Assembly: GCA_048882325.1 (NCBI GenBank)
Contig: JBHLRS010000001.1
Location: 149,657 to 194,773 of the forward strand
Length of the DNA stretch: 45,117 nucleotides
Source of the DNA: Candidatus Thorarchaeota archaeon
GTDB lineage: Archaea > Asgardarchaeota > Thorarchaeia > Thorarchaeales > Thorarchaeaceae
Direction of reading: 5' to 3'
Part shown: positions 1 through 45,117 of the stretch, piece after piece
How positions within the stretch are numbered: position 1 is the stretch's first letter
Layout of the letters: each line of letters opens with the position of its first letter
Program-made: the position numbers and the translations under genes
The notes under the pieces: generated by a model
Seen by the model: the letters and a program-made list of their open reading frames with translations, nothing else
Database searches by the model: none
Told to the model about the DNA's origin: nothing

Positions 1-645
1 CGGATTCAAGTCTGAGGGATTCCAGCTGATCGAATGTCCTGTGGTTCCTTCATCATATAGAACATCTGCTGGACTGTCAATTGTTGGATTTGTTGCGTCA
101 TACACGATCACATAGACTGTATCAATAGCTGTGTTAGAACCTACGTCTGTGACAATGATTGTGTAGTTATACGTACCAACAGCTAGTCCATCTACTATGA
201 TTGAAATTGTTTCAATACTTGTGTTCCATGTTCCTGACTTAACCGATACTCCCTCTCGATAGATAATATAGCCTGAAGGATGATCATCTGTCGGATCCCA
301 TGTTATTGAAAATCCTGTAACTCCTTCACTATATGTCACATTTGCGGGACTATCAATGCTAGGTGGTGTTCCGTCCAGAACCGTGACGTTCACTTGATCA
401 GAAGCTGAATTGCCAGCGGTATCCCATACTTCCAGTGTTATGTTGTGTGTTCCAAGTCCAAGAGAACTGAGCTGTGCAGTAATCGGAGATCCATCCCATG
501 AGCCACTTTGCCAAGAAACACTATCATCAAAGAGTTCGTATGAACTTGGATTTGCGTCTGAAGGACTCCATGTTATGTTCTTAGTAACATCACCCTCAGA
601 GATTATCATGTCTGAAGGGCTGTCAATAGTTGGCGGAGTGGTGTC
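1..645 (-). repeat. Tandem ~90-92 aa Ig-like protein repeats (two complete, one partial)
   Basis: Repeat starts at 645, 375 and 99 (spacing 270 and 276 nt). Shared pattern D-x-T-x-P-x-I-D-S-P...EG...I-x-W-x-P-x-D-x-x-P...SG-x-W...G-T-(H/Y)-N-x-T-x-x-V-x-D. Confidence 0.8.
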
Positions 646-1137
646 TGAAAGCGTGACTGATACTGATACATCAAGTTTTTGAGAAACTTTTTCTATCGTA
701 GCGGATTTACCTGCTGCGGTCCAGATTCTTAGAGTCCAAGTGCCAACTGCGAGGGGTGTAAACGCTATTGTTGTTGTAATCTGGACATCATTCGCATTTG
801 AGTCTCCAACTCCATTGTCAATAACTGTCGTCGGGTCCACAAATGAAAACTGATTATTATCTGCCCATCCACTCGACACTTTTACAGCCATACTTCCGCC
901 TACTGCATCTCCAACAAGTGATGCTGCATCAATGACCAATGAAAATTGTATACCAACTTTAGCGTTGACTGTCCCAGTTGCGTTGGATGATATTGTCATT
1001 AGCGATAATGTATCATTATGACATGCATTGCACTCATTACTCTGACTTGGACGACCTAATGCAGAATATGCTCCTGCAATCATAACAATAAGCGTGCATA
1101 CAACGATAGTAATCGTCAGTCTATTGGACTTTTTCAT
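1..1137 (-). CDS. Secreted/surface protein with N-terminal CxxCH motif and tandem Ig-like repeats (partial, runs off the left edge)
   Basis: Not in the ORF track. Hand translation from ATG 1137 is open for 379 codons to position 1: MKKSNRLTITIVVCTLIVMIAGAYSALG (signal peptide-like), then RPSQSNECNACH, a beta-rich domain, and repeats starting DTTPPTIDSP, DGTPPSIDSP and DATNPTIDSP. Confidence 0.85.
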   Translation of the reverse strand, partial: MKKSNRLTITIVVCTLIVMIAGAYSALGRPSQSNECNACHNDTLSLMTISSNATGTVNAKVGIQFSLVIDAASLVGDAVGGSMAVKVSSGWADNNQFSFVDPTTVIDNGVGDSNANDVQITTTIAFTPLAVGTWTLRIWTAAGKSATIEKVSQKLDVSVSVTLSDTTPPTIDSPSDMIISEGDVTKNITWSPSDANPSSYELFDDSVSWQSGSWDGSPITAQLSSLGLGTHNITLEVWDTAGNSASDQVNVTVLDGTPPSIDSPANVTYSEGVTGFSITWDPTDDHPSGYIIYREGVSVKSGTWNTSIETISIIVDGLAVGTYNYTIIVTDVGSNTAIDTVYVIVYDATNPTIDSPADVLYDEGTTGHSISWNPSDLNP

Positions 1138-1449
1138 TGTGTTCACTCTATACTATCGAATGTTTACAAATTGAAACATTGAACATCGAAGTAATAGCAT
1201 ATATATTTCAATCTGTAACAAATGCATTTCTTTAAAGAACGAAATCTAACTATTATCGGAATACACAAAGGGATAAGGAGAAACAAGTCAGATACTGAAA
1301 GAGGCTTTGTTAATACCGATATTTTCTATTCGACACCAGTCATTATCTCGGTTCATCATGGGATTGCGCTCCCTCGCTAGGTTTTTATCTTACTATTTTC
1401 CAATCGACAGACTGTAAGCAGCTCTGTTCATGGGCTGGAGTGTGCACTC

Positions 1450-3390
1450 ATGGTCTTGAAACCAAAATACAATGAGAAACTCGCTGAGATATTTGGTGAC
1501 CGTCTACTTACAGAGAAGCATGAATTGGTTCTCTCGGCCTTAGACGTTGGGTCTTTACCAAAACAAGTGGGTTGGCTCATGAACACCACCCCTGACGCAA
1601 TTGTCCAACCGCTATCGCCGGAAGAGATCAGTGCTCTATACAAGTTCTGTCAGAAAACAAAGATTCCTTTAGTGCCGAGAGGAGCAGGGACCTCAGGTTA
1701 TGGAGGTGCCATACCTCGAAAGGGTGGAATTGTTGTTGACATACGTCGTATGAACAGAATCCTTGAAGTTGACGAGGAGAACATGACAGTCACTGTGGAA
1801 CCTGGTATCTCTTGGGCCAATCTTCAGTTTGAGTTGAATAGGAAAGGCCTGGATATTCGCTGCTATCCTTCCTCAGGTCTTTCAGCTACAATAGGTGGTT
1901 GGGTTGCTCAGGGAGGAGACGGTATCGGGTCTCTAAAGTATGGAAACGTCAACAAGAATGTTGACAAGATGGAAGTGGTTTTACCAACTGGTAAGATCGT
2001 CAAGACCCAAGACTGTGACTTATTCTGTGACACAGAGGGAATTCTTGGTATCATCACCAAGGTCACACTGAAGATCAAGACCCTCACTCCAATGAAGGTT
2101 GTCGTGTCCAGTTTCGAAGAAAATTATCAGATGGTGCTAGCAATCGAGAAGATACTCGAGGACGGACCGCTCCCCTTTACTATCAAGTTTGAAGAGTCCA
2201 AGTACACTGACCTCAAGAAGGCGATCTGGGAAGGTCATGGGCCATTCCCAATACCCGTGCATCATGGAACGATCATGGTTGTCTATGAGGGCGATGAGGA
2301 CGAGATAGAGGAGGGTGTAAGAGTAGTTGAGGAAGCCACCGAGATGTACAGGGGTGTCGTCTATGGCGAGGATGTCGCTGAACATGAATGGAATGACCGC
2401 TTCTACCCAATGAAAATCAAGAAGAAGGGACCGACCCTAGTTGTGGGTCAAGCATTCGCACCTTTAGAGAATCTCGCGGCTGTACTTGATGACTTCCAGT
2501 TCGAACAGGCTTCAGCAAAGGCTGGAATTGACGGATATGTAAACTCAAAGACCGGGGTTACCATGATGGGATACTTCCTGGAGGATGAACGAAGAAGATT
2601 CTACATGCTCTCATGGTCCCAGAGCTTTGTCATATTCAAGATTGCACAACGTCACGGCGGACACGTACACTCAACGGGAATCTGGTTCGCCAATTACGCT
2701 TCGCAGTACTTTGGCCAACAACGATTGGCACGTATTCGAGCTGCCAAAATCAAGTGGGACAAGAGGGAGATATCCAATCCCGGAAAGATTTTCGCGTATT
2801 GGCTCCCATTCATACTTAGGATTGGCAAGTACTTTATGTGGATATTCTTCGACCTATTCCGAAATGGCTTTGGTCGAATCGCACCTATACTTCTCAAGTG
2901 GCTGCAGAACGTGCCTCCTCTGAAGTGGATGCTCAGATGGGGCAGGGCTCACAGTCCATGGCCGATGCAATACGGCATCGGCTGCTGCATGGTCGACGGT
3001 GCCGCAGGAATTGCACCTCGATGGGACTTTGAGAGGTTCGGTATGCTCCCGCTCTTTGGGCCACGTCAGACCGATGTGCTGTGGATCTCAGGTTCACTGA
3101 CCAAGAAGATGGCTCCACGACTCAGACGTATCTATGAGCAGATGCCTGAGCCCAAGTACGTCATCGCATTCGGGCAGTGCGTCGCCTCTGGTGGTCTCTT
3201 CTGGGAAGGGTACAGTCTCCAAACACCACCTGACACTGTTGTGCCTGTGGATGTCTATCTTCCAGGCTGTCCTCCAAAACCTGCAGACTTCATCAGGGCG
3301 CACCTGATTTTGCAGAACAAGATACGTGCAGGGACAACCCACTGGCAGAAGAAATACGAGAATCAAGACGCGATGGGGATGATACAATGA
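1450..3390 (+). CDS. nuoB: Fusion of a GlcD/D-lactate dehydrogenase-like FAD-linked oxidoreductase (N-terminal ~446 aa) with complex I subunit NuoB (C-terminal ~150 aa)
   Basis: N-terminal PCMH/VAO-type FAD motifs: PDAIVQP, VPRGAGTS, ATIGGWVA, TEGILGIITKVTLK, NPGK. C-terminal NuoB motifs: GIGCCM (tandem Cys), PRQTDVLWISG, RIYEQMPEPKYVIAFGQC, DVYLPGCPP. One uninterrupted frame. Confidence 0.92.
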   Translation: MVLKPKYNEKLAEIFGDRLLTEKHELVLSALDVGSLPKQVGWLMNTTPDAIVQPLSPEEISALYKFCQKTKIPLVPRGAGTSGYGGAIPRKGGIVVDIRRMNRILEVDEENMTVTVEPGISWANLQFELNRKGLDIRCYPSSGLSATIGGWVAQGGDGIGSLKYGNVNKNVDKMEVVLPTGKIVKTQDCDLFCDTEGILGIITKVTLKIKTLTPMKVVVSSFEENYQMVLAIEKILEDGPLPFTIKFEESKYTDLKKAIWEGHGPFPIPVHHGTIMVVYEGDEDEIEEGVRVVEEATEMYRGVVYGEDVAEHEWNDRFYPMKIKKKGPTLVVGQAFAPLENLAAVLDDFQFEQASAKAGIDGYVNSKTGVTMMGYFLEDERRRFYMLSWSQSFVIFKIAQRHGGHVHSTGIWFANYASQYFGQQRLARIRAAKIKWDKREISNPGKIFAYWLPFILRIGKYFMWIFFDLFRNGFGRIAPILLKWLQNVPPLKWMLRWGRAHSPWPMQYGIGCCMVDGAAGIAPRWDFERFGMLPLFGPRQTDVLWISGSLTKKMAPRLRRIYEQMPEPKYVIAFGQCVASGGLFWEGYSLQTPPDTVVPVDVYLPGCPPKPADFIRAHLILQNKIRAGTTHWQKKYENQDAMGMIQ

Positions 3391-3959
3391 AGTTACAACA
3401 AGATAGTGATCCATATTGCATGCTGTTCTTGGGCCTTGTCATCCTGACAGCATTCATCTTCAACTTCGTCTATCTTGGTTTCTTGATACCTTCTGCATCG
3501 TTATTCATTGCAGGTTCTTTGAGCTCGTTGATTGCTGGAATGTCTATTGTAATGGTCTTCTGTCTGATTGGATACCTCAGACCCGAGAAGGGGAAAGGAA
3601 AGAACCTGATGTTCGGGCTATCAGTCTTAGTTGGATTTTTCTATGTGGTGTTTGTCGACCGGTTTGCGTTTGAAGTACCAGCGGCAGGTGACACTCTATA
3701 TCTAGCCTTCTGGGGACTTGGAGGTTGTATCCTTACAGCAGCAGGGTTCTCAATGATGCACAATCGCGAGGAGAGCTACTCTCCGGGAATCATGGACGTT
3801 AGTGCACTTCACTACGGTCCAGAACCGGAACCCGAGCCTGAGCCCGAGTTGGAAGAAGAGGTTGCAGTTGAACCAGAAGCAGAACTAACAATCGTGGAAA
3901 CCACTGAGGAGGTAGAAACTCCCAGTGAACCAGCTACTGATGTTGCTTCTGAAGAGTGA
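3387..3959 (+). CDS. Hypothetical ~4-TM membrane protein with Pro/Glu-rich acidic tail
   Basis: Four hydrophobic segments and a PEPEPEPEPELEEE tail. ATGA overlap with the stop of the nuoB fusion. Confidence 0.8.
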   Translation: MKLQQDSDPYCMLFLGLVILTAFIFNFVYLGFLIPSASLFIAGSLSSLIAGMSIVMVFCLIGYLRPEKGKGKNLMFGLSVLVGFFYVVFVDRFAFEVPAAGDTLYLAFWGLGGCILTAAGFSMMHNREESYSPGIMDVSALHYGPEPEPEPEPELEEEVAVEPEAELTIVETTEEVETPSEPATDVASEE

Positions 3960-3969
3960 ATACAAATAT

Positions 3970-4335
3970 CTACTCGTTGAGCCAATTGAATGCAGCAAAT
4001 CCGATGAGCAGACCAAATGCCATTATTGCAAACAGGATTATTGCTGTGAAGAGTGTATACATGGTGAATAAGAGGTAGACATGAATACCTCCGAGAATCC
4101 CTGTGAGCATTGTAAGTCCCACTCTACTGGATCGAGTATTGGCCATAGCGAATCCGAATGAAGCAACTACGAAAAGCATTCCACCCAGAACAAGGAACCA
4201 ATAGAAGAGAATATTCGTTACGACGACTGTTGTGGTCATGAGTGTCCAGAAATAGACTCCCAGTAGTGCCATCCCAATCAATAATGCCAGATAATAGAAG
4301 AATGTGCCTTCTTCGCCACGAACCAAGTGTATCAC
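3970..4335 (-). CDS. Hypothetical small ~4-TM membrane protein
   Basis: 121 aa, almost entirely hydrophobic helices. Convergent on 3387-3959 with a 10-nt gap. Start codon uncertain (GTG or TTG). Confidence 0.7.
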   Translation of the reverse strand: MIHLVRGEEGTFFYYLALLIGMALLGVYFWTLMTTTVVVTNILFYWFLVLGGMLFVVASFGFAMANTRSSRVGLTMLTGILGGIHVYLLFTMYTLFTAIILFAIMAFGLLIGFAAFNWLNE

Positions 4336-4696
4336 CTGAAATCATAGAGTAGTAAACTGAGATGTTGTTCCGTGCCCCGTGATATATAACTGCTTTGAGT
4401 CTCCAAAAACCCGAATGGTTTTTATCACGGTATTTTTCTACGGCTTCAAGTTTCAGAGTAGATGGTCGGACAATAAACCTCAAAATGGAGTTCTAAAATG
4501 GCCCCTAGAATCCAATTCCGTCAGGTTATTGTCCTGTCATTACGCTGATAACTTAGCACAGAAGGAACCGTGAACCAATGAACAGCAAAACTCGATGTCT
4601 GACTCCTTTTGTCGGTATCTTCAATAACCGCCGTGTTCCGTTCGATGCTATAAATCTCGATACTTGTAAAGTAAAATCAGAGGACGGTCTCAAACT

Positions 4697-5164
4697 ATGA
4701 TGCAGGTGGAAGATAGATTATTTGCCCTTTTCATCCCTGTTTTGATTTGGGCTCTTTTGGCAGTGGTCCTTGTTGTTGTGATGCTCCTTGCATCCTGGGT
4801 ATTGCGACCGCATGTCTTACAAAACTCTGAGAAGACATCTTCCTATGAATGTGGTGAGGAACCTGTGGGACCTGCTCGCATCTCGTATCCGTATAATTAC
4901 TTCATCTATACTGTCCTTTTCGTGGTTGTAGATGTGATGGGGGCATTTCTCTGGCTCATCACTGCTTCAGACATACTTTGGGAAAGTGGTGCTGAAACTG
5001 TTCTGTGGCAACTCACAATTTTCGTTATGATTGTCATGGGCGGAATTGCTTATGTCATGAGAAATCTCCCTGATGCAGCGTTGGACGGGAAGGAAACCCT
5101 TGAAGTCTACCGAAAGGCCAAGGCTGAGAGAGAGCAAGAACAGCATATTGTAGGGGGTCACTGA
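4697..5164 (+). CDS. nuoA: Complex I-like subunit A
   Basis: Three TM helices, KTSSYECGEEP loop, YTVLFVVVDV. Confidence 0.92.
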   Translation: MMQVEDRLFALFIPVLIWALLAVVLVVVMLLASWVLRPHVLQNSEKTSSYECGEEPVGPARISYPYNYFIYTVLFVVVDVMGAFLWLITASDILWESGAETVLWQLTIFVMIVMGGIAYVMRNLPDAALDGKETLEVYRKAKAEREQEQHIVGGH

Positions 5165-5166
5165 TC

Positions 5167-5817
5167 ATGCTACAAAGTGTAAGTGAATTTCTTGATGCAA
5201 TGGAACCAGTAGAGTTTCTTCTGATTGCAGGAGTAGTGTTAGTACTTGCCTATCTTGCCCTCGAACACAAAGAGATAGTCTATGCAGCATTCTTCTTTGG
5301 CTTTATGGCGTCCTTTGTGGCTGGGTTCTTCCTCCTCCTTGAAGCACCTTTCATTGCAGGGATGCAGATTGCCGTCTATACTGGTGGTATTAGTGCACTC
5401 ATTATTTTCGCAGTACTACTTCTTCCGAGAGCACAAGATTCCTCTCTGGAAATATTTACAACTCCTCGAAAACGTCAGGTAGGACTCCTGATGGCTGCCA
5501 TGGTAATGATACTTTCAGGTATCCTTGCATTGATTTTCCCATGGGCTGAGTCATTTGAACAGTCCTTAATTGAGGTATCAAACGACCTGAATGAACTTGC
5601 TAGGTGGCTATGGTCAGACGGTGGCATCTATGTTCAGATGATTGGTCTGATCATGATCACATCATTGGTTGGTGCCATTGCACTTCTGAAGATGGACAAG
5701 GCTGAACAACTATCTTCAATTAAAGGTGAGTTTGGGATAGAAGCTGTTCTCGAATTTGAAGAATTGGAATCTGTCGATGAGGAATCGACGCCTATAGATG
5801 AGGAGGTGGATGACTGA
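5167..5817 (+). CDS. nuoJ: Complex I-like subunit J
   Basis: APFIAGMQIAVYTGGISALIIFAVLL motif; five TM helices; acidic tail. Confidence 0.88.
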   Translation: MLQSVSEFLDAMEPVEFLLIAGVVLVLAYLALEHKEIVYAAFFFGFMASFVAGFFLLLEAPFIAGMQIAVYTGGISALIIFAVLLLPRAQDSSLEIFTTPRKRQVGLLMAAMVMILSGILALIFPWAESFEQSLIEVSNDLNELARWLWSDGGIYVQMIGLIMITSLVGAIALLKMDKAEQLSSIKGEFGIEAVLEFEELESVDEESTPIDEEVDD

Positions 5818-6128
5818 TGGTCCCACTATCTTGGTATCTTGTCCTCTCATTCATGATGATTGGCTTAGGAGGTTATGGCATGATGGTCAAGAGAAACCTC
5901 ATCAGGATTCTCATTGGTGCTGAGATCATGGGTAATGGAGTCAACATTGCTCTTGTAGCTATGTCTCTCTATAGCCCCTCGTTTTCATTCACTGGTCAAG
6001 GATTGATAATACTCATCATTTCTGTTGCAGCAGCACATACTGCCTTGGCTCTAGTTCTGATGCTGATGTACAACCGTCGTTATGATACGGTGGATCTTGG
6101 ACAACCAATCAAAACGGAGGAAACATAG
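5817..6128 (+). CDS. nuoK: Complex I-like subunit K
   Basis: KRNLIRILIGAEIM...GQ...VAAAHTALAL; three TM helices. The second conserved Glu (AAAE) is His here. Confidence 0.92.
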   Translation: MVPLSWYLVLSFMMIGLGGYGMMVKRNLIRILIGAEIMGNGVNIALVAMSLYSPSFSFTGQGLIILIISVAAAHTALALVLMLMYNRRYDTVDLGQPIKTEET

Positions 6129-6635
6129 ATGTCAACAATTGGCAGAGCCATAATCAACAAAGTTCCTGAAGTGACTTCCAATCCGTTGGGTGAAAATAAG
6201 ATAGAGCTAGTTGTTCCGGTTGAGAAGATTCGAGATGTTGTCACGATTATTGAGCAGGAGCTTGAAGATGCATTACCCGAATCTGTGTTTGGTGTAGACC
6301 TCGAGAATGACAAATATGAACTCATCTACATCTTCTGGTCGTGGTCCACTCGGCAGCTAGTTCAACTAAGAGTTGCTCTCGAGGGAGAGAAACCTGAGAT
6401 TGAGAGTGTTTGTGACATATTTCCTGGACTCGAATGGCATGAAAGAGAATTCAGAGAGATGTTTGGAATAGACGTTAGGAATCACCCAGACCCACGGCTC
6501 TTTTTACTACCAGATGAACTCGATGGAGCATATCCAATGCGCAAGCGGTTCAAGACAGACCAAAGTAGACTTCAGGAGACCGGCATTGCACCTCCAAAAC
6601 CTCGACCTAAACCGGAAGGAGGTGACAGCCAGTGA
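6129..6635 (+). CDS. nuoC: Complex I-like subunit C
   Basis: WHEREFREMFGI...HPDPR...YPMRK motif. Confidence 0.92.
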   Translation: MSTIGRAIINKVPEVTSNPLGENKIELVVPVEKIRDVVTIIEQELEDALPESVFGVDLENDKYELIYIFWSWSTRQLVQLRVALEGEKPEIESVCDIFPGLEWHEREFREMFGIDVRNHPDPRLFLLPDELDGAYPMRKRFKTDQSRLQETGIAPPKPRPKPEGGDSQ

Positions 6636-7768
6636 GCCCTGACATTCTTGACGAAGCAATGGAAATCTGGTTCGGTCCTCAGCATGTATCTGCTCACGGT
6701 TGGGCCACCAAATTGACCTTAGTGGGTGACTACATCGTGGAGTGTGACCCGAATGCCGGTTACTTCCACAGGTCTGCTGAGAAAGTCCTTGAGTTCAAGA
6801 ACTTCAGACAAGGTTCACTTGTTCTAGAAAGGATGTGCATGCTTGAAGCATTCCTTGCTGAGCATCCCTATGTTGCGGCTGTCGAGAAAATCGCTGAGAT
6901 AGATGTTCCTGAACGTGCCAAAGTCATGAGGACAATCATGATGGAATTGTCACGACTTCACAGCATCCAGTTCTGGTGGGGCCAATTCAACGCTGAGTTA
7001 GGATTCTTCACAATGGCACTCTGGCCATGGGTTGACCGAGAATATTCACTAGATGTATTTGAAGAGCTTACGGGCTCACGACACACGGTATCCTTCTCGA
7101 CTCCAGGTGGTGTGAAGTACGACTTTAATGACAAATTCATGGACAGACTCCACAGAGCTGTTGATCGATTCGAAGATCGCTTGGCTAAATTCAGAGATAT
7201 GCAGATGGGTAGTCCGACATTTCGAGCGAGAACTGAGGATATCGGTCTCTATGATTATAAACAAGGACTCAAGTGGGGACTGAGTGGTCCTCCGATAAAA
7301 GCATGTGGAATTCCTATGGATCTGAGAAAGGATGATCCAGATCCGAATCTTGCGTATGATATGGTTGACTTTGAGGTTCCTATTACTGAGAATCCGGAGC
7401 ATCCTGGTCAGAGTGACGCTCTCGACAGAATGGAACAGAGGTTCAAGGAAGCTGAGGTTGCTGTCGATATTGTGAAGCAGCTCCTACCCCAGATTCCTGA
7501 TGGTCCAATAGTAGATCCAAAAGCTCGGGGAAAGGCAAACCGACTTCCTGAAGGAGAAGCCTATGCTCGAATTGAAGGAACACGTGGTGTCACTTCATTA
7601 TGGCTTAAAACACAAGAAAAGGCACAGACTGCGTATCGAGCAAAGATACGCGGACCATGCATCGCCTCATACTATGCATTGAAAGATTTGGTGCCCGGTT
7701 CGAAGTTTGCTGACTTTATTGTAATATTTGGAAGCCTAGATCCTTATCCGGGGTGGTGGGATCGCTGA
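6632..7768 (+). CDS. nuoD: Complex I-like subunit D (no NiFe-binding CxxC pairs)
   Basis: GPQHVSAHG, GYFHRSAEK, ELSRLHS, EELTGSR, PGGV, DLRK, EGTRG, RGP, terminal DR. GTG start overlaps the nuoC stop. Confidence 0.9.
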   Translation: MSPDILDEAMEIWFGPQHVSAHGWATKLTLVGDYIVECDPNAGYFHRSAEKVLEFKNFRQGSLVLERMCMLEAFLAEHPYVAAVEKIAEIDVPERAKVMRTIMMELSRLHSIQFWWGQFNAELGFFTMALWPWVDREYSLDVFEELTGSRHTVSFSTPGGVKYDFNDKFMDRLHRAVDRFEDRLAKFRDMQMGSPTFRARTEDIGLYDYKQGLKWGLSGPPIKACGIPMDLRKDDPDPNLAYDMVDFEVPITENPEHPGQSDALDRMEQRFKEAEVAVDIVKQLLPQIPDGPIVDPKARGKANRLPEGEAYARIEGTRGVTSLWLKTQEKAQTAYRAKIRGPCIASYYALKDLVPGSKFADFIVIFGSLDPYPGWWDR

Positions 7769-7779
7769 TGGGAGGTGTC

Positions 7780-8928
7780 ATGTTGCAGTTCGACTTCTTC
7801 GCTTGGCTTTCTGGAATTCCTCAATGGCTTGAGGATTTCCTCTTGCACTTGTGGACAATTGCAAAAGGCATAATCTGGTGGATTTGGGGAATCATCCAAT
7901 GGATCTGGAGCGCAATCTTTGTTCCTAGGAATTTCTTCTTCCTTTTCAGAGCAGTTCTCTTTCCGGGGCTTGTATTTGTTATCATGGCTCTGATATGGGC
8001 TGTTTGGTTTACACGCAAACTTTGGGGCAGAATCCAAGACAGACGTGGTCCAGTTCATATGGGTAAATATGGAGGACTTCAGCTCTTTGCTGATGCCATC
8101 AAATTGATTGCAAAAGAAACCATAATTCCTGAAAAAGCCAAACGTTGGATGTTCAGGTTCCTTCCAGGACTCCTGCTAGTGATTGTCCTATTGCCTTTCG
8201 CCTTCATCCCGTGGGACACTGTTTCCGCGGTAGATGGAGGATGGGCAATTGCTGACCTCTCAGTCAGTCTTGTACTTGTGTTCGCATTCCTGACAGCTGT
8301 ACCAGTAATCGCTCTGATGGCAGGATGGGTCAGTGGGTCGAAATACACGTTGATTGGTGGATTTAGAGCTGCTAACAACCAGTTCGCTGCAGAGATACCA
8401 ATGATCATCTCCACAATCGGTTGTGCTTTCCTAGCTCGTTCACTAAGTGTGTATGAAATCTCAATGGGTCAGACGGGTATTTGGTATGGAATCCTTCTCC
8501 CGATCAATCTGGCAACTTTCTTGGTTGCTGCAATCGCATCTGTGGGAATCTTCCCCTTCGATGCTCCTGTTGCAGATTCCGAGATCATCTTTGGTTGGAG
8601 GACTGAATACACTGGCATCTACTTCACCCTGACTTATTTTGCAGAGTTTGCTGAGCAAATGCTATACTCGGCTCTCATCGTTGCACTATTCTTGGGTGGT
8701 CCGAATGGGTTCACATTCCTTCCAGGTCCAGTCAACTTCATCATCAAGTTTCTGATCACTTTCTTCTTCTTTGTCCTGGTGAGTTCATCGTTCCAGAGAC
8801 TCAGACAGGACCAGATTGTCCACTACTGCTGGAAGTACCTACTTCCACTAGCAATACTGAACGTCATCGTCATCATGTTCGCGGTAGTCTACTTCCCTGG
8901 ACTGATGGCTGCATTGGGGGTTGGTTAA
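7780..8928 (+). CDS. nuoH: Complex I-like subunit H
   Basis: RKLWGRIQDRRGP, GGLQLFADAIKLIAKE, SKYTLIGGFRA, PFDAPVADSE, TEYTG, RLRQDQ. Start moved to ATG 7780 behind a GGAGGTG RBS-like motif. Confidence 0.92.
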   Translation: MLQFDFFAWLSGIPQWLEDFLLHLWTIAKGIIWWIWGIIQWIWSAIFVPRNFFFLFRAVLFPGLVFVIMALIWAVWFTRKLWGRIQDRRGPVHMGKYGGLQLFADAIKLIAKETIIPEKAKRWMFRFLPGLLLVIVLLPFAFIPWDTVSAVDGGWAIADLSVSLVLVFAFLTAVPVIALMAGWVSGSKYTLIGGFRAANNQFAAEIPMIISTIGCAFLARSLSVYEISMGQTGIWYGILLPINLATFLVAAIASVGIFPFDAPVADSEIIFGWRTEYTGIYFTLTYFAEFAEQMLYSALIVALFLGGPNGFTFLPGPVNFIIKFLITFFFFVLVSSSFQRLRQDQIVHYCWKYLLPLAILNVIVIMFAVVYFPGLMAALGVG

Positions 8929-8931
8929 ACA

Positions 8932-9363
8932 ATGGGATTCTTCAGCGTACTAGGTGACTGTTTTCAGATACTGAAACACACATTCAGACAAGTCTTCATG
9001 AGACCGTTCACGTACTTCTACCCCTTTGAAGACCGGATATATCCGGAGCGGACAAGAGGCAGACACATCCACGTTCGTGAGAACTGCACAGCCTGTTCAC
9101 AGTGTGTCAAAGCCTGTCCAGTAATTGCTATCCGGATGGACAAGGAGGATAAGATGTTCGAGAAGGACTGCGCTTTGTACTTTGACTATACTCGCTGCAT
9201 TTTCTGTGGTCTATGTACTCAAGCTTGCAAGTTTGATGCTCTATTCCATACTCCAATTGTCGACTTGAGTGAGGGTGACCGTGAAGATCTCCTATATGGA
9301 CCAGACAAGATAGAAACACTTGACCGAGACCCACTGAAGTGGCGAGGGAGGGAGTTCCGTTAA
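8932..9363 (+). CDS. nuoI: Complex I-like subunit I (2x[4Fe-4S])
   Basis: TYFYPFE, RGRH, CTACSQCVKACP and CIFCGLCTQACK. Confidence 0.93.
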   Translation: MGFFSVLGDCFQILKHTFRQVFMRPFTYFYPFEDRIYPERTRGRHIHVRENCTACSQCVKACPVIAIRMDKEDKMFEKDCALYFDYTRCIFCGLCTQACKFDALFHTPIVDLSEGDREDLLYGPDKIETLDRDPLKWRGREFR

Positions 9364-10911
9364 ATGCAGCTCTTCGATCTTGCATCTATCCCATATGCAG
9401 CACTATCTCTTGCAGTGCTTTTCATTGGAGGTCTCCTGATCTATGCCCTCAAGGACAATTTCGCACACTCTGCAGGAAAGGTAGCTGTCGGATTTTCTGG
9501 AATCGCATCCCTCTTGATGGTCTATCCGTTCTACTTAATATTCTCAGACCCAGAAACACCCTATACTGAATACGCTACATGGTCTGGACTGTTAGAGCAA
9601 TTCGGTCTCAAGCTGGATGGTGTCGCCTTTCCAATCACATTTGCAGTTGTAGTTCTTGGTTTCCTATCAGTAGTCTATGCAGTTGGTTATACAGAGCATA
9701 GTGAGAACAAAGCCACCTTCTTCGCAAATCAGCTCTTCTTCCTGATGGGTATGCAATGGGTCACCCTAGCCACGAATTTAATCGAATTCTTCATCGCTTG
9801 GGAACTAATGCTAGTACCTAGCTACTTCCTAATCCTATTCTGGGGTCTGCCTGAGACCCGGAAGCGGACTGCCATGAAGTTCTGGCTGTACACACAGTCT
9901 GGTGCAGTGTGTATCATGGTTGGTTTTGGCATTCTGTACTCTCTAACTGGTTCTTTTGACTTGGCACTGATTCAACCAGCTATAGCAACTGTTCCTCTAT
10001 ATGCTCTGGTCCCAGGTCTTGGTATCACCTTTGAAACCTTGTTGAAAATTATCTTCCTTCTCCTTGCTGCTGGTTTTCTCGTAAAGATGGCAGTGTTCCC
10101 AATCCATTGGTGGCTCCCACCAGTTCACGCAGAGGCTCCTACGCCAATCTCAGTCCTGCTGTCTGGTGCGATGATTGAAACCGGTGCATATGCGTTAGTA
10201 CGTTTTGGGTCGCTCACACTATCGGTTGCTGCATATCAATTATCGATTTTTGTAGCTGGCTTGGGAGTTATCACCATGTTCTATGGTGGGTTCATGGCAC
10301 TGGCCCAGATTGACATTAAGAGACTCCTCGCATATTCGTCCGTTTCACAGATGGGATATGTGCTCTTCGCTTTGGGTGTCTACGCACCAACGGGTGCGGC
10401 AGGTGGAATGTTCCATCTCATCAATCACGCCTTCTCGAAGGGTCTCTTGTTTATGACCGCAGGTGCTGTCATTCATCAGACTGGACTACGTGACATCACA
10501 AAGATGGGCGGTCTCTCAAACAAGATGCCCATCACTGCTTTCGCAGCAGCCATAGGTATGATGAGCATTGCTGGTAGTCCACCTCTTTCAGGATTTGCCA
10601 GCGAGTGGATGATGTTCCTTGGTGGTTTTGAACGTGCAATTGATGGAGTCGCAATCGCGAGCCTCCCGTTCCTCATATTGACCATCATCGCGGTGTCAAG
10701 TTCAATCCTCAGTGCAGGCTACATGCTACGCTTCTTCTGGAAGGTCTTCCTAGGTCCTCATCCTGATGAGCTAGAAGACGTCAAGGAGAGTTCAAACTCC
10801 ATGACCATACCGATGATCATACTTGGAGTTCTCATTGTAATCTTTGGAATATTCCCAGGACTGGCACTTGATGTCATTGTCCCGGCAGTACAAGGAATCG
10901 TATACCCGTGA
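9364..10911 (+). CDS. nuoM: Complex I-like antiporter subunit M, copy 1
   Basis: WELMLVP, VKMAVFPIHWWLPPVHAEAP, KRLLAYSSVSQMG, GFASEW (NuoM-type Glu in TM12). No NuoL-type C-terminal extension. Confidence 0.82.
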   Translation: MQLFDLASIPYAALSLAVLFIGGLLIYALKDNFAHSAGKVAVGFSGIASLLMVYPFYLIFSDPETPYTEYATWSGLLEQFGLKLDGVAFPITFAVVVLGFLSVVYAVGYTEHSENKATFFANQLFFLMGMQWVTLATNLIEFFIAWELMLVPSYFLILFWGLPETRKRTAMKFWLYTQSGAVCIMVGFGILYSLTGSFDLALIQPAIATVPLYALVPGLGITFETLLKIIFLLLAAGFLVKMAVFPIHWWLPPVHAEAPTPISVLLSGAMIETGAYALVRFGSLTLSVAAYQLSIFVAGLGVITMFYGGFMALAQIDIKRLLAYSSVSQMGYVLFALGVYAPTGAAGGMFHLINHAFSKGLLFMTAGAVIHQTGLRDITKMGGLSNKMPITAFAAAIGMMSIAGSPPLSGFASEWMMFLGGFERAIDGVAIASLPFLILTIIAVSSSILSAGYMLRFFWKVFLGPHPDELEDVKESSNSMTIPMIILGVLIVIFGIFPGLALDVIVPAVQGIVYP

Positions 10912-10921
10912 GGTGATTAAG

Positions 10922-13237
10922 ATGTTGCTAGGTCTACCATACTATCTGATCCTCGTCATTCCACTTGGTGGCTCACTGCTAGTACCCCTCTTTGGAAGAT
11001 ACAGTGTGAAACTTAGAGACTGGGCTCCAGCAATCTTCATGGGTATCACTATGGTCCTCTGTTGGTCCCTCCTACCTGATATTGGACATGGCAATCCAAG
11101 TTGGGACTGGATTAATATTGTCATCAATGGAGAGGATGTTCTTGTTGTTCCATTTGGAATGCTCCTCGACCCCCTCTCTGTGATCATGGCTATTTTGGCA
11201 AGTACACTCTGTTTCCTCATCTATGTGTATAGCACCGAATACATGGCTCATGAAGGAGACCGTAGTCGATTCTTCTTCCTGATGTTAGCCTTCGGTGGTG
11301 GTATGCTTACACTTGTTCTAAGCGACAACCTACTGATTGCGTTTATTGGTTGGGAGATAATGGGCTTTTGCAGCTACGGTCTCATTGGATTCTGGAACGA
11401 CAAGAGGAATCCTCCAGAGGAAGACCCGACTGGATACGAGCAGACTAACCCAATTCTCCAATGGGAGAAAGAGGGAGACTACAACTCCTATGCAGGTACA
11501 AAGGCGTTTATCGTCACGAGAATTGGTGACGCGTTTATGCTAGGTGGTATTTTACTACTGTTCATGTTCACAGGCACATTCCTCTTCTCAGACTTGATGG
11601 ATCCTTTGACTGCTTCTAACGATTGGTGGGTCAACATGTCCTCCGCAGGTGTCTTGATTCCAGCGCTACTTCTCATCTTCTTGGGCGCAATTGGCAAGTC
11701 CGGACAGTTCCCGTTGCAGGTGTGGCTCCCAGAGGCTATGGCAGGTCCCACAAGTGTTAGTGCATTGATTCATGCTGCCACCATGGTGAAGGCTGGAGTC
11801 TATATCACCGCACGGTTCCTAGTCACGATAGTGAGTGCATCAGGAATCGAGGGAGAGATTGCGTCGCCAAGCACTGGTATCACAGCAGCCCAAGCTCTGG
11901 GCTTTGAAGCCGCACTGACCTTTTTCATAATTGTTTCAGTGATTGGTGCAATTACCGCGTTACTGACCGCGACAATGGGCATGGTGTCCAATGAGCTAAA
12001 ACAGATACTCGCTTTCTCAACTTTGTCACAGCTCGGATACATGATGTTGGCGCTCGGAGTGGGTGGTGTTCTACAAGCAGTTCCCGCACTGCATGAAACC
12101 TATAGTCATGCGTATTTGAGTGGCGTGTTACACGTTGTTTCACATGGAGCATTCAAGGCACTTTTGTTCCTCGCATCAGGAGCTGTAATTCATGCTGTGC
12201 ATACGAAATACATCTCAAAGATGGGTGGCCTTCGAAAGCACATGCGGAAGACATTCATAGTCATGTGGGTAGGTGTCCTCGCACTAGCTGGAATCCCACC
12301 ATTCTCGGGATTCTGGTCAAAAGACTCTATCATCGAATACACCTATGAGCTTGCTGCTCACTGGTACAATCCACTTGGATGGGTTCTATTCCTTTTTGCA
12401 GTGCTTGCTGCAGCCTGTACAATCTTTTACAGCTTCAGGTTGATGGGTTTAACGTTTTACGGACCATCAGAACATAGCTCTCACGACTCACATGATTCAC
12501 ATGAATCACATAGTGAAGAGAGTGAAGAGAGTGAAGAGAGTGAAGAGAGTGAAGAACATGAAGACGAAGTGCATCCCAACGATCATCATCAGACACCGCA
12601 TGATCCAGGACCAGCAATGATGGTGCCTCTTTACATCTTGGCAGCTTTCACAATCCTCGCCTTTGTTGTTTTTCCGTTCATCCAGAACATTGCACTTGGT
12701 GAGCCTGAAGCGTGGAGCGATATCATGTCCGAGATGATTCTTGCGAAGCTTACTATGCCTGGAATAATCCCGTTTGCGATCACCCTGGGGGCGTTAGCGG
12801 TTGGAGGTATTCCTGGTTACGTGATTTACATTAGGAACGCTGACCGACCGAACGCTATTATCGGTGACACTGGAATTAGACGCAAGATGTACAACCTCCT
12901 GAAGCACAGGTGGTACATCAATGAGGGATATCACTGGCTTCTCAACAAGTTTCTCAACTTTGCTGAGATGTGGCGTGTCAATGTGGACGACAAGGTCATT
13001 GATGGCATTGACTTCAAGTCTGCCGATGCAGCGATTGCCATATCAACAAAGGTGCGATGGTTCGACGACAATGTAGTCGACGGATTTGCAGAAGGTGTGT
13101 CCACACGGAGTGTAAGGACTTCTGAAACCGGGCTCGCAGAAACTCAGACTGGAAGAATCAATGACTATGTCAGCGTTGTGATGTTTGGAATTGGGATATT
13201 GGTCTTGCTAGCGCTGATTTCACTGGGGGTAATATAG
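10922..13237 (+). CDS. nuoL: Complex I-like antiporter subunit L with extended lateral helix
   Basis: WEIMG, RIGD, GKSGQFPLQVWLPEAMAGPT, HAATMVKAG, STLSQLG, HGAFKALLFL, FWSKD, then a C-terminal helix and QTG plus a final TM. Start placed at ATG 10922 behind GAGGTGA. Confidence 0.93.
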   Translation: MLLGLPYYLILVIPLGGSLLVPLFGRYSVKLRDWAPAIFMGITMVLCWSLLPDIGHGNPSWDWINIVINGEDVLVVPFGMLLDPLSVIMAILASTLCFLIYVYSTEYMAHEGDRSRFFFLMLAFGGGMLTLVLSDNLLIAFIGWEIMGFCSYGLIGFWNDKRNPPEEDPTGYEQTNPILQWEKEGDYNSYAGTKAFIVTRIGDAFMLGGILLLFMFTGTFLFSDLMDPLTASNDWWVNMSSAGVLIPALLLIFLGAIGKSGQFPLQVWLPEAMAGPTSVSALIHAATMVKAGVYITARFLVTIVSASGIEGEIASPSTGITAAQALGFEAALTFFIIVSVIGAITALLTATMGMVSNELKQILAFSTLSQLGYMMLALGVGGVLQAVPALHETYSHAYLSGVLHVVSHGAFKALLFLASGAVIHAVHTKYISKMGGLRKHMRKTFIVMWVGVLALAGIPPFSGFWSKDSIIEYTYELAAHWYNPLGWVLFLFAVLAAACTIFYSFRLMGLTFYGPSEHSSHDSHDSHESHSEESEESEESEESEEHEDEVHPNDHHQTPHDPGPAMMVPLYILAAFTILAFVVFPFIQNIALGEPEAWSDIMSEMILAKLTMPGIIPFAITLGALAVGGIPGYVIYIRNADRPNAIIGDTGIRRKMYNLLKHRWYINEGYHWLLNKFLNFAEMWRVNVDDKVIDGIDFKSADAAIAISTKVRWFDDNVVDGFAEGVSTRSVRTSETGLAETQTGRINDYVSVVMFGIGILVLLALISLGVI
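12479..12556 (+). repeat. In-frame 9-bp tandem repeats in nuoL (SHD/SHE units, then SEE x5)
   Basis: AGTGAAGAG x4 perfect (12512-12547) plus AGTGAAGAA, preceded by TCTCACGAC/TCACATGAT/TCACATGAA. Confidence 0.9.
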
Positions 13238-13238
13238 A

Positions 13239-14864
13239 ATGCAAGTAGATTTTGCCATAAACATCTTGAACTCGTTGCCATTCGGACCACTGGGATTCAT
13301 GCTACTTCTCCCCGTCGTTGCTGCCTTCATAGCTTATTTTGCAGGAAAAGGCGCTAGAGTGATTGCGCTTCTTGTAACCGCTGTTGAACTTGGGCTCTCA
13401 GCCTTGCTTGTCCTTGGTGTCAATCCAATGGCAATCGAGCAGACCACAATACAAAATGCTGGGATGCAATTCGTCGATGTCTTTGTTATGGGCACCATTC
13501 CAATTGGAGAGGACCTAACAACAAACTTTCAATTCATACTGGGAGTTGATGGATTATCAGCAGTGATGCTTCTATTGTCAAACCTAGTTGTGTTCATTGC
13601 AGCCATCAGTTCGAACCACATTCACAAGTCTGAAGGATTCTACTACTCCCTATTCCTACTGCTTCAGGTTGGTCTAATGGGTGTGTTCATGTCATTGGAT
13701 TTGATCGGCTTTTTCATCTTCTGGGAATTGGTTCTCATCCCAATGTTCTTCATCATTGGAAGATGGGGGGAGGAAGGCTGTGAACATGCAGCTGTGAAGT
13801 TCTTCATCTATACTCATCTTGGCTCAGCAGTTATGCTTGTTGCATTCTTTGTGATATACCTGATTGCTGGAGCTGAAAGAAACATCTACACCTTTGCATT
13901 GATTCAGCTCTCTGAAACTGGTCCTGAAGGTTTGAGAACACTCCTACCAACACTGGCACCAATGGTCCAGATCGGGTTTGCATTAGCCATCTTCATGGGT
14001 GCAGGAGTCAAGTTGCCAGTCTGGCCTTTACACAACTGGCTTCCATGGGCTCATGTTAAAGCTCCAACACCAGGTTCTGTTATACTCGCAGGTATCCTAT
14101 TGAAGATGGGCGGTTACACATTCATTCGACTTGGACTCTGGCTCGTGCCCAGTGCCTTTACACGATTGAGTATACCTTTCGCAGCTTTAGCCATCTTCAC
14201 TTGTATCTATGCAGCATTTACTGCAATGGCCCAGACCGATGTGAAAAGTCTCGTAGCGTACACATCAATCAACCACATGTCATGGGTTTTACTTGGTGTA
14301 GCTGTGGCATCATTCGCCATTGGTCTTGATCCTGCAGTTGCAGAGAACCTTCGCTTCATCAATGCCGCGAATCTTGCTCTTCAAGGTTCAATCTTCATGA
14401 TGTTCAGCCACGGAACAATCATCTCTGTAATGTTCATAATGGCCGGGCAGCTCAAATACTCTGCAGGCACACGACAGATTCCTGACATACAAGGTCTCAT
14501 GAACAAGGCACCTCGAATGTCAGCAATCCTTATTCTAGCATCATTTGCAGCCTTTGGTCTACCTGGGTTCAGTGGCTTCATTGCTGAAGCCCTTGTCATA
14601 TTTGGTTCAGTGGTTGTTTATCTCTGGGCTGGACTCATAACGTTCGGAATCTTTGTGACTGTCGGCTATGTTCTCTGGATGTTAAACCGAATGGTGTTCA
14701 GTGATCCGGATCCAGAGAAAGAGGTGTCTGAGGCACCATGGAGCGACCTCATTGCACCAATACTCATGATGATACCAGTCATCCTCTTGGGTGTATGGCC
14801 TGACCTGGTTCTTGACTTCACACAAGCTGTTGTTAACTTCATCATAGGAGGTATTGCACCATGA
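13239..14864 (+). CDS. nuoM: Complex I-like antiporter subunit M, copy 2
   Basis: FWELVLIPMFF, KFFIYT, VKLPVWPLHNWLPWAHVKAP, AGILLKMGGY, GLPGFSGFIAE. Confidence 0.92.
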   Translation: MQVDFAINILNSLPFGPLGFMLLLPVVAAFIAYFAGKGARVIALLVTAVELGLSALLVLGVNPMAIEQTTIQNAGMQFVDVFVMGTIPIGEDLTTNFQFILGVDGLSAVMLLLSNLVVFIAAISSNHIHKSEGFYYSLFLLLQVGLMGVFMSLDLIGFFIFWELVLIPMFFIIGRWGEEGCEHAAVKFFIYTHLGSAVMLVAFFVIYLIAGAERNIYTFALIQLSETGPEGLRTLLPTLAPMVQIGFALAIFMGAGVKLPVWPLHNWLPWAHVKAPTPGSVILAGILLKMGGYTFIRLGLWLVPSAFTRLSIPFAALAIFTCIYAAFTAMAQTDVKSLVAYTSINHMSWVLLGVAVASFAIGLDPAVAENLRFINAANLALQGSIFMMFSHGTIISVMFIMAGQLKYSAGTRQIPDIQGLMNKAPRMSAILILASFAAFGLPGFSGFIAEALVIFGSVVVYLWAGLITFGIFVTVGYVLWMLNRMVFSDPDPEKEVSEAPWSDLIAPILMMIPVILLGVWPDLVLDFTQAVVNFIIGGIAP

Positions 14865-16399
14865 TGCTTCAACTCGTAGATATCGCGAACCAAATTCGTG
14901 AATTACTTGAACCATTAAAGGATGTGTTACTTGACATAGTTCCTGCAAGCTGGCTCATGTCACTTCCTGCACTGACACTGGTTCTCTTCGCAATCTTGGC
15001 ATTAATCGTCGGTATGCGGTATAATCCGCTAGGACTAAGCTTCGTTGGTGTCTTACTTGCAGCTCTTGAGATGATAATCCTGAACCCTCTTGATTCTGAG
15101 ATTGCTGCCATTACAGGAGGAGTTTCGTTTGGACAGTTTGCCCGAGATCCTATGGCTGACTTGTTCATCTATATTATTCTGATAGTTGGTTTTCTGGTCT
15201 TGATGTCCTCAACTCTCTATGGGGGTGACAAGGGGCCATACAACTTCATGCTATTGATATCCTTCGCTGGCGCCATATGGGTCGTGATGGCTACTGATCT
15301 CGTGGGACTCTTTTTAGCGTGGGAATTGATGTCAACACCAACATACATACTTGTAGCATTAGGACCTGGTCGAGAAGCAATTGATGGAGCGACCAAGTAC
15401 TTTGTCATGGGACTTCTTGCAACAATGATGATGGTGTTTGGTATAGCCATAATATACGGGGTCACTGGTCAAACCAATCTTGTGGAGGTTGCAACTTATG
15501 TTGATGGAGTCTGGACTGGATCGACTCCAAATGCGGCATACACGATCCTTCTTGCAGTGGTCTTATTCATCGTTTCATTCGGATTCAAGGTGGGTGTATT
15601 CCCAGGATGGCAATGGGTGCCTGATGCTTATGCCAGTGCAGATGGGAGTGTTACAGCATACCTTGCCGGAGGTTCCAAGAAAACGGGAGTTGGTGCATTG
15701 ATGAGAATTCTCGTTGTAGGATTTGTCATCGCTCAGACTCAATGGACAGTCGTCATTGTTGGAGTGGCAATCCTCACAATGATTATTGGGAATGTACTCG
15801 CACTCGCTCAAAGGGACATCATGAGGATGCTTGCGTATAGTAGTGTTGCCATGATGGGATATCTCTTCATTGGCCTAGCATCAGCTATGAATCCCGTTGA
15901 TGTTCCGAGTACGACTGCATATACTCTAGGTGTAGGTGCAGCTCTCTTCATGGCATTCACCCATGCAATCATGAAGACCCCCGCATTCATTTTAGTGTGG
16001 GTTCTATCAATCGCTCTTTCGAAAAGAATTACTTATGATGACCTTGCTGGACTTAGCAAGAGAGCTCCACTTGCAGCGGGGCTATTCACCATTCTAATGT
16101 TATCCTTAGCTGGAATGCCTCTCACAGTCGGGTTCTATTCAAAACTGCTACTCTTCCTGAGTGCGGCAGCTGCAGGTATGTGGTGGCTCGCGCTGATTGG
16201 ACTCCTTAACTCAGTGTTCTCTTTGGGCTACTATTTGCGAGTCATAAGGTACGCCTATATGGAAAAAGCCACGGATGATACTAGTATCAAGTTGCCAACG
16301 GTTCCACTTGTGGCGGTAGTTCTCTGTGTCATCGCTGTGATTGGGCTATTCTTTGCTCCGTGGATAATCTTAGATTATGCGTATGCAGCTGTCCCATAA
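14861..16399 (+). CDS. nuoN: Complex I-like antiporter subunit N
   Basis: WELMSTPTYIL, KYFVMG, GFKVGVFP...WVPDAY, RMLAYSS, SLAGMPLTVGFYSK, YYLR. Confidence 0.92.
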   Translation: MMLQLVDIANQIRELLEPLKDVLLDIVPASWLMSLPALTLVLFAILALIVGMRYNPLGLSFVGVLLAALEMIILNPLDSEIAAITGGVSFGQFARDPMADLFIYIILIVGFLVLMSSTLYGGDKGPYNFMLLISFAGAIWVVMATDLVGLFLAWELMSTPTYILVALGPGREAIDGATKYFVMGLLATMMMVFGIAIIYGVTGQTNLVEVATYVDGVWTGSTPNAAYTILLAVVLFIVSFGFKVGVFPGWQWVPDAYASADGSVTAYLAGGSKKTGVGALMRILVVGFVIAQTQWTVVIVGVAILTMIIGNVLALAQRDIMRMLAYSSVAMMGYLFIGLASAMNPVDVPSTTAYTLGVGAALFMAFTHAIMKTPAFILVWVLSIALSKRITYDDLAGLSKRAPLAAGLFTILMLSLAGMPLTVGFYSKLLLFLSAAAAGMWWLALIGLLNSVFSLGYYLRVIRYAYMEKATDDTSIKLPTVPLVAVVLCVIAVIGLFFAPWIILDYAYAAVP

Positions 16400-16417
16400 A
16401 ATGAACAGGAAACTTGG

Positions 16418-17008
16418 CTACCTCTGGCGGCCAAGTCTTTCTTCTTCTTTTCTTACTGCGGTTTCAACACACTTCGTAAACATCTTCTCGATGTTTTCAC
16501 CTGTCTTAGCTGAGGTTTCAATATACTCAATGTCTTGCCAATGGCTGAACATCTCTCCAGCTGCGGGTGGAACAACTCGATCCTTCCTATCAACTTTGTT
16601 TGCCACTAAGATAACAACTGCATCTGGTGAGACTGCAATGAAATTGTCATACCAAGATGCACAGTTGAGAAATGTTGGAGGTCTGGTTACATCATATACG
16701 AGAAACGCAATAGATGCTCCTACCATGTATCTAGAGCGGAGATCCTTGTATGTGGGCTGACCCGCTAGGTCCCATAACACTATTTGAGCTGTGGCCTTTT
16801 CTCCTGGATAGACTTCGATATCTACATTTTTCACTGCGATGTTTGTCCCAATTGTTGCTTTATACGACTCACCGAAGCTGTTCTGTGTGTACCTCATGAT
16901 GCAACTTGTTTTGCCTACAGCCCCGTCACCCAATGCTACCATTTTTAGCACATATGCGGGACCTTCTGCTTCCAATACATACCCTTCCTTTGACGGAAGA
17001 TGGTGCAC
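16418..17008 (-). CDS. Rab-like small GTPase (Ras superfamily)
   Basis: G1 GDGAVGKTS, G2 YKATIG, G3 WDLAGQ, G4 NKVD, G5 ETSAK. No C-terminal Cys prenylation motif. Confidence 0.93.
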   Translation of the reverse strand: MHHLPSKEGYVLEAEGPAYVLKMVALGDGAVGKTSCIMRYTQNSFGESYKATIGTNIAVKNVDIEVYPGEKATAQIVLWDLAGQPTYKDLRSRYMVGASIAFLVYDVTRPPTFLNCASWYDNFIAVSPDAVVILVANKVDRKDRVVPPAAGEMFSHWQDIEYIETSAKTGENIEKMFTKCVETAVRKEEERLGRQR

Positions 17009-17071
17009 AATTCAATGATTTAACCATTCTGGGAAATAAGTCAATGAAATGATTTTTTGAATAACTGTAGT

Positions 17072-19042
17072 TTAGCAACCATTGGGGAGCTTTACGATAA
17101 ACCTAGTCCCCTGGGTGAAGTCTCCCTCAATCCGACCCTCTACTCTGATGCTACCAGAATATGTGTCTACAATTTGTTTGACCAACGTGAGCCCGACACC
17201 TGAAACTCTGTGAACTCTATCATCAATTCCTGTTAGTACGCTCTCTCTCAAACGGTCCTCAATTCCTTGTCCCCAATCCTCAAATTCGAATTGGAGGAAT
17301 TCACCATTATCTACCAAGTTGGTGGTCACATCTATTCGAACATCACCATTCAGTGTGAACTTCACAGCATTATGAAGGAGATTATAGAATACATCCTGAA
17401 GAAACTCATTTGCCATAATGCAATATTTGTTTGACTCAAGATTTGTTGAAATTGAGATACTCCTTTGTGGAAATGACTGCTTTACAGTCTGGATTGCAGC
17501 TGTTAGGGCTTCTGCTGGGTCTGTCTTCTCAAGAACGAACTCTTCTTGGTTCACCATGGAGAACTTCTTAACATTGTTAATAAGAGATACACTCCGGTTT
17601 ACTTGCATTAGAGCACTTCGTGCAATTCCTTTGAGATGCTCAGGGAAATCATTATCCTCTAGTATTAATTCAAGACTGGACATTATGCCTTGGTGAAGAT
17701 TGTTAATGTCGTGAGCCATCAAGTCTGACATCCAAATTGCACGAGCTCTTGCTTCTTCCCGTTGTTTTTCAGCTTCTACTTGATCAGTAATGTCAATTGA
17801 GAAACCACCAATAAGGGGTGCCCTCCCTTCTCTGATGATAGGGAATTTGTGAGTTCGAAAAGTACGGTGTTTTCCATCTTGAATACTTACTTGGACTCTG
17901 TCAATTGGTCCATCTTTCAAGACTTTCTGGTCTTCTTCGGTCAGTCGATCCGCACGTTCCTGCTTGAATAAATCCACGTTGTGCTTGCCTTCCCAATCCT
18001 CGGTTTGAGGTCGCCCCACCTGTTCTCGCATATACCTATTGATAAAAAGCACCCGTGACTTATCATCTTTGATATACACAGGACCAGGCATATGGTCTGC
18101 AAACGCCGTGAAACGATCCTTAAACTCTTCGAGTTCATCCTCCGTTCGCTTCCGCTCAAGGATTGTTGAGAACATTCCAGCTATAGTTGCAAAGACTGTG
18201 CGTTGTTCTTGATCCAGCGGTTTTGGTTCTTGAGCTGCTATGTTGATCACACCAAGAAGATTGTCTTCAGATCCGATGATTGGCCAGAATATTAGTGCGT
18301 GAATACCCAGTTCTCTTGCCCTTTTCATCCGATCCTTGCTTTCTGGTGATTTGTCTATATCTTCGGTAAATAATGGTGATTTTGTTCTTGCTGTACGTGC
18401 TACTAAGAAGTTTGGATCATCTAGCGGCACGACTTCAGGTGTTCCACCTTCTACCAATCCAATGTAAGCCATAAGGTGAAGTCCTTTTGTTTCAGGATTA
18501 AAGAGTCGTATTGTACCAAGATCAAATCCAAGGGTTTCAACAAGTCCGGTTAGTATCTGGTTACAAAGCTCCGGAACATCTTCACTACTGAGAGCAGCTT
18601 CCGCGACAATGCTGTAGGCCTTTCGTTCAGTGGAGATAGTTTCCTTTGAGAGTTCATCTCCTGTGACATCAATACCATAGGCGATAACATAGTTCTTTCC
18701 GTCAACAACTACAGAGTTAGCGGTTATTTCAAGGACAAAGGATTCTCCATTATTGTTTGTGAACCAGAAGCGGTTCTTGTCTGACTCCAATTTTCCTGAT
18801 CTACGATCAAGGAAGCTCGCGATGGCATCTTCTCGAATTTCTGGCTCGAGTACATTTGCAAAGTTCCTGACATCTTGTCCAATTGCTTGCTCTGGTATGA
18901 GGCCAACTGCATGTGCCAATGCGGAATTGGTGTAGACCACTTTTCCCTCGTGGCTGATGATGACTCCCTGCGGAGATGAATCAAACAGCAACTTCAGTAT
19001 ACTGCAATCAATTCCATCTTCCGAGTTCTGTGAGTCTTTCAC
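17072..19042 (-). CDS. Soluble PAS-GAF-PAS sensor histidine kinase
   Basis: H-box DLMAHDINN, N-box VFYNLLHNAVKF, G1 EDWGQGI, G2 SGVGLTLV. PAS- and GAF-like segments upstream; no TM helices. Confidence 0.9.
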   Translation of the reverse strand: MKDSQNSEDGIDCSILKLLFDSSPQGVIISHEGKVVYTNSALAHAVGLIPEQAIGQDVRNFANVLEPEIREDAIASFLDRRSGKLESDKNRFWFTNNNGESFVLEITANSVVVDGKNYVIAYGIDVTGDELSKETISTERKAYSIVAEAALSSEDVPELCNQILTGLVETLGFDLGTIRLFNPETKGLHLMAYIGLVEGGTPEVVPLDDPNFLVARTARTKSPLFTEDIDKSPESKDRMKRARELGIHALIFWPIIGSEDNLLGVINIAAQEPKPLDQEQRTVFATIAGMFSTILERKRTEDELEEFKDRFTAFADHMPGPVYIKDDKSRVLFINRYMREQVGRPQTEDWEGKHNVDLFKQERADRLTEEDQKVLKDGPIDRVQVSIQDGKHRTFRTHKFPIIREGRAPLIGGFSIDITDQVEAEKQREEARARAIWMSDLMAHDINNLHQGIMSSLELILEDNDFPEHLKGIARSALMQVNRSVSLINNVKKFSMVNQEEFVLEKTDPAEALTAAIQTVKQSFPQRSISISTNLESNKYCIMANEFLQDVFYNLLHNAVKFTLNGDVRIDVTTNLVDNGEFLQFEFEDWGQGIEDRLRESVLTGIDDRVHRVSGVGLTLVKQIVDTYSGSIRVEGRIEGDFTQGTRFIVKLPNGC

Positions 19043-19225
19043 CTATGTCACCAGCAACCTGACCCCTTTGAATTTCCTTCAAAAAAGATTTGGTAGAGAC
19101 ATAGAATAGCGTTTCATTTGAGATTCTAATACAATGTACATTTGCGTACATCAATGCACATTTATGCGTAATGCTTATAAGACTCTGGTTACCGACGAAT
19201 ACAATCGTTTCCGAGTGTGGTGTAA

Positions 19226-19310
19226 TGATACGAGCGTGCCTTGGCCAATGGCTTTGGGGTCCCGCGGGACCCGTTTAGTCTATTCGCCAAATGGTACAAA
19301 TGCCGTATCA
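19226..19310 (+). ncRNA. Candidate structured RNA (long interrupted hairpin) in the kinase/trpB2 intergenic region
   Basis: Five nested stems: TGATACG/CGTATCA, GTGCC/GGTAC, TTGGC/GCCAA, GGCT/AGTC, GGGTCCC/GGGACCC. G-U pairs work only on the + strand. Confidence 0.5.
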
Positions 19311-19432
19311 CCTTCTTCTGTCGAATTAATCATTGCGCGCTTACTTCATTTTGAGATTGGTCTACCTCTCTCCAGTGACCCACATCGTAGAAGACTCCAC
19401 ACTAGGAGCGATTTCTTTGTGGAGAATGTAAT

Positions 19433-20794
19433 ATGAAAAAAGAACATGCTAGAATCCAGTTGGATGTTGAAGATACTCCAAAATCTTTCCTAAATATCCT
19501 ACCACATCTAAAGAATCCTCTTCCGCCTCCGATCAATCCTGCTACAGAAGAGCCTGTAAGTCCGGATGCACTCCTAGCTCTCTTTCCAAAGGAATGTGTC
19601 ATGCAAGAGGTGTCTGATAAGAAGACAATCCCGATTCCTGCCGAAGTCAGAGAGATTATGATGCGTTCTGGAAGACCAACACCTCTTCAGAGAGCTATTG
19701 GTCTTGAAAGAGCTCTGAAGACTCCATGTCATATCTACTACAAGCGAGAAGATGTGTCGCCAACTGGTAGCCATAAGCTGAACACAGCAGCTACTCAAGC
19801 CTACTATGCCAAACAAGAAGGCACCGAACGGATGGCTACCGAAACCGGTGCAGGTCAGTGGGGTAGTGCAGTTGCACTTGCCTGCGCATACTTTGAGCTT
19901 GAAGCTATGGTCTACATGGTTCGAATCAGTTACGAGCAGAAAGCATACCGTGGAACCCTCATGAGGACCTATGGTGCAAATATAGTATCAAGTCCATCTG
20001 ATATGACCGAGTTTGGTCGAAAGCTAAAAAGTGAACAACCTGATCATCCAGGTACTCTCGGTATTGCCATTAGTGAAGCATTAGAAGACACAGTGAGTCA
20101 TGAGAATACCAAGTATACACTTGGGTCAGTTCTGAACTTCGTCATGCTCCATCAATCTGTAATTGGTCAAGAAGCGATTACGCAGCTTGACAGTATTGAG
20201 GAAACTCCAAATTATGTCATTGGTTGTGTTGGTGGAGGCAGTAATTTTGCAGGATTAGCTTATCCGTTCATTGCGGATGGTCGATTCGAAGACACTCAGT
20301 TCATTGCTGCTGAACCAACCGCCTGTCCATCTCTAACCAGAGGCGAATATCGATACGACTTTGGTGACACAGCAGGACTTACTCCAAAACTCAAAATGCA
20401 CACTCTGGGCGCTGACTTCACTCCTCCCAAAATTCACGCAGGGGGTCTACGATATCACGGAGTCGCCCCAACAGTCAGCGCCCTCGTTAATGAGGGTCGC
20501 ATCAAGGCGAGAGCGTTCAATCAGATTGATGTCTTAGAGGCAGGTGTCCTCTTCGCGAAAGCGGAAGGAGTTATTCCTGCTCCAGAATCTGCTCACGCCA
20601 TAAAAGCCACAATCGACATCGCATTAGAGGCTAAGAAGAAGAACGAATCTTGCACAATTGTCTTCAACCTATCTGGACATGGTCACTTCGATATGGCCGC
20701 CTATGGAGCTCTCATGGATGGCACCCTAAATGGTGATGTTCCAACAGGACTTCCTAAAGCTGAAAGTGAACTCCTCACAGTAGAAGGTAAGTGA
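19433..20794 (+). CDS. trpB2: Tryptophan synthase beta chain, type 2 (stand-alone TrpB2)
   Basis: GRPTPLQRA, PTGSHKLN (PLP Lys), TETGAGQWG, GCVGGGSN, YDFGDTAGLTP, IHAGGLRYHG, PAPESAHA, NLSGHG. Confidence 0.95.
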   Translation: MKKEHARIQLDVEDTPKSFLNILPHLKNPLPPPINPATEEPVSPDALLALFPKECVMQEVSDKKTIPIPAEVREIMMRSGRPTPLQRAIGLERALKTPCHIYYKREDVSPTGSHKLNTAATQAYYAKQEGTERMATETGAGQWGSAVALACAYFELEAMVYMVRISYEQKAYRGTLMRTYGANIVSSPSDMTEFGRKLKSEQPDHPGTLGIAISEALEDTVSHENTKYTLGSVLNFVMLHQSVIGQEAITQLDSIEETPNYVIGCVGGGSNFAGLAYPFIADGRFEDTQFIAAEPTACPSLTRGEYRYDFGDTAGLTPKLKMHTLGADFTPPKIHAGGLRYHGVAPTVSALVNEGRIKARAFNQIDVLEAGVLFAKAEGVIPAPESAHAIKATIDIALEAKKKNESCTIVFNLSGHGHFDMAAYGALMDGTLNGDVPTGLPKAESELLTVEGK

Positions 20795-20798
20795 TAAC

Positions 20799-20823
20799 GA
20801 GACCGCTGCCTAGCAGCGGTTTC
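20799..20823. terminator. Hairpin between convergent genes, probable terminator
   Basis: GAGACCGCTGC-CTA-GCAGCGGTTTC followed by T-rich sequence. Confidence 0.65.
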
Positions 20824-20832
20824 TATTATTTT

Positions 20833-22221
20833 TCATTTTTGTAGCTTTAACACATTGGCCAAAGCTTGGGCTGCTCTCTGGGGACTTGAAAAGAAAGGTA
20901 TCCCTGCGGCTTCAAGTACCTCGTGCCCCGGTGGTTTCCTCGTCACAGGAGAAGCTAATACACTAATGACTGGTTTTGAGAACTTCTTTGACGTTTCTAC
21001 AAGCTCTTTGACTGGTACACCTCCTCCAATTCCTTCCTGGTAGTTTGGTGAGAAGACGATCATGACCGAGTCAAATTGGTCTTCCATGAGGAGAAGCTTG
21101 AAGGCTTCAGCAAAAATCGTCGGATTAGCCCATCCTTGTGCTAGAAGGTCGATGGGATTCTTGATGGGTATTTCAACTGGCATGTTCAGCATTGATTCAA
21201 TCTTCGATGCAACATCTTTGGATGGGAGTGGAAGCTCAATTCCGTTCAGCTCAAGAGTCTGAGCCGCAACCAATGCTATTCCTAAAGTGTGGGTCAGGAT
21301 AGCAACCCTACGACCCTGTGGTTTGTGCTTGCATGTCGTGAGAATTCGAGCAGTATCAATCATCTCCCCAACACCCGCTACTTCGATGGCTCCTGACTGT
21401 TTGATTGCTGCACTATATAGCTCCGTATTTCCAGCAAGGCTACCTGTATGACTCAAAGCTGCTTCTCTTGCCGCAGGTGTCTTACCAACCTTGAAGATAA
21501 TTACCGGTTTACTCGGAGTCGTTATCCTCAATTCATCAGTCATTTCTCTCGCGTATTCTGTCCCTTCGATAAATAGACAAATCACATCTGTTTCCGAGTC
21601 CTCACGTAGATATCGCAACATGTCGTGGAAATCTACATTGACCCGATTTCCAACACTTGCGAACTTGGATACTCCCAGATCTGAATCTGCAGCGGCGTAG
21701 ATCATCAATCCAGTCACGCCACCGCTTTGACTCACTAATGCTACAGAACCTCGTCGTAGTGGGGTAGGGTGTGGAAAGAATGTTGCATTCAGTTTTATTC
21801 CTGGATTCCCCGCACCCAAACAGTTTGGTCCTATGACAGCAATGTGACCTGCATCAGCAACCTCTTTCACCTTCTGTTGATGAATCTCACCTATCCCACC
21901 AAGTTCTTTGAAACCAGCTGAAAAGATAATGGCCCCTTTAACACCTTTTTCAGAACACTCATTGAGTGCTGATAGAATATGCTGAGGACCAAGAGCTATC
22001 AATGCCAAATCAATTTCATCATCGATGTCTAAAATAGATGGATAGCACATAGTGTCGCTTATGGTCTTAATTCGTGGATTCACAGGAAAGACTTTACCTG
22101 CATACTCTTGTAAGGCTAAAAAAGCAAGTGCACCTAGTTTGTCAGGTTTGTCTGAAGCTCCAACGATAGCTATTGTATCAGGATTGAACAACTTGTCAAG
22201 TGACTCATTCTTCCATGTCAT
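20833..22221 (-). CDS. ADP-forming acyl/acetyl-CoA synthetase alpha-like subunit (CoA-binding)
   Basis: IAIVGAS, SAGFKE, IGPNCLG, SQSGG, SVGN, SHTGSLAG (phospho-His), NPIDL. No ATP-grasp beta domain. Confidence 0.88.
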   Translation of the reverse strand: MTWKNESLDKLFNPDTIAIVGASDKPDKLGALAFLALQEYAGKVFPVNPRIKTISDTMCYPSILDIDDEIDLALIALGPQHILSALNECSEKGVKGAIIFSAGFKELGGIGEIHQQKVKEVADAGHIAVIGPNCLGAGNPGIKLNATFFPHPTPLRRGSVALVSQSGGVTGLMIYAAADSDLGVSKFASVGNRVNVDFHDMLRYLREDSETDVICLFIEGTEYAREMTDELRITTPSKPVIIFKVGKTPAAREAALSHTGSLAGNTELYSAAIKQSGAIEVAGVGEMIDTARILTTCKHKPQGRRVAILTHTLGIALVAAQTLELNGIELPLPSKDVASKIESMLNMPVEIPIKNPIDLLAQGWANPTIFAEAFKLLLMEDQFDSVMIVFSPNYQEGIGGGVPVKELVETSKKFSKPVISVLASPVTRKPPGHEVLEAAGIPFFSSPQRAAQALANVLKLQK

Positions 22222-23123
22222 TACTCAGCAGCATCCTCCTTGAAAGAGCTATAGAGTTTGGTCACTCTTGAGATTATGAGGGAAGAGATGTCTCGATAGA
22301 CTTCACTATAACTCCCCAACCCAACAGTGGATACACCTGCTTTTTTGGCTTCGTCAGTCATGTATTCCTGAATTTCTCGAGTATATTCAAATTCCTTTCT
22401 TCGGATAGCCTTGTCCTCAGAAACAGTTGTCAATTTTCCAATATCGTGCTTGCTTGAGAACATAGCTCTGTGGGTTTCAAGCTCAGGATTGATCAAGACT
22501 TCAATCACACCAGAACTTAGTTTCTGAAGTCTACCCGGGATAATGTGAACTCCTTCGATGACTGCTACAGCACCTTCAGCAATCACTCTTTTGGTTGCAG
22601 TTTCAATATGTGGAAATAGAAGATTGAACTGAGCTAAGAACCCTCTGATTATGGGATTCAGATTTTTGGGACCAGCCTGACGATACTTGTGAGCTTGGTA
22701 GGTATGACAGAATAACTCTGGATGCTTTTTCTCACTTAAAATTCCTCTGAGAACCTGACGAACTGTATCTGTACTGATGAATCTTGTAGCAGCAAGGTCA
22801 CGTATGAGTTCGAGTGCTACCAGTGTTTTACCTGTGGCTGAAGCCCCTTCTATGATTACTGCAATCGCAGGTAAATCAGAAGTTACTCCACGAAGTAGTT
22901 CGTAATCGGTAAGGACTTCGAAATTACTGAGAATTGATGGGTCAAATGATTTCAGAGACTCTCGTACGTGTTCTAGGAGTATATCCTCAGTTTCAAGATC
23001 TCTAATAGAAGTTTCATCAACGACTTCAGAGATGAGTTGGTCATCGAGTCCACTAAGTCTTAATCGACCTTTTATTGTGAAAAGAGGATAAGGAATCGTT
23101 TCATCTCCAACTCGTACTCTCAT
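22221..23123 (-). CDS. 2-phosphoglycerate kinase-like P-loop kinase
   Basis: IIEGASATGKT, ISTDTVRQVLR, VIEGVHIIPG, IREIQ-like TREIQEY. Stop overlaps the next start by 1 nt. Confidence 0.75.
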   Translation of the reverse strand: MRVRVGDETIPYPLFTIKGRLRLSGLDDQLISEVVDETSIRDLETEDILLEHVRESLKSFDPSILSNFEVLTDYELLRGVTSDLPAIAVIIEGASATGKTLVALELIRDLAATRFISTDTVRQVLRGILSEKKHPELFCHTYQAHKYRQAGPKNLNPIIRGFLAQFNLLFPHIETATKRVIAEGAVAVIEGVHIIPGRLQKLSSGVIEVLINPELETHRAMFSSKHDIGKLTTVSEDKAIRRKEFEYTREIQEYMTDEAKKAGVSTVGLGSYSEVYRDISSLIISRVTKLYSSFKEDAAE

Positions 23124-23161
23124 GACATCTGCACCTAGGTACCAATGTCATGCGAACAGCC

Positions 23162-23653
23162 TCAAAAGCTCTTCCTTGAACAGTATCCCTTTGATTCTCT
23201 TCCAGGAGTTCCCTGAAAAGAACGTCCTGTTGGAGACCGTTTCTGTTTCCTCCGTTTTGGTCGACCCATAAACGGTCTACTCATGTCAATTGTTCCATCA
23301 ACTTGAGTTATCTCGGAGGAAGCACATCGGATAATCCCCCATCGCCCCTTAGTGAGACTCATGCACTCATCATAGAGAGTAACATATCCGTTCACTAGCT
23401 CGTATGTCTTCCCCAGTTCTATTTCGTCTATGTCTTCATTCCAGAGAGTTAAAGTGATGATTGCAGATTCATCTCCCGCAACACACTCAGAAATGAGGTG
23501 AATTCTCCCTGATACTCTTGCGGTAACTTGACGTGGTGGTTTTTTGCCGATTACACAGAACTTGACGTTAACTGCTCTTGATTCCACTGTCAGATCCGAA
23601 ATTTGAGTCCATTCATCGTTCTGAATTTCGATTGAGTCACTCACATCTTGCAA
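23162..23653 (-). CDS. Single OB-fold ssDNA-binding protein (SSB/RPA-like) with basic tail
   Basis: ISDL...VNVKFCV...VAGDESAIITLTLWN...NGYVTLY...GRWG, followed by an Arg/Lys/Gly-rich C-terminus. Confidence 0.8.
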   Translation of the reverse strand: MQDVSDSIEIQNDEWTQISDLTVESRAVNVKFCVIGKKPPRQVTARVSGRIHLISECVAGDESAIITLTLWNEDIDEIELGKTYELVNGYVTLYDECMSLTKGRWGIIRCASSEITQVDGTIDMSRPFMGRPKRRKQKRSPTGRSFQGTPGRESKGYCSRKSF

Positions 23654-23710
23654 AGTGGATTCACATCCGAGGATGTGTCCTTCTAATCATTAATGAACTC
23701 CACACTTAGC

Positions 23711-24799
23711 TCACGTGTATAACTCTTTCAGAGCTTTTTTGAGTTGCTCCAATCCCTTAATCAATTCCTCTTCTTCTCCACCAAATCCAAGACGGAAGTA
23801 TCCCTCCATCTCTAATCTGGAGCCAGGAACAGTGAACGTCCTATATTTGGCTACAAGAAGCTCGCACAGCTCATCAGTACTTCCACCTTGCTTCAATCTG
23901 GGTGCACCAATGACACCGCTTTTTGGCTCAATCCATTCTAGCCACTCTTGCGAGTCCATCCACTCTTTGACAATCTTGAAATTCGCTCTCACTGCCTTCA
24001 TTACTTCAATGAGGACCTCGTCTTTCTTACTAAGAACACTTTGCGCAACAGCCTCACCTACCGATGAGTTGCAGATGGTGACCTGTTCTCTCACTGCTCG
24101 AATTGCCTCGATGATAGGTCTATCTGCAACAGCCCATCCAATTCGTATGCCTGGTAGTCCCCATGTCTTCGACATGCTTGTCAGACTGATGGCATTAGGA
24201 CTCAACGTTGCAGCAAGTGGTGGCGGTGTTTCAAACATGAGGTCTCTATAGGTTTCATCAAGCATCAGATATGCTCCTGCTTCCTCTGCAATCTCGATTG
24301 CTTCCTTGATTTCATTTTTTGTAATGACTGAACCAGTAGGATTGTTGGGGTGAGTCAGTGTGATTAATTTCGTATTTGGTTTGACCAACCTCCGCAATTT
24401 ATCCAAATCAGGTCTGAACTCATTATCCCAGTCCAATTTGAAGAGAGTGAGGTCTCTTCCGAGTGACCGAGCCACTTGATACAGCGATGGATATGTTGGA
24501 TGCTCGACAATGATGTTGTCCTTGGGTCCGACAAGATGTGCTATGATTGCAAAGTTAGCCTCGCTAGCTCCTGTTGTGACCGCAACATTGTCAAGAGAAA
24601 GTCCTGAGTAAAACTTAGCGATCTCTTTTCTTAAATCAGGATGACCGAGGTGATACCCATAACGAAGCTGAACCTTCTTGAGATCTTGTCCGAGATCTTC
24701 CACGGTCAACCATTTGGTTCCACTCTCTCCAATGTCGTAATCTACCTCAAACTGATGGTCATCAAACCATATCTCTAGGGGCATTCTATCAAATGTCAA
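23711..24799 (-). CDS. PLP-dependent class I/II aminotransferase
   Basis: TTGASEA, HPNNPTG, DETYR, SMSKTWGLPGIRIGW. Start placed at TTG 24799; the ORF track uses 24823. Confidence 0.9.
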   Translation of the reverse strand: MTFDRMPLEIWFDDHQFEVDYDIGESGTKWLTVEDLGQDLKKVQLRYGYHLGHPDLRKEIAKFYSGLSLDNVAVTTGASEANFAIIAHLVGPKDNIIVEHPTYPSLYQVARSLGRDLTLFKLDWDNEFRPDLDKLRRLVKPNTKLITLTHPNNPTGSVITKNEIKEAIEIAEEAGAYLMLDETYRDLMFETPPPLAATLSPNAISLTSMSKTWGLPGIRIGWAVADRPIIEAIRAVREQVTICNSSVGEAVAQSVLSKKDEVLIEVMKAVRANFKIVKEWMDSQEWLEWIEPKSGVIGAPRLKQGGSTDELCELLVAKYRTFTVPGSRLEMEGYFRLGFGGEEEELIKGLEQLKKALKELYT

Positions 24800-24936
24800 A
24801 CTTATGGCCTCGCAGATGAACAAATGCGTCTCGGTGATAAATAACTTCGTGAAGTAACTTCTACTTGTTATAACACACGATTATTAAGGCTCTATGAATT
24901 TAAAGCACAATTAACCGATTTTATGTGGGGATATAC

Positions 24937-25347
24937 ATGACCTTCAGGATACTCATAGTGGATGATGAACCAGCCATTCATGAGGTTATGTTAGTGTATC
25001 TCAAACGATTCTTAGATGACTTCGAGCTGATAGTTGCATCATCTGGAGTACAAGCTATTGGAACATCAACACAGATGCTTGATGATGGACATCCTCCTGA
25101 CATTGTCTTAATGGATATGAAGATGCCCTTAATGGATGGTATCGAATGTACCCGAAAGTTATTGGAGCTTGGAATCACAAACATCCATCTCTTAACAGCC
25201 TATTTTGACCCCATTGCAGCTAAGGAGGCTGCTGAAGTTGGTGTAAAGGGTGTTATGAAAAAGAGCGAGGGATTAGCAAACGTTGCAAAGAAAGTAGCTG
25301 ATATGATTCGCGGTACCAAAGAACCCACTCCAACCACTAGTCCCTGA
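24937..25347 (+). CDS. Single-domain response regulator (CheY-like receiver)
   Basis: ILIVDDE, PDIVLMDMKMPLMDG, LLTA, MKK. ATG at 24937. Confidence 0.92.
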   Translation: MTFRILIVDDEPAIHEVMLVYLKRFLDDFELIVASSGVQAIGTSTQMLDDGHPPDIVLMDMKMPLMDGIECTRKLLELGITNIHLLTAYFDPIAAKEAAEVGVKGVMKKSEGLANVAKKVADMIRGTKEPTPTTSP

Positions 25348-25424
25348 TAGTGCCTAACAAAAACCCTTTTCAGTTCTGAAACGATATCTGAAATCTAGCG
25401 TTGCTTTGGAGATGAGATAGAATT

Positions 25425-26933
25425 ATGCGTCACTCACCTTCGCGTTTATTGTTTGTAAGCTTTATCACTCTGTTTCTGGTGATGATGGTTGGAAGCGTCA
25501 ACACCACAGATGCCCAGGTGTTCCCAGATGATTTCATCGAAGATGGGACTCTGTTTGTCTATGCCGCTCTTGATGATATGAATCTCAAGGATTATGGTCC
25601 TGGCAATCCATTACCGATCAATTTGGATGCACCTATGGAACTCACACTTCAACTGAATGCTACTGGAACGCAGCTGCTAAATGTCAGTGGAACCATAACG
25701 TTTTGGTATCAAGGATTTGGCATTTTCCCCATTCAGATTGTCGACATTAATAATAACACCTGGTTTGCGGTTGATCCATCAACACCGATTCCTCCTGTAA
25801 CTGCAGGAATGGACTTCTCTGGAATGATGTCACTCGGACCACTCCATCTTGCCACTGGTGTCTTCGAGGCAACCGTTGATTTTCGATATTATGTTGATGG
25901 TGATCCAACACTTCATGTACTGCAACATCATTTCGAATTTTATCTGCCTTCGGAACCGATTGACATCATAACATCAATCACAGGCATCGCAGCTATTTTT
26001 GCTACTGGTGGTGCCGTTTATGGTGTTGGAATGGGACTCAAGAGTTTATGGGACGGTCTTCAGACAGCATATAAACTGAGAAGCATTCAGAAGAAAGCTC
26101 ATGAGATTCGTTCGCTTCCGGATCTTACTGTGCTAGGTGCATTACCTTTGCTTTTCTCAATAGTTGATACCATGAAGAAGAAGAAGAAAGAAGGTCGAGA
26201 GGATTCGGGAGTTAGTGAATATATCGTAAGACAGCGGCTTCGTGAGGTCGCTCCAGAAGCATGGCGGCAGGATAAGTGTCCACAATGTAAAAGAAAATGG
26301 AACACTAAGTTGAACATGTGCAAGAAGTGCAACTTCCAAGAAGCTGATGCTAGAATCGCTTATGCAGATCTCCTTTCTGAAAAAGTTCCCACAGCTATCC
26401 GATGGATGGGCAAGAAGAAATCAACCGATGTCAAGACTCTCGCAAAGAAGACCGAGTCCACTCAGTATAACGCTGGCGTCATTGCTGCGGCGTTGGTGGA
26501 CACGAATGTGACCGAGATAACGAAGGTTGGTACACCATTCCGTTCATTCATATTGAATATCGCAGGACTTGTATTTGTAGTCATCACTTGGCAACAGCTA
26601 CTTGGGAACAGTTCCAGTACATGGTTAACCACATTGACCTTTGTAGGTGCAGGATTATCGCTAGCAGTCATCATAGCTCTCTACTTCAGCAGAAGGACCC
26701 AAATGGCAAAGTTTGAGGCTGAACAAGAAGCTGGGAAGAAGATTCTACCTACTCAGAAAGAGATTGAGGCAGACGCTGAATCTGATGAGGAGACTGAGGA
26801 ATCTGAAGCAGAAGTTGATTCTGAAGAACAGGAAGAATCCGAAGAGCCAGCAATTGATGAGGAATCTATTGAGTTTGATGAGGACTCTGAGCCAGAAGAA
26901 GAGTCTGAAGAAATCGATAGCTCTGAGGAGTGA
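25425..26933 (+). CDS. Hypothetical membrane protein: signal peptide, external beta domain, TM helices, C4 Zn-ribbon, acidic tail
   Basis: N-terminal hydrophobic signal, several TM segments, CPQC-x10-CKKC, Glu-rich C-terminus. Confidence 0.8.
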   Translation: MRHSPSRLLFVSFITLFLVMMVGSVNTTDAQVFPDDFIEDGTLFVYAALDDMNLKDYGPGNPLPINLDAPMELTLQLNATGTQLLNVSGTITFWYQGFGIFPIQIVDINNNTWFAVDPSTPIPPVTAGMDFSGMMSLGPLHLATGVFEATVDFRYYVDGDPTLHVLQHHFEFYLPSEPIDIITSITGIAAIFATGGAVYGVGMGLKSLWDGLQTAYKLRSIQKKAHEIRSLPDLTVLGALPLLFSIVDTMKKKKKEGREDSGVSEYIVRQRLREVAPEAWRQDKCPQCKRKWNTKLNMCKKCNFQEADARIAYADLLSEKVPTAIRWMGKKKSTDVKTLAKKTESTQYNAGVIAAALVDTNVTEITKVGTPFRSFILNIAGLVFVVITWQQLLGNSSSTWLTTLTFVGAGLSLAVIIALYFSRRTQMAKFEAEQEAGKKILPTQKEIEADAESDEETEESEAEVDSEEQEESEEPAIDEESIEFDEDSEPEEESEEIDSSEE

Positions 26934-26960
26934 TTTACCCTCCATCAAATAGAGAAAGTG

Positions 26961-26981
26961 GCGGCTCTTTGTTAGAGCCGC
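26961..26981. terminator. Hairpin between convergent genes, probable terminator
   Basis: GCGGCTCT-TTGTT-AGAGCCGC followed by TCCATTTCATTTTT. Confidence 0.6.
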
Positions 26982-27003
26982 TCCATTTCATTTTTCTAGA
27001 TAC

Positions 27004-30000
27004 TTATACTTCCATCGGGGCTCTAGAAGTCTTCCCTCTAGACAGCTTGCTGAATATCTGAATTATCTTCGATGAGATGAATGGAATCACTACTAGGAAT
27101 GCAACAGGCAGTAGTACTATGACCCCAAGCTCCCAGCTTGCTAAGAAGTCCATACTCATGACTGTGGTCGCACCTACTACGACCAAGAACATCAGGAACT
27201 TGATTCTGATTGAGGAGCTGAACCTACTAACCATAGATGTCTTCTCATCCTCGACGATACTTGGCGGTGTTCCAGCATCTTCCATCTTCACGATTTTCTT
27301 GAGACCCTTACTCACCTCACGATAAAGATTGATTACAACCACTAGAATCGATGAAATGTATGCAGTGAAAATGGTCGTCATTATCGTCGGTACTGTTATT
27401 GTACCGATGGTGAATGATTGATCAATGATGAATGCTTTGAACCAATCTATCTCTACACCAAATACAAGAATCATGAAGATGACTAGTGGTACAAAGACAA
27501 GATGCCATAGACCTAGAACTATCCGCCCTCTATTGAGATTTCCTCGAACTAGCACTGCGGCTGTAGCATCTCGATATAGCCAGAGACCATAGAGTAGTAC
27601 CGAACATCCCAGTAGAGCCACGGTCAGGACTAATGCCACCGAGTAGTTGCCAGCAGTGTACATCGAGTAGGACCCGATTAATCCAAGTCCTGCTCCTAAG
27701 ACGATGAGTAGATATAGCCTGTCCATATTCTTTATTGATTTCTTTCGTCCCTCGAGAGACTTGTCATCAACTTTCAGTGAGGATGCCATCCTGAAATAGA
27801 TGACCATGCCGATTAGGCTCAGGACGAACGACAGACCTGCACCCATCGAAAGTGAAGTGGTTGACATCGCAAAGTTTGGTGTTGCTGGATCAACTGTGAT
27901 ACTCGTTGCAGTATTTACAGACTCTGCAACAAACTCTCCAACTGCAGTCACAGTTACGGTGAAGTCTCCATAACCCAATGTAGAAGGTACAGCTGGAATG
28001 GAAACTTCATACTCTCCAATCTGATCAGTTGGGTATGCTGTCATTGTCATTCCCATGAATTCCACTGACACCTCCAAGTCGGGAACTGGGTTACCATAGC
28101 CATCAGCTAGGTTGACCATAATAGTTAGGGGTTGTCCTTGGACTGGCTCTTCGGGGCTATAATCGATGAAGAACTCAAGTGTACCTAGGACCACAAGTGA
28201 ACCATTGATCGGCTCTCCTGTTTCAACATCAGGATGAGTCACAGAAACTATGTATTCATACTCACCGGGGAGCCAACCAGCAGTAGAAACTGTCGCTGCA
28301 TAGATGCCTGGATCCCCTTCAAGAAGACTGTATGAAAGTGCGTTTACAAAGACTGTCACTGTTGCTCCTGATACCGGTCTATCCGCCCAGTCTGAAAACT
28401 CAAGCTCAAACACAGTCTGATTGCCCTGATGAATGATCCATCCCAGCGACGAAAAGATCTGAGCATCAGTAGCTGCATCGGAGTATGAGCGGATAAAGAA
28501 CTCTCCTGACCATGGTGTTGCATATGTGGCATTGATTGAGATTGTGAAAGTATTGGGCCCAAGTAGAAAGTCTGCAGTTACAAACATGATATACTCTGGT
28601 TCACCACTTGGTCCATGTGATGCTGTGTAGAGTGTCCCATTAATGTCAATCTCTACCGATGTTCCTAGAAACACTGGTCCATATCTATCTCTGACAAAGA
28701 CAGTCACTTCAAAATCAGAACCACCTGCAACCCTAGTTTCGTAGAAGACATTAGGAGTCAGATTACCAAACACTTCGAAACTAATTTCTTGAATGACTAG
28801 TCCCACAATGTATGGTCTCTCAATTCTCAGTTCGAAGGTGTGATTGCCTATTCCGATATTGGCTGTATGATTGAACAGATAGCTACCAGGATCTGGACTG
28901 CCAATTAGCTCGAATCCCACTGGACCGCTAACAAGACTTACTGTTGCACCAGAAACCGGGACTCCATATTGGTCAGTGATGTTGAACCAAGCTGTCACCA
29001 ATTCATCTTGTTGGATAACTGAGGGGAAGTTGGTGTAGACATCTAGAGTGGAGGCTAATAGTCTTACATTTATGAACTTGGCATCAGCAGCCAATCCTGT
29101 CCCAAAGGGATGAGTCGCTTGTGCTTCAGCTTCATGAGTTCCAGGACTAAGCTGTACCTCTGGGTAGTAGGCAAGATATTCTATCCCTACTGGTGTTGCG
29201 GCCTGTCCCAGTCCTGCAAGGAAAATATCGACCGTCGCATCTTCAACAAACCTGCCCATGATGTCAGTGACCGTGGCTGATAGGTTCATACCCTCTCCTT
29301 GGTTCACAGAGGGAGGTGAGGCGAGTGTGACATAGAGGTGGCTTCTAACAGTCATAACATCTACGAATAGTTCGCTATAGTGATGATAGTAGTTATGATT
29401 GATAGATATACTCAGGTTGACTACACCCATTGGCCATGATGCTGTTGTTTCTCCCCAATAATGCTGCTCCATCCAATTATAGTATAGGCTAAATGTATGT
29501 ATTGCTTGACCTTCTGTGGTCCTATATTGAGCATCCATGTAGACTGATGCGTCACTAATGGGTTCACCGTAGACATTCAACACTGACACGTTCATGTCAA
29601 ACCATCCAGTTTGAAGGACATCCGTCATGGTGAATTCCAAGGTGACATCCATGACATAGTGAGTATCGATGTTTCTAATGGCTCCGAGGGTGTAGCTCGT
29701 TACTGTGGCAAATGGATATGCCGCGATTTCTTCTCCCGGAATTGAATCAATATCGCCAATCAGTAGTGGATTATAGACCTCGCCAACACTCGTTGTCCAT
29801 TCAATTGTCCCAATGAAATTGACCATAGTCAACCTTTCATCCTGGTCAGTGAAAAGAAGGAATTCGTTTCGTCCATCACCATCGAAATCTGCAATCATAG
29901 CGCTTAGCGGTGTGGCACCTGTAATTGGTGTGGTCCATCTTACACTCAATGTGGAACCAAACTCTGTGAGTAGAAGTTGATTTGGAAGTTTTACAAACAG

Positions 30001-32523
30001 GTCATCTGTACCATCACCTGTAGCGTCAGCTGGGTAGAAGTATGTGATATACTGATGTTCAAGCTGATAGACAGGTGTGTTGTTTACATTTGTTGTTCCA
30101 CTGTCGAAGACGTAAATCCTACCGGTGGGATCAGAAGCGTTCCAGTAAGTGTAACTGGTAACAAACTGCTCCCTTCCAGAAGTTGCATTGTACATCTTGT
30201 CAACACCACCAAATTCTATGTTCCCATAGGCACTGAGGTCTATGTCTAGTGAATGTGAGTATACGAGGTCGGTGCTCAGGATGTCAATTTCTATATCTCC
30301 GCGCACAACTCCAATATACCCTGTTGGTGAATCTGTGATTACGGTGAAGCCTCTTACACCATACCTATTATCACCGCTGTTCGGAAGATCAACACTAGTC
30401 CAAGTGCCATCAGAATCCATTTTTATTACATTATAGGGCTGCGTATCCGATGCGATGAAAAGCTCTTCATAGCCGTCCCCATCATCGTCAAAAACTTCCA
30501 TATAGTTGAAGCTCTTGTATGCAAATGGTATCGTGCCATTATCCACAAGAGAGAAAGAGTTTCCATCAAACACATGATATCTAAAGACATAGTTCTTGTC
30601 GTAGTAAAGGTCCAGTACGATGATGTCCTGAATACTGTCACCATCTAGCATCGCAGTGAACAATGCAAAGTTGGTAAATGGAATCGCAGCAGGATTTGCT
30701 ATAGTTAGATTGGCTGACTTGGTTCCATCGGCCGAGTATTTCCAAAGACTCAAGTCGAGATCCCCTTTAGCCCTCTCTATGGTGTAGATCAAACGTGACC
30801 CATCCGACTCGTTTCCGATGTCTGATTGATGGTACCTCTTATGTACATAATCTGTTGTTGTCTTGTCAATTTTCCAAACGAAATCTCCAGCAACTGAGAA
30901 GACTTCAGGATGTGTAGCGTTACCCAAAGACCCCATATTGAGATATGAGTCTTGGACAACAATATAGTATTCATAATCTCCCGACTGAAGGTTTCCGATG
31001 AATGCATAATAAAGTCCAGGAGTGCTGGATGAATACATCTCATCCTGGGGTTGAATCCAAGTACTGCTCTCTGGAAGTCTCATCCAGATATCGATATACT
31101 CAATATACGAGGATTCGTCGACATTGACATTAATCGTGACATAGTCATCGAGAACAGTAGGATGGATTGGGTCAATAGACAAGGGGGTGATTATAGGTTG
31201 GGTAGCATCACTTCTAAGAATCCATACTCCATCTTCTATCCTAACAACAGCATCATCCCATGAGTCCCCATCATAGTCAAAGACGAGAATCTGATGCCCC
31301 AGGCTCCGAACGTCAAGAAGATACTCTAGGTGCGCGAAATCACCGTCCAGTCCTCTGAAGATTCCAAGACCTCCTAATGTGGTACCGATGACAAGTTCAT
31401 CTGTGTTGTCTTGGTCCATCCTTCCCACTCCAAACTCCTTTGATGAGAATGTCCAAATTCCATCTACCTCTCTAAGTGGAAATCCCAGGATTCCATCTCT
31501 GTAGTAGGCCTTTTCTTGTGTCCGACTAATGACGACAAGATCATCTTGCGTATCAGCATTGAAGTCTCCAGTTGCGATGAATCTGGTCGTACTAGTGAGT
31601 GGATCAGCATTTTGTGTATAAACGACTCCCAGTGTGGTTCCATCGTAAACAACAATGTCTCCATCACTTTCAATCGTTGCTATCTCATTCAGTCCTCCTA
31701 AGTGATCAAATGTCACCATATCGTCAATACTAGGAGTAAGAATGATATTCTGAACCTGAGACCCATCTGGTTCCACAACTGTTAGGTTTCTTTGGCCCGC
31801 TGTCCCCATTGAGTTGACAAGTGCGATAGTATCGGATGAAAGACTGGTGAATCGTCCAATCACAGGATTGACATAAGCATAGTCTACATTGAATGTCCCA
31901 ATTGTGACATTGTTAATCACATCCAATGTTAGGAAGTTGTCTCTGCTGTTCACATTCTGAACAAGGAGGTCCGGGAATGCATCACCGTTGAAGATTCCGA
32001 AACCCATAGGTGTTGGCCATATGAATGGCATCAGATATTCTGCTACATATCCATCATTTATATCAACCATAAGAATATACCAATTCACTCCTCCAACAAC
32101 ATTCCTGAGGAAGAACTCGGTACTCCCATCTAGATCCACATCGTATCCCTTGAGGTAAGCTCCATTTCCTTTGGTACCTGCAGGAAGTGCAATGTCAAGC
32201 GTGACATCATTGATCAAATCAACAAAATAAAGTCGGCTCTCAGCCTCAATGATATATGCGAATCCACGATAACCAGAGACCTCTCCTGTTGCAATACGGA
32301 TGTTTGCATCTGGAAGGCTGTATGAGAGAAGGTCTTGTGACAAACTAGTTGGATTTTCCAACTGAATGTCAGAGATGATTGTTGGCTCAGAAGTCATCAC
32401 TACTGGTGTGATGAACATTAAGACAAGTGCAGAAACCAGAATGAGCTTCAGGACACTCGTAGTATCAGCGTCCATCCTCTTGACCATTGGTCGATATGGA
32501 CTTGCTCTGTCAGATTGTGACAT
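27004..32523 (-). CDS. Large surface protein with FG-GAP/VCBS-like repeats, Ig-like stalk and C-terminal multi-pass (~7 TM) domain
   Basis: About ten DxD/NxDG-type motifs (e.g. DVDLDGSTE, GDFNADTQDD, DYDGDSWDD, DDDGDGYEE, DFDGDGRNE). Repeated D-x-x-G-x-PVSGATV Ig-like modules. Seven hydrophobic helices at the C-terminus. Confidence 0.85.
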   Translation of the reverse strand: MSQSDRASPYRPMVKRMDADTTSVLKLILVSALVLMFITPVVMTSEPTIISDIQLENPTSLSQDLLSYSLPDANIRIATGEVSGYRGFAYIIEAESRLYFVDLINDVTLDIALPAGTKGNGAYLKGYDVDLDGSTEFFLRNVVGGVNWYILMVDINDGYVAEYLMPFIWPTPMGFGIFNGDAFPDLLVQNVNSRDNFLTLDVINNVTIGTFNVDYAYVNPVIGRFTSLSSDTIALVNSMGTAGQRNLTVVEPDGSQVQNIILTPSIDDMVTFDHLGGLNEIATIESDGDIVVYDGTTLGVVYTQNADPLTSTTRFIATGDFNADTQDDLVVISRTQEKAYYRDGILGFPLREVDGIWTFSSKEFGVGRMDQDNTDELVIGTTLGGLGIFRGLDGDFAHLEYLLDVRSLGHQILVFDYDGDSWDDAVVRIEDGVWILRSDATQPIITPLSIDPIHPTVLDDYVTINVNVDESSYIEYIDIWMRLPESSTWIQPQDEMYSSSTPGLYYAFIGNLQSGDYEYYIVVQDSYLNMGSLGNATHPEVFSVAGDFVWKIDKTTTDYVHKRYHQSDIGNESDGSRLIYTIERAKGDLDLSLWKYSADGTKSANLTIANPAAIPFTNFALFTAMLDGDSIQDIIVLDLYYDKNYVFRYHVFDGNSFSLVDNGTIPFAYKSFNYMEVFDDDGDGYEELFIASDTQPYNVIKMDSDGTWTSVDLPNSGDNRYGVRGFTVITDSPTGYIGVVRGDIEIDILSTDLVYSHSLDIDLSAYGNIEFGGVDKMYNATSGREQFVTSYTYWNASDPTGRIYVFDSGTTNVNNTPVYQLEHQYITYFYPADATGDGTDDLFVKLPNQLLLTEFGSTLSVRWTTPITGATPLSAMIADFDGDGRNEFLLFTDQDERLTMVNFIGTIEWTTSVGEVYNPLLIGDIDSIPGEEIAAYPFATVTSYTLGAIRNIDTHYVMDVTLEFTMTDVLQTGWFDMNVSVLNVYGEPISDASVYMDAQYRTTEGQAIHTFSLYYNWMEQHYWGETTASWPMGVVNLSISINHNYYHHYSELFVDVMTVRSHLYVTLASPPSVNQGEGMNLSATVTDIMGRFVEDATVDIFLAGLGQAATPVGIEYLAYYPEVQLSPGTHEAEAQATHPFGTGLAADAKFINVRLLASTLDVYTNFPSVIQQDELVTAWFNITDQYGVPVSGATVSLVSGPVGFELIGSPDPGSYLFNHTANIGIGNHTFELRIERPYIVGLVIQEISFEVFGNLTPNVFYETRVAGGSDFEVTVFVRDRYGPVFLGTSVEIDINGTLYTASHGPSGEPEYIMFVTADFLLGPNTFTISINATYATPWSGEFFIRSYSDAATDAQIFSSLGWIIHQGNQTVFELEFSDWADRPVSGATVTVFVNALSYSLLEGDPGIYAATVSTAGWLPGEYEYIVSVTHPDVETGEPINGSLVVLGTLEFFIDYSPEEPVQGQPLTIMVNLADGYGNPVPDLEVSVEFMGMTMTAYPTDQIGEYEVSIPAVPSTLGYGDFTVTVTAVGEFVAESVNTATSITVDPATPNFAMSTTSLSMGAGLSFVLSLIGMVIYFRMASSLKVDDKSLEGRKKSIKNMDRLYLLIVLGAGLGLIGSYSMYTAGNYSVALVLTVALLGCSVLLYGLWLYRDATAAVLVRGNLNRGRIVLGLWHLVFVPLVIFMILVFGVEIDWFKAFIIDQSFTIGTITVPTIMTTIFTAYISSILVVVINLYREVSKGLKKIVKMEDAGTPPSIVEDEKTSMVSRFSSSIRIKFLMFLVVVGATTVMSMDFLASWELGVIVLLPVAFLVVIPFISSKIIQIFSKLSRGKTSRAPMEV

Positions 32524-32701
32524 ATGAAATTACTTCCTAAACCGCGCACATCGATTTTTGCATCCCGCATAGAAATCATGGCGTCGTATCCAGCAATTGA
32601 TTACATCAACCCTTTTATCGGTTCTGGGCGGGTTCTGCACCGATATCCTAAAGTCCTGCGCATACAATCGCAAAATCAGGCATTCTAGGGGTTTGAACGA
32701 A

Positions 32702-34063
32702 ATGGTTGAACGCATTGTAGTGATTGGTTGTGGAGCTGCTGGTGCTACTGCAGCGCTGCAGGCAAGGAAATTCAATAGAGGAGTCGAGATTTCGATTTTC
32801 AATACTGAGCAATACTCTCAGTATTCACGGTGTGGACTTCCGTATACAATCTCAGGGAAAGTGGGTGCATTCGAAGACCTTGTGCTAATGAAACCAGATA
32901 ACTGGGGTGCTCTAAAGATCAATGCTCATCTCGGAGTACATGTTTCCGATATTGACCATAAATCAAAGGAAATCACATACTCTGGTGAAGGTGATGAAGG
33001 GAAACTTAACTATGATGCGTTGGTATTTGCGACAGGTGCAGAGAATGCAGACCCACCAATAAAAGGTCTTGATAAGAATCGAGTCTATGGACTTCGAACT
33101 ATAGATGATGCAAAAACTCTATCCAAGGAAGCTGACAATGCAAAGACTGCTGTCGTGATTGGAGGCGGTCTCGTAGGTATGGAAGCAGCTGAAGCATTTT
33201 ATGAACGGGGACTCGATGTCACTGTAGTGGAATTTCTCCCGAATATTCTACTCGCTATGGTTGATAGTGATATGGCAGCTATCGTTGAAGAGCATTGTAT
33301 GGAACACGGACTCAAGATTCTCACCAACACAGCCGCGCAGGAAATCAAAGGAAAGGATTCTCCTGAGTCTGTGGTTATCAGAAATAGAGAAACTGATGAG
33401 CAATCAGAGATTCCCGCAGACTTCGTCGTTGTCGCTACTGGAGTTCGACCAGTCACAAATCTTGCAGAGAAGATAGGAGTCGAGATCGGAACAACCCGAG
33501 GCATCAAGACCAATGACAAGATGATGACAAATCTGGATCAAGTCTATGCATGTGGGGATTGTGCTGAGAATTTCGAGTTCATCTCTCGAACACCAATGGT
33601 CGGTGGTCTTGGTACAGTCGCAGTCAGACAGGCACGTGTTGCAGGCATCAATGCGGCAGGGGGTGATGTTACATTCCCTGGAATTGTTGGTGCAAAGGTC
33701 ACAAAACTCTTCGGTCTTGAGATAGCCAGCACAGGCTTTACTGAACACATGGCGAAGCAATTTGAGGTTCCTATTGTCAAGGGTTCGATGAAAGGCTTAA
33801 CAAAACCTCCCTACTACATCGGTGGAAAAGAACTGAAGCTTAAGACATTCTATAACAAAGAAACTGGAAAACTAGTAGGTGGACAACTTGTCGGAGAAGA
33901 AGATGCAGCAATGCGTCTCAATGTCATAACACTCGGGATACAGAAAGACATTAACGCAGTTGAATTGTTCAACTTTGAGAACTGCTATGCTCCTGCAATA
34001 TGCGATACATGGGATCCACTTGTGTCATCAGCAGATGCGGCTCGTCGCAGACTCAAAATGTAG
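32702..34063 (+). CDS. NADH oxidase / CoA-disulfide reductase family flavoprotein
   Basis: GCGAAG, YSRCGLPY (redox Cys), ATGA, IGGGLVGME, YACGDC, YAPA. Start moved to ATG 32702. Confidence 0.9.
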   Translation: MVERIVVIGCGAAGATAALQARKFNRGVEISIFNTEQYSQYSRCGLPYTISGKVGAFEDLVLMKPDNWGALKINAHLGVHVSDIDHKSKEITYSGEGDEGKLNYDALVFATGAENADPPIKGLDKNRVYGLRTIDDAKTLSKEADNAKTAVVIGGGLVGMEAAEAFYERGLDVTVVEFLPNILLAMVDSDMAAIVEEHCMEHGLKILTNTAAQEIKGKDSPESVVIRNRETDEQSEIPADFVVVATGVRPVTNLAEKIGVEIGTTRGIKTNDKMMTNLDQVYACGDCAENFEFISRTPMVGGLGTVAVRQARVAGINAAGGDVTFPGIVGAKVTKLFGLEIASTGFTEHMAKQFEVPIVKGSMKGLTKPPYYIGGKELKLKTFYNKETGKLVGGQLVGEEDAAMRLNVITLGIQKDINAVELFNFENCYAPAICDTWDPLVSSADAARRRLKM

Positions 34064-34064
34064 T

Positions 34065-34535
34065 TCATTCAGGGACAACTGTTGAAATGTTATTCAACGC
34101 GTACTGAAACGAGCTCACTTGGATAGGTGAACTAGCCACAAGAAAGACATAGTTTGGACCACTCTCCGTCTTTGAGTGACTCACTATAGCTTTAACAATC
34201 TCTTCAGCGACCTCCCAACTAGGGATTCGGGAAACCTCAAATCCCATTGTAAAGAATCCCACTCTCTGTGCATTCAGACTCCTTGCGGTTTCCAATGCTC
34301 CTAATGCAGCTGTGAAAATCTCTGATCTTCGGTCAGGATTTTTTAACGAGATACCTGGCCAGTACAAAACCTCATTTGCGTTACTCCCCTCTTTAGCCAC
34401 AATCGATGCACCGAGTGCGATATCTTTGGTTTTTACCACTAAATCCATACTCGAATCGTCAATATCTCCCAGTTCAACACTGACCCTGAGATTTCCCAAT
34501 GACCAATTACTCAAGGTGTCAATCCTCACATTCAT
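34065..34535 (-). CDS. Degenerate macrodomain-like protein
   Basis: SVELGDI start and ALETARSLNAQRVGFFTMG...AEEIVKAI C-terminal half resemble a macro fold. NAAN and GGG motifs are absent. Overlaps the upstream macro gene. Confidence 0.6.
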   Translation of the reverse strand: MNVRIDTLSNWSLGNLRVSVELGDIDDSSMDLVVKTKDIALGASIVAKEGSNANEVLYWPGISLKNPDRRSEIFTAALGALETARSLNAQRVGFFTMGFEVSRIPSWEVAEEIVKAIVSHSKTESGPNYVFLVASSPIQVSSFQYALNNISTVVPE

Positions 34536-35046
34536 TTACAGCTTTGCAAAAGCACTCACATACAGACTTGTTCAATCCAACTAGTGTTATTTCCTTTACT
34601 GACAGCGCTGTTTTGGCGTAGTGTGCAATTCCCTCAACTATTGCTTTTGCAGAGTCCTCTTTAGATAAGCCTCCCACTCCTGCACCTATTGCTGGAAAAG
34701 CCACAGAAGACAAATTGTGATCTGAGGCAATGTTGAGGGCTGCTTGAACCGAGGAGAGAACCTTCCAATAAGTTGCCTTCCCACCTGGCGGCATTCCAGC
34801 GCAATGAAGGACGTACTTTGAGGGAAGTTGGCCTGCTGTGGTCATGACCGCTTCGCCTGGTCTGATTGGTCCCATTGAAAGTGCCTCATCCTCAATCTGT
34901 TGTCCCCCTTTAGACTTGATAGCTCCAGCAACACCTGATCCCATCCAAAGGTCAGAATTTGCTGCATTCGCAATTGCGTCTACAGCCAGCTCAGTGATGT
35001 CACCAATGTAGGTCTTGACTAAAACAGACCCCAGCTTCTTCTCCAT
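34519..35046 (-). CDS. Macrodomain protein (ADP-ribose binding/hydrolase, MacroD/YmdB-like)
   Basis: GDIT, DAIANAAN, GSGVAGAI, SVAFPAIGAGVGG. Confidence 0.93.
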   Translation of the reverse strand: MEKKLGSVLVKTYIGDITELAVDAIANAANSDLWMGSGVAGAIKSKGGQQIEDEALSMGPIRPGEAVMTTAGQLPSKYVLHCAGMPPGGKATYWKVLSSVQAALNIASDHNLSSVAFPAIGAGVGGLSKEDSAKAIVEGIAHYAKTALSVKEITLVGLNKSVCECFCKAVNECED

Positions 35047-35154
35047 TTACCACATCCCCATTGAGAGTATGAATAATATGGTATTATTTTCGTAAAAGGT
35101 TGTCGTCCCACAACCTTTATGCTATCTATCACAGCAGTTCACTAGGCGAGTCAA

Positions 35155-35733
35155 CTGAACGACATTAAAACTGAAGAGCTGGATATACTAATCGCGAAAT
35201 ATGGTTCTCCAATTGTCCATGAATTTGCCGCAGATTTTTTAGACTTCGAGTGTAGACTCGTTAAACAAACGGAAACGAAGGGCCGCCTTCATGATATCAC
35301 CTGTTTTATCCGACAGGACGACGGAAATTTCGTTGTCATTCAAAAACCTCAGTATGCTCGAACTGGCATCTACAGAGCTCCATCTGGAGGTGCAATTCAA
35401 GGTGAACAATTGGAGGAGGCTGCAGTTCGAGAGATGTATGAGGAAACTGGTCTCACTGTTGAGCTCACTCGGTTTGTTCTCGATATGCACCTTGATATAA
35501 TCTGCAAGGATCGCACTATTCCTTGGCGTTCACTTGTTTTTCTAGCAAAGCCGATAGATGGAGAAATGAAGCCAATCGATACAAGAGAAATTTTCGATGT
35601 TACTGTGATGACTCGCGAGCAGCTTACTGGTGTTGTGGCCACACTGATGGAGAATTCTGGATGGGGTGGCTTCAAGTATAGAGCATTTCTGACTCGTGAG
35701 TTCTTCAAGCGAATTGATGAGTTGAATATCTGA
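35155..35733 (+). CDS. Nudix hydrolase (probable non-canonical CTG start)
   Basis: Complete Nudix box GGAIQGEQLEEAAVREMYEETG. The frame is open from 35146, but its first ATG/GTG/TTG (35410) lies inside the box. Confidence 0.8.
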   Translation: MNDIKTEELDILIAKYGSPIVHEFAADFLDFECRLVKQTETKGRLHDITCFIRQDDGNFVVIQKPQYARTGIYRAPSGGAIQGEQLEEAAVREMYEETGLTVELTRFVLDMHLDIICKDRTIPWRSLVFLAKPIDGEMKPIDTREIFDVTVMTREQLTGVVATLMENSGWGGFKYRAFLTREFFKRIDELNI

Positions 35734-35934
35734 CCCTGTGTTACTCGATTCCATATTCCCCTTTCCTTCAGAGAGATCAGAGCAGAGGCAACCGACAGCT
35801 TGAGTTTTCCCTAAGAATTCATCAAACTCAACACTTCAAATCCTTACCCCACGATTCCTGGCGGCGCTCTCTGCTCCAATCTTCTTTTTCTAGCTATCAG
35901 AAAGAGTATTATCGTGCTAAAACGTTGAGAGGTC

Positions 35935-37401
35935 TTGGTGAGTGCTGTGAGAGACCTTACTGATTTTGCGTTGGATAGATGTGGAAACTTGGGCACCTCA
36001 TACGCAGACATTCGCATTGCTACGATAAAAGATGAGGACATCTCCATCAAACTTGGTAATATTGCTGTGATGGAGCTGAGAAAGGAAATTGGCTTTGGGA
36101 TACGATGTCTTGCTGATGGAGGTTGGGGATTTGCTGGGTCATTCAATCCTTCAAAGGAGGAGATCCGCAGGGTAGCTGAACTGGCTGTTAGAATTGCGAA
36201 AGCTTCAGGGTCAACAAGAAAGAAACCAGTAGAGCTTGTCGATGTCAAGGCTGAAACTGCCTCCTACTCCACGCCGGTCAAGAAGGACCCCTTCAAAGTT
36301 CCTACTGAGGAGAAAGTTGATGAACTTGCAGAAGTTGACAAACGACTAAGAGAACACAGTGATGTAATCAAGTTTACAAACGCAGACTACAGAGGTCATA
36401 TGGAAGACAAAACTTTCGCGAGTTCGGACGGTGCGTACATATCTCAGAAGATTGTCTTTTGTGGTGGCGGTTTTACTTGTGTAGCGATATCTCCCGGGTC
36501 TCCTCCTCAGCGAAGATCGTTTCCAGGTTCATTCAGAGGTGACTTTTCCACAAGTGGCTACGAATTCTTTGAATCACGAGAGTTGTTAGAAAATGTTGAA
36601 CCCATAGCTGATCAAGCAATCGCACTCACAAAGGCTGAACAGTGCCCAACCGAGAAGACCACCTTAATCCTTGATGGACATCAGCTCATGCTTCAGATAC
36701 ATGAAAGCTGTGGACATCCGACTGAGCTGGACCGGGTTCTTGGGACTGAGGCTGCATATGCTGGCACGAGCTTCATGACTGTTGATAAACTGAACTCACT
36801 GAGATATGGAAGTGATCACGTCACTATGACCTCTGACTCAACTATACCTGGAGGTCTTGGCACGTTTGGATACGATGATGAGGGCGTGAAAGCAAAGCGG
36901 GTTGAACTTGTGAAGGATGGACTATTTGTCGGTTATCAGTCATCAAGAGAAACCGCCGCACTAGTAGGTCTTGATGAGAGTTCTGCAGGAATGCGTGCAG
37001 ATAGTCCTCAGAAACTACCACTGATCAGAATGGTGAACATCAACCTAGAACCATCTGGGTGGATCCGAAATGATATCATTGAAGACACAAAACGTGGGAT
37101 ACTCATGTCAACCAACAAGAGTTGGAGTATTGATGACAAACGACTCAACTTCCAATTTGGGACAGAGATTGCTTGGGAGATCATTGATGGAGAGATTGGT
37201 CAGATGTTCAAGAATCCAACATACACGGGAATCACACCTGAGTTCTGGGGCAGCATGGATGCCTCCTCAAAGGATGACTGGCGAGTATGGGGTACTCCCA
37301 ATTGTGGTAAAGGTCAGCCACCTCAGGTGATGTATGTTGGGCATGGTTGTGGAACAGCTAGATTCTATGACGTTAGGGTTGGGATAATGGAGGGGAAGTG
37401 A
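35935..37401 (+). CDS. tldD: TldD metalloprotease subunit
   Basis: YADIRI, GGWGFA, QIHESCGHPTELD (HExxxH), YDDEG, RMVN, CGKGQP. Confidence 0.92.
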   Translation: MVSAVRDLTDFALDRCGNLGTSYADIRIATIKDEDISIKLGNIAVMELRKEIGFGIRCLADGGWGFAGSFNPSKEEIRRVAELAVRIAKASGSTRKKPVELVDVKAETASYSTPVKKDPFKVPTEEKVDELAEVDKRLREHSDVIKFTNADYRGHMEDKTFASSDGAYISQKIVFCGGGFTCVAISPGSPPQRRSFPGSFRGDFSTSGYEFFESRELLENVEPIADQAIALTKAEQCPTEKTTLILDGHQLMLQIHESCGHPTELDRVLGTEAAYAGTSFMTVDKLNSLRYGSDHVTMTSDSTIPGGLGTFGYDDEGVKAKRVELVKDGLFVGYQSSRETAALVGLDESSAGMRADSPQKLPLIRMVNINLEPSGWIRNDIIEDTKRGILMSTNKSWSIDDKRLNFQFGTEIAWEIIDGEIGQMFKNPTYTGITPEFWGSMDASSKDDWRVWGTPNCGKGQPPQVMYVGHGCGTARFYDVRVGIMEGK

Positions 37402-37402
37402 A

Positions 37403-38785
37403 ATGGAAAACAACAAGGAAATACTACTGGATAAGGCTCGAATGATTCTGAAGGAAGCTGAAAAACTTGGTGTTTCGCAGGCACAGGCAATGATCACTCT
37501 AACAAGCAATGCACTGACAAGATTAGCAAATAGTATCATTGATCAGAATGTTGCTGAACGACATGCCAAGATTAGAGTGGTCGTATACTTTGGTAAGAGT
37601 AGTGGATCTGTTGAGTTTGAAGTCCTAGAAGACCGCGATATCAAAGAGGCTGTCGAACACGCGGTCACTCTAGCCCGGATCTCACCTGAGAATAAGGACT
37701 TTCAATCACTTCCAAATCCTGTGAAGTATTCAAGTACTTTCAACATGAGCAAACAAGTCAGCGAAAGCACATTCGCCACTACACCTGAGAAACGGGCAGA
37801 ATTAGCTACTCTCGCTATTGAAACAGTACATACTGTTGATCGTAGGATATTTGCAGTCGCTGGATTTGTGCAAAACACTACAGTCGAGAAGACTGTATCA
37901 AACTCTCTTGGAATTGAAGCATATGAGATGCTTACCTTCTGTGATACTGAGATGACAGTTCTCGCTAGGGATGACAGCGAGGAAACAGCTGGGTGGGCTG
38001 TTGATGCGAGACGTGATGTGAATGATCTCAGGGTCGAGGATGTCGCAAGAATCGCGGCTGAGAAAGCAGCTAATGGTTTTGGATTGAAATATCTGGATCC
38101 TGGAGAGTACGAAGTAGTGCTTGAACCCGCAGCAGCGGCAAACTTGGTTCTCTATACAACATATGTTGGATTCAGTGCACGACGCTATCAAGAATATATG
38201 AGTTACCTTAGAGACCGTATCGGTGAACAGATGTTCTCGGAGAATCTTGACTTCTGGGATGACGCACTTAATCAACGACTTGTTGGTTCGTCGCTTTTTG
38301 ATGATGAAGGTGTACCTCATCAAAAGGTTGACTTAGTTGAGAAAGGTGTTGTCAAAAACTTGGTCTATGATTCACTGACTGCTACCAAGGATGGTGTAGA
38401 GAGTACTGGGAACCACGCAAAGTTCTGGGGGCCTCCTGGACCGATGGCAAGACATGTCATTGTTGGTGAAGGAAATGCTTCGATGGATGAGATGATATCT
38501 GAAACAAAAAAGGGAGTTCTTGTTACACATTTTCATTACATGAACACTGTCAACCCGACAGAGGGTGTGATAACCGCCCTCACGCGTGATGGGGCGTGGT
38601 TTATCGAGGATGGTGAGATTCAACATCCACTACACACTCTAAGGTTCACTGATGCCATACCTCGCTTCTTCAAAGAAATCGAGATGATAGGTAATTATCC
38701 TGACTTCCTCAGAGTACCTCCAACTGGTATGGTACCAGCAATGAAACTACCCTCGTTCAAGTTCTCAGGTTCAAGTAAAGAGTAA
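37403..38785 (+). CDS. tldE: TldE/PmbA partner subunit
   Basis: LTRLANSIIDQN, PGEYEVVLEP, FDDEG, STGN, LTRDG. No HExxxH; directly follows tldD. Confidence 0.88.
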   Translation: MENNKEILLDKARMILKEAEKLGVSQAQAMITLTSNALTRLANSIIDQNVAERHAKIRVVVYFGKSSGSVEFEVLEDRDIKEAVEHAVTLARISPENKDFQSLPNPVKYSSTFNMSKQVSESTFATTPEKRAELATLAIETVHTVDRRIFAVAGFVQNTTVEKTVSNSLGIEAYEMLTFCDTEMTVLARDDSEETAGWAVDARRDVNDLRVEDVARIAAEKAANGFGLKYLDPGEYEVVLEPAAAANLVLYTTYVGFSARRYQEYMSYLRDRIGEQMFSENLDFWDDALNQRLVGSSLFDDEGVPHQKVDLVEKGVVKNLVYDSLTATKDGVESTGNHAKFWGPPGPMARHVIVGEGNASMDEMISETKKGVLVTHFHYMNTVNPTEGVITALTRDGAWFIEDGEIQHPLHTLRFTDAIPRFFKEIEMIGNYPDFLRVPPTGMVPAMKLPSFKFSGSSKE

Positions 38786-38818
38786 GAGCTAACTCAATCG
38801 ATGTTCATGTTGTCAATC

Positions 38819-39421
38819 CTAGTCCTTAGTGAGCTTTGTAATCAGTTCCTCACTAAACTGTTCGAGTATTAGTCCTACTCGGTCCTTAACCTCCTCTGAA
38901 CCATAGAGTGAGGTTAGGAAATTCAGCAGGGCAAGATTATGAAGCATTGAGACTGAGAACTCATTCATGGAATAGAATTTTGAGATACGATCATCAATGA
39001 CCAACTTTGCGTCATCGGTTCCCAGACGCTTGATTGCATCTCTTCTGATATCAAACATTAACGATTCAAACTCTCTAGTCTGTAGGGCTGACCTTATAGG
39101 GCCAATCAGGAAATTCGCTGAGAGTTCGTCATTGAGGTTGTGGCTTCCAATCTCGCGAACACTGTCATTGAATTGCAGCAATACTGGTTCGATGTCGAAT
39201 GGTATCTTCTTGGCTACTGCTTTGAGAAACTCATGAAACCGTTTCTTTCTAATAAGATGAACCCGACTCTGGAATTCCTCCTCAAAGGCGAGGACCACCG
39301 GACCTATCCCCTTGATCGAGAGACGATGCTTCTTGTCCCGACTAAAGAGGACATCCTCTTCTTCTGAGTAGAACTGCAGATGAATCAAATACTTCACCAT
39401 TTGTTCTAAGTCATCAGTCAT
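38819..39421 (-). CDS. Hypothetical helical protein
   Basis: ~200-aa ORF filling the gap. Start placed at ATG 39421. No motif recognised. Confidence 0.7.
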   Translation of the reverse strand: MTDDLEQMVKYLIHLQFYSEEEDVLFSRDKKHRLSIKGIGPVVLAFEEEFQSRVHLIRKKRFHEFLKAVAKKIPFDIEPVLLQFNDSVREIGSHNLNDELSANFLIGPIRSALQTREFESLMFDIRRDAIKRLGTDDAKLVIDDRISKFYSMNEFSVSMLHNLALLNFLTSLYGSEEVKDRVGLILEQFSEELITKLTKD

Positions 39422-39600
39422 TTCGCAGATACCAAAATCAAATGAGCAATAGAACATATATCCCTAATTGGGGGGATTCCACGATTATTTTTCACTTGGC
39501 ATCATCAGAAATCCCTGATTAATGAAATCCTACTTCAATCGAGATATTTGATTCTTGGTTAAAAGAGAGAGTACAGACGCAAACTTGCATCAAGTATTTT

Positions 39601-40218
39601 CTATTCGACTGCATGACTTATCCATGTAAGTGGCGATGTAAGGGTGAATGTTACATTGCTCTGATACTGAAATTGTATTCTAACATATGCGCTTTCAGGA
39701 AGCCTATCGAACTCACTGTCTGAGAGTTTGTAGCTACCCATATCTGCGCAGTACAATTCCGCTGAACTAAAAGCAGGGATTGGATCGATGTCAATTGGTA
39801 CGCCCGGTCCATAGAAAGCCGCCAAGAACGAATAGATTGCCTTGCCTCTTGGACGGAATACAGTTCCAGTAGTAGGCGTGAAATCAACTATCTCATCGGT
39901 GCCATTGTTTGATACCTCTATGGTTAAAGAGCAACCCATTGTTGTCGGTCCAAAATGCGGATCCATTGTGTAAATACTCGTTCTCAGTATGCAAATCTGA
40001 ATGTCTTCATAAACTATGACAAGGTCGAGACCATCTGTGTTTCCAGGATAAGGCTCAAGATGATCCGGTCGCTGGGTTGATGTCTCCTGCGCAATCAGGA
40101 GTGGTATCCCCGTTATCAGAACATACAATGCGACTAACATGAGGACCTTTATCATGCGGTCTTGTTTGAAATCAAGCCTTTTTCCAAAGATTTTCACCAT
40201 CACTCTCGAGACTCCCAA
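39601..40218 (-). CDS. Hypothetical membrane-anchored protein
   Basis: One N-terminal TM helix followed by a beta-rich domain. Start codon uncertain. Confidence 0.65.
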   Translation of the reverse strand: MGVSRVMVKIFGKRLDFKQDRMIKVLMLVALYVLITGIPLLIAQETSTQRPDHLEPYPGNTDGLDLVIVYEDIQICILRTSIYTMDPHFGPTTMGCSLTIEVSNNGTDEIVDFTPTTGTVFRPRGKAIYSFLAAFYGPGVPIDIDPIPAFSSAELYCADMGSYKLSDSEFDRLPESAYVRIQFQYQSNVTFTLTSPLTWISHAVE

Positions 40219-40367
40219 TCATATTTCGTGAAAATCGAGATAATTTTTTCGCGAAAGAAAAAAGCAGTCCAGCTGAACCCTCTCACGATGGTGTGCGTGA
40301 TAGTGAAACCCTAGAGGGGGCAATTTTTTATCTTACTACAGATTTCAACTACTCAGCGTGATTAATC

Positions 40368-41420
40368 ATGGCATCATATATTGGTATATTCAAGGGTAGA
40401 GACTGGTTAGAAACCCAGTCATGGTCACAAGAAGAACTTAAGACGCTGATAGATGCAGCAAAGGAACTGAAAAAGAAGTACAAAGATAGAGTATCTACTT
40501 CGGACATACTTCGTGAAAGAACGCTTTTCATGATCTTCTTCAATAGATCACTTCGAACAAGGAATAGCTTCGAGGGAGGTATGACGCAGTTAGGTGGTCA
40601 TGCACATTTCCTATCTCCACAGGACATCTACGTTCCTGCACTCCCAGAGGATGAAGAGGCATACAAGACCGAGAGAATTGCGGATGTTGCACGAGTCCTT
40701 GATGAAATGGGCGATGCGATTGCTATCAGGCTTTATGGAGATGCCGCAAAGTGGCAATACGGACGAGGCCATCGCACACTGCAGGAGTTTGCCAAATGGG
40801 CCAAGATTCCTGTGATAAATATGGAGGATGATGTGTATCACCCATGTCAAGCATTGGCAGACATTCAAGCTGTAGATGAGCATGTAGGTAAGTTTCAGGG
40901 CAAGAAGTATGTCATGTCATGGGCTTTTAGTGAAGGTCTCAAACCACTCGCTGTGCCACAGAGCTGTGTTCTGAGTGCTACCAAGATGGGGATGGACGTT
41001 GTTTTTGCACGACCAAAGGGATTCGAGCTTGATGACAAAATAATCGAATATTGCAAGGAGAATGCTGACCGGTATGGTGGAGGTTTCGAGGAAACTGACA
41101 ACATGGAAGAGGCATTCGAGGGTGCTCACGTGGTTTATCCTAAGAGCTGGACAGCTAGAGCTGCATTGCCAGGTCCGTGGGGTGGTCCTCCCGAGCCAGA
41201 CAAGAACCTAGCTCTAGAATACGCACGCAAGAATAAGTCGTGGATTTGTGATCAGGCCAAAATGGACTTGACATCAAAAGCAATCTATATGCACTGCCTT
41301 CCTGCAGACCGTGGCATGGAGGTCACTGATGAAGTAATTGACGGACCTCAGAGCATTGTCTTTGATGAAGCAGGAAACAGAATGCACGCACAGAAAGCCC
41401 TAATGGCAGCTATAATGTAA
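40368..41420 (+). CDS. Carbamoyltransferase, knotted type (N-acetylornithine carbamoyltransferase/YgeW-like)
   Basis: FFNRSLRTR, INMEDDVYHPCQ, SWAFSEGLKPLAVPQS, VYPKSW, HCLPADRG, EAGNR. The canonical OTCase DxxxSMG motif is absent. Confidence 0.82.
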   Translation: MASYIGIFKGRDWLETQSWSQEELKTLIDAAKELKKKYKDRVSTSDILRERTLFMIFFNRSLRTRNSFEGGMTQLGGHAHFLSPQDIYVPALPEDEEAYKTERIADVARVLDEMGDAIAIRLYGDAAKWQYGRGHRTLQEFAKWAKIPVINMEDDVYHPCQALADIQAVDEHVGKFQGKKYVMSWAFSEGLKPLAVPQSCVLSATKMGMDVVFARPKGFELDDKIIEYCKENADRYGGGFEETDNMEEAFEGAHVVYPKSWTARAALPGPWGGPPEPDKNLALEYARKNKSWICDQAKMDLTSKAIYMHCLPADRGMEVTDEVIDGPQSIVFDEAGNRMHAQKALMAAIM

Positions 41421-41429
41421 GAAAGTGAT

Positions 41430-41459
41430 TGAGGGGGGGACTGTTCAGTCAGCCCCTCA
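41430..41459 (+). terminator. Hairpin plus pyrimidine tract after the carbamoyltransferase gene
   Basis: TGAGGGG-GG-GACTG-TT-CAGTC-AG-CCCCTCA, then TCTTCTTTTCTCTT. Confidence 0.6.
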
Positions 41460-41546
41460 TCGTATCTTCTTTTCTCTTCAATTGCTCCTTCTCGATGATT
41501 TCACTCCGAAAGTGAGTACTCGGGACAACAGATTCATGATATAGAT

Positions 41547-42224
41547 ATGGACAGTTTGAGTTTATGTGAGTTCATCGAACAGATGTTTCAGCTACATTTC
41601 ATTTATCTGTTAGTTTATCAAACATTATCTATTAGCACTTCTAGTATAACTAAGAGTGGACAAAGTATGAAAAGCGCTTTTGGTAGTCGTACTGTGTATA
41701 TAGACTGCTATGATGCTCTAGGTTTCTTTGAAGAGAATCACCAAAGAGTCATGATAGTAATGTCCGCTATTGGCGAATCAAGTCTTCTGAAGAGGGATTG
41801 GGTGTCAGGTCGAGCTGCGGGTGGGACTTGGGCTAGGACTATGAGATGTGTGTTCGAAACTGACTTGGACCCAATTCACATTAAGACAATGATGCTTGGT
41901 CTTCAGTATCTTGATTCAAAGGACGTTCCAGAAATAATCCCAAAAGATGCAGATACTGGACTTTTCAGATTTGCCAACTTTGATGTCTTTGATGTTCAGG
42001 GGGCTGGAGATGAGAATAAAAGTCGACTGGGCAGATTGTTGAAGCAACCTGAAAGGAAGATTGAAACGACTGAATTGGAGTATTTTGGCGATGCTTCAGA
42101 TTTCTTCATAATATGCAGAAATCGCCTCATTGAGCATTTGGATGAAGCATCTCATCAGAAGCTTCTCGAGATTGAACAACAGATTCTTGAAAAAATCGCA
42201 ACAGAAGAGAGGCTGAAGGGTTAG
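41547..42224 (+). CDS. Hypothetical protein (true start probably near 41751-41760)
   Basis: Long ORF whose C-terminal ~155 aa look protein-like; the N-terminal part looks intergenic. Confidence 0.6.
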   Translation: MDSLSLCEFIEQMFQLHFIYLLVYQTLSISTSSITKSGQSMKSAFGSRTVYIDCYDALGFFEENHQRVMIVMSAIGESSLLKRDWVSGRAAGGTWARTMRCVFETDLDPIHIKTMMLGLQYLDSKDVPEIIPKDADTGLFRFANFDVFDVQGAGDENKSRLGRLLKQPERKIETTELEYFGDASDFFIICRNRLIEHLDEASHQKLLEIEQQILEKIATEERLKG

Positions 42225-42416
42225 CCAAACCAAGTAACTACTTCTTCTTTGGGTCATGAATTATCAAATCTAGTTTCTCCAATGCACTCCTTAGTGTTTG
42301 AAAGTCTTCCTTACTCACACATCGTGTGAACTTTGTGAAAGATGTCTCGCAAAGTGGTTCGTGCCCTCCATGCTCTTTTAAGGGGCAATAATCTGACAGT
42401 GAATCTGGTGGTTTTC

Positions 42417-42857
42417 ATGAACAAGGTTACTGATGAAATTGAGGAGATCATCAATAGAGAGAGGCGTGCTTGGGACACAAAGGATGTTCACTTATTGCTC
42501 TCAGTCTTTCATCATGATATGGTATGGCCATGGCCTCCTGACGCAAAGACACATGATCCCATAGACTGGATTTTCCCTTGGGGTCGGTTTAGCGCAGAGA
42601 GATGGGGTCAGCTATGGCAAGAACTCTTTGACACTCACGAATTAGTCCATAATGTACGAACCATCAAGAAAATCGAGGTTTCGAAGGAGGGGGATGGTGC
42701 ATTTGCAGTTGTTGATATTGACACCCTGTGGCGAGATGCTTCGGGAAACGAAGACCACTGGATTGGGCGTACTTGTAAGTTCTATGCGAAAGTTGGAATG
42801 GAGTGGAAGATGACTGCTCAGGTGGGTGTCCTGGACTATGATGATGTGACTATATGA
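42417..42857 (+). CDS. SnoaL/NTF2-like protein
   Basis: AWDTKDVHLLLSVFHHD...AFAVVDIDTLW...WKMTAQ cone-fold pattern. ATG at 42417. Confidence 0.75.
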   Translation: MNKVTDEIEEIINRERRAWDTKDVHLLLSVFHHDMVWPWPPDAKTHDPIDWIFPWGRFSAERWGQLWQELFDTHELVHNVRTIKKIEVSKEGDGAFAVVDIDTLWRDASGNEDHWIGRTCKFYAKVGMEWKMTAQVGVLDYDDVTI

Positions 42858-42943
42858 AAAACGCCTCATCATCTCACCCAATGCTTAAAGGGCACCCCGC
42901 ACATTGCATCTGAATCGAATTATCGAAAGTTGGAGAGAAAATC

Positions 42944-45117
42944 ATGAAGCGAAAGGTTGTGAACCTAGCTCTCTCTTTCATTGGTCCTATCGCATTGATC
43001 ATTATTCTGACTATGCCCATTGGACCATTGACTGGGGGGTTAGGAATCATTCAACCCATTGGTGGAATATTCGACAACGGCGCTCCAGGGCCCGGTGATC
43101 AGAGAATCAAGCTCACAGGTCTGGATGCCGAGGTCGAGGTGATTATCGACTATCTGGGAGTACCCCACATCTATGCAGAGTCCACCTATGATGCTATGAT
43201 GGCACTAGGATATATGCATGCAAGGGACAGACTGTTTCAAGTAGTGATGCAGAATGCTTTTGCAGCTGGGCGAGTCAGTGAGATTGTGGGTGGATATGCT
43301 GCTAGTTCAGACAAGTTCTACCGTTCGATTGGTCTGGCCCGTTCTGCGCAAGCCACACTAGACTGGTATGAGGCAAATGCACCTTTTGATGCTAATGTGT
43401 CAGAAACATTAGATGGTATTTATGCTGAAGTCGAAGGTGCAAATGCATACATCGACTCATTGACAAGTGCAACAATGCCAATGGAGTTCAAAGTTCTAGG
43501 ATACACTCCACAACATTGGACCCCTGTGGACTGTTTCATAAACGCGAAGATGCTTGCTTGGGGGCTTGCTGGAGGTTTGGGAGATTTCCAACGTCTATGG
43601 GCACGTCAGACGTTGGACAATGACACACTATACAATGATCTATTTCCTGATGTGATGCCCTATACAATTCCGATAATTCAGGAGCAGGTCAATCTGAGTC
43701 TTTCAAAGTATTCACTAGCTCCAGGAAAGGTGTCAGCATCAACTATTCCTGATCAGTCATCTAGCATTACATTGGCTGAGGAAGCAACAATTCCTCAAGA
43801 GAAGATAGAAGGCGTTATCAAGATGATGAATGATGTCATCGAACCATTTGGTGATCTGGAGTTTGTTGGTAGTAATAATTGGGCTGTAGGTGGTTCGAAG
43901 TCATCTACAGGAATGCCCATTGTCGCTGGAGACCCGCATCTTGGACATCAAGCACCCTCAGTGTGGTATGAGGCACACATTGTTGTCCCCGGAGTACTCG
44001 ATGTGACTGGTACAACATTTCCAGGACTTCCATCTATTCTCATCGGTCATAATGACCATGTAGCGTACAGCTTCACCAATGTTGGTGCTGATGTGAACGA
44101 TGTCTTCGTTGAACAGCTCAATCCTGCTAATCCTGACCAGTATATGTACAATGGCGAGTGGAGAGACTTCACCATCTACCAAGAAGACATTCACACAAAG
44201 GAGGGTAATGTCATTGAATTCTCCGTCAAGGAATCAATTCATGGGCCTTGCATCGATTCTGTTTGGAACAACTATGGATCAGATACAGAATCTGAACCAA
44301 ACTTGGCAATGAACTGGACCATATCTGGTGCAACACATGAGCTGATAGCAACGAATCTGCTGATGAAGGCTGATGACATCTATGAAGCCATAGATGCATT
44401 CTACTGGTGGGACACTGCAGCTCAGAACTGCGTGTTTGGTGATGATTCTGGAAACATCGGTATGCTGGTGGTTGGGCGACTACCAATACGAGCCGGGTAC
44501 ACAGGTGAATACCCGGTGACTGCCCTCAATGACTCGGTTGGCATGGTGGGCTATGTACCATATGCTCACAATCCCCGAGAAATAAACCCGTCTAGAGGAT
44601 TTGTATCGTCTGCTAACCAGCGTACAATTGATCCAAGCAGCTATGCATACGATATCCTAGGTCCACAGGCTAATGGTTATCGAGGCAGGCGGATTTATCA
44701 TCTCTTGGATGTAAATGAAAACATATCAGTGGATGACATGAAACGATTCCAGGCTGATGTTGTAGAAGTCAGAGCAGAGGTCATTGTCCCCTACATTGTC
44801 GATGCTTGGGATGCAGTAGGTGATGGCAACACAACCATTGCAGATGCTGTTGACCTACTTCGAGTCTGGGAGTATGATATGGAACCTAATTTGGTTGCAC
44901 CTACCATCTGGATGTATCTAATCGATGCACTCCATTATGAAATCTTTGATGAGATTAGGACTATTGATAGTTCTATTCCATTGTCGAGGACTCCAATCTT
45001 AGAAGAGCTCATCGTGACAAACAACGCTTGGTACTTGGATGACCATACCACAGGTACTGTGGAAACACGTGATGATATTCTTGTACGAGCATTGGTTTCT
45101 GCGATTGATGAACTCTC
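42944..45117 (+). CDS. Penicillin acylase family (peptidase S45, Ntn-hydrolase), membrane-anchored/secreted, partial (runs off the right edge)
   Basis: Not in the ORF track. From ATG 42944: MKRKVVNLALSFIG..., GVPHIYA, GYMHARDRLFQ, G-SNNWAV (nucleophile Ser codon 43871, in frame), AGDPHL, WYEAH, SANQR. Confidence 0.92.
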   Translation, partial: MKRKVVNLALSFIGPIALIIILTMPIGPLTGGLGIIQPIGGIFDNGAPGPGDQRIKLTGLDAEVEVIIDYLGVPHIYAESTYDAMMALGYMHARDRLFQVVMQNAFAAGRVSEIVGGYAASSDKFYRSIGLARSAQATLDWYEANAPFDANVSETLDGIYAEVEGANAYIDSLTSATMPMEFKVLGYTPQHWTPVDCFINAKMLAWGLAGGLGDFQRLWARQTLDNDTLYNDLFPDVMPYTIPIIQEQVNLSLSKYSLAPGKVSASTIPDQSSSITLAEEATIPQEKIEGVIKMMNDVIEPFGDLEFVGSNNWAVGGSKSSTGMPIVAGDPHLGHQAPSVWYEAHIVVPGVLDVTGTTFPGLPSILIGHNDHVAYSFTNVGADVNDVFVEQLNPANPDQYMYNGEWRDFTIYQEDIHTKEGNVIEFSVKESIHGPCIDSVWNNYGSDTESEPNLAMNWTISGATHELIATNLLMKADDIYEAIDAFYWWDTAAQNCVFGDDSGNIGMLVVGRLPIRAGYTGEYPVTALNDSVGMVGYVPYAHNPREINPSRGFVSSANQRTIDPSSYAYDILGPQANGYRGRRIYHLLDVNENISVDDMKRFQADVVEVRAEVIVPYIVDAWDAVGDGNTTIADAVDLLRVWEYDMEPNLVAPTIWMYLIDALHYEIFDEIRTIDSSIPLSRTPILEELIVTNNAWYLDDHTTGTVETRDDILVRALVSAIDEL

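Follow-up and report, generated by a model that had tools for sequence, protein, structure and literature searches.

A complex-I-type gene set of Candidatus Thorarchaeota carries its NuoB subunit as the C-terminal part of a flavoenzyme, and this flavoenzyme-NuoB fusion is real, conserved and, apparently, undescribed. The window discussed here is the whole stretch of 45,117 nt that was analysed (GCA_048882325.1, contig JBHLRS010000001.1, positions 149,657-194,773); it comes from a 3.6-Mb genome that is 93% complete, and genome-wide absences are read with that limit. The original prediction had named the complex as a candidate new one, and a literature search found no paper on a flavoprotein-NuoB fusion, the NuoB fusions named in the papers found having NuoC or NuoC+D, not a flavoenzyme, as partner.

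A flavoenzyme joined to NuoB

The fusion gene (1450..3390, plus strand) is an open reading frame of 646 aa without internal stop, in which a GlcD/D-LDH-fold FAD domain (aa 1-450, nt 1450-2799) is followed by a three-helix linker, conserved, amphipathic and aromatic (aa 451-505, nt 2800-2964), and then by a NuoB domain (aa 506-646, nt 2965-3390) that has the four cysteines for cluster N2. Pfam places FAD_binding_4 at aa 48-186 (E 2e-42), FAD-oxidase_C at 216-447 and Oxidored_q6/NuoB at 524-617 (E 1e-22), and the NuoB part scores above both NCBIfam NuoB subfamily cut-offs. All four N2 cysteines are kept (CC, GQC, GCPP) and are invariant across 34 fused orthologues. The domain shares with canonical NuoB/Nqo6/PSST/NdhK the fold family, the tandem CC plus two further Cys for N2 and the lead-in W-G-R-x-x-S-x-W-P, but where the canonical proteins have an N-terminal stretch of ~30-40 residues it has a 500-aa flavoprotein and a linker. 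The fusion is also the sole PF01058 match in a profile search of the 3.6-Mb, 93%-complete genome, and no stand-alone nuoB was found, as had been claimed from the window. The AF2 model of the fusion (pLDDT 87.4, pTM 0.72) has the mouse LDHD as top Foldseek match (TM 0.86 on target); pLDDT is mostly >90 in the FAD domain and 56-68 in the linker, and the single-chain pTM together with the low-confidence linker makes the arrangement of the domains uncertain.

A search for the fusion architecture recovers it, full-length and stop-free, in ~50 species genomes from 12 of the 17 genera of the Thorarchaeial class, and these genomes always have an orthologous NuoD as well (at least 71% identity), which as a rule shares the contig with the fusion and lies ~5.2 kb downstream of it; the identical locus layout recurs in another genus, in a complete genome of 3.16 Mb. 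Four genera (g13, g14, g15 and g16) have neither the fusion nor the orthologous NuoD, and three of these are without any FAD gene, g14 alone having the FAD form unfused. That unfused orthologue stops exactly at the point where the NuoB core starts, and it too possesses the amphipathic tail, so the FAD module may be a mere membrane-surface enzyme. Across the fused orthologues the linker is 87% conserved versus 76% for the FAD domain. In a library of 1.84 billion representatives the fusion collapses to one cluster, and no other FAD-NuoB architecture occurs in the best 150 NuoB matches.

The pump and its surroundings

Pfam and NCBIfam profiles, with which the subunit genes were assigned, confirm that all 11 core subunit types are present with M twice, the window encoding NuoA, J, K, C, D, H, I, M, L, M and N, all on the plus strand. 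The series runs through nuoA (4697..5164, PF00507), nuoJ (5167..5817, PF00499), nuoK (5817..6128, PF00420), nuoC (6129..6635, PF00329), a nuoD-like gene of 378 aa (6632..7768, PF00346), nuoH (7753..8928, PF00146, E 3e-84) and nuoI (8932..9363, Fer4 families), whose two [4Fe-4S] ferredoxin-type motifs make it, by analogy with NDH-1 and Fpo-like complexes, the likely entry point for ferredoxin. The antiporter-like genes follow: a first nuoM-type subunit (9364..10911, PF00361; TIGR01972 300 vs cut-off 264), nuoL (about 10922..13237, PF00662 and PF00361; TIGR01974 453 vs cut-off 407), a second nuoM (13239..14864, Pfam; TIGR01972 403 vs cut-off 264) and nuoN (14861..16399, PF00361), for which the best NCBIfam match, NDH_I_N, reaches 278 bits, below the cut-off of 333. 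The nuoL frame opens at TTG 10844, with ATG 10922 or 10871 as the likely start; by sequence and hydropathy its product has ~105 aa between TM15 and the last TM, which is taken as an extended lateral helix, and it also contains an insert rich in His, Asp, Glu and Ser and an internal repeat of 26 aa (DDKVIDG / DDNVVDG). The extended helix and the presence of four antiporter-like subunits are in keeping with a large redox span.

The locus had been regarded as one operon, a view that was rejected on finding that the fusion unit and nuoA are separated by a conserved minus-strand gene plus ~360 nt. The fusion is coupled to a gene for a 190-aa membrane protein (3387..3959, plus strand), the start of which overlaps the fusion stop codon (ATGA); this protein has ~4 hydrophobic segments and an acidic C-terminal tail, matches no Pfam or NCBIfam family, has a syntenic orthologue in a different genus (41% identity) and is a candidate accessory subunit. 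The intervening gene (3970..4335, minus strand) encodes a 121-aa four-TM protein, again with no family match in a profile search that included NCBIfam, and with a syntenic orthologue (55% identity) in the complete genome of another genus. A GGTTTTTATC-N4-TATTTT element lies 50-70 nt 5' of the fusion start (1380..1399, plus strand) and a second copy, identical at 16 of 20 positions, in the intergenic region between nuoA and the 121-aa gene (4417-4436); these are the only two matches in the 45-kb window to a pattern itself derived from them. The pair recurs in one other species of the same genus, while at eight other loci (three from the same genus) no element stood above shuffles; a shared promoter element is a faint possibility.

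The NuoD site is odd. As originally predicted, it has neither the NiFe Cys pairs nor the quinone Tyr: ERMCMLE stands at the position of complex I DRLDY, the C-terminus reads DPYPGWWDR, one Cys is kept, and Met replaces the quinone Tyr in all Thorarchaeial orthologues. Both His of the beta1-beta2 loop are retained (GPQHVSAHG), and the protein scores below every NCBIfam NuoD/FpoD equivalog cut-off. The site fits neither a hydrogenase nor a canonical quinone reductase. A sister Asgard clade with stand-alone NuoB also has a NuoD without the quinone Tyr, with Ser in place of the Cys, so the odd site is not a consequence of the fusion; the operon of that clade is preceded by genes for an HdrE/NarI-like membrane protein and an HdrD-like protein which, together with the odd site, hint at a lipophilic carrier.

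An HdrD-like partner

The flavin module as first described was incomplete, for it missed an HdrD-like CCG partner with two [4Fe-4S] sites and two CCG domains, the gene of which is mostly divergent from the fusion gene and ~200 bp away. The genera with an orthologue of this gene are exactly those with the FAD protein, 13 in number, so that fusion, Nuo core and HdrD-like gene co-distribute. The unfused FAD orthologue, too, has an HdrD-like gene immediately upstream and in the same orientation, to the product of which the protein is 66% identical, versus 35% to other paralogues. The closest relatives of the FAD domain outside the Thorarchaeial class are single-chain FAD+FeS+CCG proteins, which provides a Rosetta-stone argument for the pairing. 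Modelled as a complex, the FAD domain and the HdrD-like protein reach an ipSAE of 0.82 (0.81-0.82 in three runs, versus 0.00 for the best of 3 controls). Among solved complexes 58 of 80 attain the ipSAE mark, against 2 of 110 among mismatched pairs, counts that are rough because own alignments were used. The runs share at least 94% of contacts, the partner has pLDDT of at least 89, and the modelled interface brings the FAD-binding loops (aa 79-81 and 142-145) to the Cys-rich ferredoxin-like part of HdrD, supporting the prediction that the HdrD-like protein binds the FAD domain. With an orthologous FeS partner of its own, the FAD domain would have its natural electron route into HdrD-type clusters.

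The original prediction proposed an organic substrate pair, but one such as lactate/pyruvate is not indicated: the FAD domain falls in a branch without the metal ligands of the D-2-hydroxyacid dehydrogenases, which makes 'lactate' unsafe as a substrate. Across many phyla this metal-free branch keeps company with FeS/CCG partners, and relatives with hydrophobic C-termini also possess the amphipathic tail. To the branch belong, at 33-40% identity, the single-chain FAD+FeS+CCG oxidoreductases (900-1030 aa; Bacillota, Chloroflexota, Methanoperedens) and the E. coli YdiJ-type enzymes, in which the FAD domain is fused to an FeS/CCG half corresponding to the Thorarchaeial HdrD-like partner, whereas here the fusion partner of the FAD domain is NuoB and the FeS/CCG half has a gene of its own; the Thorarchaeial protein scores 83 against the YdiJ equivalog cut-off of 1350.

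A possible hard-wired version of a proposed complex

The '2M' complex I homologues of Chadwick et al. 2018 (ISME J) reportedly have NuoM twice and a longer lateral helix in NuoL. Those features resemble the M-L-M-N order, the ~26-30 extra lateral-helix residues and the 26-aa internal repeat seen here, but the '2M' enzymes are bacterial NADH:quinone machines with NuoEFG, whereas this one is archaeal and head-less, with a non-quinone-type NuoD site and a NuoB fusion. Also close are the Fpo-like complexes associated with HdrD/GlcD: a head-less 'Fpo-like' 11-subunit complex with HdrD is the proposed ferredoxin:heterodisulfide oxidoreductase of Methanomassiliicoccales, to which GlcD is added in Methanomethylicia, Bathyarchaeia and Korarchaeia (PMC4153887; PMC10667645; PMC6421429), and MBH-like complexes with a peripheral Hdr domain are described in Asgard archaea (bioRxiv 10.1101/2024.07.04.601786). 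The Fpo-like systems, whose association with HdrD/GlcD is itself just a proposal, share with the Thorarchaeial one a complex-I-type core without NuoEFG/FpoF, an HdrD-like CCG protein without HdrE, a GlcD-family flavoprotein tied to HdrD and ferredoxin as the presumed donor. They differ in that the Thorarchaeial flavoprotein is covalently fused to NuoB with the HdrD-like gene separate and divergent, the antiporter-like subunits are four, not three, and NuoD lacks the quinone Tyr; moreover, the host is a non-methanogenic Asgard archaeon, which makes CoM-S-S-CoB an unlikely substrate. Of the claim that this is a new energy-converting complex, the fusion and the four-antiporter assembly are real, but the idea of Fpo-like plus HdrD/GlcD was already in the literature, and the locus would represent a hard-wired variant, not a wholly new kind.

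The explanation that I favour, while holding it to be somewhat short of probable, is accordingly a hard-wired Thorarchaeial version of those proposed ferredoxin-oxidising, ferredoxin:heterodisulfide-type complexes. It would be an ion pump of complex I type with four antiporter-like subunits and no NADH or F420 module, its N2 subunit tied through the amphipathic helical linker to a membrane-associated FAD enzyme that would work with the HdrD-like protein encoded next door. Reduced ferredoxin from fermentation would deliver electrons at NuoI, these would pass to N2 in the NuoB domain, and the tethered FAD/HdrD-like module would be the second redox terminal, most probably an exit where the CCG or flavin site hands electrons to a soluble acceptor, such as one of disulfide type, and less probably an entry from an organic donor; the large drop from ferredoxin to acceptor would then drive H+ or Na+ translocation by the M-L-M-N arm. 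Considerations against it include that in known complex-I-type enzymes coupling requires chemistry at the NuoB/D/H pocket, and that an exit via a flavin fused to the NuoB N-terminus has no known precedent.

Competing readings

Rather less likely, yet well ahead of the other alternatives, is that a lipophilic carrier, akin to a quinone or phenazine and perhaps tightly bound, is reduced by the Nuo-like core in the NuoB/D/H pocket. The FAD/HdrD-like module would use the same carrier as a dehydrogenase or reductase in its own right at the membrane surface; the fusion would only bring core and module together, as in a covalent supercomplex, and electrons would not pass directly between N2 and FAD. 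CCG proteins of the GlcF/GlpC/LutA/HdrD type commonly exchange electrons with membrane carriers, and the amphipathic tail of the unfused enzyme and of relatives with hydrophobic C-termini, the retained loop His of NuoD and the HdrE/NarI-like and HdrD-like genes of the sister clade all point the same way. A conserved GGR-polyprenyl synthase-UbiA cluster adjoins the HdrD/FAD pair as well, although GGR, GGPPS and UbiA are just as much the usual archaeal trio for lipids. The linker, however, is more conserved than expected of a mere tether, the quinone Tyr is Met throughout, and neither MqnA/D nor a NarI/HdrE-type cytochrome b was found in the 93%-complete genome; these absences and the NuoD site are compatible with an exit other than the quinone pool, as the favoured version has it.

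The remaining readings are improbable to differing degrees. Methanosarcina fpoF is encoded away from its complex genes, and an ordinary Fpo/Fqo- or Nuo-type enzyme with its input module elsewhere, the flavin fusion being a secondary add-on, would be an unlikely but conceivable parallel: no NuoE/F/G or FrhB/FpoF lies in the window, as predicted, but matches exist on other contigs, and NuoD/FpoD and NuoH/FpoH are the highest-ranking NCBIfam families, though the FpoD and FpoH cut-offs are far from reached. Those genes look like parts of other systems, with context and distribution arguing against a dedicated role. Contig 2 encodes a solitary FrhB_FdhB protein of 355 aa with Fer4 at its N-terminus, and its orthologues (43-53% identity) in genera without the complex are as diverged as those in genera with it. 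Contig 8 has the NuoE, NuoF and NuoG/FdhA-like genes; the NuoF-like protein bears an extra C-terminal ferredoxin domain, and its operon also holds NfnAB-like genes and the gene for an FdhA/NuoG-like molybdopterin protein, as is typical of soluble bifurcating enzymes. Asgard NuoEFG were likewise found to form separate complexes (bioRxiv 10.1101/2024.07.04.601786). Still less credible is a flavin domain that is no redox terminal at all, with a role in structure or assembly or as a 1e-/2e- relay. In plants, complex I does bind the VAO-family enzyme GLDH as an assembly factor, GLDH on a complex I intermediate is among the PDB sequence matches (7a24_z) and the canonical substrate metal site is missing, but the FAD-binding motifs are strongly conserved, the entire metal-free branch keeps its FeS/CCG partners and the HdrD-like protein is a specific partner with a matching distribution. 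The least probable reading, by a small step, is an MBS-like sulfane-sulfur (polysulfide) reductase: a sulfur compound would take up the ferredoxin electrons in the modified pocket of NuoD/NuoB, and FAD/HdrD would handle a thiol/disulfide by-product. Sulfur reduction was reportedly predicted when Thorarchaeota were first described. MbsL of Pyrococcus furiosus MBS (PDB 6U8Y, 6u8y_L) is the best solved-structure match of NuoD at 197 bits, ahead of the complex I 49-kDa subunit (176) and MBH (150), and both have R-x-C-x-x-E (RMCMLE vs RICVPE) in place of the first NiFe motif; however, Tyr stands here in place of the C-terminal Cys that MBS retains, the other Cys is Ser in the sister clade, MBS has no flavin module, and the subunits of the membrane arm (A, J, K, H, L, M, M, N plus lateral helix) are of Nuo type, not Mrp/Mbs type.

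The Thorarchaeial fusion is a conserved and apparently undescribed means of attaching a redox module to an ion pump.

Fusion protein and locus

The gene at 1450-3390 (+ strand) encodes a 646-aa protein in which a FAD domain with the GlcD/D-lactate dehydrogenase fold (aa 1-450) runs through a 55-aa linker into a NuoB domain (aa 506-646); Pfam places FAD_binding_4 at aa 48-186, FAD-oxidase_C at 216-447 and Oxidored_q6 at 524-617, and the C-terminal part scores above the NCBIfam cut-offs for NuoB subfamilies (173 bits vs 116; 164 vs 143). All N2 cysteines (CC, GQC and GCPP, the tandem CC included) are present, and the four are invariant across 34 fused orthologues and 50 stand-alone NuoBs. The linker is aromatic and basic, conserved to 87% vs 76% for the flavin domain, and is predicted to form three helices with no true transmembrane segment; by conservation and prediction alike the junction does not look like a floppy tether. 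An unfused orthologue stops exactly at "...PPLKWI", the point where the canonical NuoB lead-in of the fusion, LRWGRxxSPWP, starts. Homologue searches return the protein under the name "NuoB", and such database labels ("NuoB", "D-lactate dehydrogenase") conceal the fusion architecture and probably misname the substrate.

Gene calls in the window, made from a six-frame ORF listing with Pfam and NCBIfam, bear out the eleven core subunit types (A, B, C, D, H, I, J, K, L, M, N) of the original prediction, with B solely as the fusion. On the + strand follow nuoA (4697-5164), nuoJ (5167-5817), nuoK (5817-6128), nuoC (6129-6635), nuoD (6632-7768), nuoH (7753-8928), nuoI (8932-9363), a first nuoM (9364-10911), nuoL (about 10922-13237), a second nuoM (13239-14864) and nuoN (14861-16399). 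The single operon that had been proposed does not hold, as a minus-strand gene for a 121-aa four-TM protein (3970-4335) and then about 360 nt separate the fusion unit from nuoA, so that the locus consists of at least two transcription units. The fusion unit also includes a 190-aa membrane protein (3387-3959, + strand) whose start overlaps the stop of the fusion. Syntenic orthologues of the two small membrane proteins are found in the complete genome of another genus (190-aa, 41% identity; 121-aa, 55%), which makes both of them real genes; they are candidate accessory subunits.

The pattern GGTTTTTATC-N4-TATTTT has only two matches in the 45-kb window, one before the fusion gene (1380-1399) and one between nuoA and the 121-aa gene (4417-4436), agreeing at 16 of 20 positions. 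The pair recurs in one further species of this genus, but eight other loci, of which three belong to that genus, do no better than shuffled controls, and the complete genome (L006) is without the pattern, making it a weak candidate for a promoter motif shared by the two units. Among the sequencing runs searched, this stretch was found in DNA contigs from two studies only and in no RNA data. Directly after nuoN, and convergent with it, lies a Ras-family small GTPase (16418-17008, - strand; Pfam Ras, E 5e-42), a typical Asgard signature gene, and the names of homologues assign the genome to the Thorarchaeota/Thorarchaeia, an Asgard lineage.

Distribution in the Thorarchaeia

Across 87 species genomes from 17 genera of the class, the fusion is full-length and stop-free in about 50 genomes of 12 genera, at 72-94% identity. 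NuoD orthologues (at least 71% identity) occur in the same genomes, usually on the same contig about 5.2 kb downstream, and the sole PF01058 match in the host genome (93% complete) is the NuoB domain of the fusion. The two observations named at the outset as speaking against the prediction, a fusion missing from relatives and a stand-alone nuoB serving the operon, are therefore not what is seen. One genome carries the fusion in two overlapping frames split at about aa 434 (G024:C5:93253-95186); a frameshift, a genuine split or a fault in the assembly could each account for it.

Three genera (g13, g15 and g16) have neither the fusion, an orthologous NuoD nor the HdrD-like gene described below; their NuoD paralogues are only 31-34% identical and sit beside stand-alone small subunits of 150-220 aa, in group-4-hydrogenase-like complexes. 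A fourth, g14, lacks an orthologous Nuo core and carries the flavoprotein in an unfused form of 499 aa. In a collection of 5.8 billion proteins, every protein with the FAD-NuoB architecture is labelled Thor or Asgard and measures about 646 aa, and when the NuoB part alone is searched exhaustively against 1.84 billion representatives, the fusion comes back as one cluster, with no other FAD-NuoB form among the best 150 NuoB matches. An apparent second NuoB fusion (P0247, 533 aa) was rejected, as it lies on a eukaryotic chromosome of 38 Mb and results from a faulty gene model.

The flavin domain and its HdrD-like partner

The flavin domain has the FAD_binding_4 plus FAD-oxidase_C fold (Pfam), matches mouse LDHD in Foldseek at TM 0.84-0.86, and groups by sequence and fold with alkyl-DHAP synthase, the LctD subunit of Ldh-EtfAB and the D-lactate dehydrogenase LDHD of mouse. 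Within this group it belongs to a metal-free branch comprising the fused and unfused Thor forms, a Bathyarchaeota "glycolate oxidase" and FAD+FeS+CCG proteins of Bacillota and Methanoperedens. In D-2-hydroxyacid dehydrogenases the metal-binding His/His/Glu belong to the HxGDGNxH and E-H-G motifs; the former is found nowhere in the branch, which reads GG-x-x-[HY]-S-[TV]-G, and in the alignment the Glu of "EHG" is Val in the flavin domain. The name "D-lactate dehydrogenase" is therefore unsafe, and the GlcD equivalog TIGR00387 likewise scores the domain far below its cut-off (145 vs 568).

What the original prediction missed is a partner: an HdrD-like gene adjoins the fusion in most genomes. Its product combines a ferredoxin-like 2x[4Fe-4S] domain with two CCG domains (Pfam Fer4_8 and CCG x2), and its Cys columns, the CCG cysteines among them, are conserved without exception in 29 sequences. 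The unfused flavoprotein gene of g14 is immediately preceded, in the same orientation, by a 408-aa HdrD-like gene (Fer4_8 and two CCG domains). The orthologues are 66% identical to this g14 gene, 78% between two fusion-bearing genera and 35% to other HdrD paralogues, and their distribution over genera is that of the flavoprotein (present in 13; absent from g13, g15, g16 and g17). In the host genome the HdrD-like gene is at G000:C1:144992-146212, 3.4-4.7 kb before the window, and a secreted PKD/Ig-repeat gene stands between it and the fusion (- strand; window 1-1146, upstream to G000:C1:146357-149665, or L012:16358-19666; a 1102-aa ORF on L012 plus 382 aa within the window). Because relatives mostly have the HdrD-like and fusion genes divergent and about 200 bp apart, this gene looks like a lineage-specific insertion into their shared promoter region.

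The nearest relatives of the flavin domain outside the Thorarchaeia (33-40% identity) are mostly single chains of 900-1030 aa that contain FAD, FeS and CCG parts together, which is a Rosetta-stone argument for pairing the flavin domain with the HdrD-like protein. Complex prediction for aa 1-450 with the HdrD-like protein gave an ipSAE of 0.82 in three runs (0.81-0.82), vs a best of three of 0.00 for the controls; 58 of 80 solved complexes and 2 of 110 mismatched pairs reach the ipSAE mark, which is a rough guide only, since own alignments were used. The runs share at least 94% of contacts, the partner has a pLDDT of at least 89, and the predicted interface sets the FAD-binding loops (aa 79-81 and 142-145) against the Cys-rich ferredoxin-like part of the HdrD-like protein (residues 13-28, 38-68 and 84-88). 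The model supports, rather than demonstrates, that the two bind.

Several neighbors deserve mention. Directly downstream of the HdrD-like gene and co-oriented with it, two genera carry genes for a fusion of DUF7530 with PNPOx and for a small PNPOx-like protein of the FMN/F420-type split-barrel kind (L012:13166-14921 and, in the complete genome, L006:6776-8528; - strand), which are possible further members of the module. Farther out, 16-32 kb upstream of the window (L011/L012; G000:C1:117788-133485), stand four more flavoproteins of the GlcD-like kind, of which three have an HdrD-like gene as partner and the fourth is followed by a 399-aa gene without family match; an amine-oxidase-type flavoprotein belongs to the same array, all of which recurs in L006. 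The GlcD-like/HdrD-like array is a large paralogous family.

The Nuo core and its relatives

Motif comparison agrees with the earlier reading that NuoD has neither NiFe Cys pairs nor the quinone-site Tyr. The beta1-beta2 loop retains its two His (GPQHVSAHG), but Met replaces the Tyr of DRLDY (ERMCMLE) in every Thor orthologue, the consensus being ER[M/L/I]CM[L/V]EA where canonical NuoD reads DRxDY, and the C-terminus is DPYPGWWDR. Group 4 [NiFe] hydrogenases (Mbh/Ech), in contrast, have RxCGxC and DPCxxC pairs, of which the host NuoD keeps one Cys in the first motif and none in the second; it scores 21 bits with PF00374, under the cut-off of 25.8. It also falls below all curated NuoD/FpoD equivalog cut-offs (best NF004739, 309 bits vs 360; FpoD 250 vs 600), and the score for the FpoH family likewise stays short of its own cut-off (224 vs 475, NCBIfam).

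The membrane arm matches the 2M complex I homologues, in which, as Chadwick et al. 2018 reportedly define them, NuoL stands between two NuoM genes and has a lateral helix longer by about one subunit width. Both M copies score above the TIGR01972 cut-off and flank L, and NuoL has about 105 residues between TM15 and its last TM, with a 26-aa repeat (DDKVIDG / DDNVVDG), an extension in keeping with the longer lateral helix that one more antiporter module should bring. A loop of NuoL (aa ~545-590; window ~12470-12610) holds a low-complexity insert rich in His, Asp, Glu and Ser (SHDSHDSHESHSEESEESEE...HEDEVHPNDHH) that could bind metal. A different case of a flavoprotein built into a complex-I core occurs on an unrelated metagenome contig (L010:8544-20909), where a head-less complex of order A-B-C-D-H, a 663-aa flavoprotein, J-K and four antiporter-like genes adjoins CODH/ACS and MTHFR genes; there the flavoprotein (Pyr_redox_2/Fer4_20 and Fer4 domains) occupies the NuoI position.

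A sister clade, from another Asgard MAG labelled Heimdallarchaeota, has a NuoD 45-49% identical that reads ER[L/I]S[M/L]LEA at the site, and shares the J-K-C-D-H-I-M-L-M-N order and the long NuoL; its NuoB is stand-alone, encoded elsewhere and 67% identical to the Thor NuoB domain. The fusion is therefore a Thorarchaeial innovation, younger than the non-canonical acceptor site, the arm with its four pumps and the separation of nuoB from the other genes. On one contig of the clade the complex genes come after an HdrE/NarI-like membrane protein and an HdrD-like gene. The gene following the stand-alone nuoA-nuoB pair, considered as a flavoprotein, proved to be a B12/radical-SAM protein. The Heimdall-labelled MAG that holds the sister complex also has a second NuoD paralogue (L030:9010-10098; 48% identical to the window NuoD), and for 9 kb in both directions no further nuo gene accompanies it.

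Mechanism and alternatives

I infer, tentatively and with somewhat less than even confidence, that the complex oxidizes ferredoxin and translocates ions, with the tethered FAD/HdrD-like module as second redox terminal; donor, electron path between N2 and FAD/HdrD, direction, acceptor and pumping all belong to this inference. The HdrD module may be physically bound to the membrane complex; the observations that bear on this are the gene fusion, the co-distribution and the model, which supports FAD-HdrD binding. "Fpo-like + HdrD(/GlcD)" systems have been proposed for Methanomassiliicoccales, Methanomethylicia, Bathyarchaeia and Korarchaeia (PMC4153887, PMC6421429, PMC10667645), so the underlying idea is already in the literature; the host complex would be a covalent version, in a class regarded as non-methanogenic (PMC6421429, PMC10667645). 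Going beyond this, it seems improbable, yet worth stating, that this is a quinone-independent complex-I-type pump, in which the redox chemistry driving four antiporter modules ends in a flavin/disulfide module rather than a quinone pocket. Electrons would then pass from ferredoxin through NuoI, N2 and the fused FAD to the HdrD-like CCG clusters, or the reverse; run backwards, the pump would spend ion-motive force on reducing ferredoxin for the Wood-Ljungdahl pathway, with electrons taken from an organic compound or a thiol of mid potential.

The main rival, which I consider rather unlikely, makes the FAD/HdrD module an enzyme of the membrane surface; module and pump would use one lipophilic carrier, and the fusion would merely co-localize the two. 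In the host genome neither the MqnA/D families of the quinone pathway nor a NarI/HdrE-type cytochrome b was found; there are four UbiA-family genes, one of them in the following cluster. The HdrD/FAD pair, fused in this genome and unfused in the other genus, neighbors a trio of geranylgeranyl-reductase-like (GGR), polyprenyl synthase and UbiA prenyltransferase genes (L012:9710-13140, i.e. G000:C1:139709-143139, and L007:5004-8568), a standard archaeal lipid set that could serve ordinary lipid synthesis or hint at a prenylated carrier or lipid substrate.

As a minor alternative, the complex may be an Fpo/Nuo-type enzyme whose input module is encoded elsewhere. That no NuoEFG or FpoF lies in the locus stands as first reported, but other contigs hold a NuoE/NuoF operon (contig 8; NuoE-NuoF(+Fer4)-FdhA/NuoG-like-NfnA-like-NfnB-like) and a lone FrhB-like gene (contig 2). 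The operon looks like a soluble bifurcating enzyme because its make-up is that of such enzymes, and Asgard NuoEFG have been modelled as separate complexes (bioRxiv 10.1101/2024.07.04.601786); FrhB-like orthologues are equally common in genera that lack the complex, so a dedicated FpoF role is unlikely and was dropped as the main reading. An MBS-like sulfur reductase, also a minor rival, draws on MbsL of Pyrococcus MBS being the best solved relative of NuoD by sequence (197 bits; complex I 49-kDa 176; MBH 150), a placement that rests on HMMER scores to PDB chains and NCBIfam scores, and on a shared R-x-C-x-x-E pattern. However, MBS has an Mrp-type membrane module and keeps Cys in both NiFe-motif remnants, whereas the arm here is Nuo-type and the C-terminal remnant, DPYPGW, is without Cys. 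A flavin domain that is non-catalytic, the last minor rival, sits poorly with its intact cofactor motifs.

Significance

Complex-I-type enzymes are assemblies of exchangeable modules, and the known input and output modules all either attach non-covalently on the side of NuoI/NuoG or work within the NuoB/D/H pocket; joining a flavoenzyme covalently to the N2 subunit thus uses a new point of attachment. Searches of openly accessible full texts found no paper that describes a fusion of NuoB with a flavoprotein; surveys of archaeal fusions and complex I variants give only B-C, C-D and B-C-D fusions, and a preprint on Asgard respiratory complexes (bioRxiv 10.1101/2024.07.04.601786) does not mention it. 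The fusion is also the first Rosetta-stone evidence for the physical nature of the long-postulated "Fpo-like + HdrD/GlcD" association, and it gives bioenergetics a defined target, namely a single fused gene, its HdrD-like partner and a core of 11 genes. If true, the pump run backwards would give an archaeal lineage related to eukaryotes a membrane-based alternative to electron bifurcation, and the complex opens to study the question of ferredoxin-dependent, possibly quinone-free, energy conservation in Asgard archaea.

Follow-up and report, generated by a model that had tools for sequence, protein, structure and literature searches.

A flavoprotein–NuoB fusion conserved in a family of Thorarchaeia heads a complex-I-like pump locus without an NADH module

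Archaeal and anaerobic bioenergetics has yet to settle where electrons enter or leave the complex-I relatives that lack an NADH module, and the usual answers, namely ferredoxin acting on NuoI and HdrD acting on Fpo-like complexes, are largely inferred. Fpo-like complexes without FpoF have been proposed to oxidize ferredoxin and to pass the electrons to Hdr-type enzymes (PMC9478090, PMC4153887). The locus described here lies in a 45,117-nucleotide stretch of a Candidatus Thorarchaeota genome (hereafter the window). It resembles the eleven-subunit Fpo-like complexes of Methanothrix and Methanomassiliicoccales in having no NuoEFG/FpoF genes and in being associated with an HdrD-like (Fer4 + CCG) protein, and ferredoxin is likewise the presumed donor at NuoI. 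It differs from them in that the association is covalent, via a flavoprotein-NuoB protein, in that an extra antiporter subunit and a linked menA are present, and in that the host is a non-methanogenic Asgard archaeon. Because the HdrD-like protein is paired here with an FAD dehydrogenase domain, heterodisulfide need not be the substrate. Evolution has fixed the association in the polypeptide, tying a flavin/HdrD-like redox module covalently to the N2 subunit, in a lineage near the ancestry of eukaryotes.

The fusion gene (Table 1) is an open frame with an ATG start, in which Pfam recognized FAD_binding_4 (aa 48-186, 2e-42), FAD-oxidase_C (aa 216-447, 1e-7) and Oxidored_q6 (aa 524-617, 1e-22). 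This HMM domain scan bears out the initial annotation, which had read the gene as a GlcD/D-LDH-fold flavoprotein joined in frame to an intact complex-I-type NuoB, and the motifs were found where it had placed them: NPGK at aa 443-446 (nt 2776-2787), the tandem CC at aa 512-513 (nt 2983-2988), GQC beginning at nt 3172 and GCPP beginning at nt 3265. The default annotation, "NADH-quinone oxidoreductase subunit B", masks two-thirds of the fusion protein. That the gene encodes a genuine two-function subunit belongs to the overall explanation that we prefer, at somewhat better than even chances.

Table 1. Positions of the fusion gene, its parts and its neighbours in the window
Feature	Position (nt)	Strand	Size or residues	Evidence or remark
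Conserved upstream element, CTCGCTAGG + T-rich TATA-like box	1380..1399	+		51-70 nt before start codon
Fusion gene	1450..3390	+	646 aa	Flavoprotein domain + amphipathic tail + NuoB
FAD domain, D-lactate/2-hydroxyacid dehydrogenase fold	1450..2787	+	aa 1-446	Pfam; NPGK at end
Amphipathic C-terminal tail of the flavoprotein family	2788..2883	+	aa 447-478	
NuoB's own N-terminal helix region	2884..2964	+	aa 479-505	Ends at WGR/SPWP motif
NuoB core	2965..3390	+		Oxidored_q6; cluster-N2 cysteines C512, C513, C577, C607
ORF190, conserved 4-TM protein	3387..3959	+		Acidic PE-rich tail; overlaps fusion stop (ATGA)
m121, conserved 4-TM protein between ORF190 and nuoA	3970..4335	-		
nuoA	4697..5164	+		Pfam
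nuoJ	5167..5817	+		Pfam
nuoK	5817..6128	+		Pfam
nuoC	6129..6635	+		Pfam
nuoD	6632..7768	+		Pfam
nuoH	7753..8928	+		Pfam
nuoI	8932..9363	+		Pfam
Four antiporter-like subunits	9364..16399	+	515, 797 (NuoL-type), 541, 512 aa	Proton_antipo_M in all four

The fusion is real and conserved. The identical three-domain architecture (644-667 aa) recurred in about 46 protein clusters with 73-92% identity from many MAGs, on contigs that include lengths of 0.5-3.2 Mb, so that a homolog search returned the same fusion rather than relatives all encoding two unlinked genes. It was present in at least 12 genera of a single Thorarchaeal family, and neither about 200 Asgard genomes nor 1.84 billion representative proteins yielded it outside that family. 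An alignment of 37 fusions, one per cluster, contained zero indels across residues 447-505, and the four NuoB cysteines were invariant in all 37. In one relative (G152) the gene is broken at residue 434/435 into two frames, as might be expected if an assembly chimera or a read-through artefact had joined two separate genes; NuoD is also split in G152, however, which makes sequencing frameshifts in that assembly the likelier cause, and 28 other genomes contained a full-length match without stops. The initial annotation had proposed a read check over the junction. Contigs from four runs of two studies span positions 2359-2938 and 2910-3115, bridging the junction with neither an indel nor a joint. 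Together with the indel-free alignment, this leaves the artefact a practically negligible probability. The fusion is apparently undescribed: literature on Thorarchaeota/Asgard NuoB, on NuoB-FAD fusions and on menaquinone or multihaem proteins in Thorarchaeia, with subscription-only papers outside the scope, contained no description of it.

The junction had been described as an aromatic amphipathic linker of about 55 residues. Its amphipathic character stands, as the segment combines a Kyte-Doolittle 19-residue maximum of 1.3 with a high hydrophobic moment and AF2 places helices at residues 451-472 and 474-486, supporting a predicted amphipathic rather than transmembrane segment. It is not a purpose-built linker: about 27 of the residues (approximately 479-505) share homology with the N-terminal helix of standalone NuoBs, the closest of which belong to two other Asgard families, and the preceding tail also occurs in unfused Thor relatives of the flavoprotein and, in a weaker form, in relatives of 35-40% identity. 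Paralogs encoded in the same genome also finish with a similar motif, which there follows two true TM helices. The native amphipathic C-terminal helix of the flavoprotein family thus continues straight into the native N-terminal helix of NuoB, the two lying end to end, and such direct joining would place both at the membrane surface. Mean identity among the 37 fusions was 80% in the tail and 86% in the NuoB N-terminal region, versus 74% in the flavin domain.

The NuoB part passed the NCBIfam cut-offs for NuoB (TIGR01957, 163.9 vs 142.7; NF005012, 172.9 vs 116), and its best solved relatives were NdhK/NDUFS7/Nqo6 (about 1e-40, vs about 1e-27 for MbhJ/MbsJ). Like NuoB/Nqo6/PSST (NDUFS7)/NdhK, it contains Oxidored_q6 with the tandem-Cys N2 ligand set and is encoded with nuoA, C, D and H-N; unlike a standard NuoB, it is preceded in the chain by a 478-residue flavoprotein, has no standalone copy found in the genome, and is separated from nuoA by two small membrane-protein genes. 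The present sequences bear out the initial distinction between the tandem CC of complex-I-type proteins and the CxxC of the small subunits of hydrogenases: GCC occurs in the fusion and in the nearest standalone NuoBs, which other Asgard families encode in ordinary nuoA-nuoB clusters, and CxxC in the Mbh-like NuoBs of sister genera. The fused NuoB part is predicted to carry cluster N2 of a complex-I-like pump. The fusion is the sole Oxidored_q6 protein found in the 93%-complete genome, the window's NuoH is the only NuoH found there, and both nuoB and nuoEFG are absent from the nuoA-J-K-C-D-H-I plus antiporter operon (4697..16399); the pump would therefore need the fused NuoB. The AF2 model of this part was poor (pLDDT 36-75), and hence no inter-domain geometry was taken from it.

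Pfam found neither nuoEFG nor fpoF in the operon, while NuoA, B, C, D, H, I, J, K, L, M and N are all present; a single NuoF-like gene occurs on a different contig (C8), with no linkage to the operon. The nuoA-J-K-C-D-H-I order, with the fusion gene at the head, is kept in eight of ten loci from other genera, and the antiporter genes, of which the 797-aa one scores above the NuoL cut-off (TIGR01974, 453 vs 407.5), are conserved in relatives. NuoD has retained the beta1-beta2 loop His but has Met at the position of the quinone Tyr; the NiFe cysteine pairs are missing, with a lone Cys in the N-terminal motif and no Cys in the C-terminal one. Among solved structures it matches MbsL best (6u8y_L, 3.8e-57, full length), and this, combined with the missing quinone Tyr, suggests that the acceptor of the pump may not be quinone. 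The locus is thus similar to the Thermococci MBS/MBH in having a NuoD closest to MbsL and, as in MbsL, one Cys at the NiFe-hydrogenase CxxC position; it is unlike MBS/MBH in the CC instead of CxxC of NuoB, in the retained loop His of NuoD, and in a NuoL/M/N-like arm with four antiporter subunits. A [NiFe] group 4 membrane hydrogenase was rejected, because NuoD has no CxxC pairs and NuoB has CC.

The flavin domain was modelled with pLDDT mostly above 85, and its best Foldseek match was mouse LDHD (8jde, TM 0.86 by target, E 4e-31, 22% identity). Like GlcD/GlcF, LDHD, LctD and YdiJ, it has the FAD_binding_4 plus FAD-oxidase_C fold and a Fer4+CCG partner; unlike these enzymes, it lacks the Glu of GEHG, has an amphipathic C-terminal tail and the NuoB fusion, and fails the equivalog cut-offs, both for GlcD (TIGR00387, 145 vs 568; NF008408, 100 vs 897) and for YdiJ (NF049975, 82.7 vs 1350, with the match confined to the FAD-binding part). 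In an alignment to glycolate oxidase/D-LDH (9qgz), V406-H407 occupies the E-H position of GEHG, indicating that the Glu has been lost, and in more distant subfamily members this position is P-Y; from the LDHD literature, we take the Glu-His of this motif to be the metal/substrate site. The missing Glu and the weak FAD-oxidase_C match would be in keeping with a degenerate structural or regulatory appendage devoid of a redox role. Such a role is very improbable, though, given the full-length FAD_binding_4 match, the high-confidence predicted fold, 152 of 446 columns invariant across the 37 fusions, and the invariance of every cysteine motif in the CCG partner. The domain would rather be an FAD enzyme of the D-lactate/2-hydroxyacid-dehydrogenase fold, from a branch without the usual metal-site Glu. 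The majority of its nearest non-Thor relatives are FAD+FeS+CCG single chains (34-40% identical), and one relative, P0123, is fused to NrfD; further NrfD fusions (P0130 and similar N-terminally extended relatives) were rejected, being tandem FAD-FAD proteins. YdiJ is an experimentally characterised D2HGDH of the same FAD + FeS + CCG type, of which the physiological acceptor is unknown (PMC9504171); unlike in the YdiJ single chain, FeS/CCG is on a separate protein here.

GlcD-like domains had been noted as usually paired with FeS/CCG proteins, and this is also the rule within the genome, in which a CCG/Fe-S gene adjoins 13 of the 15 FAD_binding_4 genes. The accompanying idea that NuoB replaces this partner in the fusion fails, as a Fer4_8+CCG ortholog is kept 4.9 kb upstream of the fusion, shares 65% identity with the protein encoded in tandem with the unfused form discussed below, and is predicted to bind the flavin domain. 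This prediction reached an ipSAE of 0.86 (best control, 0.00), a mark attained by 58 of 80 solved complexes and by 2 of 110 mismatched pairs. Proteins closely related to a true partner pass as well, about 13 paralogous pairs exist in the genome, and the predicted interface could be carried over from such pairs. The runs share at least 98% of contacts with a partner pLDDT of at least 90, and they set the Fe-S ferredoxin-like part of the CCG protein (residues 27-102) against the FAD domain. The CCG ortholog occurs in every fusion-bearing genus sampled (65-88% identical) and is divergently adjacent to the fusion gene in most of them, about 200 bp apart in at least 16 of the relatives listed. It is HdrD/GlcF-like, with two 4Fe-4S motifs and two CCG domains whose cysteine motifs are all invariant, and none of its best NCBIfam matches (TfrB, GlpC and HdrB-type reductase subunits) reaches the cut-off. 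A menA-like protein (TIGR00751, 129 vs cut-off 102) is encoded beside the CCG gene in at least 12 genomes. Of the enzymes of quinone head-group synthesis, neither MqnA/D nor MenD nor a MenB above its cut-off was found in the 93%-complete genome. Multihaem cytochrome and ccm genes lie just upstream.

In the genus g13 the flavoprotein is unfused but has the same tail, and its gene stands in tandem with a CCG gene and menA; the single NuoH of g13 lies in a divergent Mbh-like cluster, and its NuoD is 30% identical to that of the window. Together with the standalone NuoBs elsewhere in Asgard archaea, this indicates that each module can stand alone. In a quick tree, the g13 form is sister to one clade of all 37 fusions (SH-aLRT 94 and 100), a placement that would fit either a secondary fission or an origin before the fusion. 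Its last 15 or so residues can be aligned to the stretch of the fusion at which homology to NuoB begins, a short match that hints at truncation of the g13 form.

On balance, we consider an autonomous flavoprotein/CCG dehydrogenase, working at the membrane-quinone level and tethered beside the N2 subunit of the pump, to be slightly more probable than not. The flavin domain would keep pairing with its own HdrD/GlcF-like subunit, encoded upstream beside the menA-like prenyltransferase, and the whole would form a hard-wired supercomplex, in which the dehydrogenase is held at a fixed 1:1 stoichiometry beside the quinone-site subunits of the pump. It would act at the level of a prenylated quinone-type carrier that exchanges electrons between the two enzymes, and ferredoxin would probably supply electrons to the pump itself, or take them from it, at NuoI, in line with proposals for other complexes without an NADH module. 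The link through a quinone is inferred, as is the direction in which electrons flow; the menA linkage, the FeS+CCG single-chain relatives and the NrfD-fused relative were counted for the former, and the head-group enzymes that were not found and the NuoD without quinone Tyr against this reading.

Alternatively, the flavoprotein/CCG pair could be an input head that replaces NuoEFG and is Fe-S-wired into NuoI/N2, with the oxidation of an organic substrate driving pumping. This would suit an operon without nuoEFG or fpoF, a fusion to the N2 subunit itself, which is the only NuoB, a junction of fixed length that is more conserved than the flavin domain, and a CCG protein that brings two 4Fe-4S motifs and is predicted to dock on the FAD domain. 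In complex I structures, however, NuoB begins at the membrane interface, a long way from where the cluster chain is entered at NuoI; moreover, g13 has the flavoprotein/CCG pair without the pump, and a donor at the 2-hydroxyacid level would provide little driving force for a pump with four antiporters. We regard this input head as unlikely. The electrons could also leave through the module, in the style of an Fpo-like complex with HdrD, from ferredoxin via NuoI, N2 and CCG/flavin to a soluble acceptor (a 2-oxoacid, a fumarate-like compound or a disulfide), exiting from N2 directly or by a captive quinone, and this would make the complex an ion-pumping fermentative reductase. The proposals for Fpo-like complexes without FpoF cited above count for such an output, as do the reductase-type best matches of the CCG protein and the NuoD without quinone Tyr; in addition, no NiFe hydrogenase was found in the genome, so that another sink for ferredoxin electrons would be needed. 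On the other hand, the dehydrogenase fold of the flavin domain normally runs oxidatively, and the menA linkage and the upstream multihaem cytochrome/ccm genes suggest a chain from quinone to the outside, leaving an output module rather improbable. That the pair is an electrically connected pump head, a third kind after NuoEFG and FpoF, is a possibility that we entertain with some doubt; if true, ion translocation in an Asgard archaeon would be coupled directly, via N2, to an organic acid or, in the opposite direction, to an organic acceptor. Direct versus quinone-mediated electron exchange with the pump could be tested on the fusion, which is a defined and expressible construct.

The genes and the element flanking the fusion are conserved as well. 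Orthologs of ORF190 follow the fusion gene in nine of the ten loci examined, and m121 is kept at the same place in eight loci with 26-74% protein identity. Neither has a Pfam or NCBIfam match, and their neighbours in a protein atlas are unnamed or at chance level (0.88-0.90). The element upstream of the fusion gene is likely its promoter, as judged from sequence, and the same element is found 50-77 nt before the fusion gene in loci of several genera. A 16/20 look-alike lies at 4417-4436, between m121 and nuoA; this repeat may be a mere generic TATA-like box, not a shared promoter.

The fusion gene is open from its ATG start and encodes 646 residues. NPGK, tandem CC, GQC and GCPP all lie where the initial annotation had placed them, and a Pfam scan matched the three domains of the GlcD/D-LDH-like flavoprotein–NuoB fusion that it had proposed. 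The C-terminal part exceeded curated NuoB subfamily cut-offs, its closest solved relatives were NdhK, NDUFS7 and Nqo6 (~1e-40, versus ~1e-27 for MbhJ/MbsJ), and all four NuoB cysteines were unvarying in 37 aligned fusions; databases name the protein 'NADH-quinone oxidoreductase subunit NuoB' or 'hypothetical'.

Features of the window and of the region just upstream (window positions unless prefixed; G000:C1 is a contig of the window's own genome)
Feature	Position	Strand	Remarks
Upstream element	1380-1399		conserved CTCGCTAGG + T-rich; 50-77 nt 5' of fusion gene in several genera
Fusion gene	1450-3390	+	flavoprotein domain, amphipathic tail, NuoB
FAD_binding_4	fusion residues 48-186		Pfam 2e-42
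FAD-oxidase_C	fusion residues 216-447		Pfam 1e-7
Oxidored_q6	fusion residues 524-617		Pfam 1e-22
NPGK	2776-2787		
Tandem CC	2983-2988		GQC and GCPP downstream
ORF190	3387-3959	+	4-TM gene; translational overlap with fusion gene
m121	3970-4335	-	4-TM gene; orientation opposite to fusion gene
Element look-alike	4417-4436		16/20 match to 1380-1399; m121-nuoA intergenic region
nuoA-J-K-C-D-H-I + four antiporter-like genes			downstream of ORF190 and m121
nuoD	6632-7768		
Antiporter-like subunits	9364-16399		four
Ras-family small GTPase gene	16418-17008	-	directly 3' of last antiporter gene
Acyl-CoA synthetase gene	20833-22221		past nuo operon
Long ORF	27004-32523	-	1839 aa
Redox island (locus L027)	G000:C1:133000-151200		multihaem cytochrome c (c554/c552-like), ccmF, geranylgeranyl reductase, polyprenyl synthase, menA-like prenyltransferase, two PNPOx-like genes, CCG/Fe-S gene, 1481-aa PKD-domain surface protein
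FAD_binding_4 + CCG gene pairs	G000:C1:117788-132203		four; 17-32 kb upstream of window

The join of the FAD and NuoB parts is real, on four independent grounds. A word-indexed protein search for the same fusion returned about 46 clusters that share all three Pfam domains (644–667 aa, 73–92% identity), most labelled Thorarchaeota and some lying on contigs of 0.5–3.2 Mb; stop-free full-length matches occurred in 28 of 200 sampled Asgard genomes; one single cluster out of 1.84 billion 50%-identity representatives had the fusion; and the junction was spanned without indels by contigs of two studies (four runs). No insertion or deletion was found at residues 447–505 of the 37 aligned fusions, whose mean pairwise identity was 80–86% at the junction versus 74% in the flavin domain. 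An assembly artefact, to which we give practically no credence, is rejected on these grounds. One relative (G152, locus L025, G152:C5:90000-100000) carries the fusion gene in two frames, broken at residue 434/435; because its nuoD is likewise in two frames, broken at about residue 275, the splits are probably frameshift or sequencing errors of that assembly. All 28 fusion-bearing Asgard genomes belonged to the window's own family (at least 12 genera), and the fusion was not found in the 26 other families among the 200 genomes. In a quick tree, all 37 fusions formed one clade with the pair of unfused flavoproteins from genus g13 as its sister, which fits one fusion event; the g13 form may either predate the fusion or have lost the NuoB part. 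A literature search found no paper mentioning a flavoprotein–NuoB fusion.

The joining segment had been described as an amphipathic linker, and its amphipathic character was borne out (hydropathy maximum 1.3, under the transmembrane threshold; high hydrophobic moment; AF2 helices at 451–472 and 474–486), but not a purpose-made linker. On the one hand, both g13 flavoproteins (498 and 499 aa, 54–56% identical) have the same hydrophobic tail after NPGK and end a few residues past PPLKW, inside the region already homologous to standalone NuoB N-termini, and a short hydrophobic tail is present too in remoter flavoprotein relatives (35–40% identity). On the other hand, fusion residues ~479–505 align with the N-terminal helix of the nearest standalone NuoBs. 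These alignments, together with the tails of unfused relatives and paralogs, point to two native helices set end to end, the amphipathic C-terminal one of the flavoprotein family and the N-terminal one of NuoB, and the segment may reasonably be placed at the membrane surface.

The flavin domain has a confidently predicted AF2 fold with mouse LDHD as top match (TM 0.86, 22% identity) and AGPS and LctD as the next ones. It did not reach the GlcD and YdiJ equivalog cut-offs, and carries Val in place of Glu at the GEHG motif; that it is a degenerate appendage nevertheless seems very improbable. YdiJ-type FAD+FeS+CCG proteins are the characterised members of this architecture, one being experimentally shown to be a D-2-hydroxyglutarate dehydrogenase, physiological acceptor unknown (PMC9504171). 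P0123, a metagenomic protein of the same flavoprotein branch (867 aa, 40% identity), has an N-terminal NrfD/PsrC-type membrane subunit and is another joining of this branch to a membrane redox module.

The usual partnering of GlcD-like domains with FeS/CCG proteins was confirmed in the window's genome, where 13 of 15 FAD_binding_4 genes adjoin a CCG gene. In two flavoproteins of the tabulated upstream pairs (572 and 573 aa), the family amphipathic motif follows two true TM helices at the C-terminus. The proposal that NuoB replaces this partner was contradicted: a CCG (HdrD/GlcF-like) ortholog is kept in every fusion-bearing genus (60 family genomes) and is predicted to bind the flavin domain. 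In g13, UbiA-family, polyprenyl synthase and geranylgeranyl reductase genes precede a 408-aa Fer4_8+CCG gene; the unfused flavoprotein gene comes immediately after the latter, and then an ADP-forming acyl-CoA synthetase gene. The window's genome has this set in unchanged order; there the CCG ortholog (65% identical) is encoded on the opposite strand, 4.9 kb upstream of the fusion gene, from which the PKD-domain gene separates it. Fusion gene and CCG ortholog are divergently adjacent (gap ~200 bp) in at least 16 genomes. The cysteine motifs of the CCG protein are invariant. Complex prediction with fusion residues 1–490 gave ipSAE 0.86 (best control, 0.00), a value that 58 of 80 solved complexes attain, as do 2 of 110 mismatched pairs. 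Contact agreement between runs was at least 98%, partner pLDDT was at least 90, and the CCG protein was docked on the FAD domain through its ferredoxin-like part. The model supports binding of the two, with the proviso that paralogous pairs could score alike.

Of ten loci examined in other genera, eight preserve the fusion–ORF190–m121–nuo order, and no nuo operon compared had a nuoB of its own. The window lies in a genome of 3.6 Mb (93% complete) whose only Oxidored_q6 match is the fusion and which has one NuoH; the pump therefore relies on the fused NuoB. No NiFe large subunit was found in this genome, and its lone NuoF-like gene lies on another contig. The fusion is classed as a complex I homologue that lacks the NADH module and to which a flavin/HdrD-like module is covalently joined. 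The fusion-less sister genera g4, g5, g11 and g13 have several hydrogenase small subunits and a short CxxC-type NuoB adjoining divergent NuoH/NuoD, an Mbh-like cluster; such a second cluster also occurs in several fusion-bearing genomes, and standalone NuoB stands in ordinary nuoA-nuoB clusters of other Asgard families.

The UbiA-family protein exceeds the menA cut-off (129 vs 102), and in at least 12 genomes, the unfused g13 form included, its gene is a neighbour of the CCG gene. In the window's genome, multihaem cytochrome c and ccmF genes lie a few kb farther upstream; the redox island to which they belong (L027), immediately before the window, suggests a route for electrons from quinone to the outside in a Thorarchaeon without NiFe hydrogenase. 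However, no MqnA/D, MenD or MenB over cut-off was found in the 93%-complete genome, and NuoD carries Met at the position of the complex I quinone Tyr; both count against a simple menaquinone reading, as does the identity of NuoD's closest solved match, MbsL (6u8y_L). NuoD retains the loop His, shows a single Cys at the N-terminal NiFe motif and none at the C-terminal one, and lacks NiFe cysteine pairs; its active-site region does not correspond cleanly to that of complex I, of hydrogenase or of MBS.

We lean towards a hard-wired supercomplex, because both halves are autonomous elsewhere, they join end to end at two helices that probably lie on the membrane surface and the menA-like gene is linked. 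The flavoprotein/CCG dehydrogenase would act at the quinone level, and the NuoB fusion would hold it at 1:1 next to the N2 and quinone-site subunits of the pump. The flavoprotein/CCG pair exists without a fusion-type pump in g13; that it is the directly wired input head of the pump is unlikely, and an HdrD-style output module is more doubtful still. In the supercomplex, the other redox partner of the pump would be ferredoxin at NuoI, as proposed for other complexes without NADH module (PMC9478090; Asgard survey 10.1101/2024.07.04.601786).

The antiporter-like subunits number four, not three, similar to reported complex I variants with extra NuoM, and NuoL is unusually long (797 aa). In nearly all relatives, the fusion gene is separated from nuoA by the conserved ORF190 and m121, neither of which belongs to a known family. 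The N-terminus of ORF190 bears a conserved acidic motif that includes one Cys, and its acidic tail is PE-rich. Both proteins may be additional subunits or assembly factors. The two tabulated elements may be a shared promoter or merely a generic TATA-like box. The position of the GTPase gene is conserved in at least two further loci (L028, L029).

Follow-up and report, generated by a model that had tools for sequence, protein, structure and literature searches.

The window, a stretch of 45,117 nucleotides from a Candidatus Thorarchaeota genome, carries a complex-I-like operon on its + strand in the order nuoA-J-K-C-D-H-I, nuoM1, nuoL, nuoM2, nuoN (Table 1). This gene order is kept in about 40 Thor loci or species. 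NuoB is present solely as the C-terminal part of a FAD-oxidase (flavoenzyme) fusion, and a Pfam search of the operon genes returned no nuoEFG (NADH module) within the operon. Genome-wide (3.6 Mb, 93% complete), four Proton_antipo_M genes were found, all of them in the operon; the same gene search gave no other complex in the genome able to take M1. The operon probably encodes a complex-I-like enzyme that lacks the NADH module and holds four antiporter-like pumps in its membrane arm.

Table 1. Genes of the operon and parts of the NuoL lateral helix, in window coordinates.
Feature	Position	Strand	Remark
FAD-oxidase (flavoenzyme) fusion with NuoB as C-terminal part	1450..3390		
nuoA-J-K-C-D-H-I	4697..9363	+	Directly upstream of nuoM1; Pfam family matched per gene
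nuoM1, 515 aa	9364..10911	+	Upstream of nuoL; Pfam Proton_antipo_M, 6.6e-70
nuoL, 771 aa, distal antiporter-like subunit bearing the lateral helix	10922..13237	+	ATG at 10922, stop at 13237; Pfam Proton_antipo_N + Proton_antipo_M
Lateral-helix unit A (WYINEGY..., aa 664-687)	12911..12982	+	Present in all NuoLs
Module B1 (aa 688-713, VDDKVIDG...), putative first 26-residue docking module	12983..13060	+	
Module B2 (aa 714-739, FDDNVVDG...), putative second 26-residue module	13061..13138	+	
QTG motif and TM16 anchor helix	13145..13222	+	QTG 13145-13153; last TM helix 13154-13222
nuoM2, 541 aa, canonical NuoM	13239..14864	+	Pfam Proton_antipo_M + Oxidored_q5_N
nuoN, 512 aa	14861..16399	+	Pfam Proton_antipo_M

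The nuoL start agrees with the consensus N-terminus of 36 homologs. The product matched solved NuoL, NdhF and Nqo12 chains (E down to 4e-78) and belongs to the NuoL/ND5 family, with a 14-TM antiporter core (TM5 Glu, TM7 Lys, TM12 Lys) followed by TM15, the lateral helix and TM16; E145, K259 and K412 were invariant in the alignment. M1 and M2 both keep TM5 Glu, TM7 Lys and TM12 Glu. The key residues of M2 (E/K/K/H/H/E) form the full E. coli NuoM pattern. Those of M1 are E/K/E/Q/H/E, with the TM8 Lys replaced by Glu, a residue common to the M subunits of several Asgard three-pump complexes. NuoN carries a TM12 Lys.

The lateral helix may be described as a clamp made of a constant unit A and repeated 26-residue docking modules B. 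Unit A was aligned with W539-R562 of E. coli NuoL, around D542/K551/P552; its residues W664/Y665/N667 are nearly invariant, as are T743/G744 of QTG. Each B module would open with a kink motif of the form D-x-x-h-h-D-G, and its 26 residues would span about 39 Å of helix. In a phmmer alignment, module B1 fell on VDYNVVDG, the one module that T. elongatus NdhF1 has, and both window modules were mapped by HMMER onto one module of the solved chain of that protein. Module B2 is collinear with the FDRRIIDG module of chloroplast NdhF and with residues 573-604 of M. smegmatis NuoL, and the whole stretch from B2 to TM16 is collinear with residues 573-625 of the latter. In E. coli NuoL the residues at the module start, P564, L565 and N566, are those nearest NuoM (PMC3274701).

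An AF2 model of the NuoL monomer (pTM 0.80, pLDDT 78.9) contained a continuous, straight 65-residue helix at 663-727, whose distal part is unreliable (pLDDT <60 beyond about residue 700), and a further helix at 745-767 (TM16). Because of the low distal confidence the model was left out of the geometry. The amphipathic moment of units A, B1 and B2 was no higher than in shuffled sequences, so this measure is uninformative here.

The initial annotation had described an exact 26-residue duplication within this helix. Coordinates and spacing were reproduced: DDKVIDG (D689-G695, codon start 12986) recurs as DDNVVDG (D715-G721, codon start 13064) exactly 78 nt or 26 codons later, and the pair lies ahead of QTG and the final TM helix as described. 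The word exact did not stand, as 6 of 26 residues and 30 of 78 bases match between the two units. The shared positions are those of the 7-residue motif and one Ser, and the identity of the units is no better than at control periods. What recurs is thus a 7-residue motif, [VF]-D-[DN]-x-[VI]-[IV]-D-G, at an exact 26-residue period. A proof of duplication from the identity of the window's own units fails, since that identity is at background level.

The recurrence of the motif is not due to chance. In every one of the distinct relatives of equal helix length (44/44), the two copies occupy the same pair of positions, with a spacing of 26 residues. The in-register profile score was z = 4.2, with a column-permutation p of about 5e-5, and the window sequence taken alone gave p = 0.0013. 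A chance match or an assembly artefact devoid of structural meaning would fit the low identity of the units in protein and DNA; such an origin has a probability close to nil and is already refuted by conservation across relatives, which come from independent assemblies and whose helix lengths fall in discrete classes. Some relatives carry fresh 26-residue tandem duplications, with 21/26 and 15/26 residues identical between modules, so tandem duplication of one module is a real route in the NuoL family. In the window NuoL such an event would be old.

The chains of E. coli, T. elongatus, M. smegmatis and chloroplast were the references for residue-by-residue comparison. Helix length was counted between two anchor columns of the alignment, the Y of WYIN and the G of QTG. 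It amounts to 79 residues in the window NuoL; E. coli NuoL has 49, and the NuoLs of three-pump Asgard complexes have 51-53. The C-terminal alignment placed one clean block of 26-27 residues in the window that is absent from E. coli NuoL, from a bacterial single-M NuoL and from eight three-pump Asgard NuoLs, one of which belongs to a second complex of the same genus as the window. The predicted excess over single-M homologs was therefore borne out after alignment (+26 against E. coli and three-pump Asgard NuoLs).

A set of 164 NuoLs, made up of 150 representatives from the database and the NuoLs of the loci, gave lengths centred on about 25, 51, 78 and 105: 25-26 (n = 9), 49-54 (n = 58), 77-83 (n = 86) and 103-106 residues (n = 10). 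These four classes let the helix be read as unit A followed by 0 to 3 modules. For L099 and L100, which represent a second complex present in some Thor genomes, the alignment was ambiguous and no class was assigned. In the tree of NuoL cores the helix class changes many times; for +26, the branches with good support require 13 changes or more. Thor NuoLs lie within an Asgard +26 clade alongside Heimdall-type and 'Asgardarchaeia' sequences; this clade is sister to the Asgard NuoLs of canonical length and stands apart from the bacterial half of the tree. Hodarchaeota-type NuoL shows a separate module gain (+27) inside the canonical Asgard clade.

Operon context was read from genome and metagenome loci. 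Helix class was compared with the number of pump genes in Asgard loci whose pump-gene cluster was flanked by 1.5 kb or more on either side. In the layouts, m denotes an Asgard m-type pump subunit and M and N denote complex-I-type subunits, so that the Thor order M1-L-M2-N is written m-L-M-N. The shortest helix class went with L + m, two pumps, at 5 Asgard loci; the canonical class with three pumps of Asgard type at 23; +26 with m-L-M-N at 28 (Thor, L073/L182, L085, L214); and +52 with m-m-L-M-N at 3 (L202, L206, L207). Every Thor locus combined the M1-L-M2-N order with the long helix, and the combination recurred in loci of Heimdall type and of other Asgard archaea. Helix class thus mostly tracks the number of pump genes in Asgard operons, with exceptions. 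Three m-L-M-N loci have +52 (L083, L210, L211). Among Asgard L-M-N loci, +26 occurs in L199, L215 and L220 and +52 in L212. Hodarchaeota-type L + m loci have +27 with two pump genes in the locus (L076, L078, L195, L196, L221); one genome of this type (G031) has four pump genes over two loci, two of the genes lying on another contig. The three-pump locus L100 scored +26 in an ambiguous alignment.

Bacterial NuoL loci from metagenomes were ranked by likeness to the +26 query and are not a random sample. Among the bacterial +26 loci with full flanks, 9/11 were K-L-M-N with one nuoM, and only 1/11 was L-M-M-N. The expectation that a +26 helix would be uncommon in single-M operons was thus contradicted outside the Thor lineage, by these nine bacterial loci and by the three Asgard L-M-N loci listed above. 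Since a +26 helix is common with one nuoM, a long helix alone is no proof of a bound second M.

Trees of the pump subunits were rooted on L; they are quick maximum-likelihood trees with few bacterial operons. M1 and M2 are both placed among the M-type subunits. M2 joins the bacterial NuoM sequences, and NuoN the bacterial NuoN sequences, at support 100 in each case. M1 is placed with the M subunits of Asgard three-pump complexes, and the core of NuoL clusters with Asgard L at support 97. A single clade of M1 + M2, a group named after the tree had been seen, was rejected by the AU test (delta lnL 180.6, p = 3.8e-5). M1 and M2 are deep paralogs and not a local nuoM duplicate; NuoM phylogeny, which had been proposed as a test for an independent origin, put them in two different M lineages. 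Both Ms of the bacterial L-M-M-N loci fall inside the bacterial NuoM clade, so the Thor four-pump state is of separate origin.

The second module may stem from an old 78-nt tandem duplication or from recombination between two nuoL genes. In the latter case an Asgard-type nuoL would have recombined unequally with a complex-I-type nuoL, offset by one module, with no tandem duplication inside the gene, and m and the L core would have been joined in one step to B2, TM16, M and N. This origin is considered tentatively, as somewhat improbable. The division of the trees, with M1 and the L core on the side of Asgard three-pump complexes and M2 and NuoN on the bacterial side, is consistent with it, as is the rejected M1 + M2 clade. 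B1 scored nearer the Asgard single module (16.3 vs 9.0) and B2 nearer bacterial modules (14-26 vs 9); B1 against B2, however, scored 18.8, as high as B1 against the Asgard module. Of the NuoLs whose partners are complex-I-type M/N, 30/30 have Tyr as the fifth residue after QTG (QTG+5), and the window NuoL has it too; of those with only m-type partners, 17/22 have Asn there. The collinearity of the B2-to-TM16 stretch with M. smegmatis NuoL points the same way. Against recombination, the segments are too short for a tree, the trees available are of the quick kind described above, and a tail co-evolving with NuoN would yield the same pattern. Module scores and the QTG+5 residue together hint at a mosaic origin, which either a chimeric NuoL or co-evolution of tail and NuoN would explain.

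A lengthened clamp helix in a four-pump arm is the likely arrangement for the Thor lineage. The order of pumps in the arm would most probably be N, M2, M1, L. Canonical three-pump enzymes would use one B module and the window NuoL two; with two modules the helix could pass one more pump before TM16 anchors beside NuoN. M1 and M2 would both lie under the helix, B1 docking on M1 and B2 on M2, and a further ion may be moved per cycle. Several points count against the four-pump arm: the occurrence of +26 with one nuoM elsewhere, the +52 helices of three m-L-M-N loci and one L-M-N locus, the low confidence of the AF2 monomer in the distal helix, the missing TM8 Lys of M1, and a likeness between the modules that amounts to 7 residues.

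The same helix could have been inherited without any relation to M1. The +26 state would then already have been present in an L-M-N ancestor, covering something that is not a pump, or nothing, and M1 would be a later addition, perhaps bound to the outer side of L or loosely attached. The single-nuoM loci with +26, bacterial and Asgard, are what such a history predicts; M2, N and the tail of NuoL belong to the complex-I type, in which the +26 state is seen, and module B2 resembles bacterial modules. The NuoL core, however, groups with canonical-helix Asgard three-pump NuoLs and not with L-M-N-type NuoLs, and in operons with m-type subunits the number of modules climbs stepwise with the pumps, from 2 to 5. 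The Hodarchaeota-type NuoL, moreover, gained its module separately, and one such genome has four pumps. Inheritance unrelated to M1 is therefore rated unlikely.

Parts of these accounts can be joined. The helix may be a modular ruler with 0 to 3 copies of a module of 26-27 residues, gained repeatedly by tandem duplication. In the complex-I-like enzymes of Asgard archaea the copy number would either dictate the pump count (2 to 5) or adjust to it. The Thor arm may be a mosaic in which a hydrogenase-lineage m and L core with B1 were joined to a complex-I-lineage B2, TM16, M and N, perhaps through a single recombination event within the helix. Where the pump genes are too few for the length of the helix, the product of one gene may serve at two positions. 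The combination of ruler, mosaic and double use is possible but doubtful.

The number of pumps sets the ions moved per electron pair in complex-I-type enzymes, and the ions per electron pair in turn determine which redox couples are usable or can be driven in reverse. The pattern provides a natural series of 2 to 5 pumps and 0 to 3 modules, on which the idea of the lateral helix as a fixed-register clamp could be tested. Exceptions are as important as the pattern itself: given long helices with too few pump genes, sequence by itself does not suffice to infer an additional pump gene from a longer helix, as the published rule would have it.

The design is already known from 2M complex I, and the Thor operon is a further member. 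The rule that an extra nuoM goes with a longer amphipathic helix, as stated in the initial annotation, was confirmed by PMC9040806 and PMC6606698, which cite Chadwick 2018 for an extra nuoM going with a helix insertion of about 26 aa and for a proposed fifth ion per cycle. With 2M complex I (Chadwick, Hemp, Fischer, Orphan 2018, ISME J 12:2668, as described in those two papers; e.g. Nitrospira CI_1) the window shares a second NuoM-type gene in one nuo operon, a NuoL lateral helix about 26 residues longer, and the lack of NuoEF. Origin of the second M by duplication of nuoM was not found in the window, where the two are deep paralogs. The order is M-L-M-N in the window and L-M-M-N in two loci from metagenomes, L138 and L139, which lack nuoH and match what is described for Nitrospira; both Ms of these loci lie in the bacterial NuoM clade, whereas the window M1 is an Asgard m-type subunit with TM8 Glu. 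The window further differs from 2M complex I in its host, an Asgard archaeon, and in the fusion of NuoB to a flavoenzyme.

Insertions of 26 aa in the helix have been reported for 2M and five-pump enzymes, and also in complexes without extra pump genes (PMC9040806). Complex_I_3 of Ca. Manganitrophaceae (Yu et al. 2022, PMC9040806) resembles the window in a 26-aa insertion in the C-terminal amphipathic helix and in extra pumps; its helix-bearing subunit is MrpD-like and it has five pumps, whereas the window has NuoL and, by gene count, four. The canonical lateral helix (HL) of NuoL/Nqo12/ND5/NdhF (E. coli, 3RKO; T. elongatus, 6HUM) shares unit A, a kink of D-x-x-V-V-D-G type, QTG and TM16 with the window; it has one B module and 49-54 residues, against two modules and 79 residues in the window, and is otherwise collinear.

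Among the papers searched, none connects Asgard archaea with two NuoM. The noteworthy features of the Thor operon are its heterologous M subunits and its M-L-M-N order; to these are added an Asgard series from two to five pumps and loci that clearly break the rule on helix length. For complexes of Heimdallarchaeia, shorter arms are described in a recent preprint, an account to which the Asgard operons with four pumps, and in relatives five, add. The Asgard group-4 hydrogenase-like complexes with a full HL (Valentin-Alvarado et al. 2024, PMC11291895) come from the same phylum as the window, whose L core and M1 have their nearest relatives in the L and m-type subunits of these complexes. These complexes have three pump genes (K-L-m-m) and a canonical helix, to which the window adds a complex-I-type M2 and N and one module.

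Three Asgard operons (L206, L207 and L202) each contain an uninterrupted run of five antiporter-like genes, arranged m-m-L-M-N (m, the Asgard m-type pump gene; L, M and N, nuoL, nuoM and nuoN), with pairwise identities of ~30% among the genes. The NuoL lateral helix in these operons comprises three of the 26-residue docking modules (106 residues), and their products are candidate five-pump complex-I-like enzymes. Ca. Manganitrophaceae was the only published five-pump case found in the literature.

Helices with more modules than the pump-gene count would suggest were also identified. A three-module helix is encoded in L083, L210 and L211 against four pump genes in the operon (m-L-M-N), and in L212 against three (L-M-N); the flank of nuoN in L083 contained no additional pump gene. 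Two-module (+26) helices occur with a single nuoM in K-L-M-N operons (K, nuoK) of bacteria and one Asgard family, in nine metagenome loci (L102, L104, L111, L113, L114, L115, L123, L128 and L161) and three further loci (L199, L215 and L220). In four bacterial loci of this group (L111, L114, L123 and L128), another L-M-N set lies immediately downstream in convergent orientation.

A second module (+27) was gained independently in Hodarchaeota-type NuoL (L078, L076, L195, L196 and L221), the gene for which is paired with one m-type gene and lies apart from the remaining nuo genes. Two additional pump genes are present in one such genome (G031), on a separate contig from nuoL. Fresh tandem duplication of the module was seen in three database NuoL representatives (P0036, P0010 and P0021). 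Adjacent modules in this set share 21/26 and 15/26 residues, and the two 27-residue copies in P0021 are nearly identical.

In M1, the NuoM-type pump gene upstream of nuoL in the window, Glu replaces the conserved NuoM Lys of TM8. Because several Asgard three-pump complexes (L082, L086 and L090) share this Glu in their M subunits, the substitution is the mark of a subfamily rather than a defect.

The window NuoL contains a low-complexity, acidic and His-rich loop preceding TM15 (HSSHDSHDSHESH, SEE repeats and HEDEVHPNDHH; AF2 pLDDT < 50), the length of which differs between Thorarchaeota NuoLs (whole proteins 729-844 aa). A NuoB (Oxidored_q6) fusion with FAD_binding_4 and FAD-oxidase_C domains is kept upstream of the operon in most Thorarchaeota loci. 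Immediately beyond nuoN, the opposite strand encodes a Ras-family small GTPase and a PAS/GAF histidine kinase.

Coordinates of features in the window and in compared loci
Feature	Sequence	Positions	Strand
FAD-oxidase/NuoB fusion	window	1450-3390	
M1 TM8 Glu	window	10177-10179	
NuoL loop before TM15	window	12470-12610	+
Ras-family small GTPase	window	16418-17008	-
PAS/GAF histidine kinase	window	17072-19042	-
Five-gene operon	L206	2844-10991	
Five-gene operon	L202	2922-11203	
Four-gene operon	L083	6955-13727
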